A stretch of DNA of 64,000 bases from Heterodontus francisci (lineage: Eukaryota): positions 46,222,430 to 46,286,429 of the forward strand of contig NC_090399.1 in the NCBI RefSeq assembly GCF_036365525.1, in the 5' to 3' direction. Under the pieces are notes generated by a model. It was not told the DNA's origin. It made no database searches and was given only the letters and a program-made list of their open reading frames with translations. How positions within the stretch are numbered: the first letter of the stretch is position 1; every line of letters begins with the position of its first letter. Below are positions 1 through 64,000 of the stretch, piece after piece. The translations under genes were made by a program, and so were the position numbers.

Positions 1-870
1 GATATTACTGTATGTGTGGATATTACTGGGTGTGTGGATATTACTGTGTGTGTGGATATTACTATTTGTGTGGATTATTACTGGTGTGGAAATTACTGGA
101 TGTGTTTTATTACTGGGTGTGAAGTTTATTACAGGGTGTGTGGATATTACTGGGGGTGTAGATATTACTGTATGTGTGGATATTACTGGGTGTGTGGATT
201 ATTATTGGGTGTGCGATTTATTACTGGGTGTGTTGTTTATTGTTATATACGTGATTTATCACAGGTTGTGTGGTTTATTACTGGTTGTGAGTTTTATTGG
301 AGGGTGTGAGGTTTATTACAGGGTGTGAGGTTTATTACAGGGTGTGAGGTTTATTACTGGGTGTGTTGTTTATCACAGGGTTTGAGGTTTATTACTGGGT
401 GTGTTGTTTATCACAGGGTTTGAGGTTTATTACTGGGTGTGTTGTTTATCACAGGGTTTGAGATTTATTACTGGGTGTGTTGTTTATCACAGGGTGTGAG
501 GTTTATTACTGGGTGTGTTGTTTATCACAGGGTTTGAGGTTTATTACTGGGTGTGTTGTTTATCACAGGGTTTGAGGTTTATTACTGGGTGTGTTGTTTT
601 TCACAGGGTGTGAGGTTTATTACAGGGTGTTTGTTTTATTACTGGCATGTGCTTTATTACTGGGTGTGAGGTTTATTACTGGGTGTTTGTTTTATTACTG
701 GCATGTGCTTTATTACTGGGTGTGAGGTTTATTACTGGGTGTGAATTTTATTACTGAATGTGAGGTTTATGACTGGATGTGTAGTTTATTCCTGGTTGTC
801 TGCTGTTGTTGGATGGTTTACAGTTCATTATTGGATGTGTGATTTATTACTGGATGTGTGGTTTATTATT
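1..870. repeat. GT-rich minisatellite (18-19 bp units, partly a 38 bp dimer)
   Basis: Tandem GGGTGTGTGGATATTACT units, then alternating GGGTGTGTTGTTTATCACA / GGGTTTGAGGTTTATTACT (period 38 at 361/399), decaying towards 870. Confidence 0.9.
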
Positions 871-963
871 GGGTATACAGATTACTATATAGAATTGCAC
901 AGAACTTACAGCATTGAAACAGACCATTTGGCCTAACTGGTCCATGTCAGTAATGAAAACATG

Positions 964-1120
964 AAATGCTGGAAATACTCAGCTGGTTTGGCAGCATCTG
1001 TGGAGAGAGAACCAGAGTTAATGTTTCAGGTCAGTGACCTGTCAATCTGATGACCTGAAACCTTAACTCTGCTTCTCTCTCCACAGATGCTGCCAGACCT
1101 GCTGAGTATTTCCAGCGTTT
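964..1120. mobile_element. Palindromic non-autonomous element (possibly derived from Penelope-like termini), copy 1
   Basis: Inverted arms AAATGCTGGAAATACTCAGC...GCAGCATCTGTGGAGAGAGAA and TTCTCTCTCCACAGATGCTGC...GCTGAGTATTTCCAGCGTTT around a short spacer. Confidence 0.7.
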
Positions 1121-1284
1121 CTTATTTTTGTTCCTCGCACTCCTCTTTATCTAACCCTATCATTATATAATTCTGTTCCTTTAACCCTCATGTGCTTATC
1201 TTTCTTCCCCTTAAATTGATCCGTGCTCAACACCTCAACCTGCACTTGTGGTAGCAAGTTCCACATTCTCACCACTCTGTGGTT

Positions 1285-1639
1285 TTAGATTTAGATTAGA
1301 GATACAGCACTGAAACAGGCCCTTCGGCCCACCGAGTCTGCGCCGAACATCAACCACCCATTTATACTAAACCCACACCAATCCCATATTCCTACCAAAC
1401 ATCCCCACCTGTCCCTATATTTCCCTACCACCTACCTATACTAGTGACAATTTATAATGGCCAATTTACCTATCAACCTGCAAGTCTTTTGGCTTGTGGG
1501 AGGAAACCGGAGCACCCGGAGAAAACCCACGCAGACACAGGGAGAACTTGCAAACTCCACACAGGCAGTACCCAGAATCGAACCCGGGTCCCTGGAGCTG
1601 TGAGGCTGCGGTGCTAACCACTGCACCACTGTGCCGCCC
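1285..1639 (-). mobile_element. tRNA-derived SINE with CR1-type 3' tail (shark HE1/V-SINE-like), copy 1
   Basis: Minus strand starts GGGCGGCACAGTGGTGCAGTGG (A box), has B box GGTTCGATTCT and ends in a TCTAAA-like tail; GGTT on both flanks; near-identical to the copies at 7650 and 18241. Confidence 0.9.
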
Positions 1640-2139
1640 AGGTTAAAGACATTTCTCATAAATTCCCCTTTTGGATTTATTAGTGACCATGTTACATTTA
1701 TGATCTCCAGTTCTGATCTCCCCCACAAGTGAAAACATGCTCTCAATGTGTAACTAATCAATCCCCTTTATACCCTGATAGTCCTGGATCAGCTCACCCC
1801 TCTGCCTTCTCTTTTCAAGCCCACGTCTGCTCAATCTTTCCTGACAGTTACAACCTCTCAGATCTGTTATCAGGCTTGTCAATCTGTTTTGCACCTCCTC
1901 CACTTCCTTTTTATTCTTTTTTATAATACTGCTGGAAGAAATGTCTGTCTAGTAACCTTGTAAAATCTGAAGAAAATTAATTGAATATGATAGAAATAAC
2001 TCTCACTCTCTCACTCTATTAAGAAAGATTCTATAGCAGTCTCCCTGACAGAAACACATAGGGCAGAGTCCGCCTGTTATCTCTGCTATGAGTTTAGCAC
2101 AAACTCTGAAACAAGACATTCCTAAAGCTGATAAGATGG

Positions 2140-3347
2140 AGCCTCGTACTCTCTGCAGATAGTTGTAGACTGCAGTAAGATAGCAATGGACTGGTCAGGT
2201 GGGCAGAAAAGTGGCAAATGGAATTTAACCCAGAGAAGTGTGAGGTGAAGAATTTGGGGAGGTCAAGCCAGGCAAAAAATACACAATAAATGGGAGGATA
2301 GTGATAAGTGTCAAGGAAGTGAGGGACCTTGGAGTGAATATCCACAGATCTCTGAAGATAGCAGGACTGGTAAATCAGGTGGTTAAGAAGGCAAATTAAA
2401 TCCTTTCCTTTATTTACTGAGGCATAGAATTTGAGAGAAGGGAGGTTATGCTGGCACTGTATAAATCATTGGTCAGGCCAAACTTGAGTACTGTGTGCTA
2501 AAGCCTGGCTCGGGTATAAAATTAAAACCCGATCCGGGCCCAACCAGACCAGAGCCAGTCCGAACCCGAGCCGAGCCCTTTAATGTCTTTCTGCATCCGC
2601 CCCGACCCGACCTGACACGAATCTCTTTCATCTGTTCCGGCAGCAGGCTATTCCTGCAGCTGGAGTTGTGGGGAATCATGGGGAAGCCTGATCCCCTGAC
2701 TTCCCGGAAGCAGTGTCCAGCCTGAGCTGACCCGAGCCTGAATTTTGGACTTGGAATTTCCACCCGACCCGACCCGTAGTCAGGTTTAGTCGGGATCAGG
2801 TAGGGTAGCCAGGCTTTACTGTGTGCATTTCGGGTCACCTCATTACAGAAAGGATGTAATTGCACGTGAGAGGTACAGAGGAGATTTACCAGGATGGTGC
2901 CAGGACTGGAAAAATGCAGCTATGAGGAAAGATTGGATAGCCTGGGGTTGTTCTCCTTGGAACCGAGGAGGGTAAAGGGCGATTTGATTGAGATGTATGA
3001 AATTGTGAGGGGTCTGGATAGAGTGGATGGGAAGGAACTATTTATCTTAGAGTGGTCAGTGACTCGGAGGCATAGATTTAAAGTGATTGTGGAAGAATTT
3101 GAGGGGAGATGAGGAAAAGTATTTTTTCACCCAGAGGGTGATGGGGGTCTGGAACTCACTGCCTGAAAGGTTAGTTGAGGCAGAAACCCGCAATTCATTT
3201 AAAAGGGGCCTGGATGTGCACCTCAAATGCCATAACCTGCAGGACCTGGAAAGTGAAATTCGGTTGGATTTTGTTTTTGGCTGGGACAGACATGATGGGC
3301 CAAGTGGCCTCATTCTGTGCCATAAACATTCTATCATTCTATGATTC
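2140..3347 (+). mobile_element. 5'-truncated CR1 LINE (RT C-terminus and 3' UTR), split by a hAT MITE
   Basis: Translates to WAEKWQMEFNPEKCEV, SYEERLDSLGLFSLEPRRVKGDLIE and FFTQRVMGVWNSLP; tail ATTCTATCATTCTATGATTCT. Confidence 0.9.
2499..2818. mobile_element. Non-autonomous hAT-type DNA transposon (MITE)
   Basis: 12 bp perfect TIR TAAAGCCTGGCT (2499-2510) / AGCCAGGCTTTA (2807-2818); 8 bp TSD CTGTGTGC (2491-2498 and 2819-2826); many CCCGA subterminal motifs. Confidence 0.9.
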
Positions 3348-4276
3348 TAAATGTCTGGCAGAAACGTACAAACAATCCTAGCAAGCGATAAACCACAAGA
3401 TGACTTCAGGGGCAGAGTGATGGGCATGGGAGGGGTTTACTTTTACTGTCTCTTGGTGATTGGGCAATTGGAATTGAACAAGTGATTGACAATGGGACAT
3501 CAAACAGCACCAAGAAATAAAAGGATATAAACAGTTACTTGGGGGGAAATCTTCAGTCTTCTTCAGACAGAAGGAGATCTTCCTGTAGCTTGGCTTCACC
3601 CGAGTGCTGGGCTTCGGCCGAACACATTGGTTAGTTCAAGATGACTGAGAACCCTGAGGACCAGAGAGACCAGCAACACCTCGCCTGCCTCATTCATCGG
3701 GGAGATGGTCACCATCGTTCTGACCATCTGAATGATCTGAGATCAGTAAACCATACAAAATGTTACAGGTCGTATGTCTCTTCTGACTACTTAGATTATA
3801 CATGTACCATCATATTTAAACTGCTGCGTCTTAATAAACTACTTTAAAACCACGTATGACTTTGACCCCCTTTTTGGGTAATCTGTGATGCCTGCAACTA
3901 AATTTTACACTACAGTGTTTCAGCTACGATGAACACATTCTGTGTGGGAGAGAATCACATCATGGACATGGCTGAATTTTATTCGGGCGCCGCATCCGCA
4001 GCAATGCCTGTTAAACTCAGCGGGGTTCCCGCATTCACTGTTGGCCGCTGAGCCCCCACGATATTAAACGCGGGGGATCATTAGCATCACTGTGACAGGC
4101 TGCCCCCCTCCACCCATATTACGTGGGGAGGGACAGGACATCCAGCGCAGTGAGGGACCTTTTGTCAGCTGTGCAGCAGGTGCTGGGGCCCTATTTAAAG
4201 CGCCCCAGCACCTGCTTCCTGACAGCTGCCAAAGAAATACTTACTTCACTGCTGAAGAGTGGGGCTCCTGTCAATC

Positions 4277-4458
4277 TGGCAGCAAAGCAGAAAGTGCTGG
4301 GGTAATTCAGCACGTCAGGCAGCATCTATGGGGAGAGAAGCAGAGTTACCTTTCAGGTCAGTGACCAAGTTCACAGACGTGAAAGTTAACTCTGCTTCTC
4401 TCTCCACAGATGCTGCCTGACCTGCTGAATTTCCCTAGCACTTTCTGCTTTGCTGCCA
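4277..4458. mobile_element. Palindromic non-autonomous element, copy 2
   Basis: Arms TGGCAGCAAAGCAGAAAGTGCT... and ...AGCACTTTCTGCTTTGCTGCCA; shares the core TCTCTCTCCACAGATGCTGCC with 964-1120. Confidence 0.7.
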
Positions 4459-5012
4459 CATACATACCCTGCTGTGTCCCAGTGTCCTGTGAAGCTGCGA
4501 TCTCTTCTTCCACTCAAGTGTTACATTGCTTCTTGTAGGCGTGCCGCACCTGGGTGAATTATCTTAATTTCGCACATTCCAGGACATGAGTCTTCAATGG
4601 ACCATAAAAGGCAAATACACAACAGAAATAAAATCACAATTGAAGAATATTGACTTTTATGGGCTTCTAATCATCTGACTATGAAAAGCCGCAGACAATC
4701 GTATTCGTTCCTCTGCCAACTGCTGTGTGAAAATACATGTAACTGCAATTAAATGATCTTTGTTAAAAAACTGGAAAATATGTTCATATTTTAGCTGCAT
4801 TGCCAACTAGAAATATTACATCAATATCTATGATCAGCTGCTGCAGTAGCAAAGTGCTCTTGAACATGTGTCAATGTATAATCGTTGAAAAACCATGACA
4901 ACAGCATAGATTTCCTCAGTAGTCCTACATTGGTTTTCAAACATGTGCAAGACAAACCTTACAGCCAGAAGTTAGAGCAGTTACACAGTGGAGTCACCTT
5001 TGCATTTAAAGG

Positions 5013-5320
5013 ACCACCTTCCAAACCCGCGACCTCTACCAACTAGAAGGACAAGGGCAGCAAATACATGGGAACACCACCACCTGCTAGTTCCCCTCCA
5101 AGTCACATACCATCCTGACTTGGAATTATATCGCTGTTCCTTCACTGTCGCTGGGTCAAAATCCTGGAGCTCCTAACAGCACTGTGGGTGTACCTACCCC
5201 AAATGGACTGCAGCGGTTCAAGAAGTCAGCTCACCCCCACCTTCTCAAGGGCAATTAGGGATGGGCAATAAACGCTGGCCTGGCCAGTGACACCCACATC
5301 CCATGAATGAATAAATAAAC
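5013..5320 (+). mobile_element. L2-like LINE 3' fragment
   Basis: Near-identical to 9430-9740; ends CCCACATCCCATGAATGAATAAA. Confidence 0.85.
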
Positions 5321-5339
5321 CAAAAGCCACAGATGACAG

Positions 5340-5510
5340 AGGGGTGCTCTAGGGTAGCCCCACAGTGCCGCAAAGCCTCCCTGCTCACTCTCCACCAGGC
5401 TGTGCAGACAAGGCGGGAGGTCCTTTTCACCAGCAATGGTAAGAAGAGGCCCTTCCGCCTGAACAACGCAGTCTGGCTGGAGATGGCAGAGGAGGTGAGT
5501 AGCCATCCGG
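5340..5510 (+). pseudogene. Harbinger-type Myb/SANT-like DNA-binding ORF fragment
   Basis: LLTLHQAVQTRREVLFTSNGKKRPFRLNNAVWLEMAEEVSS resembles the Myb/SANT-like pattern of Harbinger accessory proteins. Confidence 0.65.
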
Positions 5511-6193
5511 CGTCAAAGGTTCCAATGCTAGAAAGGGATGAAGGAGCACTCTCCCAGCCAGCCGGGGCCCTCTCGGCCTTGTGCACACAGGGTACGAGCA
5601 CTAAAGTCATCCACAGCCAAAGGGCAATCAGACCAGCAGCATTCCTCCAGTCAGGCTGCTCGCGCAGAGGTTGCACCGAGAAGGGGTACTCGCAAGCATT
5701 TACAGAGAAAACACTGACACAAATGGGAATGCACGGGTGTCACAGCAATGCAAATACATCTTCCACTAAATGTTCCTCATCAACATGTGCGTCCTTTTCT
5801 CTGTGCGAATGAGTGCCAGTATGTAGTGCCAATGTCACATCCCTTTGCACTTTTGGCCCTTTAGGACAGTATGCAATAACATCATTGCCATGCCACTATC
5901 ACTCATGAGCGCCTCCACGGATGCAATGACATGGACATTGCCTCAGTCAGCTGCTGCCTCTAATGGTTTACACAGGGATGCTGCAGATGTGGACTGGTGC
6001 ACAGCAGGTGAGCGAGGGTGATGTGTGGCTTGTAGAGCTCATGTCAGTTCCTATGGAGCAGACAGCCTTTGTCTGATAAGTCACTGCCGTACATCCCTAC
6101 CTCACTGCTAGCCCTGCAAAGAGATCCTGAGTGCCATCTGCCGTCCCATGTGCCTTTCCTGTTGGAGGTCCTCAGCATCCTCATATGGGTAGG

Positions 6194-6275
6194 TGGTGGC
6201 GTAGTGGTATTATCACTGGACTAGTAACCCAGAGACCCAGGGTATTTCTCTGGGGACATGGGTTCAAATCCCACC
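6194..6275 (+). promoter_or_regulatory. tRNA-like internal Pol III promoter (A and B boxes) at the LINE 5' end
   Basis: A-box-like TGGCGTAGTGG near 6197 and B-box-like GGTTCAAATCCC near 6261; acceptor-like pairing GGTGG / CCACC. Confidence 0.65.
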
Positions 6276-7649
6276 ACAGCAGAAGGCGAAATTTGAATTT
6301 AATTAATCTGGAATTAAAAAGCTAGTCTAATGATGGCCATGAAGCCATTGTCGATTGTTGTAAAAACCCATCTGGTTCACTAATGTCCTTCAGGGAAGGA
6401 AATCTGCTGTCCTTACCTGGTCTGGCCTACATGTGACTCCTGACCCACAGCAATGTGGTTAACTCTTACATACCCTCTGAAATGGCCTAGCAAGCCACTC
6501 AGTTGTACCTAACCGCTACAAAGTCTATAAAAAGAAATGAAACCGGACAGACCACCCGGCATCGATCTAGGCACCGGAAACGACAACGGCAAACCCAGCC
6601 CTGTCGACCCTGCAAAGTCCTCCTTACTAACATCTGGGGGCTTGTGCCAAAGTTGGGAGAGCTGTCCCACAGACGAGTCAAGCAACAGCCTGACATAGTC
6701 ATACTCACGGAATCTTACCTTGCAGACAATTTCCCAGACATTGCCATCACCATACCCGGGTGTGTCCTGTCCCACCGGCAGGACAGACCTACCAGAGGTG
6801 GTGGCACAGTGGTAAACAGTGGGGAGGGAGTTGCCCTGGCAGAACCTCCTACAGATTACCACCTACCGCCCTCCCTCAGCTGATGACTCAGTACTACTCC
6901 ATGTTGAACACCACTTGGAGGAAGCACTGAGGATGTCAAGGGCACAAAATGTACCCTGGGTGGGGGACTTCATTGTCCATCACCAAGAGTGGCTTGGTAG
7001 CACCACTACTGACTGAGTTGGCCGAGTCCTAAAGGACATAGCTGCGAGACTGGGTCTGCAGAAGGTGGTGGGGGAACCAGCACAAGGGAAAAACATACTT
7101 GACCTCATCCTCACCAAACTGCCTGCCACAGATGCTTCTGTCCATGACTGTATTGGTAGGAGTGACCACCACACAGTACTTGTGGAGGCGAAGTCCCGCC
7201 TTCACATTGAGGATACCGTCCATCGTGTTGTGTGGCACTACCACCGTGCTAAATGGGATAGATTTCTAACAGATCTTGCAATGCAAAACTGGGCATCCAC
7301 GAGGCGCTGTGGGCCATCAGCAGCAGCAGAATTGTACTCATCCACAATCTGTAACCTCATGGCCCGGCATATCCCCCACTCTACCATTACCATCAAGCCA
7401 GGAGATGAACCCTGGTTCAATGAAGAGTGCAGGAGGGCATGCCAGGAGCAGCACCAGGCATACCTCAAAATGTGGTGTCAACCTGGTGAAGTTACAACAC
7501 AGGACTATCTGCGTGCCAAACTGCGTAAGCAGCATGCGATAGACAGAGCTAAGCGATCCCATAACCAATGGATCAGATCTAACCTTTGCAGTCCTGCCAC
7601 ATCCAGCCGTGAATGGTGGTGGACAATTAAACAACTAACTGGAGGAGGT

Positions 7650-7998
7650 TTAGTTTAGTTTAGTGATACAGCACTGAAACAGGCCCTTCGGCCCACCGAG
7701 TCTGTGCCGACCATCAACCACCCATTTATACTAACCCTACACTAATCCCACATTCCTACCACATCCCCACCTGTCCCTATATTTCCCTACCACCTACCTA
7801 TACTGGGGGCAATTTATAATGGCCAATTAACCTATCAACCTGCAAGTCTTTGGCATGTGGGAGGAAACCGGAGCACCCGAAGGAAACCCACGCAGACACA
7901 GGGAGAACTTGCAAACTCCACACAGGCAGTACCCAGAATTGAACCCGGGTCGCTGGAGCTGTGAGGCTGCGGTGCTAACCACTGCGCCACAGTGCCGC
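7650..7998 (-). mobile_element. tRNA-derived SINE, copy 2, inserted in the LINE ORF
   Basis: Same family as 1285-1639; AGGT duplicated at 7646-7649 and 7999-8002; the LINE frame LTGGG resumes as GSTNIPILN. Confidence 0.92.
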
Positions 7999-9744
7999 AG
8001 GTGGCTCCACAAATATCCCCATCCTCAATGATGGGGGAGCCCAGCACATCAGTGCGAAAGATAAGGCTGAAGCATTTGCAACAATCTTCAGCCTGAAGTG
8101 CCGAGTTGATGATCCATCTCAGCCTCCTCCTGAAGTCCCCTGCATCACAGATGCCAGATTTCAGCCAATTCGATTCACTCCGCGTGATATCACGAAACGA
8201 CTGAAGGTACTGCATACTGCAAAAGCTATGGGCCCTGACAATATTCCGGCAATAGTACTGAAGACCTGTGCTCCAGAACTTGCCGCGGCCCTAGCCACGC
8301 TGTTCCAGTACAGCTACAACACTGGCATCTACCTTGCAATGTGGAAAGTTGCCCAGGTATGACCTGTACACAAAAAGCAGGACAAGTCCAACCCGGCCAA
8401 TTACCGCCCCATCAGACTACTCTCAATCATCAGTAAAGTGATGGAAGGTGTCATCAACAGTGCCATCAAGCAGCACTTGCTTAGCAATAATCTGCTCAGT
8501 GACGCTCAGTCTGGGTTCCGCCAGGGCCAGTCAGCTCCTGACCTCATTACAGCCTTGGTCAAACATGGACAAAAGAGCTGAACTCAAGAGGAGAGGTGAG
8601 AGTGACTGCCCTTGACATCAAGGCAGCGTTTGACTGAGTATGGCATCAAGGAGCCCTCGCAAAACTCAGGTCAATGGGAATCAGGGGGAAAACCCTCCGC
8701 TGGCTGGAGTCATACCTAACACAAAGGAAGATGGTTGTGGTTGTTGGAGGTCAATCATCTGAGCTCCAGGACATCACTGCAGGAGTACCTCAGGGTAGTG
8801 TCCTAGGCCCAACCATCTTCAGCTGCTTCATCAAAGACATTCCTTCAATCATAAGGTCAGAAGTGGGGATGTTCGCTGATGATTACACAATGTTCAGCAC
8901 CATTTGTGACTCCTCAGATACTGAAGCAGTCAGTGCAGAAATGCAGCAAGACTTCAACAATATCCAGGCTTGGGCTGATAAGTGGCAAGTCACATTCGTG
9001 CCACACAAGTGCCAGGCAATGACCATCTCCAACAAAAGAGAATCTAACCATCTCCCCTTGACATTCAACGGCATTACCATCGCTGAATCCCCCACTATCA
9101 ACATCCTGGGGGCTACCATTGACCAGAAACTGAACTGGAGTAGCCATATAAATACTGTGGCTACAAGAGCAGTTCAGAGGCTAGGAATCCTGAGGCGAGT
9201 AACTCACCTCCTGTCTCCCCAAAGCCTGTCCACCATCTACAAGGCACAAGTCAGGAGTGTGATGGAATACTCTCCACTTGCCTGGATGGGTGTAGCTCCA
9301 ACAACACTCAAGAAGCTTGATTGGCATCCCATCGACAAACATTCACTCCCTTCACCACCGACGCACAGTGGCAGCAGTGTGTACCATCTACAAGATGCAC
9401 TGCAGCAATGCACCAAGGCTCCTTAGACAGCACCTTCCAAACCCTCGACCTCTACCAACTAGAAGGACAAGGGCAGCAAATGCATGGGAACACCACCACC
9501 TGCAAGTTCCCCTCCAAGTCACACACCATCCTGACTTGGAACTCTATATCGCTGTTCCTTCACTGTCGCTGGGTCAAAATCCTGGAACTCCCTTCCTAAC
9601 AGCACTGTGGGTGTACCAACCCCAAATGGACTGCAGTGGTTCAAGAAGGCAGCTCACCACCATCTTCTCAAGGGCAATTAGGGATGGGCAACAAATGCTG
9701 ACGTAGCCAGTGACCCCCACATCCCATGAATGAATAAAACAAAA

Positions 9745-10140
9745 GTCCGAGGAGGAAATCTGTTGATGTCTCTCCTCATCATGCCAGGCCTGCCCCCATT
9801 GGGTGTGTAGTTGTGCAGAGCACAGCAAGCAGCAAAGAAAGTAGCTGGCCTTTTTGGCCCATAGTACAGGGCATCACCCTATTCATCCAGGCATTGGAAG
9901 CGTTTTTTCAGCATGCTGATCTCCTGCTCAATGGTGGCTCTTGTAGCTCAGTGGCTGGCATTGTATCTCTCCTCTGCAGCATGGTGGGGTCTCTCACTGG
10001 TGTCAGGAACCATGACTGCAAGGGATAGCGCTTGACTCCAAGAAGCCACCTCTCCATCTGAGCCAGTTCAGATGTGGCATGCCATGGCATTGCCCATCTT
10101 GGCCAACACTCAGAGTGGCACAGCATGACCACATAAAGAT
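9745..10140 (-). pseudogene. Harbinger (HARBI1-like) transposase, C-terminal fragment
   Basis: WLLGVKRYPLQSWFLTPVRDP and MLKKRFQCLDE*GDALYYGP..FAACCALHN match Harbinger transposase motifs; the acidic tail appears to continue beyond the LINE at ~6187-6108. Confidence 0.8.
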
Positions 10141-11224
10141 CCTACCAGCTGAATCAATTGCCCCCCCCATCCGTATAACCTTAACGCTCCTACCCTTTCT
10201 GGCACCCTCCTTACACACAGGGTGACTAGAGTGCCATTTCTCCTTCACACATACAAACAAATGCAGAGCATACACTGTCTACGGAGGGAGTGTACACACT
10301 ACTTCCCTTCATGCCTGCCGAGCTTGCCCTCCAGTAATCCCAGACCCCCTCCCTCCTTCCTTTAAGAAGGCAGAGTGAGATCCCTGAATATGCCCCCTGC
10401 CTCCTCTTTTCCTGAATGCAGAATGCGATCCCTGAATATCTCAACTTACCTTCTGCAGCGGAACCTTCTGCCTCCGACGACCCATCGGCTTTTTTGATCG
10501 TGAACTGGACGGCACGTGATGGTCACCCGTTCAACGAAAAATAAGGAAGTGTGCATGGAGAGTCGGTGGGCTGAATAATCTGCAGAGGTAAGTACCATTT
10601 TACATATGGTAATTGGGGTTCTGCCACCGAGTGGTGGGGGGGGGGGGGGTCGCACTGAGGTCCCTCTGTCGCTGGTAATTTGCGGGGGGCCCTTCTCGAC
10701 GTCGTGGGTGCAGGGGTCTTCTCCCCACAGACTTTTACCAGCCCCTGCGCCACGACCAGCGGCATCGAGGGGCCAGTAAAATACAGACTGGCAGTTTCTA
10801 GCCTGTTCTGGTGACACTGCAGTAGCCAGAGTGCATTAGGACAAACTGGTTCACTTGTCATCAGGTTAATAAAGCAGAGCTCTCACTCCTGTGAGAGAGA
10901 TGCATTATTTGTGTGTGAGTTTTCACCCTGTATCCAGTATGCAGAGTACATCATGAAACTAAATTTATAAAAAATGTCAGGCGCGAGTGACAGAACAAAC
11001 ATCAAAATTCAAAAGATTTTTGCATCTCATTTTTTAATTTAGTTTAAGCTTTTAGAGAACATAGTACATAACAAGTTCGATTGTAATCTTTATTTAGTAA
11101 GAAGCCCCATGCCCAGCAAAACATTGGCCATAACTGTACGAGAGCCTGTCACTGTAAGACAATCTTGCTCCCCAGTTAACATAAACTGGGAACTGTGCTA
11201 ATCCTCCAGAGAGAAAGAGATATC

Positions 11225-11337
11225 AGCACTGCAGCGGCTCAAGAAGGCAGCTCACCACCACCTTCTCAAGTGAAATTAGGGATGGGCAAAAAATGCTGCT
11301 CTTGCCATCGATGCCCACATCACATGAAATGAATAAT
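11225..11337 (+). mobile_element. L2-like LINE 3' terminal fragment
   Basis: CTGCAGCGGCTCAAGAAGGCAGCTCACCACCACCTTCTCAAG...CCCACATCACATGAAATGAATAA matches 9630-9740. Confidence 0.8.
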
Positions 11338-11804
11338 AAAGCAAAGTTTTACAAAGCTAGAAACCAGAATCTGTGAATTGCCGGTGAGCAGGATTAGGGT
11401 TTGGGAGTTACTGAGGAGTAAATGATGGACCATAGACAGAGGGAGATGTTTATGAGCTACTTGGATTGTGGCTGGAGATATTCGGTCAGGGCTGGAGCAC
11501 AGCAAATGCCACTGGTTGCTGCTCATTGGAAACTCGACAGGAAGTACAAATCTATCAAGAAAAAGACAGGAGAGCAACACTTCTTTTATAATCCTTAAAT
11601 AACTGAGGAAAAGTGGGAGAGAGGAGGGAGAATTAAACAAATAAAATCCTTCATCTTTTATAAATATTACACATCCAACATGGGGGAGTATAGCAAAAAT
11701 GTTATTGACTGGAACAAAGAGGTTTTGAGAAGGGGAGAACAGAAAGGAGGTAAAGAGAAAGCAGATCTCAGACTGTGCAGCCACTGCCATGAATTTGATG
11801 GATA

Positions 11805-12145
11805 GAATAACATAGAAAGTACAGCACAGAAACAGACCATTCACCCCTAACTGGTCTATGCCAGTGTTTATGATCCACATGAGCTTCCTCTCACCTCTTC
11901 ATCTCACCCTATCAACATAACCTTCCATCTGACAATGGGGAATGAACCAGCATTGGTGAGAGAATTAAATGTCGGGCAACATCTAGGCAATATTGAGAAG
12001 GATGCAAGATAAAAATAAAAGTAATAAATTGGAAAAACTAGAGTAAAAGGGGTAGAAGAGTAAAGCGATCTAGGGGTACAGATCGACAAATCATTAAAGT
12101 AATGGTGCAGGTTAGTAAGGCCATTAAAAATACAAACAAAGCATT
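11805..12145. mobile_element. Short CR1 fragments (3' end on -, RT piece on +)
   Basis: ACATAGAAAGTACAGCACAGAAACAGACCATTC tail-type motif; GATCTAGGGGTACAGATC (DLGVQI) RT remnant. Confidence 0.55.
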
Positions 12146-12448
12146 GAGGAGGTGGTGTTTCACTGATACTCTTCGGCCCCATGTGTGTCTCTGTATCAGC
12201 TCCTGTATATGTACAACAGAAATAAATCTCTGGTGCACAGTTTGCCTGATCATCCAGCGATAACCCCTCCCCCTCCATGTGGCTTCAGCCTATGGGTCAG
12301 TGCTGTCCCCAGCCCCAGATTGAAGGTGTCGGGAGCAGACCACCCACCCACCCCGACAGCCCCCTGGGACTAAAGGTCTCAGGGAGATTCCCTCTGCCCC
12401 TCCCCCACAATCCCAAATACAGAGTCACAGATGTAGAGATGCCATCAA

Positions 12449-12561
12449 TCACGCAGTGTCACTGTGATGAAATGACACACTCCCCGATTCTTTCATCCAG
12501 TTCACCTGCTGACCTTCATGTGCTGAAGTCCCTGGAGTTCCAGTTGGGACATGGGAGGCCA
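12449..12561 (-). CDS. MHC class I-like gene, cytoplasmic terminal exon (predicted)
   Basis: Strong acceptor TTTATCTCTCTTCCCCAG; in phase 1 reads VASHVPTGTPGTSAHEGQQVNWMKESGSVSFHHSDTA then TGA at 12451-12449. Unique sequence 263 nt after the TM exon; internal donors cannot be excluded. Confidence 0.6.
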
Positions 12562-12824
12562 CTGGGGAAGAGAGATAAATACATGGTCATAGAGAAAGGA
12601 AAATATATCGGACACAGAGCACACACCCACAAACACCAGCAGCAAAACCCATCAGACCCAGAACACACCCCATAAACACCATCAGCAACATACTGGGCCC
12701 TAGCACCCCCACTCCCACTCACCTCCCTCACCCTGGACTCCAGCACCCATATTCCCACCCCCCACCGTCACTCTGGCCCCACCTCTCCCAACAAGGATCG
12801 GTCCATTACCTCCCCAATTCCTAC

Positions 12825-12929
12825 CTCTCTTTTTGTAGATGAAGAAAGCCAGGATAATGAGAATGATGACCAGCACAATCCCGAGCACAATACCGAGAAT
12901 AACAGGGACCTGGGAGTCTGACTGGGGAC
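12825..12929 (-). CDS. MHC class I-like gene, connecting peptide/transmembrane exon
   Basis: Acceptor CTCTCTGTTTCTCACTGACAG, donor G|GTAGGA, 105 nt, phase 1-1; GPQSDSQVPVILGIVLGIVLVIILIILAFFIYKKR gives a hydrophobic helix plus basic stop-transfer. Confidence 0.85.
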
Positions 12930-12991
12930 CTGTCAGTGAGAAACAGAGAGACAATCAGAGAGACACACAGAGAGGGAGAAGGAGACCGGGA

Positions 12992-13111
12992 GTCATAGAG
13001 TCACAGAGTTATACAGCACAAGAACAGGCCCTTTGGCCCATCGTGTCTGTGCTGGCCATCAAGCATCGAACTATTCTCATCCCATTTTCCAGCACTTGGC
13101 CCGTAGCCTTG
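12992..13111 (-). mobile_element. CR1 LINE 3' terminal fragment
   Basis: CATAGAGTCACAGAGTTATACAGCACAAGAACAGGCCCTTTGGCCCA, the same 3' end type as at 20213 and the SINE tails. Confidence 0.75.
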
Positions 13112-13590
13112 CCGGAAGCACTTTCTGTTGTCACACAATAGTTGGACTTTGATGGAATGAATACCCTTTATGTTTATGAAGGCAGCTGGTTGGCCCGTGG
13201 AAGCCCTGATGACCACATGTATGCAGTGGATGACACCTTCCACCTGTGGGAGTCCCATAACAGCCCCAAATCCAATGGCCCTCTCAGCCTGATTCTCAGG
13301 ATCAGTCCTGTAATGGACAATGCAGCGGCCCTCCTGCACAGAGCATCCGTCACCTCCTTGATGGAGCGGTGCATTGTAGATTGAGAGACCCCACACATGT
13401 TGCCAGTGGTTCCCTGCAATGATCTAGAGGTGTAGAGGTCCACAGTAAATTTGAGGGCCACAGGTATATCGTGTGACCACCAAAGCCCATTGGTTGCTGG
13501 TCATCATTCAGCAGCGCACAGAGATGTGTGACGACCTCTCTGGTCATCTGCAGTCATCTCGGACATTGGCGTTCAGACATCTGAAGGTAT
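13112..13590 (-). pseudogene. Harbinger (HARBI1-like) transposase, N-terminal fragment
   Basis: Frameshifted MTREVVTHLCALL, GVSQSTMHRSIKEVTDAL, GLPQVEGVIHCIHV and FINIKGIHSIKVQLLCD. Confidence 0.85.
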
Positions 13591-13699
13591 GTGAGGGGAG
13601 AGAGGGAAGGAGGGGGTAGGGACAGGACAGACAGAGAAGGAAACAGGGATTGAGAGAGAGGGGGAGGAGAGGGCGGGGTAGGAGGGTGTAGGGACAGGT

Positions 13700-16652
13700 A
13701 AAGATAGTTGTTAGCCTTTTAATAAACCTTTTGAGATCTTCAATCAACTGAACCCCAGATATCAGGCAACATAAAAAAGCTTTTCATAACCTGGTGGCAG
13801 CTGTGGTGAGAAGATAACATCTAAGACTGAAGACCATGGGAAAACAGTTTTGAAATCTACCTCCCTACATCTTGGAGAGAGGAAGTTAAAAGAAACACTG
13901 GCCCAAACAGTTAAAGAATAAAACACTTACCCCAAGCGGTAGAAGACAGGGTGTTGAACGACAGTCTGCAAATCAATCACTATGATCGTGTGAGTCAGTC
14001 AGCCCTCCATACAGGAACTCCCGTTTTAAAACAAAAGAAGCTCTGAAGTGCTTAAATGGTTGAGTCTTAATAAAGGCTCAGTAAAAGAAAAAAAAAAGCA
14101 GGGAAAACCTAATCCCTGTCAGAGACTAATCGATTGTTTCCAAATGCTCTCTCAAGCTGATCGAGGCGCGCGCCATTACAGGAGGCGACCGACAGTGAAA
14201 AGCACGAGAATCCTCCATTCATGTAGCTGGTAGCTAGAGATATAAAAAGAAACCCATTAAATCACTCCAAGGCTGAAGAGTTGTCATTCACTCAGCCAAA
14301 GTAAAAAAAAAACTCATAAAAGCACTCAAGTGTGAAGAATTGCCGATTGAATGGCTGAGTAAACAAAACTGGAGCAGAAAAAGGGACTTCAACTGCCTAT
14401 TAGACAGCTATGTAAACAGACAGAACTGGCTTAGTGCTGGAAGCAAGATAAGCATACAGCACTGCAAAACATATGCCTCTGTCAATCAAAGCAACTAGTC
14501 GAGAGACACAGTTTTTTTTTTAAAGAGAAAGCAGTATAAAGAAACAGGACCAGGTCTTAAAGCAAGTACTTAAAGCAAAATTTAAAGCAAAAGAACCACA
14601 GAAAAATGGATACCAAATTATTTCCCAACATGAATGGGAAAGCCTTGGATATCCTATCCAAATTCAGACTGTTCTAACAGAGAATGTAATTATGCTTTAC
14701 AGACCAAATCATTGTAGAACTGGAAGAGCAAGCTGTAAAAATCATTGCTATTGGAAATGAGGGATTACACAGAATCAACACCCCTGGACTATCTGACAAG
14801 GACCAGAAAGATCCCGCAAAGATATGGAAAGTGCTAGAAGATCAGCTCTGATTACGAGTGAATTTTAGAATTCACCGCCCGGAATGGATGTCCGACAGGC
14901 AACAGCCACAGGAATCAATAGACCAATTTGTCAGTAGATGCTGTAGTAAGGGCAATGAATGAGACTTCTCAGAAACTGAGCTGTTGGACTGAATAATGGA
15001 GCCAGTGATTGTGTCAACATCCATTGAAGTGTTTCAGAAAGACCTACTGGGCAAAATGAAATGTCACAGCATTGATACAATTCAGGGAGATGGCAGGAAA
15101 TACGAAGCCATTGTAACTGGACAACAGCACCTACAAGCACTGGGCGCAACCAACAGTATCGGCACCATAACCATGTCAAAAAGAGCAGGCAAGCTGTGCG
15201 GTAAGTGTGGTTGGTCCGTCTCGCGGTGAAATTGCCCTGTATTTCAAGACCTGTGCAAGGCGTGCCATGTAAGAGGACACTGGGCCCACCTATGCAGGAA
15301 TTCTGGCTTGAAAGACGCAGCCAGAAGTAACGGTTGGACTCAAACAAACAGGCAACAGGGCAACAACAGCAAGGAAAGTACCAGATACCTGCATATACAC
15401 AAGGTGATACATGGGGTCCACAGCAAAACAGACCTGCGACAAGACTCCGAGAGAAGTAATGCTGAGTCAGACAATGAACAGGCATTCTACATTGTGAACC
15501 TGACACATCATGATGATGAATTCCAACAACTGGAACCTTTCGCCACTATTAACATCACATGCCCAAAGAAAGCTGGAAAACACACATTCAAGATCAAGAT
15601 TGACACTGGTGTTAGTGAAAATATCCTACCAGTACGAATTCTCAAAGATATATACTGGAGCCATTGGAAATCAATGATACAACCAATAACTGCCAAGTTA
15701 TCTTCATACAACGGGTCATCCATCCTTTGCAGTGGCACATTAACAATGCAAATCAAATACGGCAAGTTGGCCTGGAAACCACAAACGTTCTACTAGTAGA
15801 CATGAGCGGACTAGCAGTGGAAAGAGTATCAGTGTGCAAGGACCTTAGCAACATAACCATCCATGACAGCATTGCCAAGGAAAAGTCTCCAAGGACCGGA
15901 ACTCGCTCGCAGACTCTGACTAGCATCAAATGGTGCAGTCTGGAAACCCAGCGACAGCACAACTATGCCACACCTTCACTTCAGCTCTCTAGAGAACTGC
16001 CAGCACCACAGTGAGCCAGAATGGACAGGTGAGACCAAGTCCTCCTCCTGGAGCCCCAAGCCTTCAGAGGCAGAGGATGAGGAGAGGCGAAGGACACACA
16101 ATGTTGTGAAGAGGCAGAGGAGAATATGTCTATTGGCTCTTTGAGATGAGGTGCCGGAACTTTCCAAGAATGACAAGGCCCCAAAAGTGTTCTCTAGAGA
16201 AAAGCAACAGAGTTTGTTAGCAGGATGAAGGCAGAGCAACAGAAACTGAATGCAGAGATGGAGAAACTGCAGAAAAAAACAGCAACAGATGAAACACAAA
16301 CTCTCCAAGCAAGAGTTGTCAAACTATTGAGACAATCAATGGACTTTTGAGCCTCTATATTTGTAAAGTTCATAATTTCTATAAATGTGTAAATAATTTT
16401 GGTGCGATCAAATTTTGTACTTCCAGCAGACGAGATTTATCTTTGGAAAGAAGGGGAATGCTGTGTGATTACCTTTAGAGTAATGTACCTTTAAGATGTT
16501 ATTCTGCTAATGAGCTGAATAGCAGGTTGCAGTCTTGTGACTACATGCCAGTCCTACTCTGCAACTGTAACACCAGAAAGCAAGTCCTGTAAATAGTAGT
16601 TCTGTACTGTATACTGTACAGCATCAGACAACATAAAAAGTTTCTCATTGCA
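13700..16652 (+). mobile_element. Internally deleted Gypsy-like LTR retrotransposon (gag and protease remnants)
   Basis: Shared LTR 3' ends ATCAGGCAACATAAAAAAGCTTTTCAT (~13761-13787) and ATCAGACAACATAAAAAGTTTCTCAT (~16623-16648); PBS-like TGGTGGCAGC at 13792; CCHC knuckle CKACHVRGHWAHLC (15254-15295); protease KIDTG (~15602); PPT GGAAAGAAGGGGA before TG at 16459. No RT or integrase seen. Confidence 0.8.
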
Positions 16653-16664
16653 AATAATCTGGGT

Positions 16665-19165
16665 CGTCGTACTGTAATATCCCAGGACAAACCGGGCTCT
16701 GTCTTACTGTAATATCCCAGGATACACCAGGCTCTGTCGCACTGTATCATCCCAGAATACACTGGGCCCTGTCACACTGTAACATCCCAGGATACACCGG
16801 GCCCTGTCCCACTGTAATATCCCAGGATACACGGGGCCCTGTCTCACTATAATATCCAGGATACACTGGGACATGTCTCACAGTAATAGCCCTGGATACA
16901 CCGGGCCCTGTCTCACTGTAATATCCAGGATACACTGGGACCTGTCGAATTGTAATATCCAAAGATACACCAGGCCCTCTTGCACTGTAATATCCCAGGA
17001 TACATCGGGCCCTGTCACACTGTAATATCCCAGGACACACCGGGCCCTGTCACACTGTAGTATCCCAGGATATACCGGGCTCTGTCTTACTGCAGTATCC
17101 CAGGATACACCAAGCTCTGTCACACTGCATCATCCCAGGATACACTGTGCCCTGTCTCACTGTAATATCCCAGGATACACCGGGCTCTGTCTTACTGCAA
17201 TATCCCAGGATACACCAAGCTCTGTCACACTGTATCATCCCAGGATACACTGCACCCTGTCTCACTGTAATACCCCAGGATACACCAGGCTCTGTCAGAC
17301 TGTAATATCCCAGAATACACTGGGCCCTGTCACACTGCAATATCCCAGGATACACCAGGACTGTCACACTGTATTCTCCCAGGATACACCAGGCCCTGTC
17401 GCGGTGCAATATCCAGGATGCACCAGACCCTGTCACCCTGTAATATCCCAGAGTACACTGGGCCCTGTCACTGGAATATCCCAGGATACACTGGGCCCTG
17501 TCGCACTGTAATATCCCAAGATTCACCGGGCCGTGTATCACTGTAATATCCCAGGATACACAGGGCCCTGTCACTGGAATATCCCAGGATACACAGGGCC
17601 CTGTCACTGTAATATCCCAGGATACACCGGGCCCTATCACACTGCAATATCCAAGGATACATCGGGCCCTGTCGCACTGTAATATCCCAGGATACACCCG
17701 CCCTGTCACACTGTAATATCCCAGGACACACAGGGCCCTGTCAAGTTGTAATATCCAAGGATACACCGGGCCCTGTAGCACTGTAATATCCCAGGATATA
17801 CCGGGCCCTGTCAAGTTGTAATATCCCAGGATACACCGGGCCCTGTCACCCTGTAATATCCAAGGATACACCGGGCCCTGTAGCACTGTAATATCCCAGG
17901 ATACACCCGCCCTGTCACACTGTAATATCCCAGGATACACAGGGCCCTGTCTCACTGTAATATCCCAGAGTACACTGGACCTTGTCACTGTAACATCCCA
18001 GGATACACTGAGCCCTGTCGCACTGTAATATCCCAGGATATACCGGGCCCTGTCAAGTTGTAATATCCCAGGATACACCGGGCCCTGTCACCCTGTAATA
18101 TCCAAGGATACACCGGGCCCTGTCTCATTGTAATATCCCTGGATACACCGGGTCCTGTCACACTGTAATATCCAAGATACACCGGGCCCTGTCACACTGT
18201 AATATCCCAGGATACACCAGGCTCTGTCATACTCTGTCAGGGGCGGCACAGTGGCGCAGTGGATGGCACCGCAGCCTCACAGCTCCAGCGACCCAGGTTC
18301 AATTCTGGGTACTGCCTGTATGGAGTTTGCAAGTTCTCCCTGTGTCTGCGTGGGTTTCCTGCGGGTGCTCCGGTTTCCTCCCACAGCCAAAAGACTTGCA
18401 GGTTGATAGGTAAATTGGCCATTATAAATTGCCCCGAGTATAGGTAGGTGGTAGGGGAATATAGGGACAGGTGAGGATGTGGTGGGAATAGGGGATTAGT
18501 GCAGGATTAGTATAAATGGGTGGTTAATGGTCGGCACAGACTCGATGGGCCGAAGGGCCTGTTTCAGTGCTGTATCTCTAAATCTAAAATCTAAAAAAAA
18601 ATACTGTAATATCCCAGAATACACTGGGCCCTGTCACACTGTAATATCCCAGGATACACTAGGACTGTCACACTGTAATCTCCCAGGATACACCAGGCCC
18701 TGTTGCGCTGCATTATCCAGGACACACCAGACCCTGTCAACCTGTAATATCCCAGAGTATACCGTGCCCTGTCACTGGAATATCCCAGGATACACCAGGC
18801 CCTGTCACACTGTAATATCACAAGATACACCGGGCCGTGTCTCACTGTAATATCCCAGGTTGCACCGGGCCCTGTCACTGGAATATCCCAGGATACACAG
18901 GGCCCTGTCACTGGAATATTCCAGTGTACACCGGGCCCTGTCATTGTAATATCCCGGGATAATCTGGGTCCTGTTGCTTTGTAATATCCTAGAATACACC
19001 GGATTCCATCGCACTGCAATATCCAAGATACACCAGGTCGTCGCACTGTTATATCCAAGGATACCCGAGGTCCTGGCATTGTAATATCCTGGGATTCCCT
19101 AGATACTGGTTTCATCATATCCTGTGATACGCCGAGCCCTGTTGCACTACAATATCGCAGGATTT
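16665..19165. repeat. 35 bp minisatellite array, with 2-3 more units at 21585-21665
   Basis: Unit CTGTCACACTGTAATATCCCAGGATACACCGGGCC, period 35 (16671/16706) with some 33 bp variants. Confidence 0.95.
18241..18600 (+). mobile_element. tRNA-derived SINE, copy 3, inserted in the 35 bp array
   Basis: Starts GGGCGGCACAGTGGCGCAGTGG, B box GGTTCAATTCT, ends TCTAAATCTAAAATCTAAAAAAAA. Confidence 0.92.
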
Positions 19166-21588
19166 TTAAAATTCATTCATGGGATGTGGGCATCACTGGC
19201 CAGGCCAGCATTTATTGCCCATCCCTAATTGCCCTTGAGAAGGTGGTGGTGAGCTGCCTTCTTGAACCGCTGCAGTCCTTGTGAGGTAGGTACACCCACA
19301 GTGCTGTTAGGAAGGGAGTTCAAGGCGTTTGACCCAGCGACAGTGAAGGAACGGCGATATAGTTCCAAGTCAGGATGGTGTGTGACTTGGAGGGGAACTT
19401 GCAGGTGGTGGTGTTCCCATGCATCTGCTACCCTTGTCCTTCTAGTTGGTATAGGTCGCAGGTTTAGAAGGTGCTGTCTAAGGAGACTTGGTGCATTGCT
19501 GCAGTGCATCTTGTAGATGGTACACACTGCTGCCACTGTGCGTCGGTGGTGGAGGGAGTGAACGTTTGTGAATGGGGTGCCAAGTGGGCTGCTTTGTCCT
19601 GGAAGGTGCAGAGCTTCTTGAGTGTTGGAGTTGCACCCATCCAAAAAAGTGGAGAGTATTTCATCACACTCCTGACTTGTGCCTTGTAGATGGTGGACAG
19701 GCTTTGGGGAGTCAAGATGTGAGTTACTTGCCGCAGGAATCCTAGCCTCTGACCTGCTCTTTTAGCCATGGTATTTATATGGCTACTCCAGTTCAGTTTC
19801 TGGTCAACGTTAACCCCCAGAATGTTGATAGTGGGGGATTCAGCGATGGTAATGCCACTGAATGTCAAGGGGAGATTTTAGATTCTTTCTTGTTGGAGAT
19901 GGTCATTGCCTGGCACTTGTGTGGCGTGAATGTTACTTGCCACTTATCAGCCCAAGCCTGGATATTGCCCAGGTCTTGTTGCATTTCTACACAGACTTCT
20001 TCAGTATCTGAGGAGTCACGAATGGTGCTGAACATTGTGCAATCATCAGCGAACATCCCCACTTCTGACCTTATGATTGAAGGAATGTCTTTGATGAAGC
20101 AGCTGAAGATGGTTGGGCCTAGGACACTACCCTGAGGAACTCCTGCAGTGATGTCTTGGAGTTGAGATGACTGACCTCCAACAACCACAAACATCTTCTT
20201 TTGCTCTAGGTATATAGAACATAGAACATAGAACAGTACAGCACAGTACAGGCCCTTCGGCCCACGATGTTGTGCCGAACCTTTAACCTACTCTAATATC
20301 AATCTAACTACCTACCTTTCATTCTACTATCATCCATGTACCTATCCAAGAGTCGCTTAAATGCCCCTAATGTATCTGCTTCTACTACCACCGCTGGCAA
20401 CGCATTCCACGCACCCACCACCCTCTGTGTAAAGAACCTACATCTGACATCTCCCCGAAACCTTCCTCCAATCACCTTCAAATTATGCCCCCTGGTGATA
20501 GCCCTTTCCACCCTGGGAAAAAGTCTCTGGCTATCCACTCTATCTATGCCTCTCATCATCTTGCACCCCTCTATCAAGTCACCTCTCATCCTTCTTCGCT
20601 CCAATGAGAAAAGCCCTAGCTCCCTCAATCTTTCTTCGTAGGACATGCCCTCCAGTCCAGGCAGCATCCTGGTAAATCTCCTCTGCACCCTCTCTAAAGC
20701 TTCCACATCCTTCCTATAATGAGGTGACCAGAACTGAACTCAATATTCCAAGTGTGGTCTAACCAGGGCTCTATAGAGCTGCAGCATAACCTCGCGGCTC
20801 TTAAACTCAATCCCCCTGTTAATGAAAGCCAACACCCCATACGCCTTCTTAACAACCCTATCAACTTGGGTGGCAACTTTGAGCGATCTATGGACATGGA
20901 CCCCAAGATCCCTCTGTTCCTCCACACTACCAAGAATCCTGTCTTTAAGCCTGTATTCCGCATTCAAATTCGACCTTCCAAAATGAATCACTTCATTATA
21001 TCTCCAACCAGCGGAGAGTTTTCCCCCGATTCCCATTGACTCCAGATTTGCTAGGGCTCCTTGATACCATACTCAATCAAATGCTGCCTTGATGTCAAGG
21101 GCAGTCACTCTCACCTCACCTCTTGAGTTCAGCTCTTTTGTCCATGTTTCGATCAAGCATATAATGAGGTCAGGAACTGACTGGCCCTGGCAGAATCCAA
21201 ACTTAGCGTCACTGAGTAGGTCATTGCTAAGCGAGTGACCTTGATAGCACTCTCGACGACACCTTCCATTACTTTACTGATGATCAAGAATCAAATTTTA
21301 GGGCGCTAATTGGCCGGGTTGGATTTGTCCTGCTTTTTGAGCACAGGGTTTTCCTGGTCAATTTTCCACATTGCCGGGTAGATGCCAGTGTTGTAGTTGT
21401 ACTGGAACAGCTTGGCTAGGGGCGCAGCATGTCCTGGAGCACAGGTCTTCAGTACTATTGCCGGAATATTGCCAGGACCCATAGCCTTTGCGGTATCCAG
21501 TGCCTTCAGTCGTTTCTTGATATCACACGGAGTGAATCGAATTGGCTGAAGTCTGGCATCTGTGATGCTGGGGACTTCAGGAGGAGGA
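19166..21588 (-). mobile_element. 5'-truncated L2-like LINE (RT and 3' end), interrupted by CR1
   Basis: Reverse-complement match to 8120-9740 (PPEVPSITDA, GVPQGSVLGP, MFADD); the 35 bp repeat flanks it on both sides. Confidence 0.9.
20213..20995 (-). mobile_element. Well-preserved 5'-truncated CR1 LINE nested in L2
   Basis: EVIHFGRSN..LYRALVRPHLEY and MSYEERLRELGLFSLERRRMRGDLIE..FFTQRVVGAWNALP; (GTTCTAT)n tail; the L2 sequence resumes at CTCCAACCAGCGGAG. Confidence 0.92.
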
Positions 21589-21846
21589 TACACCAATCCC
21601 TGTCCCACTGCAATATCCCAGGATACACCAGACTCTGTCCCACCGCAATATCCCAGGGTACACCAGCTCAATTACTGCCCTGTATGAGGGGCGTGAAGAG
21701 TTTGACACATTGAAAGCTAATAGTTATTTCCCTCTCTTTATATCCTGGGCCTCAGCCTGTCCCGCAATGGCAGCTCAGCACTGACCCTCCCTCCTGTGCT
21801 CCTGTTCTGAGGCTGGGTCCCCTCTAACAGTGAGAGACAGTCTTAC

Positions 21847-22110
21847 CATAAATCACCACCATTGTCTCCCTCAGTGCACTGTGCTCCACCCGACAGGAAT
21901 ACTCAGCCTGGTCTTCCGGATCAAACTCCGTCCATTTCCGGATCTGGAAGGTGTTGTTGTGATTGGGTAAGATCCCAGAGGATAGGGTCTCATCGATCAA
22001 CACTCCATCTCTCCACAGAGTCACCTCAATGTCTGGAGGGTAAAACCCAGTGATGACACAGGACAGCCGGTTAGAATCACCCAGACGGGTAAAGGATACG
22101 ATGGGGGCGA
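21847..22110 (-). CDS. MHC class I-like gene, alpha3 (C1-set Ig) exon
   Basis: Acceptor TTTCTCTCTCTCTCAG, donor G|GTAAGA, 264 nt, phase 1-1; IAPIVSFTRLGDSNRLSCVITGFYPPDIEVTLWRDGVLIDETLSSGILPNHNNTFQIRKWTEFDPEDQAEYSCRVEHSALRETMVVIY has C..GFYP, LPN..TFQ and YxCxVxH. Confidence 0.95.
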
Positions 22111-22164
22111 CTGAGAGAGAGAGAAAGTGGAATCAATGCAGGATCTCCAATATAGAGAGTCACT

Positions 22165-22885
22165 CACTGACCCTCACTCAGAGAATACCCCACTAACTGA
22201 CACTCAGACCCCCCCCTCACTCACTGACTCTCAGTCTCCCCCTCACTCACCGACTCTCAGTCACCCCCTCACTCACCAACTTTAAGTCTCGCCCTCACTC
22301 ACTGACTCTCAGTCCCCCCTTCTCAGTCACTGACTTTCAGTACCAACCTCACTCACTGACTCTCAGTCCCACCTCACTCACTAACTCTCAGTCCCCCCCT
22401 CACTCACCGACTCTCAGTCCCCCCCTCACTCACTGACTCTCAGTCCCCCCCTCACTCACTGACTCTCAGTCCCCCCCTCACTCACCGACTCTCAGTCCCC
22501 CCTTCACTCACTGACTCTCAGTCCCCCCTTCTCAGTCACTGACTTTCAGTACCAACCTCACTCACTGACTCTCAGTCCCACCTCACTCACTCACCGACTC
22601 TCAGTCCCCCCCTCACTCACCGACTCTCAGTCCCCCCCTCACTCACCAACTCTCAGTCCCCCCCTCACTCATCGACTCTCAGTCCCCCCCTCACTCATCG
22701 ACTGTCAGTCCCCCCCTCACTCACCGACTCTCAGTGCCCCCCTCACTCACCGACTCTCAGTCCCCCCTTCTCACTCATTGACTCTCTGTCGCCCACCTCA
22801 CACACTGACTCTCAGTCCCGTCCTCACTCACTCACACTCAGTACCCCCCTCACTCACTGACTCTCAGTCCCCCCTCACCCTCCGA
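22165..22885. repeat. ~26 bp minisatellite filling the alpha2-alpha3 intron
   Basis: Unit CTCACTCAC(T/C)GACTCTCAGTCCCCCC, period 26 at 22385/22411. Confidence 0.95.
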
Positions 22886-22896
22886 CCCTCACTCAC

Positions 22897-23169
22897 TGAG
22901 TGTTAGTATTCTAGCTTTGTTCAGCAGACACAACCTCAGCCACTGGATGCAGATCTCTTTCAGATAGAACTTCCACCTCTGATTGTTTGCTGTGTCCTGA
23001 TTCCAATTGTCCTGGGCAGTGTGTGCCCATGGTGCCTGTGCCACCCACTCCGCCTTATCTGGGTCGAAGCTCATCATGTCTTGGCCATCCCAGCCCAACT
23101 GGAGGAACTCAGTTTTGTTCCCGACATCCTTTAGCTCACAGCCAGTCCTCACCTGGAGCATGTGTATTC
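22897..23169 (-). CDS. MHC class I-like gene, alpha2 exon
   Basis: Acceptor TGTTTGATTGACAG, donor A|GTGAGT, 273 nt, phase 1-1; GIHMLQVRTGCELKDVGNKTEFLQLGWDGQDMMSFDPDKAEWVAQAPWAHTAQDNWNQDTANNQRWKFYLKEICIQWLRLCLLNKARILTL has HxLQxxxGCE, DGxD and YLxxxCxxWL. Confidence 0.95.
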
Positions 23170-23202
23170 CTGTCAATCAAACAGACACAGAGCCAATCAG
23201 AT

Positions 23203-23386
23203 GCATTCCCGAGATCCCGCCCACAATTCCATCATCACTTGAACTCTAAATTCCCCCACCATCGACATCCTGGGGGCTGTCACCACTGACCAGAAACTGA
23301 ACTGCACCAACCACATAAATACTGTGGCCACAACAGCAGGTTGGAGGCTGGGAATTCTGTAGCGAGTAACTCACCTCCCGACTCCC
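23203..23386 (+). mobile_element. L2-like LINE internal fragment
   Basis: GACCAGAAACTGAACTGCACCAACCACATAAATACTGTGGC matches 9121-9160. Confidence 0.75.
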
Positions 23387-23394
23387 TAAAACCT

Positions 23395-23965
23395 TTCATA
23401 GGGACAGACGAACATCAGGAATAGGAGCAGGAGAAGGCCATTTGGCCCATCGAGTCTGCTCCACCAATCAATATGATCACGGCTGATCTTCCACCTCAAT
23501 GCCATCTTCCTGCAGTCTCCCATATCCCTTAATTCTCCAAAAGTCCATAAACCTCTGTCTTGAATATACTCAACAACTGAACATTCACAGTTCTCTGGGG
23601 TAGAGAATTCCAAAGATTCACAGCCCTTTGAATGAATAAATTTCTCCCCATGTCAGTTCCAATGGCCGACCCCTTATTCTGAGACTGTGACCCCGTGTTC
23701 TAGATTCCCCGGCCAGGGGGACATATTTTCTCAGCATCTACCCTGTCAAAGCTCTTAGAATGTTATATGTTTCACTGAGATCACCCTCATTCTTCTAAAC
23801 TCCAGGGAATATAGGCCCAGTCTACTCAATCTCTCCTATGGGACCATCCTCTCATCCCAGGAACCAGTCTAGTGAACCTTCTTTGCAGTCCCTCTAGGGT
23901 AAGTATGTCCCTCCTTTGGTCAGGAGACAAGACTGCACACAGTGCTCCAGGTGTGGACTCATCAG
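23395..23965 (-). mobile_element. CR1 LINE 3' fragment
   Basis: AGGAATAGGAGCAGGAGAAGGCCATT 3'-end type and a decayed CR1 ORF2 C-terminus on the minus strand. Confidence 0.8.
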
Positions 23966-23969
23966 CTTT

Positions 23970-24570
23970 TTAAATTCATTCTTGGGATGTGGGTGTCACT
24001 ACAAAGGCCAGTATTTGTTGCCCATCCCTATTTGCCCTTGGGGAGTTGTTGGTGAGCTGCCTTATTGAACCACTGCAATCCTTGGCTGTAGGTACACCCA
24101 CAGTGCTGTTAGGGAGTGAGCTCCAGGTTTCTGACCCAGCGACAGCGATATATTTCAAAGCCAGGATGATGTGTGACTTGGAAAGGAACTTGAAGGTGCA
24201 GGTGTTCCCATGCATCTGCTGCCCTTGTCCTTCTAGGTGGTCGAGATCGCAGGGTTGAAAGGTGCTGTCGAAGGAGACTTCGTAAGTTACAGCAGTGCAT
24301 CTTGTAGATGGTACACACAGCTGCCACTGTGCGTCAGTGGTGGAGGGAGTGAATGTTTAAGGTTGTGGATGGGGTGCTGATCAAACCGGTTGCTTTATCC
24401 TGGATGATGTTGAGCTTCATGAGTTATTGGAGCTGCTGCACCCATCCAGACAACTGGAGAGTATTCCATCACACTCCTGACTTGTGCCTTGTAGATGGTG
24501 GACAGGCTTTGGGGAGTCAGGAGGTGAGTTACTCAGCACAGAATTCCCAGCCTCTGACCTGCTCTTGTAG
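23970..24570 (-). mobile_element. L2-like LINE 3' fragment
   Basis: Similar to 19166-19760 (AAVCTIYKMHC, AWEHLHLQVP). Confidence 0.85.
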
Positions 24571-24599
24571 TCGGTGGTGGGAATGGTTGCGGATAAGAG

Positions 24600-27500
24600 C
24601 AATTCAAGAGGAATAGGGAGGCAGGGTACAGAATGGCGAGATACGGGGAGGCTGGAATAGAGAGATACGGGGGGAGAATAGAAAGCCATGGTGGGGGGGG
24701 GGGCAGGGAATAGAGAGACATGGGAGGAACAGAGAGACACAGAAGCAATAGAGAGAAATGGGGAGAACAAAGAGACCTGGGGGAAATAAAGAGACACAGG
24801 GGAAACAGAGACACAGGGGCAACACAGAGAGTCACAGGGGAAACAGAGAGAAACAGGGGAAACAAAATAAACACAGGGGAAACAGAGAGACACAGGGTAA
24901 ACAGAGACACAGGGGCAACACAGAGAGTCACAGGGGAAACAGAAAGAAACAGGGGCAACACAGAGAGAAACAGGGGAAACAGAGAGACACAGGGGCAACA
25001 CAGAGAGACACAGGGGAAACAGAGAGAACAGGGGAAACAAAATAAACAGAGGGGAAACAAAATAAACAGAGGGGAAACAGAGAGTCACAGTGTAAACAGT
25101 GAGACACAAGGGAAACAAAATAAACATAGGGGAAACAGTGACAAAGGGGCAACACAGGGTCACAGGGGAAACAGAATGAAACAGGGGAAATAAAATAAAC
25201 ACAAGGGAAACAGAGAGAATCACAGGGGAAACAGAGAGAATCACAGGAAAAACAGAGAGAATCATCGGGGAAACAGAGAGAATCACAGGGGGAACAGAGA
25301 GAATCACATGCGAAACAGAGAGAATCACAGGGGAAACAGAGCGAATCACAGGGAAACAGAGAGACTCAGGGGAAACAGAGAGAATCACATGGGAAACAGA
25401 GAGAATCACAGGGGAAACAGAGAGAATCACAGGGGAAACAGAGAGAATCACAGGGGAAACGGACAGAATCACAGGGGGAACACAGAGAATCACAGTGGAA
25501 ACAGAGAGAATCACAGGGGAAACAGAAGAATCACAGGGGAGACAGAGAGTCACAGGGTAAAGAGAGACACAGGGGAAACACAGAGAGTCAGAGGGGAAAC
25601 AGAGAGAAACAGGGGAAACAAAATAAACACAGGGGAAACTGAGAGTCACAGTGCAAACAGTGAGACACAGGGGAAAAAGAGAGAATCACAGAAGAAACAG
25701 AGAGAATCACAGGGGAAACAAAGAGACACAGGGGAAACAGAGAGAATCACAGGGGAAACAAAGAGACACAGGGGAAACAGAGAGAATCACAAGAGAAACA
25801 GAGAGAACCAGAGGGGAAACAAAGAGACACAGGGGAAACAAAGAGAATCACAGGGGAAACAGAAAGAAACTCATGGGAAACAGAGAGAATCACAGGGGAA
25901 ACAGAGAGAATCACAGGGGAAAGAGAGAGACTCACAGGGAAACAGAGAGACACAGGGGAAACAGAGAGAATCACAGGGGAAACAGAGAGAATCACGTGGG
26001 AAACAGAGAGAATCACAGGGGAAACAGAGAGAATCACATGGGAAACAGAGAGAATCACATGGGAAACAGAGAGAATCACAGGGGAAACAGAGAGAATCAC
26101 AGGGGAAACAGAAGAATCACAGGGGGGACAGAGAGTCACAGGGTAAAGAGAGACACAGGGGAAACACAGAGAGTCAGAGGGGAAACAGAGAGAAACAGGG
26201 GAAACAAAATAAACACAGGGGAAACTGAGAGTCACAGTGCAAACAGTGAGACACAGGGGAAAAAGAGAGAATCACAGAAGAAACAGAGAGAATCACAGGG
26301 GAAACAAAGAGACACAGGGGAAACAGAGAGAATCACAAGAGAAACAGAGAGAACCAGAGGGGAAACAAAGAGACACAGGGGAAACAAAGAGAATCACAGG
26401 GGAAACAGAAAGAAACTCATGGGAAACAGAGAGAATCACAGGGGAAACAGAGAGAATCACAGGGGAAAGAGAGAGAATCACAGGGAAACAGAGAGACACA
26501 GGGGAAACAGAGAGAATCACAGGGGAAACAGAGAGAATCACGTGGGAAACAGAGAGAATCACAGGGGAAACAGAGAGAATCACAGGGAAACAGAGAGAGA
26601 ATCACAGGGAAACAGAGAGACACAGGGGAAACAGAGAGAATCACAGGGGAAACAGAGAGAATCACGTGGGAAACAGAGAGAATCACAGGGGAAACAGAGA
26701 GAATCACGTGGGAAACAGAGAGAATCACATGGGAAACGGAGAGAATCACAGGGGAAACAGAGAGAAACACAGGGGAAAAACGGGGGAAACACAAGGGGTA
26801 CAGAGAGACAAAGGGGAAACAGAGAGAATCACATGGGAAACAGAGAGAATCACATGGGAAACAGAGAGAATCACAGGGGAAACAGAGAGAATCACAGGGG
26901 AAACAGAAGAATCACAGGGGGAACAGAGAGTCACAGGGTAAAGAGAGACACAGGGGAAACACAGAGAGTCAGAGGGGAAACAGAGAGAAACAGGGGAAAC
27001 AAAATAAACACAGGGGAAACTGAGAGTCACAGTGCAAACAGTGAGACACAGGGGAAAAAGAGAGAATCACAGAAGAAACAGAGAGAATCACAGGGGAAAC
27101 AAAGAGACACAGGGGAAACAGAGAGAATCACAAGAGAAACAGAGAGAACCAGAGGGGAAACAAAGAGACACAGGGGAAACAAAGAGAATCACAGGGGAAA
27201 CAGAAAGAAACTCATGGGAAACAGAGAGAATCACAGGGGAAACAGAGAGAATCACAGGGGAAAGAGAGAGAATCACAGGGAAACAGAGAGACACAGGGGA
27301 AACAGAGAGAATCACAGGGGAAACAGAGAGAATCACGTGGGAAACAGAGAGAATCACAGGGGAAACAGAGAGAATCACAGGGAAACAGAGAGAGAATCAC
27401 AGGGAAACAGAGAGACACAGGGGAAACAGAGAGAATCACAGGGGAAACAGAGAGAATCACGTGGGAAACAGAGAGAATCACAGGGGAAACAGAGAGAATC

Positions 27501-30500
27501 ACGTGGGAAACAGAGAGAATCACATGGGAAACAGAGAGAATCACAGGGGAAACAGAGAGAATCACGTGGGAAACAGAGAGAATCACGTGGGAAACAGAGA
27601 GAATCACAGGGGAAACAGAGAGAATCACGTGGGAAACAGAGAGAATCACATGGGAAACAGAGAGAATCACATGGGAAACAGAGAGAATCACAGGGGAAAC
27701 GGACAGAATCACAGGGGAAACAGAGAGAAACACAGGGGAAAAACGGGGGAAACACAAGGGGTACAGAGAGACAAAGGGGAAACAGAGAGTCACCGGGGGA
27801 ACAGTGAGACACAGGGGAAACAGTGAGAATCACAGGGGAAACAGAGAGTCACAGGGGAAACAGAGAGTTGCAGCGGAAACAGAGAGACACAGGGGAAACA
27901 GAATCACAGGGGACACAGAGAGAATCACAGGTGAAACAGAGAGAATCACAGGGGAAACAGACAGTCATAGGGGAAACACAGAGACACAGGGGAAATGGAG
28001 AGACACAGGGGAAACAGACAGTCACACAGGAAACACAGAGACACAGTGGAAACAGAGAGTCACAGCGGAAACAAAGAGACACAGGGGAAACAGAGAGACA
28101 CAGGAGAAACACAGGGGAAACAGAGAGACACAGGGTAAACAGGGAGACACAGGGGAAACAGAGAGTCGCAGGGGAAACAGAGAGACACAGGGGAAACAGA
28201 CAGTTGCAGGGGAAACAGACAGAGGCAGGCGAATTGGAGAGACACAAGCGAACAGAGAGACACAGGCGAAACTGAGAAACACAGGGAAAACAGAGAGACA
28301 CAGGGAAACAGAGAGAATCACAAGGGAAACAAAATAAATACAGGGGAAACAGAGAGACACGGGGAAAGAGAGAAACACAAGGGAAACAGAGAGATACAGC
28401 GGAAACAACGAGGCACAGGGGAAAAAGAGAAAAACAGGGGAAACACAGGGGAAACACAGGGGGTACGGAGAGACACAGGGGAAACAGAGAGACACAGCAG
28501 CAACACAGGGAAACAGAGAGACACACGGTAAACAGAGACACAGGGGCAACACAGAGAGTCACAGGGGAAACAGAAAGAAACAGGGGCAACACAGAGAGAA
28601 ACAGGGGAAACAGAGAGACACAGGGGCAACACAGAGAGACACAGGGGAAACAGAGAGAACAAGGGAAACAAAATAAACAGAGGGGAAACAAAATAAACAG
28701 AGGGGAAACAGAGAGTCACAGTGTAAACAGTGAGACACAAGGGAAACAAAATAAACATAGGGGAAACAGTGACAAAGGGGCAACACAGGGTCACAGGGGA
28801 AACAGAATGAAACAGGGGAAATAAAATAAACACAAGGGAAACAGAGAGAATCACAGGGGAAACAGAGAGAATCACAGGAAAAACAGAGAGAATCATCGGG
28901 GAAACAGAGAGAATCACAGGGGGAACAGAGAGAATCACAGGGGAACAGAGAGAATCACAGGGGAAACAAAGAGACACAGGGGAAACAGAGAGAATCACAG
29001 GGGGAACAGAGAGAATCACATGCGAAACAGAGAGAATCAGAGGGGAAACAGAGCGAATCACAGGGAAACAGAGAGACTCAGGGGAAACAGAGAGAATCAC
29101 AGGGGAAACAGAGAGAATCACAGGGGAAACAGAGAGAATCACAGGGGGAACAGAGAGAATCACATGCGAAACAGAGAGAATCAGAGGGGAAACAGAGCGA
29201 ATCACAGGGAAACAGAGAGACTCAGGGGAAACAGAGAGAATCACAGGGGAAACAGAGAGAATCACATGGGAAACAGAGAGAATCACAGGGGAAACGGACA
29301 GAATCACAGGGGAAACAGAGAGAATCACAGTGGAAACAGAGAGAATCACAGGGGAAACAGAGAGAATCACATGGGAAACAGAGAGAAACACAGGGGAAAC
29401 GGACAGAATCACAGGGGAAACAGAGAGAATCACAGTGGAAACAGAGAGAATCACAGGGGAAACAGAAGAATCACAGGGGAGACAGAGAGTCACAGGGTAA
29501 AGAGAGACACAGGGGAAACACAGAGAGTCAGAGGGGAAACAGAGAGAAACAGGGGAAACAAAATAAACACAGGGGAAACTGAGAGTCACAGTGCAAACAG
29601 TGAGACACAGGGGAAAAAGAGAGAATCACAGAAGAAACAGAGAGAATCACAGGGGAAACAAAGAGACACAGGGGAAACAGAGAGAATCACAAGAGAAACA
29701 GAGAGAACCAGAGGGGAAACAAAGAGACACAGGGGAAACAAAGAGAATCACAGGGGAAACAGAAAGAAACTCATGGGAAACAGAGAGAATCACAGGGGAA
29801 ACAGAGAGAATCACAGGGGAAACAGAGAGAATCACAGGGAAACAGAGAGACACAGGGGAAACAGAGAGAATCACAGGGGAAACAGAGAGAATCACGTGGG
29901 AAACAGAGAGAATCACAGGGGAAACAGAGAGAATCACAGGGAAACAGAGAGACACAGGGGAAACAGAGAGAATCACAGGGGAAACAGAGAGAATCACGTG
30001 GGAAACAGAGAGAATCACAGGGGAAACAGAGAGAATCACAGGGAAACAGAGAGACACAGGGGAAACAGAGAGAATCACAGGGGAAACAGAGAGAATCACA
30101 GGGGAAACAGAGAGAATCACAGGGAAACAGAGAGACACAGGGGAAACAGAGAGAATCACAGGGGAAACAGAGAGAATCACGTGGGAAACAGAGAGAATCA
30201 CAGGGGAAACAGAGAGAATCACATGGGAAACAGAGAGAATCACAGGGGAAACGGACAGAATCACAGGGGAAACAGAGAGAAACACAGGGGAAAAACGGGG
30301 GAAACACAAGGGGTACAGAGAGACAAAGGGGAAACAGAGAGTCACAGGGGAAACAGTGAGACACAGGGGAAACAGTGAGAATCACAGGGGAAACAGAGAG
30401 TCACGGGGAAACAGAGAGTTGCAGCGGAAACAGAGAGACACAGGGGAAACAGAATCACAGGGGACACAGAGAGAATCACAGGTGAAACAGAGAGAATCAC

Positions 30501-33500
30501 AGGGGAAACAGACAGTCATAGGGGAAACACAGAGACACAGGGGAAATGGAGAGACACAGGGGAAACAGACAGTCACACAGGAAACACAGAGACACAGTGG
30601 AAACAGAGAGTCACAGCGGAAACAAAGAGACACAGGGGAAACAGAGAGACACAGGAGAAACACAGGGGAAACAGAGAGACACAGGGTAAACAGGGAGACA
30701 CAGGGGAAACAGAGAGTCGCAGGGGAAACAGAGAGACACAGGGGAAACAGACAGTTGCAGGGGAAACAGACAGAGGCAGGCGAATTGGAGAGACACAAGC
30801 GAACAGAGAGACACAGGCGAAACTGAGAAACACAGGGAAAACAGAGAGACACAGGGAAACAGAGAGAATCACAAGGGAAACAAAATAAATACAGGGGAAA
30901 CAGAGAGACACGGGGAAAGAGAGAAACACAAGGGAAACAGAGAGATACAGCGGAAACAACGAGGCACAGGGGAAAAAGAGAAAAACAGGGGAAACACGGG
31001 GGAAACACAGGGGGTACGGAGAGACACAGGGGAAACAGAGAGACACAGCAGCAACACAGGGAAACAGAGAGACACACGGTAAACAGAGACACAGGGGCAA
31101 CACAGAGAGTCACAGGGGAAACAGAAAGAAACAGGGGCAACACAGAGAGAAACAGGGGAAACAGAGAGACACAGGGGCAACACAGAGAGAACAGGGGAAA
31201 CAAAATAAACAGAGGGGAAACAAAATAAACAGAGGGGAAACAGAGAGTCACAGTGTAAACAGTGAGACACAAGGGAAACAAAATAAACATAGGGGAAACA
31301 GTGACAAAGGGGCAACACAGGGTCACAGGGGAAACAGAATGAAACAGGGGAAATAAAATAAACACAAGGGAAACAGAGAGAATCACAGGGGAAACAGAGA
31401 GAATCACAGGAAAAACAGAGAGAATCATCGGGGAAACAGAGAGAATCACAGGGGGAACAGAGAGAATCACATGCGAAACAGAGAGAATCACAGGGGAAAC
31501 AAAGAGACACAGGGGAAACAGAGAGAATCACAAGAGAAACAGAGAGAACCAGAGGGGAAACAAAGAGACACAGGGGAAACAAAGAGAATCACAGGGGAAA
31601 CAGAAAGAAACTCATGGGAAACAGAGAGAATCACAGGGGAAACAGAGAGAATCACAGGGGAAACAGAGAGAATCACAGGGAGACAGAGAGACACAGGGGA
31701 AACAGAGAGAATTACAGGGGAAACAGAGAGAATCACGTGGGAAACAGAGAGAATCACAGGGAAACAGAGAGAATCACAGGGGAAACAGAGAGAATCACAG
31801 GGGAAACAGAGAGAATCACAGGGAAACAGAGAGACACAGGGGAAACAGAGAGAATCACAGGGGAAACAGAGAGAATCACAGGGGAAACGGACAGAATCAC
31901 ATGGGAAACAGAGAGAATCACAGGGGAAACGGACAGAATCACAGGGGAAACAGAGAGAAACACAGGGGAAAAACGGGGGAAACACAAGGGGTACAGAGAG
32001 ACAAAGGGAAAACAGAGAGTCACAGGGGAAACAGTGAAACACAGGGGAAACAGTGAGAATCACAGGGGAAACAGAGAGTCACAGGGGAAACAGAGAGTTG
32101 CAGCGGAAACAGAGAGACACAGGGGAAACAGAATCACAGGGGACACAGAGAGAATCACAGGTGAAACAGAGAGAATCACAGGGGAAACAGACAGTCATAG
32201 GGGAAACACAGAGACACAGGGGAAATGGAGAGACACAGGGGAAACAGACAGTCACACAGGAAACACAGAGACACAGTGGAAACAGAGAGTCACAGCGGAA
32301 ACAAAGAGACACAGGGGAAACACAGGGGAAACAGAGAGACACAGGGTAAACAGGGAGACACAGGGGAAACAGAGAGTCGCAGGGGAAACAGAGAGACACA
32401 GGGGAAACAGACAGTTGCAGGGGAAATGGAGAGACACAAGCGAACAGAGAGACACAGGCGAAACTGAGAAACACAGGGAAAACAGAGAGACACAGGGAAA
32501 CAGAGAGAATCACAAGGGAAACAAAATAAATACAGGGGAAACAGAGAGACACGGGGAAAGAGAGAAACACAAGGGAAACAGAGAGATACAGCGGAAACAA
32601 CGAGGCACAGGGGAAAAAGAGAGAAACAGGGGAAACACAGGGGAAACACAGGGGGTACGGAGAGACACAGGGGAAACAGAGAGACACAGCAGCAACACAG
32701 GGAAACAGAGAGACACACGGTAAACAGAGACACAGGGGAAACAGTGAGACACAGGGGAAACAGACAGTCACAGGGGAAAAAGACAGACACTTGGGAAACA
32801 GAGAAAAACAGGGGAAACACAGGGGAAACAGAGTCACAGGGGAGAAAGGGAGACACAGGGGAAACAGAGAGATACAGGGGAAAAAGAGGGGAAACAGAGA
32901 GACACAGGGGAAACAAAAAGTCACTGGGGAAACAGAGAGACACAGGGGAAACAGTGAGACACAGGGGAAGCAGAGAGACACAGGGGAAGCAGAGAGACAC
33001 AGGGGAAACACAGAGACACAGGGGAAATGGAGAGACACAGGGGAAACAGACAGTCACACAGGAAACACAGAGACACAGTGGAAACTGAGAGTCACAGCGG
33101 AAACAAAGAGACACAGGGGTAACAGAGAGACACAGGAGAAACACAGGGGAAACAGAGAGACACAGGGTAAACAGGGAGACACAGGGGAAACAGAGAGTCG
33201 CAGGGGAAACAGAGAGACACAGGGGAAACAGACAGTTGCAGGGGAAACAGACAGAGGCAGGCGAATTGGAGAGACACAGGCGAACAGAGAGACACAGGCG
33301 AAACTGAGAAACACAGGGAAAACAGAGAGACACAGGGAAACAGAGAGAATCACAAGGGAAACAAAATAAATACAGGGGAAACAGAGAGACACGGGGAAAG
33401 AGAGAAACACAAGGGAAACAGAGAGATACAGCGGAAACAACGAGGCACAGGGGAAAAAGAGAAAAACAGGGGAAACACAGGGGAAACACAGGGGAAACAC

Positions 33501-36500
33501 AGGGGGTACGGAGAGACACAGGGGAAACAGAGAGACACAGCAGCAACACAGGGAAACAGAGAGACACACGGTAAACAGAGACACAGGGGAAACAGTGAGA
33601 CACAGGGGAAACAGACAGTCACAGTGGAAAAAGACAGACACTTGGGAAACAGAGAAAAACAGGGGAAACACAGGGGAAACAGAGAGACACAGGGGAAACA
33701 GAGTCACAGGGGAGAAAGGGAGACACAGGGGAAACAGAGAGATACAGGGGAAAAAGATGGGAAACAGAGAGACACAGGGGAAACAAAAAGTCACTGGGGA
33801 AACAGAGAGACACAGGGGAAACAGTGAGACACAGGGGAAGCAGAGAGACACAGGGGAAGCAGAGAGACACAGGGGAAACAGTGAGACACAGGGGAAACAG
33901 AGAGAATCACAGGGGAAACAGTGAGACACAGGGGAAATAGTGAGAATCACAGGGGAAACAGAGAGAATCACAGGGGATACAGAGAGAATCACAGGGGATA
34001 CAGAGAGAATCACAGGGGAAACAGACAGTCATAGGGGAAACACAGAGACACAGGGGAAATGGAGAAACACAGGGGAAACACAGGGGCAACAGAGAGACAC
34101 AGGGGAAACAGACAGTCACACAGGAAACACAGAGACACAGGGAAACAGAGAAAAACAGGGGAAACACAGGGGAAAAACAGGGGAAACACAGGGGGTACAG
34201 AGAGACAAAGGGGAAACAGAGAGCCACAGGGGAAGCAGAGAGACACAGGGGAAGCAGAGAGACACAGGGGAAACAGTGAGACACAGGGGAAACAGAGAGA
34301 ATCACAGGGGATACAGAGAGAATCACAGGTGAAACAGAGAGAATCACAGGGGAAACAGACAGTCATAGGGGAAACACAGAGACACAGGGGAAATGGAGAA
34401 ACACAGGGGAAACACAGGGGCAACAGAGAGACACAGGGGAAACAGACAGTCACACACGAAACACAGAGACACAGTGGAAACAGAGATTCACAGGGGAAAC
34501 AGGCAGTCACAGTGGAAACAGAGATTCACAGGGGAAACAGAGAGACACAGGGGAAACAGAGAGTCACAGGAGAAACACAGGGGAAACAGAGAGACACAGG
34601 GTAAACAGGGAGACACAGGGGAAACAGAGAGTCGCGGGGGAAACAGAGAGTTGCAGCGGAAACAGAGAGACACAGGGGAAACAGAGAGAATCACAGGGGA
34701 TACAGAGAGAATCACAGGTGAAACAGAGAGAATCACAGGGGAAACAGACAGTCATAGGGGAAACACAGAGACACAGGGGAAATGGAGAAACACAGGGGAA
34801 ACACAGGGGCAACAGAGAGACACAGGGGAAACAGACAGTCACACAGGAAACACAGAGACACAGTGGAAACAGAGATTCACAGGGGAAACAGGCAGTCACA
34901 GTGGAAACAGAGATTCACAGGGGAAACAGAGAGACACAAGGGAAACAGAGAGTCACAGCGGAAACAAAGAGACACAGGGGAAACAGAGAGACACAGGCGA
35001 AACACAGGGGAAACAGAGAGACACAGGGTAAACAGGGAGACACAGGGGAATCAGAGAGTCGCAGGGGAAACAGAGAGACACAGGGGAAACAGACAGTTGC
35101 AGGGGAAACAGACAGAGGCAGGCAAATTGGAGAGACACAGGCGAACAGAGAGACACAGGCGAAACTGAGAGACACAGGTGAAACAGAGAGACACAGGAGA
35201 AACACAGGGGAAACAGAGAGACACAGGGGAAGCAGAGAGACACAGAGCAAAGAGAGAGACACAGGGGAAACAGACAGTCACAGGGGAAACACAGAGACAC
35301 TTGGGAAACAGAGAAAAACAGGAGAATCACAGGGGAAACAGAGAGACACAGGGGAAACAGAGCGTCACAGGGGAAACAGAGAGACACAGCGGAAACACAG
35401 GGAAAACAGAGAGACACAGGGAAACAGAGAGAATCACAAGGGAAACAAAATAAATACAGGGGAAACAGAGAGACACGGGGAAAGAGAGAAACACAGGGGA
35501 AAGAGAGAGAAATAAGGGACAGAGAGAGAAATAGGGCAAACAGAGTCACAGGGGAAACAGAGAGAAATAGCGGAAAGAGAGGGACACAGGGGAAACAGAG
35601 AGAGACAAAGGGAAAACAGAGGAACACAGGGGAAAAGAGAGACGCAGGGGAAAGAGAGAAACAGGGGAAAAAGAGAAACACAGGGGAAACAGATAGTTGC
35701 AGAGGAAACAGAGAGACAAAGGGGAAACAGAGAGCCACAGGGGAAGCAGAGAGACACAGGGGAAGCAGAGAGACACAGGGGAAACAGTGAGACACAGGGG
35801 AAACAGTGAGAATCACAGGGGAAACAGAGAGTCACAGGGGAAACAGAGAGTTGCAGCGGAAACAGAGAGACACAGGGGAAACACAGGGGAAACAGAGAGA
35901 CACAGGGGAAACAGAGTCACAGGGGAGAAAGGGAGACACAGGGGAAACAGAGAGATACAGGGGAAAAAGAGGGGAAACAGAGAGACACAGGGGAAACAAA
36001 AAGTCACTGGGGAAACAGAGAGACACAGGGGAAACAGTGAGACACAGGGGAAGCAGAGAGACACAGGGGAAGCAGAGAGACACAGGGGAAGCAGAGAGAC
36101 ACAGGGGAAACAGTGAGACACAGGGGAAACAGAGAGAATCACAGGGGAAACAGTGAGACACAGGGGAAATAGTGAGAATCACAGGGGAAACAGAGAGTCA
36201 CAGGGGAAAAAGAGAGAATCACAGGGGATACAGAGAGAATCACAGGGGATACAGAGAGAATCACAGGGGAAACAGACAGTCATAGGGGAAACACAGAGAC
36301 ACAGGGGAAATGGAGAAACACAGGGGAAACACAGGGGCAACAGAGAGACACAGGGGAAACAGACAGTCACACAGGAAACACAGAGACACAGGGAAACAGA
36401 GAAAAACAGGGGAAACACAGGGGAAAAACAGGGGAAACACAGGGGGTACAGAGAGACAAAGGGGAAACAGAGAGACACAGGGGAAGCAGAGAGACACAGG

Positions 36501-39500
36501 GGAAACAGTGAGACACAGGGGAAACAGTGAGAATCACAGGGGAAACAGAGAGTCACAGGGGAAACAGAGAGTTGCAGCGGAAACAGAGAGACACAGGGGA
36601 AACAGAGAGAATCACAGGGGATACAGAGAGAATCACAGGTGAAACAGAGAGAATCACAGGGGAAACAGACAGTCATAGGGGAAACACAGAGACACAGGGG
36701 AAATGGAGAAACACAGGGGAAACACAGGGGCAACAGAGAGACACAGGGGAAACAGACAGTCACACAGGAAACACAGAGACACAGGGAAACAGAGAAAAAC
36801 AGGGGAAACACAGGGGAAAAACAGGGGAAACACAGGGGGTACAGAGAGACAAAGGGGAAACAGAGAGACACAGGGGAAGCAGAGAGACACAGGGGAAACA
36901 GTGAGACACAGGGGAAACAGTGAGAATCACAGGGGAAACAGAGAGTCACAGGGGAAACAGAGAGTTGCAGCGGAAACAGAGAGACACAGGGGAAACAGAG
37001 AGAATCACAGGGGATACAGAGAGAATCAAGGGTGAAACAGAGAGAATCACAGGGGAAGCAGACAGTCATAGGGGAAACACAGAGACACAGGGGAAATGGA
37101 GAAACACAGGGGAAACACAGGGGCAACAGAGAGACACAGGGGAAACAGACAGTCACACAGGAAACACAGAGACACAGTGGAAACAGAGATTCACAGGGGA
37201 AACAGACAGTCACAGTGGAAACAGAGATTCACAGGGGAAACAGAGAGACACAGGGGAAACAGAGAGTCACAGGAGAAACACAGGGGAAGCAGAGAGACAC
37301 AGGGTAAACAGGGAGACACAGGGGAAACAGAGAGTCGCAGGGGAAACAGAGAGTTGCAGCGGAAACAGAGAGACACAGGGGAAACAGAGAGAATCACAGG
37401 GGATACAGAGAGAATCACAGGGGATACAGAGAGAATCACAGGGGAAACAGACAGTCATAGGGGCAACAGAGAGACACAGGGGAAACAGACAGTCACACAG
37501 GAAACACAGAGACACAGGGAAACAGAGAAAAACAGGGGAAACACAGGGGAAAAACAGGGGAAACACAGGGGGTACAGAGAGACAAAGGGGAAACAGAGAG
37601 CCACAGGGGAAGCAGAGAGACACAGGGGAAGCAGAGAGACACAGGGGAAACAGTGAGACACAGGGGAAACAGTGAGAATCACAGGGGAAACAGAGAGTCA
37701 CAGGGGAAACAGAGAGTTGCAGCGGAAACAGAGAGACACAGGGGAAACAGAGAGAATCACAGGGGATACAGAGAGAATCACAGGTGAAACAGAGAGAATC
37801 ACAGGGGAAACAGACAGTCATAGGGGAAACACAGAGACACAGGGGAAATGGAGAAACACAGGGGAAACACAGGGGCAACAGAGAGACACAGGGGAAACAG
37901 ACAGTCACACACGAAACACAGAGACACAGTGGAAACAGAGATTCACAGGGGAAACAGGCAGTCACAGTGGAAACAGAGATTCACAGGGGAAACAGAGAGA
38001 CACAGGGGAAACAGAGAGTCACAGCGGAAACAAAGAGACACAGGGGAAACAGAGAGACACAGGCGAAACACAGGGGAAACAGAGAGACACAGGGTAAACA
38101 GGGAGACACAGGGGAATCAGAGAGTCGCAGGGGAAACAGAGAGACACAGGGGAAACAGACAGTTGCAGGGGAAACAGACAGAGGCAGGCGAATTGGAGAG
38201 ACACAGGCGAACAGAGAGACACAGGCGAAACTGAGAGACACAGGTGAAACAGAGAGGCACAGGAGAAACACAGGGGAAACAGAGAGACACAGGGGAAGCA
38301 GAGAGACACAGAGCAAAGAGAGAGACACAGGGGAAACAGACAGTCACAGGGGAAACACAGAGACACTTGGGAAACAGAGAAAAACAGGAGAATCACAGGG
38401 GAAACAGAGAGACACAGGGGAAACAGAGCGTCACAGGGGAAACAGAGAGACACAGCGGAAACACAGGGAAAACAGAGAGACACAGGGAAACAGAGAGAAT
38501 CACAAGGGAAACAAAATAAATACAGGGGAAACAGAGAGACACGGGGAAAGAGAGAAACACAGGGGAAAGAGAGAGAAATAAGGGACAGAGAGAGAAATAG
38601 GGCAAACAGAGTCACAGGGGAAACAGAGAGAAATAGCGGAAAGAGAGGGACACAGGGGAAACAGAGAGAATCAAAGGGGAAACAGAGAGAGACAAAGGGA
38701 AAACAGAGGAACACAGGGGAAAAGAGAGACGCAGGGGAAAGAGAGAAACAGGGGAAAAAGAGAAACACAGGGGAAACAGATAGTTGCAGAGGAAACAGAG
38801 AGACAAAGGGGAAACAGAGAGCCACAGGGGAAGCAGAGAGACACAGGGGAAACAGAGAGACACAGGGGAAGCAGAGAGACACAGAGCAAAGAGAGAGACA
38901 CAGGGGAAACAGACAGTCACGGGGAAACACAGAGACACAGGGGAAATGGAGAAACACAGGGGAAACACAGGGGCAACAGAGAGACACAGGGGAAACAGAC
39001 AGTCACACAGGAAACACAGAGACACAGTGGAAACAGAGATTCACAGGGGAAACAGGCAGTCACAGTGGAAACAGAGATTCACAGGGGAAACAGAGAGACA
39101 CAGGGGAAACAGAGAGTCACAGCGGAAACAAAGAGACACAGGGGAAACAGAGAGACACAGGCGAAACACAGGGGAAACAGAGAGACACAGGGTAAACAGG
39201 GAGACACAGGGGAATCAGAGAGTCGCAGGGGAAACAGAGAGACACAGGGGAAACAGACAGTTGCAGAGGAAACAGACAGAGGCAGGCAAATTGGAGAGAC
39301 ACAGGCGAACAGAGGGACACAGGCGAAACTGAGAGACACAGGTGAAACAGAGAGACACAGGAGAAACACAGGGGAAACAGAGAGACACAGGGGAAGCAGA
39401 GAGACACAGAGCAAAGAGAGAGACACAGGGGAAACAGACAGTCACAGGGGAAACACAGAGACACTTGGGAAACAGAGAAAAACAGGAGAATCACAGGGGA

Positions 39501-42500
39501 AACAGAGAGACACAGGGGAAACAGAGCGTCACAGGGGAAACAGAGAGACACAGCGGAAACACAGGGAAAACAGAGAGACACAGGGAAACAGAGAGAATCA
39601 CAAGGGAAACAAAATAAATACAGGGGAAACAGAGAGACACGGGGAAAGAGAGAAACACAGGGGAAAGAGAGAGAAATAAGGGACAGAGAGAGAAATAGGG
39701 CAAACAGAGTCACAGGGGAAACAGAGAAAAATAGCGGAAAGAGAGGGACACAGGGGAAACAGAGAGAATCAAAGGGGAAACAGAGAGAGACAAAGGGAAA
39801 ACAGAGGAACACAGGGGAAAAGAGAGACGCAGGGGAAAGAGAGAAACAGGGGAAAAAGAGAAACACAGGGGAAACAGATAGTTGCAGAGGAAACAGAGAG
39901 ACAAAGGGGAAACAGAGAGCCACAGGGGAAGCAGAGAGACACAGGGGAAACAGAGAGACACAGGGGAAGCAGAGAGACACAGAGCAAAGAGAGAGACACA
40001 GGGGAAACAGACAGTCACGGGGAAACACAGAGACACTTGGGAAACAGAGAAAAACAGGAGAATCACAGGGGAAACAGAGAGACACTGGGGAAACAGAGCG
40101 TCACAGGGGAAACAGAGAGACACAGCGGAACACAGGGAAAACAGAGAGACACAGGGAAACAGAGAGAATCACAAGGGAAACAAAATAAATACAGGGGAAA
40201 CAGAGAGACACGGGGAAAGAGAGAAACACAAGGGAAACAGAGAGATACAGCGGAAACAACGAGGCACAGGGGAAAAAGAGAAAAACAGGGGAAACACAGG
40301 GGAAACACAGGGGGTACGGAGAGACACAGGGGAAACAGAAAGTCACAGGGGAAACAGAGAGATACAGGGGAAACAGAGAGTCACAGGGGAAACAGAGAGA
40401 CACAGCAGCAACACAGGGAAACAGAGAGACACAGGGAAACAGAGAGACACACGATAAACAGAGACACAGGGGAAACAGTGAGACACAGGGGAAACAGACA
40501 GTCACAGGGGAAAAAGACAGACACTTGGGAAACAGAGGGGAAACAGACAGACACAAGGGAAACAGAGAGACACAAGGGAAACACAGAGACACAGGGGAAA
40601 CAGAAAGTCACTGGGGAAACAGAGAGACACAGGGGAAACAGAGAGACACAGGGGAAACAGAGAGTCACTGGGGAAACAGAGAGACACAGGTGAAACACAG
40701 AGATACAGGGAAACAGAGAGACACAGGGAAACAGAGAGACACAGGGGAAACAGAGAAAAACAGGGGAAACAGACAACGCAGGGGAAACAGACAGATACAG
40801 GCAAAACAGAGAGACACAGGCGAAACCGAGAGACACAGGCAAAACCGAGAGACACAGGCTAAACCGAGAGACACAGGCTAAACCGAGAGACACAGGCTAA
40901 ACCAAGAGACACAGGCGAAACAGAGAGACACAGGCGAAACAGAGAGAATCACAGGGGAAACAGAGAGAATCAAAGGGGAAACAGAGGGAGACAAAGGGAA
41001 AACAGAGGAACACAGGGGAAAAGAGAGACGCAGGGGAAAGAGAGAAACAGGGGAAAAAGAGAAACACAGGGGAAAAAGATAGTTGCAGAGGAAACAGAGA
41101 GACACAGCGGAAAGAGAGAGAATCACAGGGGAAAGAGAGAGAATCACAGGGGAACAGAGAAACACTGGAAACAGAGAGACACAGGGGAAACAGAGAGGCA
41201 GGGGAAACACAGAGACACTTGGGAAACAGAGAAAAACAGGGGAAACACAGGGGAAACACAGAGACACAGGGGAAACAGAGAGTCACAGGGGAAACAGACA
41301 GTCACAGAGGATGCAGAGAGACAGAGGGGAAACAGAGAGACACAGCAGAAACACAGGGGAAACAGACAGACACAGGGATTACAGAGAAAAACAGGGGAAG
41401 CAGAGAGTCGCAGGGGAAACAGAGAAACAAAAGGGAAACAAACAGTCGCAGGGGAAACAGACAGAGACAGGCGAATCGGAGCGACACAGGCGAAACAGAG
41501 ACACACAGGCCAAACTGAGAGACACAGGGGAAACAGAGAGACACAGGAGAAACACAGGGGAAACAGAGAGACACAGGGGAAACAGAGAGAAATAGGGGAA
41601 AGAGAGAGAAATCGGGGGAACAGAGTCACAGGGGAAACAAAGAGACACAGGGCAAACAGAGAGACACAGTGGAAAGAGAGAGAAATAGGGGAAACAGACA
41701 GTCACCGGGGAAACAGAGAGACACAGGGGAAACAGAGAGAAATAGGGGAAAGAGAGAGAAATCGGGGGAACAGAGTCACAGGGGAAACAGAGAAATAGGG
41801 GAAACAGAGAGACACAGGGGAAACAGAGAGACACAGGGGAAACAGTGTCACAGGGGAAACAGAAAGAAACAGGGGAAACAGAGAGCCACAGGGGAAACAG
41901 AGAGACACAGGGGAAAGAGAGAGAAATAGGGGAAACTGACAGACACCGGGGAAACAGATAGACACAGGAGAAACAGAGAGAAATAGGGGAAAGAGAGAGA
42001 AATCGGGGGAACAGAGACACAGGGGAATCAGAGAGAAATAGGGGAAACAGAGAGAAACAGGGGAAACAAAGAAACACAGGGCAAAGAGAGAGACACAGGG
42101 GAAAGGGAGAGATGCAGGGTAAAGAGAGAGACGCAGGGGAAAGAGAGAGACACAGGGGAAAGAGAGAGACACAGGTGAAACAGAGAGAAATGGGGGAAAG
42201 TGAGAGAAATAGGGGAAACAGAGTCACAGTAGAAACTGAGAGAAATAGGGGACAGAGAGAGACACAGGGGAAAGAGAGAGACGCAGGTGAAAGAGAGAGG
42301 AATAAGGGACAGAGAGAGAAATAGGGGAAACAGAGTCACAGTGGAAACAGAGAGAAATAGCGGAAAGATAGAGACACAGGAAAAAGAGAGAGAAATAGAG
42401 GACAGAGAGAGACACAGGGGAAAGAGAGAGACGCAGGTGAAAGAGAGAGAAATAAGGGACAGAGAGAGAAATAGGGGAAACAGAGTCACAGGGGAAACAG

Positions 42501-45500
42501 AGAGAAATAGCGGAAAGAGAGAGACACAGGGGATACAGTGAGAAATAGGGGAAAGAGAGAGACACAGGGGAAACAGAGAGAAAAATAGGGGAAAGAGAGG
42601 TACACAGGGGATGCAGTGAGAAATAGTGGAAAGATAGAGACCCGGGGAAACAGAGAGAAATAGGGGAAAGAGAGAGACACAGGGGAAAGAGAGAAAAATA
42701 GGGGAAAGAGAGGGACACAGTGGAAACAGAGAGAAATAGCGGAAAGATAGAGACACAGGGGCAAGAGAGAGAAATAGGGTAAACAAATAGTCAAAGGGGA
42801 AACAGAGAGAAATAGGGGAAACAGTGTCATGGAGAAACAGAAAGAAATCGGGGAAACAGAGAGAAATAGGGGGAACAGAGTCACAGGGGAAACAGAGCGA
42901 AATAGGGGAAACAGAGAGACACAGGGGAAAGAGAGAGAAATCGGGGAAACAGAGAGACACAGGGGAAAGAGAGAGAAATAGGGGTAACAGAGAGAAACAG
43001 AGGAAAGAGAGTAACAGGGGAAACAGAAAGAAACAGGGGAACCAGAGAGACACAGGGGAAACAGAGAGAAATAGGGGAAACAGAGAGACACAAGGGAAAG
43101 AGAGAGAAATAGGGGAAAGAGAGAGAAATCAGGGAAACAGAGATATACAGGAGGAAAGAGAGAGAAATAGGGGAAACAGAGAGACACAGGGGAAACAGAG
43201 AGAAATAGGGGAAACAGAGAGAAATAGGGGAAACAGAGAGAAATCAGGGAAACAGAGATATACAGGAGGAAAGAGAGAGAAATAGGGGAAACAGAGAGAC
43301 ACAGGGGAAACAGAGAGAAATAGGGGAAACAGAGAGAAATCGGGGAAACAGAGATATACAGGGGAAATACAGATAAACAGGGGAAACAGAGAGACACAGG
43401 GGAAACAGTGAGACAGAGGGGAAACAGAGAGACAGAGGGGAAACAGAGAGAAATCGGGGAAACAGAGAGACAGAGGGGAAACAGAGAGACAGAGGGGAAA
43501 CAGAGAGACACAGGAGAAACAGAGAGACACAAGGGAAAGAGAGAGATATAGGGGAAAGAGAGAGACACAGGGGAAAGAGAGAGACACAGGGGAAACAGAA
43601 AGTCACTGGGGAAGCAGAGAGACACAGGGGAAGCAGAGAGACACAGGGGAAACAGTGAGAATCACAGGGGAAACAGAGAGTCACAGGGGAAACAGAAAGA
43701 AATTGGGGAAACAGAGAGTCACAGGGGAAACGGAGAGAAATAGGGAAACAGAGAGACACAGGGGAAACGGAGAGAAATTGGGGAAACAGAGAGACACAGG
43801 GGAAACGGAGTGAAATAGGGGAAACAGAGAGAAATCGGGGAAACAGAGAGACACAGGGGAAACACAGATAAACAGGGGAAACAGAGAGGCACAAGGGAAA
43901 GAGAGAGAAATAGGGGAAACAGAGAGACACAGGGGACACAGAGAGACACCGGGAAAACCCAGAGACACAGGGGAAAGAGAGAGACACAGGTGAAACAGAG
44001 AGAAATGGGGGAAACAGAATCACAGGGGAAACAGAGAGAAATAGGGGAATGAGAGAGACACAGGGGAAAGAGAGAGAAATAAGGGACAGAGAGAGAAATA
44101 GGGCAAACAGAGTCACAGGGGAAACAGAGAGAAATAGTGGAAAGAGAGGGACACAGGGGAAACAGAGAGAAATAGGGGAAAGAGAGAGAATCACAGGGGA
44201 ACAGAGAAACACTGGAAACAGAGACACACAGGGGAAACAGAGAGACAGGGGAAACACAGAGACACTTAGGAAACAGAGAAAAACAGGGGAAACACAGGGG
44301 AAACACAGAGACACAGGGGAAACAGAGAGTCACAGGGGAAACAGACAGTCACAGAGGATGCAGAGAGACAGAGGGGAAACAGAGAGACACAGCAGAAACA
44401 CAGGGGAAACAGACAGACACAGGGATTACAGAGAAAAACAGGGGAAGCAGAGAGTCGCAGGGGAAACAGAGAAACAAAAGGGAAACAAACAGCCGCAGGG
44501 GAAACAGACAGAGACAGGCGAATCGGAGCGACATAGGCGAAACAGAGACACACAGACAAAACTGAGAGACACAGGGGAAACAGAGAGACACAGGAGAAAC
44601 ACAGGGGAAACAGAGAGACACAGGGGAAACAGAGAGAAATAGGGGAAAGAGAGAGAAATCGGGGGAACAGAGTCACAGGGGAAACAGAGAGACACAGGGG
44701 AAACAGAGAGAAATAGGGGAAACAGTGTCACAGGGGAAACAGAAAGAAACAGGGGAAACAGAGAGACACCGGGGAAACAGATAGACACAGGAGAAACAGA
44801 GAGAAATAGGGGAAAGAGAGAGAAATCGGGGGAACAGAGACACAGGGGAAACAGAGAGAAACAGGGGAAACAAAGAAACACAGGGGAAAGAGAGAGACAC
44901 AGGGGAAAGGGAGAGATGCAGGGTAAAGAGAGAGACGCAGGGGAAAGAGAGAGACACAGGGGAAAGAGAGAGACACAGGTGAAACAGAGAGAAATGGGGG
45001 AAAGTTAGAGAAATAGGGGAAACAGAGTCACAGTAGAAACTGAGAGAAATAGGGGACAGAGAGAGACACAGGGGAAAGAGAGAGCCGCAGGTGAAAGAGA
45101 GAGAAATAAGGGACAGAGAGAGAAATAGGGGAAACAGAGTCACAGTGGAAACAGAGAGAAATAGCGGAAAGATAGAGACACAGGGGAAAGAGAGAGAAAT
45201 AGAGGAAAGAGAGAGACACAGGGGAAAGAGAGAGACGCAGGTGAAAGAGAGAGAAATAAGGGACAGAGAGAGAAATAAGGGAAACAGAGTCACAGTGGAA
45301 ACAGAGAGAAATAGCGGAAAGATAGAGACACAGGGGCAAGAGAGAGAAATAGGGGAAAGAGAGAGACACAGGGGAAAGATAGAGACACAGGGGAAACAGA
45401 GAGAAATAGGGGAAAGAGAGGGACACAGGGGAAAGAGAGAGAAATAGGGGACAGAGAGAGAAATAGGGGAAACAGAGTCACAGGGGAAACAGAGAGAAAT

Positions 45501-48500
45501 AGCGGAAAGAGAGAGACACAGGGGATACAGTGAGAAATAGGGGAAAGAGAGAGACACAGGGGAAACAGAGAGAAAAATAGGGGAAAGAGAGGGACACAGG
45601 GGATGCAGTGAGAAATAGTGGAAAGATAGAGACACAGGGGAAACAGAGAGAAATAGGGGAAAGAGAGAGAGACAGGGGAAAGAGAGAAAAATAGGGGAAA
45701 GAGAGGGACACAGTGGAAACAGAGAGAAATTGCGGAAAGATAGAGACACAGGGGAAAGAGAGAGAAATAGGGGAAAGAGAGAGACACAGGGGAAAGATAG
45801 AGACACAGGGGAAACAGAGAGACACAGGGGAAACAGAAAGTCACTGGCGAAGCAGAGAGACACAGGGGAAGCAGAGAGACACAGGGGAAACAGTGAGAAT
45901 CACAGGGGATACAGAGAGAATCACAGGTGAAACAGAGAGAATCACAGGTGAAGCAGACAGTCATAGGGGAAACACAGAGACACAGGGGAAATGGAGAAAC
46001 ACAGGGGCAACAGAGAGACACAGGGGAAACAGAGAGATACAGGGGAAACAGAGGGGAAACAGAGAGACACAAGGGAAACACAGAGACACAAGGGAAACAC
46101 AGAGACACAGGGGAAACAGAAAGTCACTGGGGAAGCAGAGAGACACGGGGGAAGCAGAGACACAGGGGAAGCAGAGAGACACAGGGGAAACAGTGAGACA
46201 CAGGGGAAACAGTGAGAATCACAGGGGAAACAGAGAGTCACAGGGGAAACAGACAGTCATAGGGGAAACACAGAGACACAGGGGAAATGGAGAAACACAG
46301 GGGCAACAGAGAGACACAGGGGAAACAGACAGTCACACAGGAAACACAGAGACACAGGGAAACAGAGAAAAACAGGGGAAACACAGGGGAAAAACGGGGG
46401 AAACACAGGGGGTACACAGAGACAAAGGGGAAACAGAGAGCCACAGGGGAAGCAGAGAGACACAGGGGAAGCAGAGAGACACAGGGGAAACAATGAGACA
46501 CAGGGGAAACAGTGAGAATCACAGGGGAAACAGAGAGAATCACAGGGGAAACAGACAGTCATAGGGGAAACACAGAGACACAGGGGAAATGGAGAAACAC
46601 AGGGGAAACACAGGGCAACAGAGAGACACAGGGGAAACAGACAGTCACACAGGAAACACAGAGACACAGTGGAAACAGAGATTCACAGGGGAAACAGGCA
46701 GTCACAGTGGAAACAGAGATTCACAGGGGAAACAGAGAGACACAGGGGAAACAGACAGTCACAGCGGAAACAAAGAGACACAGGGGAAACAGAGAGACAC
46801 AGGAGAAACACAGGGGAAACAGAGAGACACAGGGTAAACAGGGAGACACAGGGGAATCAGAGAGTCGCAGGGGAAACAGAGAGACACAGGGGAAATAGAC
46901 AGTTGCAGGGGAAACAGACAGAGGCAGGCGAATTGGAGAGACACAGGCGAACAGAGAGACACAGGCGAAACTGAGAGACACAGGTGAAACAGAGAGACAC
47001 AGGAGAAACACAGGGGAAACAGAGAGACACAGGGGAAGCAGAGAGACACAGGGGAAGCAGAGAGACACAGGGGAAACAGACAGTCACAGGGGAAACACAG
47101 AGACACTTGGGAAACAGAGAAAAACAGGAGAATCACAGGGGAAACAGAGAGACACAGCGGAAACACAGGGAAAACAGAGAGACACAGGGTAACAGAGAGA
47201 ATCACAAGGGAAACAAAATAAATACAGGGGAAACAGAGAGACACGGGGAAAGGAGAAACACAAGGGAAACAGAGAGATACAGCGGAAACAACGAGGCACA
47301 GGGGAAAAAGAGAAAAACAGGGGAAACACAGGGGAAACACAGGGGGTACGGAGAGACACAGGGGAAACAGAAAGTCACAGGGGAAACAGAGAGATACAGG
47401 GGAAACAGAGAGTCACAGGGGAAACAGAGAGACACAGCAGCAACACAGGGAAACAGAGAGACACAGGGAAACAGAGAGACACACGATAAACAGAGACACA
47501 GGGGAAACAGTGAGACACAGGGGAAACAGACAGTCACAGGGGAAAAAGACAGACACTTGGGAAACAGAGGGGAAACAGACAGACACAAGGGAAACAGAGA
47601 GACACACGGGAAACACAGAGACACAGGGGAAACAGAAAGTCACTGGGGAAACAGAGAGACACAGGGGAAACAGAGAGTCACTGGGGAAACAGAGAGACAC
47701 AGGGGAAACACAGAGATACAGGGAAACAGAGAGACACAGGGAAACAGAGAGACACAGGGGAAACAGAGAAAAACAGGGGAAACAGACAACGCAGGGGAAA
47801 CAGACAGATACAGGCAAAACAGAGAGGACACAGGCGAAACCGAGAGACACAGGCAAAACCGAGAGACACAGGCAAAACCGAGAGACACAGGCAAAACCGA
47901 GAGACACAGGCTAAACCGAGAGACACAGGCTAAACCAACAGACACAGGCGAAACAGAGAGACACAGGCGAAACAGAGAGAATCACAGGGGAAACAGAGAG
48001 AATCAAAGGGGAAACAGAGAGAGACAAAGGGAAAACAGAGGAACACAGGGGAAAAGAGAGACGCAGGGGAAAGAGAGAAACAGGGGAAAAAGAGAAACAC
48101 AGGGGAAACAGATAGTTGCAGAGGAAACAGAGAGACACAGCGGAAAGAGAGAGAATCACAGGGGAACAGAGTAACACTGGAAACAGAGACACAGGGGAAA
48201 CAGAGAGACAGGGGAAACACAGAGACACTTGGGAAACAGAGAAAAACAGGGGAAACACAGGGGAAACACAGAGACACAGGGGAAACAGAGAGTCACAGGG
48301 GAAACAGACAGTCACAGAGGATGCAGAGAGACAGAGGGGAAACAGAGAGACACAGCAGAAACACAGGGGAAACAGACAGACACAGGGATTACAGAGAGAA
48401 ATAGCGGAAAGAGAGAGACACAGGGGATACAGTGAGAAATAGGGGAAAGAGAGGGACACAGGGGAAAGAGAGAGAAATAGGGGACAGAGAGAGAAATAGG

Positions 48501-51500
48501 GGAAACAGAGTCACAGGGGAAACAGAGAGAAATAGCGGAAAGAGAGAGACACAGGGGATACAGTGAGAAATAGGGGAAAGAGAGAGACACAGGGGAAACA
48601 GAGAGAAAAATAGGGGAAAGAGAGGGACACAGGGGATGCAGTGAGAAATAGTGGAAAGATAGAGACACAGGGGAAACAGAGAGAAATAGGGGAAAGAGAA
48701 AGTCACTGGGGAAGCAGAGAGACACAGGCGAAGCAGAGAGACACAGGGGAAACAGTGAGAATCACAGGGGAAACAGAGAGTCACAGGGGAAACAGAGAGA
48801 ATCACAGGGGATACAGAGAGAATCACAGGTGAAACAGAGAGAATCACAGGTGAAACAGAGAGAGTCACAGCGGAAACAGACAGTCATAGGGGAAACACAG
48901 AGACACAGGGGAAATGGAGAAACACAGGAGCAACAGAGAGACACAGGGGAAACAGAGAGATACAGGGGAAACAGAGGGGAAACAGAGAGACACAAGGGTA
49001 ACACAGAGACACAAGGGAAACACAGAGACACAGGGGAAACTGAAAGTCACTGGGGAAGCAGAGAGACACGGGGGAAGCAGAGACACAGGGGAAGCAGAGA
49101 GACACAGGGGAAGCAGAGAGACACAGGGGAAACAGTGAGAATCACAGGGGAAATAGTGAGAATCACAGGGGAAACAGAGAGTCACAGGGGAAACAGAGAG
49201 AATCACAGGGGATACAGAGAGAATCACAGGTGAAACAGAGAGAATCACAGGTGAAACAGGGAGAATCACAGGGGAAACACAGGGGAAACAGAGAGACACA
49301 TGGGAAGCAGAGAGACACAGGGGAAGCAGAGAGACACAGGGGAAACAGACAGTCACAGGGGAAACACAGAGACACTTGGGAAACAGAGAAAAACAGGAGA
49401 ATCACAGGGGAAACAGAGAGACACAGGGGAAACAGAGCGTCACAGGGGAAACAGAGAGACACAGCGGAAACACAGGGAAAACAGAGAGACACAGGGAAAC
49501 AGAGAGAATCACAAGGGAAACAAAATAAATACAGGGGAAACAGAGAGACACGGGGAAAGAGAGAAACACAAGGGAAACAGAGAGATACAGCGGAAACAAC
49601 GAGGCACGGGGGAAAAAGAGAAAAACAGGGGAAACACAGGGGAAACACAGGGGGTACGGAGAGACACAGGGGAAACAGAAAGTCACAGGGGAAACAGAGA
49701 GATACAGGGGAAACAGAGAGTCACAGGGGAAACAGAGAGACACAGCAGCAACACAGGGAAACAGAGAGACACAGGGGAATCAGAGAGTCGCAGGGGAAAC
49801 AGAGAGACACAGGGGAAATAGACAGTTGCAGGGGAAACAGACAGAGGCAGGCGAATTGGAGAGACACAGGCGAACAGAGAGACACAGGCGAAACTGAGAG
49901 ACACAGGTGAAACAGAGAGACACAGGAGAAACACAGGGGAAACAGAGAGACACAGGGGAAGCAGAGAGACACACGATAAACAGAGACACAGGGGAAACAG
50001 TGAGACACAGGGGAAACAGACAGTCACAGGGGAAAAAGACAGACACTTGGGAAACAGAGGGGAAACAGACAGACACAAGGGAAACAGAGAGACACAAGGG
50101 AAACACAGAGACACAGGGGAAACAGAAAGTCACTGGGGAAACAGAGAGACACAGGGGAAACAGAGAGACACAGGGGAAACAGAGAGTCACTGGGGAAACA
50201 GAGAGACACAGGGGAAACCGAGAGACACAGGCAAAACCGAGAGACACAGGCTAAACCAAGAGACACAGGCTAAACCAAGAGACACAGGCGAAACAGAGAG
50301 ACACAGGCGAAACAGAGAGAATCACAGGGGAAACAGAGAGAATCAAAGGGGAAACAGAGAGAGACAAAGGGAAAACAGAGGAACACAGGGGAAAAGAGAG
50401 ACGCAGGGGAAAGAGAGAAACAGGGGAAAAAGAGAAACACAGGGGAAACAGATAGTTGCAGAGGAAACAGAGAGACAAAGGGGAAACAGAGAGCCACAGG
50501 GGAAGCAGAGAGACAGGGGAAACACAGAGACACTTGGGAAACAGAGAAAAACAGGGGAAACACAGGGGAAACACAGAGACACAGGGGAAACAGAGAGTCA
50601 CAGGGGAAACAGACAGTCACAGAGGATGCAGAGAGACAGAGGGGAAACGGAGAGACACAGCAGAAACACAGGGGAAACAGACAGACACAGGGATTACAGA
50701 GAGAAATAGCGGAAAGACAGAGACACAGGGGATACAGTGAGAAATAGGGGAAAGAGAGGGACACAGGGGAAAGAGAGAGAAATAGGGGACAGAGAGAGAA
50801 ATAGGGGAAACAGAGTCACAGGGGAAACAGAGAGAAATAGCGGAAAGAGAGAGACACAGGGGATACAGTGAGAAATAGGGGAAAGAGAGAGACACAGGGG
50901 AAAGAGAGAAAAATAGGGGAAAGAGAGGGACACAGGGGATGCAGTGAGAAATAGTGGAAAGATAGAGACACAGGGGAAACAGAGAGAAATAGGGGAAAGA
51001 GAGAGACACAGGGGAAAGAGAGAAAAATAGGGGAAAGAGAGAGACACTGGGGAAAGATAGAGACACAGGGGAAACAGAGAGACATAGGGGAAAGAGAGAG
51101 ACACAGGGGAAAGAGAGAGACACAGGGGAAAGAGAGGGACACAAGGGAAAGAGAGAGAAATAGGGGAAAGAGAGAGACACAGGGGAAAGAGAGAGACACA
51201 GGGGAAAGAGAAAGTCACTGGGGAAGCAGAGAGACACAGGCGAAGCAGAGAGACACAGGGGAAACAGTGAGAATCACAGGGGAAACAGAGAGTCACAGGG
51301 GAAACAGAGAGAATCACAGGGGATACAGAGAGAATCACAGGTGAAACAGAGAGAGTCACAGCGGAAACAGACAGTCATAGGGGAAACACAGAGACACAGG
51401 GGAAATGGAGAAACACAGGAGCAACAGAGAGACACAGGGGAAACAGAGAGATACAGGGGAAACAGAGGGGAAACAGAGAGACACAAGGGAAACACAGAGA

Positions 51501-54500
51501 CACAAGGGAAACACAGAGACACAGGGGAAACTGAAAGTCACTGGGGAAGCAGAGAGACACGGGGGAAGCAGAGACACAGGGGAAGCAGAGAGACACAGGG
51601 GAAGCAGAGAGACACAGGGGAAACAGTGAGAATCACAGGGGAAATAGTGAGAATCACAGGGGAAACAGAGAGTCACAGGGGAAACAGAGAGAATCACAGG
51701 GGATACAGAGAGAATCACAGGTGAAACAGAGAGAATCACAGGTGAAACAGGGAGAATCACAGGGGAAACACAGGGGAAACAGAGAGACACAGGGGAAGCA
51801 GAGAGACACAGGGGAAGCAGAGAGACACAGGGGAAACAGACAGTCACAGGGGAAACACAGAGACACTTGGGAAACAGAGAAAAACAGGAGAATCACAGGG
51901 GAAACAGAGAGACACAGGGGAAACAGAGTGTCACAGGGGAAACAGAGAGACACAGCGGAAACACAGGGAAAACAGAGAGACACAGGGAAACAGAGAGAAT
52001 CACAAGGGAAACAAAATAAATACAGGGGAAACAGAGAGACACGGGGAAAGAGAGAAACACAAGGGAAACAGAGAGATACAGCGGAAACAACGAGGCACGG
52101 GGGAAAAAGAGAAAAACAGGGGAAACACAGGGGAAACACAGGGGGTACGGAGAGACACAGGGGAAACAGAAAGTCACAGGGGAAACAGAGAGATACAGGG
52201 GAAACAGAGAGTCACAGGGGAAACAGAGAGACACAGCAGCAACACAGGGAAACAGAGAGACACAGGGGAATCAGAGAGTCGCAGGGGAAACAGAGAGACA
52301 CAGGGGAAATAGACAGTTGCAGGGGAAACAGACAGAGGCAGGCGAATTGGAGAGACACAGGCGAACAGAGAGACACAGGCGAAACTGAGAGACACAGGTG
52401 AAACAGAGAGACACAGGAGAAACACAGGGGAAACAGAGAGACGCAGGGGAAGCAGAGAGACACAGGGGAAGCAGAGAGACACAGGGGAAACAGACAGTCA
52501 CAGGGGAAACACAGAGACACTTGGGAAACAGAGAAAAACAGGAGAATCACAGGGGAAACAGAGAGACACAGCGGAAACACAGGGAAAACAGAGAGACACA
52601 GGGAAACAGAGAGAATCACAAGGGAAACAAAATAAATACAGGGGAAACAGAAAGTCACAGGGGAAACAGAGAGATACAGGGGAAACAGAGAGTCACAGGG
52701 GAAACAGAGAGACACAGCAGCAACACAGGGAAACAGAGAGACACAGGGAAACAGAGAGACACACGATAAACAGAGACACAGGGGAAACAGTGAGACACAG
52801 GGGAAACAGACAGTCACAGGGGAAAAAGACAGACACTTGGGAAACAGAGGGGAAACAGACAGACACAAGGGAAACAGAGAGACACAAGGGAAACACAGAG
52901 ACACAGGGGAAACAGAAAGTCACTGGGGAAACAGAGAGACACAGGGGAAACAGAGAGACACAGGGGAAACAGAGAGTCACTGGGGAAACAGAGAGACACA
53001 GGCAAAACCGAGAGACACAGGCTAAACCAAGAGACACAGGCTAAACCAAGAGACACAGGCGAAACAGAGAGACACAGGCGAAACAGAGAGAATCACAGGG
53101 GAAACAGAGAGAATCAAAGGGGAAACAGAGAGAGACAAAGGGAAAACAGAGGAACACAGGGGAAAAGAGAGACGCAGGGGAAAGAGAGAAACAGGGGAAA
53201 AAGAGAAACACAGGGGAAACAGATAGTTGCAGAGGAAACAGAGAGACAAAGGGGAAACAGAGAGCCACAGGGGAAGCAGAGAGACAGGGGAAACACAGAG
53301 ACACTTGGGAAACAGAGAAAAACAGGGGAAACACAGGGGAAACACAGAGACACAGGGGAAACAGAGAGTCACAGGGGAAACAGACAGTCACAGAGGATGC
53401 AGAGAGACAGAGGGGAAACGGAGAGACACAGCAGAAACACAGGGGAAACAGACAGACACAGGGATTACAGAGAGAAATAGCGGAAAGACAGAGACACAGG
53501 GGATACAGTGAGAAATAGGGGAAAGAGAGGGACACAGGGGAAAGAGAGAGAAATAGGGGACAGAGAGAGAAATAGGGGAAACAGAGTCACAGGGGAAACA
53601 GAGAGAAATAGCGGAAAGAGAGAGACACAGGGGATACAGTGAGAAATAGGTGAAAGAGAGAGACACAGGGGAAAGAGAGAAAAATAGGGGAAAGAGAGGG
53701 ACACAGGGGATGCAGTGAGAAATAGTGGAAAGATAGAGACACAGGGGAAACAGAGAGAAATAGGGGAAAGAGAGAGACACAGGGGAAAGAGAGAAAAATA
53801 GGGGAAAGAGAGAGACACTGGGGAAAGATAGAGACACAGGGGAAACAGAGAGACATAGGGGAAAGAGAGAGACACAGGGGAAAGAGAGAGACACAGGGGA
53901 AAGAGAGGGACACAAGGGAAAGAGAGAGAAATAGGGGAAAGAGAGAGACACAGGGGAAAGAGAGAGACACAGGGGAAAGAGAAAGTCACTGGGGAAGCAG
54001 AGAGACACAGGCGAAGCAGAGAGACACAGGGGAAACAGTGAGAATCACAGGGGAAACAGAGAGTCACAGGGGAAACAGAGAGAATCACAGGGGATACAGA
54101 GAGAATCACAGGTGAAACAGAGAGAATCACAGGTGAAACAGAGAGAGTCACAGCGGAAACAGACAGTCATAGGGGAAACACAGAGACACAGGGGAAATGG
54201 AGAAACACAGGAGCAACAGAGAGACACAGGGGAAACAGAGAGATACAGGGGAAACAGAGGGGAAACAGAGAGACACAAGGGAAACACAGAGACACAAGGG
54301 AAACACAGAGACACAGGGGAAACTGAAAGTCACTGGGGAAGCAGAGAGACACGGGGGAAGCAGAGACACAGGGGAAGCAGAGAGACACAGGGGAAGCAGA
54401 GAGACACAGGGGAAACAGTGAGAATCACAGGGGAAATAGTGAGAATCACAGGGGAAACAGAGAGTCACAGGGGAAACAGAGAGAATCACAGGGGATACAG

Positions 54501-57500
54501 AGAGAATCACAGGTGAAACAGAGAGAATCACAGGTGAAACAGGGAGAATCACAGGGGAAACACAGGGGAAACAGAGAGACACAGGGGAAGCAGAGAGACA
54601 CAGGGGAAGCAGAGAGACACAGGGGAAACAGACAGTCACAGGGGAAACACAGAGACACTTGGGAAACAGAGAAAAACAGGAGAATCACAGGGGAAACAGA
54701 GAGACACAGGGGAAACAGAGTGTCACAGGGGAAACAGAGAGACACAGCGGAAACACAGGGAAAACAGAGAGACACAGGGAAACAGAGAGAATCACAAGGG
54801 AAACAAAATAAATACAGGGGAAACAGAGAGACACGGGGAAAGAGAGAAACACAAGGGAAACAGAGAGATACAGCGGAAACAACGAGGCACGGGGGAAAAA
54901 GAGAAAAACAGGGGAAACACAGGGGAAACACAGGGGGTACGGAGAGACACAGGGGAAACAGAAAGTCACAGGGGAAACAGAGAGATACAGGGGAAACAGA
55001 GAGTCACAGGGGAAACAGAGAGACACAGCAGCAACACAGGGAAACAGAGAGACACAGGGGAATCAGAGAGTCGCAGGGGAAACAGAGAGACACAGGGGAA
55101 ATAGACAGTTGCAGGGGAAACAGACAGAGGCAGGCGAATTGGAGAGACACAGGCGAACAGAGAGACACAGGCGAAACTGAGAGACACAGGTGAAACAGAG
55201 AGACACAGGAGAAACACAGGGGAAACAGAGAGACGCAGGGGAAGCAGAGAGACACAGGGGAAGCAGAGAGACACAGGGGAAACAGACAGTCACAGGGGAA
55301 ACACAGAGACACTTGGGAAACAGAGAAAAACAGGAGAATCACAGGGGAAACAGAGAGACACAGCGGAAACACAGGGAAAACAGAGAGACACAGGGAAACA
55401 GAGAGAATCACAAGGGAAACAAAATAAATACAGGGGAAACAGAAAGTCACAGGGGAAACAGAGAGATACAGGGGAAACAGAGAGTCACAGGGGAAACAGA
55501 GAGACACAGCAGCAACACAGGGAAACAGAGAGACACAGGGAAACAGAGAGACACACGATAAACAGAGACACAGGGGAAACAGTGAGACACAGGGGAAACA
55601 GACAGTCACAGGGGAAAAAGACAGACACTTGGGAAACAGAGGGGAAACAGACAGACACAAGGGAAACAGAGAGACACAAGGGAAACACAGAGACACAGGG
55701 GAAACAGAAAGTCACTGGGGAAACAGAGAGACACAGGGGAAACAGAGAGACACAGGGGAAACAGAGAGTCACTGGGGAAACAGAGAGACACAGGCAAAAC
55801 CGAGAGACACAGGCTAAACCAAGAGACACAGGCTAAACCAAGAGACACAGGCGAAACAGAGAGACACAGGCGAAACAGAGAGAATCACAGGGGAAACAGA
55901 GAGAATCAAAGGGGAAACAGAGAGAGACAAAGGGAAAACAGAGGAACACAGGGGAAAAGAGAGACGCAGGGGAAAGAGAGAAACAGGGGAAAAAGAGAAA
56001 CACAGGGGAAACAGATAGTTGCAGAGGAAACAGAGAGACAAAGGGGAAACAGAGAGCCACAGGGGAAGCAGAGAGACAGGGGAAACACAGAGACACTTGG
56101 GAAACAGAGAAAAACAGGGGAAACACAGGGGAAACACAGAGACACAGGGGAAACAGAGAGTCACAGGGGAAACAGACAGTCACAGAGGATGCAGAGAGAC
56201 AGAGGGGAAACGGAGAGACACAGCAGAAACACAGGGGAAACAGACAGACACAGGGATTACAGAGAGAAATAGCGGAAAGACAGAGACACAGGGGATACAG
56301 TGAGAAATAGGGGAAAGAGAGGGACACAGGGGAAAGAGAGAGAAATAGGGGACAGAGAGAGAAATAGGGGAAACAGAGTCACAGGGGAAACAGAGAGAAA
56401 TAGCGGAAAGAGAGAGACACAGGGGATACAGTGAGAAATAGGTGAAAGAGAGAGACACAGGGGAAAGAGAGAAAAATAGGGGAAAGAGAGGGACACAGGG
56501 GATGCAGTGAGAAATAGTGGAAAGATAGAGACACAGGGGAAACAGAGAGAAATAGGGGAAAGAGAGAGACACAGGGGAAAGAGAGAAAAATAGGGGAAAG
56601 AGAGGGACATAGTGGAAACAGAGAGAAATTGCGGAAAGATAGAGACACAGGGGAAAGAGAGAGAAATAGGGGAAAGAGAGAGACACAGGGGAAAGATAGA
56701 GACACAGGGGAAACAGAGAGACATAGGGGAAAGAGAGAGACACAGGGGAAAGAGAGAGACACAGGGGAAAGAGAGGGACACAAGGGAAAGAGAGAGAAAT
56801 AGGGGAAAGAGAGAGACACAGGGGAAAGAGAGAGACACAGGGGAAACAGAAAGTCACTGGGGAAGCAGAGAGACACGGGGGAAGCAGAGACACAGGGGAA
56901 GCAGAGAGACACAGGGGAAGCAGAGAGACACAGGGGAAACAGTGAGAATCACAGGGGAAATACTGAGAATCACAGGGGAAACAGAGAGTCACAGGGGAAA
57001 CAGAGAGAATCACAGGGGATACAGAGAGAATCACAGGTGAAACAGAGAGAATCACAGGTGAAACAGGGAGAATCACAGGGGAAACAGACAGTCATAGGGG
57101 AAACACAGAGACACAGGGGAAATGGAGAAACACAGGGGAAACACAGGGGCAACAGAGAGACACAGGGGAAAAACGGGGGAAACACAGGGGGTACAGAGAG
57201 ACAAAGGGGAAACAGAGAGCCACAGGGGAAGCAGAGAGACACAGGGGAAAGAATGAGACACAGGGGAAACAGTGAGAATCACAGGGGAAACAGAGAGTCA
57301 CAGGGGAAACAGAGAGTTGCCGCGGAAACAGAGAGACACAGGGGAAACAGAGAGAATCACAGGGGATACAGAGAGAATCACAGGTGAAACAGAGAGAATC
57401 ACAGGGGAAACAGACAGTCATAGGGGAAACACAGAGACACAGGGGAAATGGAGAAACACAGGGTAAACACAGGGGCAACAGAGAGACACAGGGGAAACAG

Positions 57501-60500
57501 ACAGTCACACAGGAAACACAGAGACACAGTGGAAACAGAGATTCACAGGGGAAACAGGCAGTCACAGTGGTAACAGAGATTCACAGGGGAAACAGAGAGA
57601 CACAGGGGAAACAGAGAGTCACAGCGGAAACAAAGAGACACAGGGGAAACAGAGAGACACAGGAGAAACACAGGGGAAACAGAGAGACACAGGGGCAACA
57701 GAGAGACACAGGGGAAACAGACAGTCACACAGGAAACAGAGAGACACAGTGGAAACAGAGATTCACAGGGGAAACCGGCAGTCACAGTGGAAACAGAGGT
57801 TCACAGGTGAAACAGAGAGACACAGGGGAAACAGAGAGTCGCAGGGGAAACAGAGAGACACAGGGGAAACAGACAGTTCCAGGGAAACAGACAGAGGCAG
57901 GCGAATTGGAGAGACACAGGCGAACAGAGAGACACAGGCGAAACTGAGAGACACAGGTGAAACAGAGAGACACAGGAGAAACACAGGGGAAACAGAGAGA
58001 CACAGGGGAAGCAGAGAGACACAGGGGAAACACAGAGACACTTGGGAAACAGAAAAAACAGGAGAATCACAGGGGAAACAGAGAGACACAGGGGAAACAG
58101 AGCGTCACAGGGGAAACAGAGAGACACAGCGGAAACACAGGGATAACAGAGAGACACAGGGAAACAGAGAGAATCACAAGGGAAACAAAATAAATACAGG
58201 GGAAACAGAGAGACACGGGGAAAGAGAGAAACACAAGGGAAACAGAGAGATACAGCGGAAACAACGAGGCACGGGGGAAAAAGAGAAAAACAGGGGAAAC
58301 ACAGGGGAAACACAGGGGGTACGGAGAGACACAGGGGAAACAGAAAGTCACAGGGGAAACAGAGAGATACGGGGGAAACAGAGAGTCACAGGGGAAACAG
58401 AGAGACACAGCAGCAACACAGGGAAACAGAGAGACACAGGGAAACAGAGAGACACACGATAAACAGAGACACAGGGGAAACAGTGAGACACAGGGGAAAC
58501 AGACAGTCACAGGGGAAACAGAGAGACACAAGGGAAACACAGAGACACAGGGGAAACAGAAAGTCACTGGGGAAACAGAGAGACACAGGGGAAACAGAGA
58601 GACACAAGGGAAACACAGAGACACAGGGGAAACAGAAAGTCACTGGGGAAACAGAAGACACAGGGGAAACAGAGAGACACAGGGGAAACAGAGAGTCACT
58701 GGGGAAACAGAGAGACACAGGGGAAACATAGAGATACAGGGAAACAGAGAGACACAGGGAAACAGAGAGACACAGGGGAAACAGAGAAAAACAGGGGAAA
58801 CAGACAATGCTGGGGAAACAGACAGATACAGGCAAAACAGAGAGACACAGGCGAAACCGAGAGACACAGGCTAAAGCGAGAGACACAGGCTAAACCAAGA
58901 GACACAGGCAAAACCAAGAGACACAGGCTAAACCAAGAGACACAGGCGAAACAGAGAGACACAGGCGAAACAGAGAGAATCACAGGGGAAACAGAGAGAA
59001 TCAAAGGGGAAACAGAGAGAGACAAAGGGAAAACAGAGGAACACAGGGGAAAAGAGAGACGCAGGGGAAAGAGAGAAACAGGGGAAAAAGAGAAACACAG
59101 GGGAAACAGATAGTTGCAGAGGAAACAGAGAGACACAGCGGAAAGAGAGAGAATCACAGGGGAAAGAGAGAGAATCACTGGAAACAGAGAGACACAGGGG
59201 AAACAGAGAGACGGGGAAACACAGAGACACTTGGGAAACAGAGAAAAACAGGGGAAACACAGGGGAAACACAGAGACACAGGGGAAACAGAGAGTCACAG
59301 GGGAAACAGAGAGTCACAGGGGAAACAGACAGTCACAGAGGATGCAGAGAGACAGAGGGGAAACAGAGAGACACAGCAGAAACACAGCGGAAACAGACAG
59401 ACACAGGGATTACAGAGAAAAACAGGGGAAGCAGAGAGTCGCAGGGGAAACAGAGAAACAAAAGGGAAACAAACAGTTTCAGGGGAAACAGACAGAGACA
59501 GGCGAATCGGAGCGACACAGGCGAAACAGAGACACACAGGCCAAACTGAGAGACACAGGGGAAACAGAGAGACACAGGAGAAACACAGGGGAAACAGAGA
59601 GACACAGGGGAAACAGAGAGAAATAGGGGAAAGAGAGAGAAATCGGGGGAACAGAGTCACAGGGGAAACAAAGAGACACAGGGGAAACAGAGAGACACTG
59701 GGGAAAGAGAGAGAAATAGGGGAAACAGACAGACACCGGGGAAACAGAGAGACACAGGGGAAACAGAGAGAAATAGGGGAAAGAGATAGAAATCGGGGGA
59801 ACAGAGTCACAGGGGAAACAGAGAAATAGGGGAAACAGAGAGACACATGGGAAACAGAGAAACACAGGGGAAACAGTGTCACAGGGGAAACAGAAAGAAA
59901 CAGGGGAAACAGAGAGACACAGGGGAAACAAAGAAACACAGGGCAAAGAGAGAGACACAGGGGAAAGGGAGAGATGCAGGGTAAAGAGAGAGACGCAGGG
60001 GAAAGAGAGAGACACAGGGGAAAGAGAGAGACACAGGTGAAACAGAGAGAAATGGGGGAAAGTGAGAGAAATAGGGGAAACAGAGTCACAGTAGAAACTG
60101 AGAGAAATAGGGGACAGAGAGAGACACAGGGGAAAGAGAGAGACGCAGGTGAAAGAGAGAGAAATAAGGGACAGAGAGAGAAATAGGGGAAACAGAGTCA
60201 CAGTGGAAACAGAGAGAAATAGCGGTAAGATAGAGACACAGGAAAAAGAGAGAGAAATAGAGGACAGAGAGAGACACAGGGGAAACAGAGAGAATCACAG
60301 GGGATACAGAGAGAATCACAGGTGAAACAGAGAGAATCACAGGGGAAACAGACAGTCATAGGGGAAACACAGAGACACAGGGGAAATGGAGAAACACAGG
60401 GTAAACACAGGGGCAACAGAGAGACACAGGGGAAACAGACAGTCACACAGGAAACACAGAGACACAGTGGAAACAGAGATTCACAGGGGAAACAGGCAGT

Positions 60501-63500
60501 CACAGTGGTAACAGAGATTCACAGGGGAAACAGAGAGACACAGGGGAAACAGAGAGTCACAGCGGAAACAAAGAGACACAGGGGAAACAGAGAGACACAG
60601 GAGAAACACAGGGGAAACAGAGAGACACAGGGGCAACAGAGAGACACAGGGGAAACAGACAGTCACACAGGAAACAGAGAGACACAGTGGAAACAGAGAT
60701 TCACAGGGGAAACCGGCAGTCACAGTGGAAACAGAGGTTCACAGGTGAAACAGAGAGACACAGGGGAAACAGAGAGTCGCAGGGGAAACAGAGAGACACA
60801 GGGGAAACAGACAGTTCCAGGGAAACAGACAGAGGCAGGCGAATTGGAGAGACACAGGCGAACAGAGAGACACAGGCGAAACTGAGAGACACAGGTGAAA
60901 CAGAGAGACACAGGAGAAACACAGGGGAAACAGAGAGACACAGGGGAAGCAGAGAGACACAGGGGAAACACAGAGACACTTGGGAAACAGAAAAAACAGG
61001 AGAATCACAGGGGAAACAGAGAGACACAGGGGAAACAGAGCGTCACAGGGGAAACAGAGAGACACAGCGGAAACACAGGGATAACAGAGAGACACAGGGA
61101 AACAGAGAGAATCACAAGGGAAACAAAATAAATACAGGGGAAACAGAGAGACACGGGGAAAGAGAGAAACACAAGGGAAACAGAGAGATACAGCGGAAAC
61201 AACGAGGCACGGGGGAAAAAGAGAAAAACAGGGGAAACACAGGGGAAACACAGGGGGTACGGAGAGACACAGGGGAAACAGAAAGTCACAGGGGAAACAG
61301 AGAGATACGGGGGAAACAGAGAGTCACAGGGGAAACAGAGAGACACAGCAGCAACACAGGGAAACAGAGAGACACAGGGAAACAGAGAGACACACGATAA
61401 ACAGAGACACAGGGGAAACAGTGAGACACAGGGGAAACAGACAGTCACAGGGGAAACAGAGAGACACAAGGGAAACACAGAGACACAGGGGAAACAGAAA
61501 GTCACTGGGGAAACAGAGAGACACAGGGGAAACAGAGAGACACAAGGGAAACACAGAGACACAGGGGAAACAGAAAGTCACTGGGGAAACAGAAGACACA
61601 GGGGAAACAGAGAGACACAGGGGAAACAGAGAGTCACTGGGGAAACAGAGAGACACAGGGGAAACATAGAGATACAGGGAAACAGAGAGACACAGGGAAA
61701 CAGAGAGACACAGGGGAAACAGAGAAAAACAGGGGAAACAGACAATGCTGGGGAAACAGACAGATACAGGCAAAACAGAGAGACACAGGCGAAACCGAGA
61801 GACACAGGCTAAAGCGAGAGACACAGGCTAAACCAAGAGACACAGGCAAAACCAAGAGACACAGGCTAAACCAAGAGACACAGGCGAAACAGAGAGACAC
61901 AGGCGAAACAGAGAGAATCACAGGGGAAACAGAGAGAATCAAAGGGGAAACAGAGAGAGACAAAGGGAAAACAGAGGAACACAGGGGAAAAGAGAGACGC
62001 AGGGGAAAGAGAGAAACAGGGGAAAAAGAGAAACACAGGGGAAACAGATAGTTGCAGAGGAAACAGAGAGACACAGCGGAAAGAGAGAGAATCACAGGGG
62101 AAAGAGAGAGAATCACTGGAAACAGAGAGACACAGGGGAAACAGAGAGACAGGGGAAACACAGAGACACTTGGGAAACAGAGAAAAACAGGGGAAACACA
62201 GGGGAAACACAGAGACACAGGGGAAACAGAGAGTCACAGGGGAAACAGAGAGTCACAGGGGAAACAGACAGTCACAGAGGATGCAGAGAGACAGAGGGGA
62301 AACAGAGAGACACAGCAGAAACACAGCGGAAACAGACAGACACAGGGATTACAGAGAAAAACAGGGGAAGCAGAGAGTCGCAGGGGAAACAGAGAAACAA
62401 AAGGGAAACAAACAGTTTCAGGGGAAACAGACAGAGACAGGCGAATCGGAGCGACACAGGCGAAACAGAGACACACAGGCCAAACTGAGAGACACAGGGG
62501 AAACAGAGAGACACAGGAGAAACACAGGGGAAACAGAGAGACACAGGGGAAACAGAGAGAAATAGGGGAAAGAGAGAGAAATCGGGGGAACAGAGTCACA
62601 GGGGAAACAAAGAGACACAGGGGAAACAGAGAGACACTGGGGAAAGAGAGAGAAATAGGGGAAACAGACAGACACCGGGGAAACAGAGAGACACAGGGGA
62701 AACAGAGAGAAATAGGGGAAAGAGATAGAAATCGGGGGAACAGAGTCACAGGGGAAACAGAGAAATAGGGGAAACAGAGAGACACATGGGAAACAGAGAA
62801 ACACAGGGGAAACAGTGTCACAGGGGAAACAGAAAGAAACAGGGGAAACAGAGAGACACAGGGGAAACAAAGAAACACAGGGCAAAGAGAGAGACACAGG
62901 GGAAAGGGAGAGATGCAGGGTAAAGAGAGAGACGCAGGGGAAAGAGAGAGACACAGGGGAAAGAGAGAGACACAGGTGAAACAGAGAGAAATGGGGGAAA
63001 GTGAGAGAAATAGGGGAAACAGAGTCACAGTAGAAACTGAGAGAAATAGGGGACAGAGAGAGACACAGGGGAAAGAGAGAGACGCAGGTGAAAGAGAGAG
63101 AAATAAGGGACAGAGAGAGAAATAGGGGAAACAGAGTCACAGTGGAAACAGAGAGAAATAGCGGTAAGATAGAGACACAGGAAAAAGAGAGAGAAATAGA
63201 GGACAGAGAGAGACACAGGGGAAAGAGAGAGACGCAGGTGAAACAGAGAGAAATAGGGGAAACAGAGTCACAGTGGAAACAGAGAGAAATAGCTGAAAGA
63301 TAGAGACACAGGGGCAAGAGAGAGAAATAGGGGAAAGAGAGAGACACAGGGGAAAGATAGAGACACAGGGGAAACAGAGAGAAATAGGGGAAAGAGAGGG
63401 ACACAGGGGTAAGAGAGAGAAATAGGGGACAGAGAGAGAAATAGGGGAAACAGAGTCACAGGGGAAACAGAGAGAAATAGCGGAAAGAGAGAGACACAGG

Positions 63501-64000
63501 GGATACAGTGAGAAATAGGGGAAACAGAGAGACACAGGGGAAACAGAGAGAAAAATAGGGGAAAGAGAGGGACACAGGGGATGCAGTGAGAAATAGTGGA
63601 AAGATAGAGACACAGGGGAAACAGAGAGAAATAGGGGAAAGAGAGAGACACAGGGGAAAGAGAGAAAAATAGGGGAAAGAGAGGGACACAGTGGAAACAG
63701 AGAGAAATTGCGGAAAGATAGAGACACAGGGGAAAGAGAGAGAAATAGGGGAAAGAGAGAGACACAGGGGAAAGATAGAGACACAGGTGAAACAGAGAGA
63801 CATAGGGGAAAGAGAGAGACACAGGGGAAAGAGAGAGACACAGGGGAAAGAGAGAGACACAGGGGAAAGAGAGAGAAATAGGGTATACAGAGAGTCACAG
63901 GGCAAACAGGGAGAAATAAGGGAAAGAGAGAAACACAGCGGAAAGAGAGATAAATAGCGGAAACGGAGAGTCACAGGGGAAAGAGAGAGAAATAGGGTAA
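24600..64000. repeat. Purine-rich 19-21 bp satellite, >39 kb, with higher-order duplications; runs off the window
   Basis: Units ACAGGGGAAACAGAGAGAC (19 bp), CACAGGGGAAACAGAGAGAAT (21 bp) and ATAGGGGAAAGAGAGAGAA variants throughout; no unique sequence seen. Confidence 0.98.

Follow-up and report, generated by a model that had tools for sequence, protein, structure and literature searches.

A Probable UBA-Lineage MHC Class I Gene from a Horn Shark, with an Unusually Hydrophobic Groove Floor in Its alpha2 Exon

The window (the whole 64,000-nucleotide [nt] stretch of DNA analyzed) holds the 3′ four exons of an MHC class I gene, those for the alpha2 domain, the alpha3 domain, the transmembrane (TM) segment, and the cytoplasmic tail. 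Judged by its sequence, the gene very probably belongs to UBA, a multicopy nonclassical lineage (PMC10751288). Within UBA it joins two Heterodontus francisci proteins in a small subclade whose predicted groove is unusually greasy and probably presents ligands that are not ordinary peptides.

All four exons are on the minus strand: alpha2 at 22897 to 23169 (273 nt, phase 1 at both ends), alpha3 (an Ig C1-set domain) at 21847 to 22110 (264 nt), connecting peptide plus TM at 12825 to 12929 (105 nt, with a terminal YKKR), and the tail at 12449 to 12561, with its stop codon at 12451 to 12449. The earlier note had proposed this structure, and the exons are real: an AG acceptor precedes every one of them, a GT donor follows the first three, all three junctions are in phase 1, and the reading frame has no internal stop. 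Splicing of the four-exon chain is predicted from these features and from database gene models. Pfam identified MHC_I in alpha2 (E = 8.6e-16) and C1-set in alpha3 (E = 1.5e-16). There is one sequon in alpha2 (N-K-T, near HLA position 108) and another in alpha3 (N-N-T).

The closest proteins are two H. francisci RefSeq predictions, P0005 (88% identity over 250 amino acids [aa]) and P0006 (83% over 228 aa), both colinear with the window chain. No residue of the window chain faces a gap in the alignment to P0005, and the identities by exon are 73/90 for alpha2, 79/88 for alpha3, 34/35 for TM, and 35/37 for the tail; thus, the match is far beyond chance. For alpha2 of P0006 the identity is 63/90, and both proteins have the same TM and tail start as the window gene. 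Because it is identical to neither, the window gene is either another paralog or an ortholog in a related horn shark species. The name given to both proteins, MHC class I-related gene protein-like, is an automatic database label, and the gene is not MR1. Orthology to MR1, hinted at by that name and by ranks in the PDB, was rejected: a shark structure ranked first, and identity to MR1 chains was 32 to 34%.

Of the 79 homologs retrieved, seven (P0051 and P0076 to P0081) were dropped before tree building for partial coverage, and the reduced trees used 39 of the remaining 72. The UBA reference was nurse shark AAC60347 (O19479, our P0028), identified via the supplement of PMC10751288, where the row Gcirratum_UBA_AAC60347 matches P0028 by eye in alpha1, alpha2, and alpha3. 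Only P0028 bears a published UBA label, and the groups were named after the first tree was seen. In a 73-row tree of alpha2 plus alpha3, the window gene fell in the clade holding P0028 (SH-aLRT, 99). In a 40-row tree the UBA clade, which also includes horn shark O19480, had support of 99/99, and the window gene was nested with Heterodontus UBA sequences at 96/95; under a site-heterogeneous model with three UDA-like rows added (43 rows), the corresponding values were 99/99 and 82/96. The last tree also nested the UBA clade among UAA-like rows, with the UDA-like rows outside (97/93); UBA has been described as UAA derived (PMC12562908). A sister position to the other UBA rows was not rejected by the AU test (P = 0.30). 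The earlier note had inferred a nonclassical chondrichthyan molecule with its beta2-microglobulin (beta2m) contacts retained, all of which is supported. It had also suggested a poorly described lineage, a novelty that identity to a characterized lineage was to remove; grouping with the published UBA reference at 99/99 in the alpha2-plus-alpha3 trees does remove it.

The domains do not carry this placement equally. The alpha3-only tree supported it at 86/93, and the window matches 17 of 19 UBA-diagnostic columns in alpha3 versus 1 of 6 in alpha2, so the strong support leans on alpha3, a domain that can be homogenized between paralogs. Identity of alpha3 is 73% to O19479 and 84% to O19480; that of alpha2 to the UBA references is only 50 to 51%. 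Features shared with UBA include replacement of T143 and K146, W156, and the kept beta2m contacts. The window differs from usual UBA in having A143 (usually I), C171, E112, M123, L114 and L116 in the groove floor, and a tail without tyrosine. The UBA cluster is part of the MHC and is bordered by c4 and rxrb, and the lineage is also defined by low polymorphism or restricted expression; in our 64-kb window this gene is the only one of class I, and flanking genes are absent. UBA is multicopy in H. francisci, and seven UBA-clade proteins of this species are encoded on one 74.5-Mb contig, as fits a multicopy cluster.

Other shark lineages fit less well. The three rows with the supplement's UDA motif formed a separate clade in which the window gene did not cluster, with alpha2 identities of 30 to 40%; UDA is also single copy. 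By eye, in the supplement rows, C101 and C164 are missing from UCA and the W-D-G-x-D strand from UFA, and none of UCA, UFA, UGA, and UDA has the UBA-type alpha3 motifs seen in the window; the rows for UCA, UFA, and UGA were outside all trees.

HLA numbering was verified with the HLA-A2 sequence in the alignment of the supplement. The residues that the earlier note read by manual alignment (M123, A143, N146, W147, Y159, and C171, the C101-C164 disulfide pair, and the beta2m contacts Q96, D119, G120, and D122) were all reproduced by formal alignment, and P235 aligns with the mammalian proline in the supplement alignment. Of the classical anchors T143, K146, W147, Y159, and Y171, the window keeps two, W147 and Y159; with A143, N146, C171, and M123 it has the incomplete peptide-terminus anchors that are characteristic of UBA. 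The note's argument from anchor loss stands only in part. Loss of T143 and K146 is ordinary for UBA: position 143 is Ile in 34 of 38 other UBA-clade sequences, and position 146 is Lys in only 5 of 38. Tyr at position 123 is rare in sharks generally (3/38 and 4/30). C171 and M123 are unusual, C171 occurring in 1 of 38 other UBA-clade sequences and in 0 of 30 in a second set. Together with the hydrophobic floor, these two residues are what is truly unusual here, and they mark a small subclade inside UBA.

That subclade (the window gene, P0005, and P0006) had support of 100/100, and its marks are C171, E112, the hydrophobic floor, and the tyrosine-less tail. It is young and fast evolving, with three members that among the sequences retrieved are so far of Heterodontus type only. 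Word-limited searches, which are weak evidence that other sharks lack it, found no members beyond P0005 and P0006 (2 of 12 and 2 of 37 candidates), none was added among the 79 matches, and a motif scan of 141 representatives gave one chance match with 31% identity. The subclade stem was 0.94 or 0.68 (two trees) for alpha2 versus 0.097 for alpha3, i.e., 7 to 10 times longer. Thus, most of the change falls in the groove; the Ig domain, the disulfide, and the beta2m contacts have been preserved.

The tail exon has no Tyr, whereas the usual shark class I tail is GY(N/S)P(T/A), which suggests that the usual tyrosine-based trafficking motif is not used. A possible internal donor follows 12514. Profiles built from 32 homologs revealed no canonical shark tail exon in the 12.4 kb downstream; the best scores of the two profiles were 15.8 (self range, 20.4 to 36.1) and 18.9 (self range, 18.0 to 39.5), the latter a plus-strand match from a profile whose best minus-strand score was 15.0.

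The alpha2 floor of the window consists of L95, V97, L114, L116, M123, M124, W156, and I163. Mean hydropathy at seven alpha2 floor positions was 2.67, ranking 4th of 71, versus a mean of 0.79 for other UBA sequences; the floors of three other shark or ray proteins are equally or more hydrophobic. When the full set of 19 alpha2 groove positions was scored, the window gene ranked 6th of 71, and the remaining polar or charged groove residues are N146, D150, N152, and R155. These scores depend on a list of positions that we take to be those of the groove. P0006, the sole paralog with a full alpha1 domain, has lost Y7, G26, R84, and the N86 glycan, which 18 to 23 of 23 other UBA rows keep, and its alpha1 groove has I7, M26, S59, and L84. 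The hydropathy of that groove (1.52) was the highest of 36, the maxima being 1.22 among 23 UBA rows and 0.80 among 12 UAA-like rows. The fold predicted for P0006 by AlphaFold (mean pLDDT, 81) shows class I topology, and its best structure match is shark class I 6LUP (E = 5.8e-31).

Our best explanation, to which we give an even chance, is that the gene encodes a beta2m-bound UBA molecule holding a hydrophobic noncanonical ligand, in the manner of chicken YF1. A leader and an alpha1 exon would lie more than 40 kb upstream, and the spliced heavy chain would fold as a class I molecule, pair with beta2m through the kept Q96/Q115/D119/G120/D122/P235 surface, and proceed to the membrane. The hydrogen bond network for peptide termini would be lost at both ends of the groove (C171, A143, and N146, plus I7, M26, S59, and L84 in P0006). 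The ligand would most likely be a lipid-like molecule, or else a hydrophobic peptide whose termini are not anchored, and would be shown to innate-like T or NK-type receptors, a YF1-like use of a classical scaffold. Expression of the gene is likely; given expression, we lean toward a hydrophobic noncanonical class of ligand, and lipid specifically is a tentative choice that we would not favor. A hydrophobic, lipid-binding groove on a class I scaffold has a precedent in YF1 (PMC2998441). YF1*7.1 is likewise a young offshoot of the classical branch, beta2m bound, with a hydrophobic groove, but the analogy is of working, not orthology: lipid binding and a narrow groove were shown for YF1 and may apply to the window gene. 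It is a bolder and improbable idea that horn sharks evolved, within the UBA cluster, a class I subfamily of their own for presenting lipids or metabolites, a young invention like YF1/CD1 but independent of them. In that case the N-terminal pocket would have been taken apart (Y7I, G26M, and Y171C), sequons at other sites would have taken the place of the N86 glycan, a tyrosine-less exon would have replaced the tail, and C171, being unpaired, might bind its ligand covalently or mediate dimerization.

The earlier note called the gene apparently intact, which overstated the case: leader and alpha1 exons were not found in the 64-kb window, whether among the matches listed from tblastn of the window with the 79 homologs or by ORF and satellite-island scans. 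Upstream of alpha2 there is ∼1.5 kb of LINE-like DNA and then, at the expected site of the alpha1-alpha2 intron, 39.3 kb of a 19-bp purine-rich satellite (24712 to 63990; ∼2088 copies) with no atypical island. If they exist, these exons are beyond the window edge. The gene could instead be a 5′-truncated or decaying duplicate from the UBA cluster, its frame still open but its alpha1 lost or cut off by the satellite, or its transcript missplicing at the repeat-filled intron, and no protein made. We consider this, the main rival, unlikely, yet to be taken seriously. No alpha1 or leader was found in the 40.8 kb upstream within the window, and UBA is reported as multicopy (PMC10751288). Over its last nine residues, alpha2 departs from both paralogs at six. 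The 786-nt alpha2-alpha3 intron (22111 to 22896) is mostly a 26-bp tandem repeat (22191 to 22891), the unit of which resembles the end of the alpha2 exon plus its donor, and 22 further GTGAGT motifs follow the used donor; read-through meets a stop after three codons. Multicopy clusters of such a kind commonly contain dead copies. However, the four exons are open with canonical sites, the cysteines and beta2m contacts are intact, TM plus tail are identical to P0005 at 69 of 72 positions, and the terminal branch of the window gene is short (0.044 to 0.05), below those of its paralogs.

The gene might also encode an expressed UBA molecule whose groove, narrowed or filled, holds nothing exchangeable, with a role as a surface ligand or transport-type receptor like HFE, FcRn, or MIC. 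According to published text, class Ib molecules may be ligand free or nonimmune in role; moreover, bulky residues occupy normally small positions (M26 and L63 in P0006; W156, M123, and M124), and the N86 glycan is lost in the paralogs. But helix lengths are unchanged, and the three members differ at positions 95, 97, 99, 116, 143, 150, 152, 155, and 163, as fits a variable ligand site, which makes a filled groove distinctly unlikely.

It is very unlikely that the gene is a mosaic, an old separate nonclassical lineage in which gene conversion by UBA neighbors has altered alpha3, TM, and tail, a history that would rescue the earlier claim of a poorly described lineage. The alpha1 and alpha2 branches are long, and the AU tests with alpha2 only were not significant, rejecting neither placement outside UBA (P = 0.26) nor grouping with Heterodontus classical-type rows (P = 0.25); in addition, Glu at 102 and the LRP ending in the paralogs resemble UAA-like rows. 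Yet the best alpha2-only trees put the gene in UBA (92/90), with a Heterodontus UBA row at 97/83, and a 99/98 split in the alpha1 tree puts P0006, which has a long branch there, with UBA (AU P = 0.44). The gene has W156 and WNQ, both typical of UBA, and an old lineage should be widespread, whereas the word-indexed searches and the motif scan of 141 representatives gave no member outside Heterodontus-type sequences.

A classical UAA allele or direct duplicate presenting ordinary peptides (UAA: nurse shark AF220063, PDB 6LUP; horn shark O19481; linked to tap1/2 and psmb8/9 and highly polymorphic) is already largely refuted and has almost no probability: the best solved-structure match is the nurse shark classical 6LUP, the fold and exon layout are common to both, and W147 and Y159 are retained, but T143, K146, and Y171 are lost, the gene is in a separate clade and matches 1 of 10 non-UBA-diagnostic columns, the classical tail was not found, and AU tests with alpha2 plus alpha3 rejected grouping with three Heterodontus classical-type rows (P = 0.032) or with all 14 UAA-like rows (P = 2.6e-5).

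Because the UBA lineage was already known, the gene taken by itself is a modest addition to annotation. The function of shark class Ib lineages is described as unknown in PMC10751288, and UFA and UGA are reported to bind lipid in a personal communication cited in PMC12562908. The subclade matters if it is expressed, for its departures from ordinary UBA are nearly confined to groove and tail; comparison with close relatives would therefore test, in the oldest jawed vertebrates, for a rapid, repeated rise of nonpeptide presentation out of class I genes of the peptide type, alongside the ancient CD1-like UFA and UGA. A lipid- or metabolite-presenting subfamily, if true, would be a three-gene, short-branch model of the change from a peptide to a nonpeptide groove.

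Rfam gave no match in window positions 1 to 25000. The alpha3-TM intron (12930 to 21846; 8917 nt) contains LINE and SINE fragments and a 35-bp minisatellite at 16671 to 19089. It also contains a decayed retroelement, in antisense orientation, that carries a MYC fragment.

The window class I gene, on the minus strand, consists of alpha2 (23169-22897; Pfam MHC_I, E=8.6e-16), alpha3 (22110-21847; Pfam C1-set, E=1.5e-16), TM (12929-12825), and tail (12561-12449) exons. All four have AG acceptors, the first three have GT donors, every junction is phase 1, and no stop interrupts the spliced reading frame. The chain is colinear with P0005, an H. francisci RefSeq prediction, with no gaps opposite window residues and identities of 73/90 (alpha2), 79/88 (alpha3), 34/35 (TM), and 35/37 (tail). 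Splice sites, Pfam matches, and colinearity thus bear out the open frame described in the earlier note, and the locus is a genuine gene fragment. That the gene is intact, as also claimed, is not established: the tblastn matches listed for 79 homologs included no leader or alpha1 exon in the window, and upstream, 24712-63990 is 19-bp satellite throughout, with no exon-like island. A whole gene would need an alpha1-alpha2 intron longer than 40.8 kb.

By its sequence, the window gene is a member of UBA, a named, multicopy, UAA-derived class Ib family first reported in 1997 (PMC12562908, PMC10751288). Searching with alpha2 returned 2 proteins out of 12 candidates, both from H. francisci; searching with full-length P0006, a second H. 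francisci prediction, returned 79 out of 1863, shark and ray class I almost throughout. In a 73-row alpha2+alpha3 tree, with 7 of the 79 homologs left out for partial coverage, the window fell into a 41-row clade (SH-aLRT 99) with nurse shark P0028 (O19479) and others, and formed a subclade with P0005 and P0006 (support 100). P0028 is supplement row Gcirratum_UBA_AAC60347 of PMC10751288, agreeing by eye in three domains; it alone has the published label, and "UBA" for other rows is our own designation from this clade. A 40-row alpha2+alpha3 tree gave 99/99 for the UBA clade and 96/95 for the window nested among Heterodontus UBA rows. Since that clade includes the published reference, the suggestion of a poorly described lineage is not supported. 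With three UDA-like rows added under a site-heterogeneous model, the clade was again 99/99, the bootstrap being not fully settled. UBA placement had supports of 92/90 (alpha2) and 86/93 (alpha3) in the best single-domain trees, and in the best alpha1 tree a 99/98 split put P0006 with the UBA rows. An AU test on alpha2+alpha3 did not reject a placement sister to the remaining UBA rows (p=0.30). Evidence against the UBA placement comes from alpha2: on that domain alone AU did not reject a position outside UBA (p=0.26), and the window matches 18/25 UBA-diagnostic columns, with 17/19 in alpha3 and only 1/6 in alpha2. For UCA, UFA, and UGA, the comparison was solely by eye, against the rows of the supplement.

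The residues named in the earlier note were all correct on formal alignment (numbering matched by eye to the HLA-A2 row), but the argument from anchor loss was weakened. The window was compared with 38 further UBA-clade rows and 30 further chondrichthyan ones. At position 143, 34/38 of the former have Ile and 26/30 of the latter have Thr; Lys146 occurs in 5/38 and 22/30, and Tyr123 in only 3/38 and 4/30. Most of the reported loss is therefore what is usual in UBA or in sharks generally. The subclade is marked by C171 (3/3, versus 1/38 and 0/30), E112 (Gly or Ala in 38/38 other UBA-clade rows), M123, and a leucine-rich groove floor. Its stem length is 0.94 or 0.68 (two trees) in alpha2 versus 0.097 in alpha3. 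In hydropathy the window's alpha2 floor ranks 4/71 and its whole alpha2 groove 6/71, over an assumed set of groove positions. Of 36 rows compared in alpha1, P0006 has the most hydrophobic groove; it has I7, M26, S59, and L84 and lacks N86, where other UBA rows mostly keep Y7 (20/23), G26 (22/23), R84 (18/23), and N86 (23/23). The predicted structure of P0006 (36-row alignment, pLDDT 81) has class I topology, with nurse-shark class I 6LUP as top match. D119, G120, D122, and P235 are beta2m-contact residues. Q96 and Q115 are conserved residues of the beta2m interface in a published description. A published account (PMC8236899) assigns the hydrogen bonding of the peptide N terminus to a network of Y7, Y59, Y159, and Y171.

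With the lineage known, the remaining interest of the gene is this groove-remodelled subclade, which is already in databases as two uncharacterised predictions (P0005 and P0006). Our search of a literature set lacking the key journal papers turned up no article devoted to a UBA subfamily in Heterodontus; Almeida 2020/2021 or their supplements may already cover UBA sublineages.

The exon structure, lineage, and residue pattern are established. Beyond them, we give an even chance to a reading in which an alpha1 exon would lie upstream, the gene would be expressed, its heavy chain would pair with beta2m, and the groove, no longer fixing peptide termini, would prefer a hydrophobic ligand. The gene would then resemble chicken YF1*7.1, described as a classical scaffold with a lipid-binding hydrophobic groove (PMC2998441). 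Somewhat unlikely is a truncated or decaying duplicate, favored by differences from both P0005 and P0006 at 6/9 of the last alpha2 residues, by 22 additional donor-like motifs in the following intron, and by read-through past the alpha2 donor, which reaches a stop after three codons. A receptor-type molecule without ligand is doubtful. We think it very improbable that a converted alpha3 masks an old lineage. A classical allele is scarcely credible, and the earlier non-classical call was right: on alpha2+alpha3, AU rejected a clade joining the window to all of the UAA-like rows (14 rows, p=2.6e-5), as well as one joining it to three classical-type rows from Heterodontus (p=0.032). The proposed phylogenetic check thus separates the gene from UAA-like rows on both domains together, but not on alpha2 alone (classical-type grouping, p=0.25), and leads to a lineage already known. 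O19481, Q8HWH7, and M4R434 are taken to be classical from their anchor residues.

Unlike the tails of most shark class I molecules, this one has no tyrosine motif, and exons of the canonical tail were not seen in the 12.4 kb downstream. Predicted UBA-clade proteins of Cetorhinus (P0013), Carcharodon (P0017), and Scyliorhinus torazame (P0038) have similar tail starts; the exon is therefore older than the subclade, and the resemblance hints that an alternative tail exon has been conserved. A candidate internal donor follows 12514, and the first downstream AATAAA is at 11094.

The alpha3-TM intron contains, on the plus strand, a decayed MYC-family 3' fragment (15950-16330; bHLH-zipper, with stops, deletions, and frameshifts) that looks like a processed retrocopy; 16058-16201 matches Myc structures (E=2.8e-8). 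Within 14600-16635, on the same strand, the fragment lies immediately downstream of degraded reading frames of gag and protease type (a zinc knuckle at E=0.012, short of the cut-off, and a protease motif recognised by eye). On its other side come a purine tract and, at ~16448-16635, a TG...CA segment similar to a 3' LTR. This arrangement suggests that an LTR retroelement captured a myc transcript in place of RT/integrase. A second copy of the LTR was looked for in the window but not found, and our literature search found nothing on point for a myc-carrying LTR retroelement.

A 26-bp tandem repeat (22191-22891) contributes 22 extra GTGAGT motifs; its unit resembles an amplified alpha2 exon end plus donor, matching the exon end at 16/21 bases (as good in only 1/5000 random 21-mers) and reading in frame L-R-V, the most frequent alpha2 ending among aligned homologs (25/73). 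The 39-kb satellite at 24712-63990 is strand-biased (AT skew ~0.83), with higher-order recurrence every ~2.8-2.9 kb. LINE copies at 6500-9740, 19170-21590, and 23250-24570 are 80-90% identical to one another, with an RT domain at 8638-9423 (E=1.6e-17). Three copies of a SINE-like ~350-bp repeat (1284-1639, 7649-7998, and 18241-18596; 92-94% identical) had no Rfam match reaching gathering score; one interrupts a 35-bp minisatellite of ~60 copies (16671-19089). A GT-rich 19-bp array occupies 3-874.

What the first reader, a model, noticed from the sequence alone, without database searches (positions are those of the whole stretch)
23170..64000. No alpha1 or leader exon within 40 kb upstream: giant satellite intron, truncated gene, or two-domain chain
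Seen: everything 5' of the alpha2 acceptor is LINE debris (23.2-24.6 kb) and then continuous satellite. Three inferences are possible. (a) Alpha1 lies beyond an intron of more than 40 kb made almost entirely of satellite. (b) The gene is a 5'-truncated duplicate. (c) A leader splices directly to alpha2, which is phase-compatible and would give an alpha2-alpha3-TM chain shaped like a class II beta or W-category beta chain. The TM has a GxxxG motif (GIVLG), which is only weak support for (c).
Basis: partly seen in the sequence, partly recalled or inferred. Interest (0 to 1): 0.7.

Follow-up and report, generated by a model that had tools for sequence, protein, structure and literature searches.

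The report
Shark MHC gene, giant satellite intron
The missing first exons of this horn shark immune gene lie 98,000 bases away behind a 94 kb repeat-filled intron and are spliced on normally, so it is a complete, expressed MHC class I gene, likely of a non-classical kind, and not a truncated or two-domain chain.

Summary
Observation confirmed. Option (a) is right; (b) and (c) are refuted.

In the assembly the alpha1 exon lies at C29:46,343,883-46,344,144 and the leader 8.6 kb further on. Intron 2 is 98,284 bp with no gap, and 93,775 bp of it is one 19-bp minisatellite of about 4,980 copies.

Contigs of 4 of 4 RNA-like runs join this gene's own alpha1 to alpha2 at window 23,169. One 355-nt contig runs leader-alpha1-alpha2 in 2 of 2 runs. 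None joins leader to alpha2. The assembly's one-base frameshift in alpha1 is missing from RNA and DNA contigs, so it is very probably an assembly error.

The product is a 354-aa three-domain class I heavy chain that keeps 2 of 9 classical peptide anchors. It groups with horn shark non-classical, probably UBA-type, genes. The array likely grew in place from a short repeat that neighbouring paralogs carry in the same intron. The other 27 alpha1-alpha2 spacings are 0.1-16 kb. The true array length is untested by long reads.

An ordinary gene with an unusually swollen intron.

The parts
23170..64000 (-). In-window part of intron 2. The whole intron is 98,284 bp (C29:46,245,599-46,343,882), GT-AG, with no assembly gap. 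Beyond it, outside the window, lie the alpha1 exon (C29:46,343,883-46,344,144; 262 bp in the assembly, 261 bp in reads) and the 49-bp leader exon (C29:46,352,749-46,352,797), both on the minus strand
   Evidence: alpha1-alpha2 junction in 4 of 4 RNA-like runs; leader-alpha1-alpha2 contig and missing extra base
24712..64000 (.). In-window part of the 19-bp minisatellite array; whole array C29:46,247,141-46,340,915, 93,775 bp, about 4,980 copies, 77% matches between adjacent copies, 83% pyrimidine on the gene's sense strand
   Evidence: TRF; composition
23170..24711 (.). 3' 1.5 kb of intron 2 with LINE-like fragments; 86.6% identical to the same part of paralog D
22897..23169 (-). Alpha2 exon, 273 bp, open frame
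   Evidence: Pfam MHC_I E 1e-15 against MHC_II_beta E 0.085; best PDB hit 6LUP, residues 89-172
22191..22878 (.). 26-bp minisatellite in intron 3 (26 copies here, 603 in paralog A)
21847..22110 (-). Alpha3 (Ig C1) exon, 264 bp
   Evidence: alpha2-alpha3 junction in 1 of 4 runs
12825..12929 (-). Connecting peptide and transmembrane exon, 105 bp
   Evidence: 98% identical to paralog C; not tested with reads
12449..12561 (-). Cytoplasmic exon to the stop codon (37 aa)
   Evidence: matches P0001/P0003; not tested with reads
11089..11094 (-). Candidate poly(A) signal AATAAA, 1.35 kb after the stop
   Evidence: motif only

Best explanation
This is a complete, transcribed three-domain MHC class I heavy-chain gene of the horn shark whose alpha1 exon is spliced to alpha2 across a 98 kb intron, and the intron is long because a short 19-bp repeat, present in the same intron of the neighbouring paralogs, likely expanded in place by repeated unequal exchange. 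SHOWN: exon order and canonical splice sites; leader-alpha1-alpha2 and alpha2-alpha3 junctions in contigs of RNA-like runs; an open alpha1 in reads; short copies of the repeat in paralogs A, C and D. INFERRED: (1) the array is tolerated because its sense strand offers few splice signals (1 GTRAG, no AATAAA and 2.6 AG per kb over 94 kb), so no cryptic exon is defined; (2) growth came by nested block duplication of about 1-5 kb, roughly 150-fold over the 0.6 kb repeat at the same place in sister gene D; (3) the 354-aa chain binds beta2-microglobulin and reaches the surface as a non-classical class I molecule that does not hold peptides by their ends in the classical way; (4) the expansion is neutral, costing only extra transcription time.
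For: Alpha1 and leader found on the same strand, upstream, in order. The only N run in 464 kb lies in intron 1. The loose end at 23,170 in 4 of 4 runs matches this gene's alpha1 end with 0 mismatches in 30, against 3 for paralog C and 4 for D; contigs stop at the acceptor with no intron cover. One 355-nt contig holds 49 nt of leader, all of alpha1 and 43 nt of alpha2 in 2 of 2 RNA-like runs. The assembly's extra base is absent in X1, X8 and both covering X2 contigs; two more one-base differences lie within 360 bp. Period 19-22 repeats of 0.17-0.74 kb sit in intron 2 of paralogs A, C and D, and D's abuts the segment matching B's last 1.5 kb. A 41-nt two-unit pattern has 43 matches, all inside this intron. 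Unit make-up drifts along the array; 645 distinct units. Alpha2 Cys pair, Q96 and the GxD motif, and alpha3 Pro are kept.
Against: All laid runs are assembled contigs of one sample, and 'RNA' is the tool's guess, although exon joins at GT-AG borders that DNA runs lack point to RNA. No read spans the array, so its length rests on the assembly. 12.5% of its 1-kb words are exact repeats, up to 2.5 kb long, which fits recent duplication or assembly inflation. The lack of splice signals is not required: paralog A's 15.7 kb intron 3 array has 52 GTRAG and 177 AG per kb. The low AG count is partly base composition (240 seen, 523 in shuffles). TM and cytoplasmic junctions were not tested. No protein record for this gene turned up.
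Confidence: 0.9

Rival explanations
1. The gene is real and spliced, but the array length is inflated by the assembly; the true intron is much shorter than 98 kb.
For: Exact internal repeats up to 2,488 bp; three one-base errors near alpha1 and a gap 3.8 kb upstream of it suggest thin coverage at this contig end.
Against: Removing every later exact copy of 1 kb or more leaves 78.9 kb, and of 500 bp or more leaves 64.5 kb. Unit types change gradually along the array. No gap inside it.
Confidence: 0.06
2. The assembled haplotype carries a real frameshifted null allele, and the reads show the other, intact allele.
For: The assembly has 262 bp in alpha1, which stops the frame soon after; contigs can drop variants.
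Against: Both covering DNA contigs of X2 lack the base at full depth (12.9 of 12.9), as do both RNA-like runs. X4 does not cover the place. Two nearby intronic one-base differences behave the same way in X2 and X4.
Confidence: 0.02
3. One reading: the leader splices directly to alpha2 and gives a two-domain chain like class II beta or W-category beta.
For: Leader donor and alpha2 acceptor are both phase 1, so skipping alpha1 keeps the frame.
Against: 0 of 4 runs show a leader sequence at the alpha2 acceptor; contigs of X6 and X7 pass the alpha1-alpha2 junction unbroken. The gene has an alpha1 exon and nests among three-domain class I genes. Contigs drop rare forms, so a minor isoform is not excluded.
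Confidence: 0.015
4. One reading: a 5'-truncated duplicate.
For: Nothing beyond the absence of 5' exons inside the window.
Against: Its own leader and alpha1 exist and are transcribed with alpha2.
Confidence: 0.005

Closest known systems
Shark non-classical class I, UBA family (multicopy, derived from UAA; PMC12562908 and PMC10751288, passages read); horn shark O19480/AAC60348.1
   Same: Same leader, exon plan and closely similar alpha3; multicopy cluster; sits in one clade with O19480 and multigene copies of other sharks (support 95/98)
   Different: Genes A, B and C form their own long-branched group (100/100, branch 0.57) with strongly changed alpha1 and alpha2; intron 2 is 98 kb against 0.1-16 kb
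Nurse shark class I, PDB 6LUP (classical type)
   Same: Best solved-structure match for alpha2 (E 1.5e-20) and alpha3 (E 1.3e-25)
   Different: 7 of 9 peptide-end anchor positions are non-classical in this gene (anchor list and HLA-A2 numbering recalled)
Satellite-filled giant introns of Drosophila Y genes kl-3 and kl-5 (PMC6508621 listing; PMC11207136 abstract)
   Same: A tandem repeat fills most of an intron of an expressed gene
   Different: About 0.1 Mb rather than megabases; a 19-bp locus-specific minisatellite in a vertebrate immune gene; no special expression programme shown
Long intron 2 of trout and carp-family classical class I (>10 kb, used for alpha1/alpha2 recombination; PMC6523485, passages read)
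   Same: Same intron, enlarged
   Different: About ten times longer and satellite-made; both flanks of the array are closest to paralog D, so no crossover inside it is evident
W-category beta chain WB (PMC8713811, parts 1-2 of 6 and passages read)
   Same: Class I-type residues in the domains homologous to alpha2 and alpha3
   Different: WB has two extracellular domains and a paired WA gene; this gene has three domains

Membership tests
MHC class I heavy chain | Leader, alpha1, alpha2, alpha3, TM and cytoplasmic exons in one gene | tested here: met
MHC class I heavy chain | Alpha1 spliced to alpha2 in the transcript | tested here: met
   4 of 4 RNA-like runs; 2 of 2; contigs of one sample
MHC class I heavy chain | Beta2-microglobulin contact residues (alpha2 Q6, G35, D37; alpha3 P57 in the numbering of PMC8713811) | tested here: met
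   read from the alignment; alpha2 A32 is Gly and alpha3 G61 is Asn here
MHC class I heavy chain | Binds beta2-microglobulin and reaches the cell surface | not testable with these tools
   needs expression
Classical class Ia (UAA) | Conserved peptide-end anchors Y7, Y59, R84, F/Y123, T143, K146, W147, Y159, Y171 | tested here: not met
   only W147 and Y159 kept, 2 of 9, read against 6LUP (the anchor list is recalled)
Classical class Ia (UAA) | High allelic polymorphism | not tested
   one sample only
Shark UBA non-classical family | Multicopy genes closely related to UAA | tested here: met
   four-gene cluster; clade with O19480 and other shark copies
Shark UBA non-classical family | Groups with named UBA references to the exclusion of UCA, UDA, UEA, UFA, UGA | tested here: inconclusive
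   no sequence in the tree carries a lineage name; that O19480 is a Bartl 1997 clone is recalled, and only shows that paper cited for UBA
Shark UBA non-classical family | Cluster flanked by c4 and rxrb (PMC10751288) | tested here: inconclusive
   PF07677 gave 4 matches, none on C29; exon-wise search is weak; rxrb not searched
W-category beta chain (WB) | Two extracellular domains (class II architecture) | tested here: not met
   alpha1 present and spliced in
W-category beta chain (WB) | Paired WA gene nearby | not tested
   no WA query was on hand; neighbours found in 464 kb are class I paralogs
Class II beta chain | Beta1-type domain and invariant W61 in the Ig domain (PMC8713811) | tested here: not met
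   MHC_II_beta E 0.085 against MHC_I 1e-15; Asn at that position

The most novel reading that the evidence does not exclude
A young, length-variable 94 kb minisatellite fills intron 2 of an expressed shark class I gene and acts as a heritable dial: array length sets transcript level or lets a minor leader-to-alpha2 skipped form appear, giving a two-domain class II-shaped chain from a class I gene.
Probability: 0.08. Interest if true: 0.6.

Novelty: new member of a known kind. Interest (0 to 1): 0.22.

Why it matters
Modest. It closes the question: no new MHC architecture. It adds an intact, expressed non-classical shark class I gene that the assembly makes look broken, through a 98 kb intron and a probable one-base error, so gene counts from this assembly may miss it. 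It is also a clean natural comparison: four sister genes with the same intronic repeat at 0.2, 0.6, 0.7 and 94 kb, which allows a direct test of what a giant satellite intron costs in vertebrate transcription and splicing.

Tried and rejected
Two-domain chain and truncated duplicate: rejected. Frameshifted pseudogene: first suggested, then rejected.

Alpha1/alpha2 shuffling through the long intron: B's alpha1 is nearest D (82.4%), alpha2 nearest C (88.6%), alpha3 nearest A (95.8%). Both flanks of the array are D-like, so a crossover in the array is not supported. Conversion of the alpha2 exon or decay of D would explain the pattern.

A rule that intronic arrays must lack splice signals: rejected by paralog A's intron 3.

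Searches that led nowhere: PF00969 in the genome, no match and no control rang; PF07677 for c4 synteny, none on C29; protein search with the alpha1 piece, 6 candidates and none significant; earlier findings nearby, none. No run is on record as RNA; the RNA label is the tool's guess. The UEA paper PMC8454915 is not held. No fold or complex prediction was run.

Full report
1. Observation. The window holds the 3' part of an MHC class I gene on the minus strand: alpha2 at 22,897-23,169, alpha3 at 21,847-22,110, TM at 12,825-12,929 and a cytoplasmic exon at 12,449-12,561. Alpha2 scores MHC_I at E 1e-15 and MHC_II_beta at E 0.085. The best solved structure for both domains is shark class I 6LUP. Upstream lie 1.5 kb of LINE-like debris and then a 19-bp array from 24,712 to the window end.

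2. Where the missing exons are. The window is C29:46,222,430-46,286,429 of a 6.0 Gb genome. Protein hits on a contig of the same length are named Heterodontus francisci. I took 100 kb to the left and 300 kb to the right. tblastn with two paralog proteins finds four class I genes in the 464 kb: A and B on minus, C and D on plus; B is the gene in question. B's alpha1 is at C29:46,343,883-46,344,144 and its leader at 46,352,749-46,352,797, both with canonical splice sites. Intron 2 is 98,284 bp, against 6,941, 6,993 and 14,583 bp in A, C and D. The only N run in the region (200 N) is in intron 1. Of 29 alpha1 exons (27, plus B and D), 28 pair with an alpha2: 27 at 0.1-16 kb, and B at 98 kb. One has no partner, and 9 of 37 alpha2 matches had no alpha1 found.

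3. Is it spliced? One search listed 17 runs; I laid 6. On the alpha2 exon, 4 of 4 RNA-like runs give contigs that stop at the acceptor and go on with the end of B's alpha1: 0 mismatches in 30 nt, against 3 for C and 4 for D. X1 also shows the alpha2-alpha3 join. A second loose end in 2 of 4 runs does not occur in the region and reads as paralog C's own alpha1-alpha2 junction (compare). None shows the leader at the alpha2 acceptor. On the alpha1 exon, X1 and X8 each have one 355-nt contig with 49 nt of B's leader, the whole exon and 43 nt of alpha2. The DNA contigs of X2 run through the intron instead. All these runs are contigs of one sample, and the RNA label is the tool's guess; joins at GT-AG borders without intron cover support it.

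4. The frameshift. The assembly's alpha1 is 262 bp, one more than the paralogs', and goes out of frame after about 13 codons. That base is missing from the X1 and X8 contigs and from both covering X2 contigs; X4 does not cover it. Two further one-base differences within 360 bp are shared by X2 and X4. An assembly error near a contig end is the simplest reading. The chain is then 354 aa, the same length as paralog C.

5. The array. It is 93,775 bp, period 19, about 4,980 copies, 95% of the intron. Splitting at G runs gives 4,208 units of 645 kinds, and their mix drifts along the array. Exact repeats recur at 0.9-12.5 kb spacing, the longest 2,488 bp. Dropping later exact copies of 1 kb or more leaves 78.9 kb; of 500 bp or more, 64.5 kb. 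So even heavy assembly inflation leaves a giant intron, but no read was tested across it. A two-unit pattern matches 43 times, all within this intron (the tool warns that counts are lower bounds). Paralogs carry related period 19-22 repeats of 174 bp (A), 741 bp (C) and 596 bp (D) in intron 2, and D's lies directly next to the segment that is 86.6% identical to B's last 1.5 kb. Local expansion from that seed is inferred. On the sense strand the array is 83% pyrimidine and 4.6% A, with 240 AG (2.6 per kb; 47-71 per kb in five ordinary introns), 1 GTRAG and no AATAAA. This may explain why it is skipped cleanly. Against making a rule of it, paralog A's intron 3 array is full of such signals, and base shuffles give 523 AG and 4 GTRAG, so composition accounts for most of the scarcity.

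6. What the protein is. A tree of B plus 40 of the 80 proteins then held (isoforms, short models and most teleost hits left out) puts A, B and C together (100/100) inside a clade with horn shark O19480 and multicopy genes of other sharks (95/98), apart from 6LUP. Read against 6LUP, B keeps W147 and Y159 of the nine peptide-end anchors (list recalled). It keeps the alpha2 disulphide and most beta2-microglobulin contacts named in PMC8713811. It is therefore non-classical and probably of the UBA family, which PMC12562908 describes as expanded and derived from UAA. No named lineage references were in the tree, so that label is tentative. W-category beta chains have two extracellular domains and a WA partner (PMC8713811); the first feature fails here. 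GxxxG occurs in three-domain relatives as well.

7. Literature seen. PMC10751288: passages and section 9. PMC8713811: parts 1-2 of 6 and passages. PMC6523485 and PMC12562908: passages. PMC11207136: abstract and outline. PMC6508621: search listing only. PMC8454915: not held. No supplements were read; those of PMC10751288 and PMC8713811 could settle the lineage name. The listings of six searches showed no report of a satellite-filled intron in a shark class I gene, but most subscription papers are not covered.

8. Verdict. Option (a) holds. The gene is a complete, expressed, non-classical class I gene with a locally expanded minisatellite intron. Giant repeat-filled introns and long class I intron 2 are both known; the size here is six times the next largest among the class I genes that could be paired in this genome. 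New member of a known kind; interest 0.22.

Noticed in passing
G000:C29:46,537,871-46,562,986 (paralog D, + strand): Alpha2 exon is 239 bp, 34 bp shorter than in the paralogs, cut at its 5' end and out of frame; no alpha3 match in the next 23 kb. Probable pseudogene, or further assembly error.
   Followed up: partly
G000:C29:46,124,458-46,140,169 (paralog A intron 3): The 26-bp repeat that has 23-26 copies in B and C has 603 copies (15.6 kb) here, and is rich in donor-like GTRAG words. A second, independent intronic expansion in the same cluster.
   Followed up: partly
G000:C29:57.4-62.8 Mb, C815, C1655, C1290: At least nine class I alpha2 exons with near-equal scores, and about 7 kb alpha1-alpha2 spacing where alpha1 was found. 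Horn shark P0050/P0051 group with Squalus Q8HWH7 in the tree; whether they come from these loci was not checked. Many copies would be unusual if these are classical-type genes.
   Followed up: no
window 16,671-19,089: 35-bp minisatellite in intron 4, split by a SINE-like insert at about 18,235-18,600; short remnant at 21,585-21,666.
   Followed up: no
window 14,600-15,800 (+): Degraded retroelement-like frames with a CCHC zinc knuckle and a protease-like DTG motif inside intron 4 (recognised by eye).
   Followed up: no
RefSeq accessions: Paralog A is XP_067865827.1 and C is XP_067865829.1/830.1. The number between them may be a model of this gene; not seen in any call.
   Followed up: no
G000:C29:54,529,976-54,530,290: Alpha1-like match with a stop and no alpha2 found within 3.6 Mb on its strand.
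   Followed up: no
window 3-874: 19/38-bp G+T-rich tandem array, about 46 copies, downstream of the gene.
   Followed up: no
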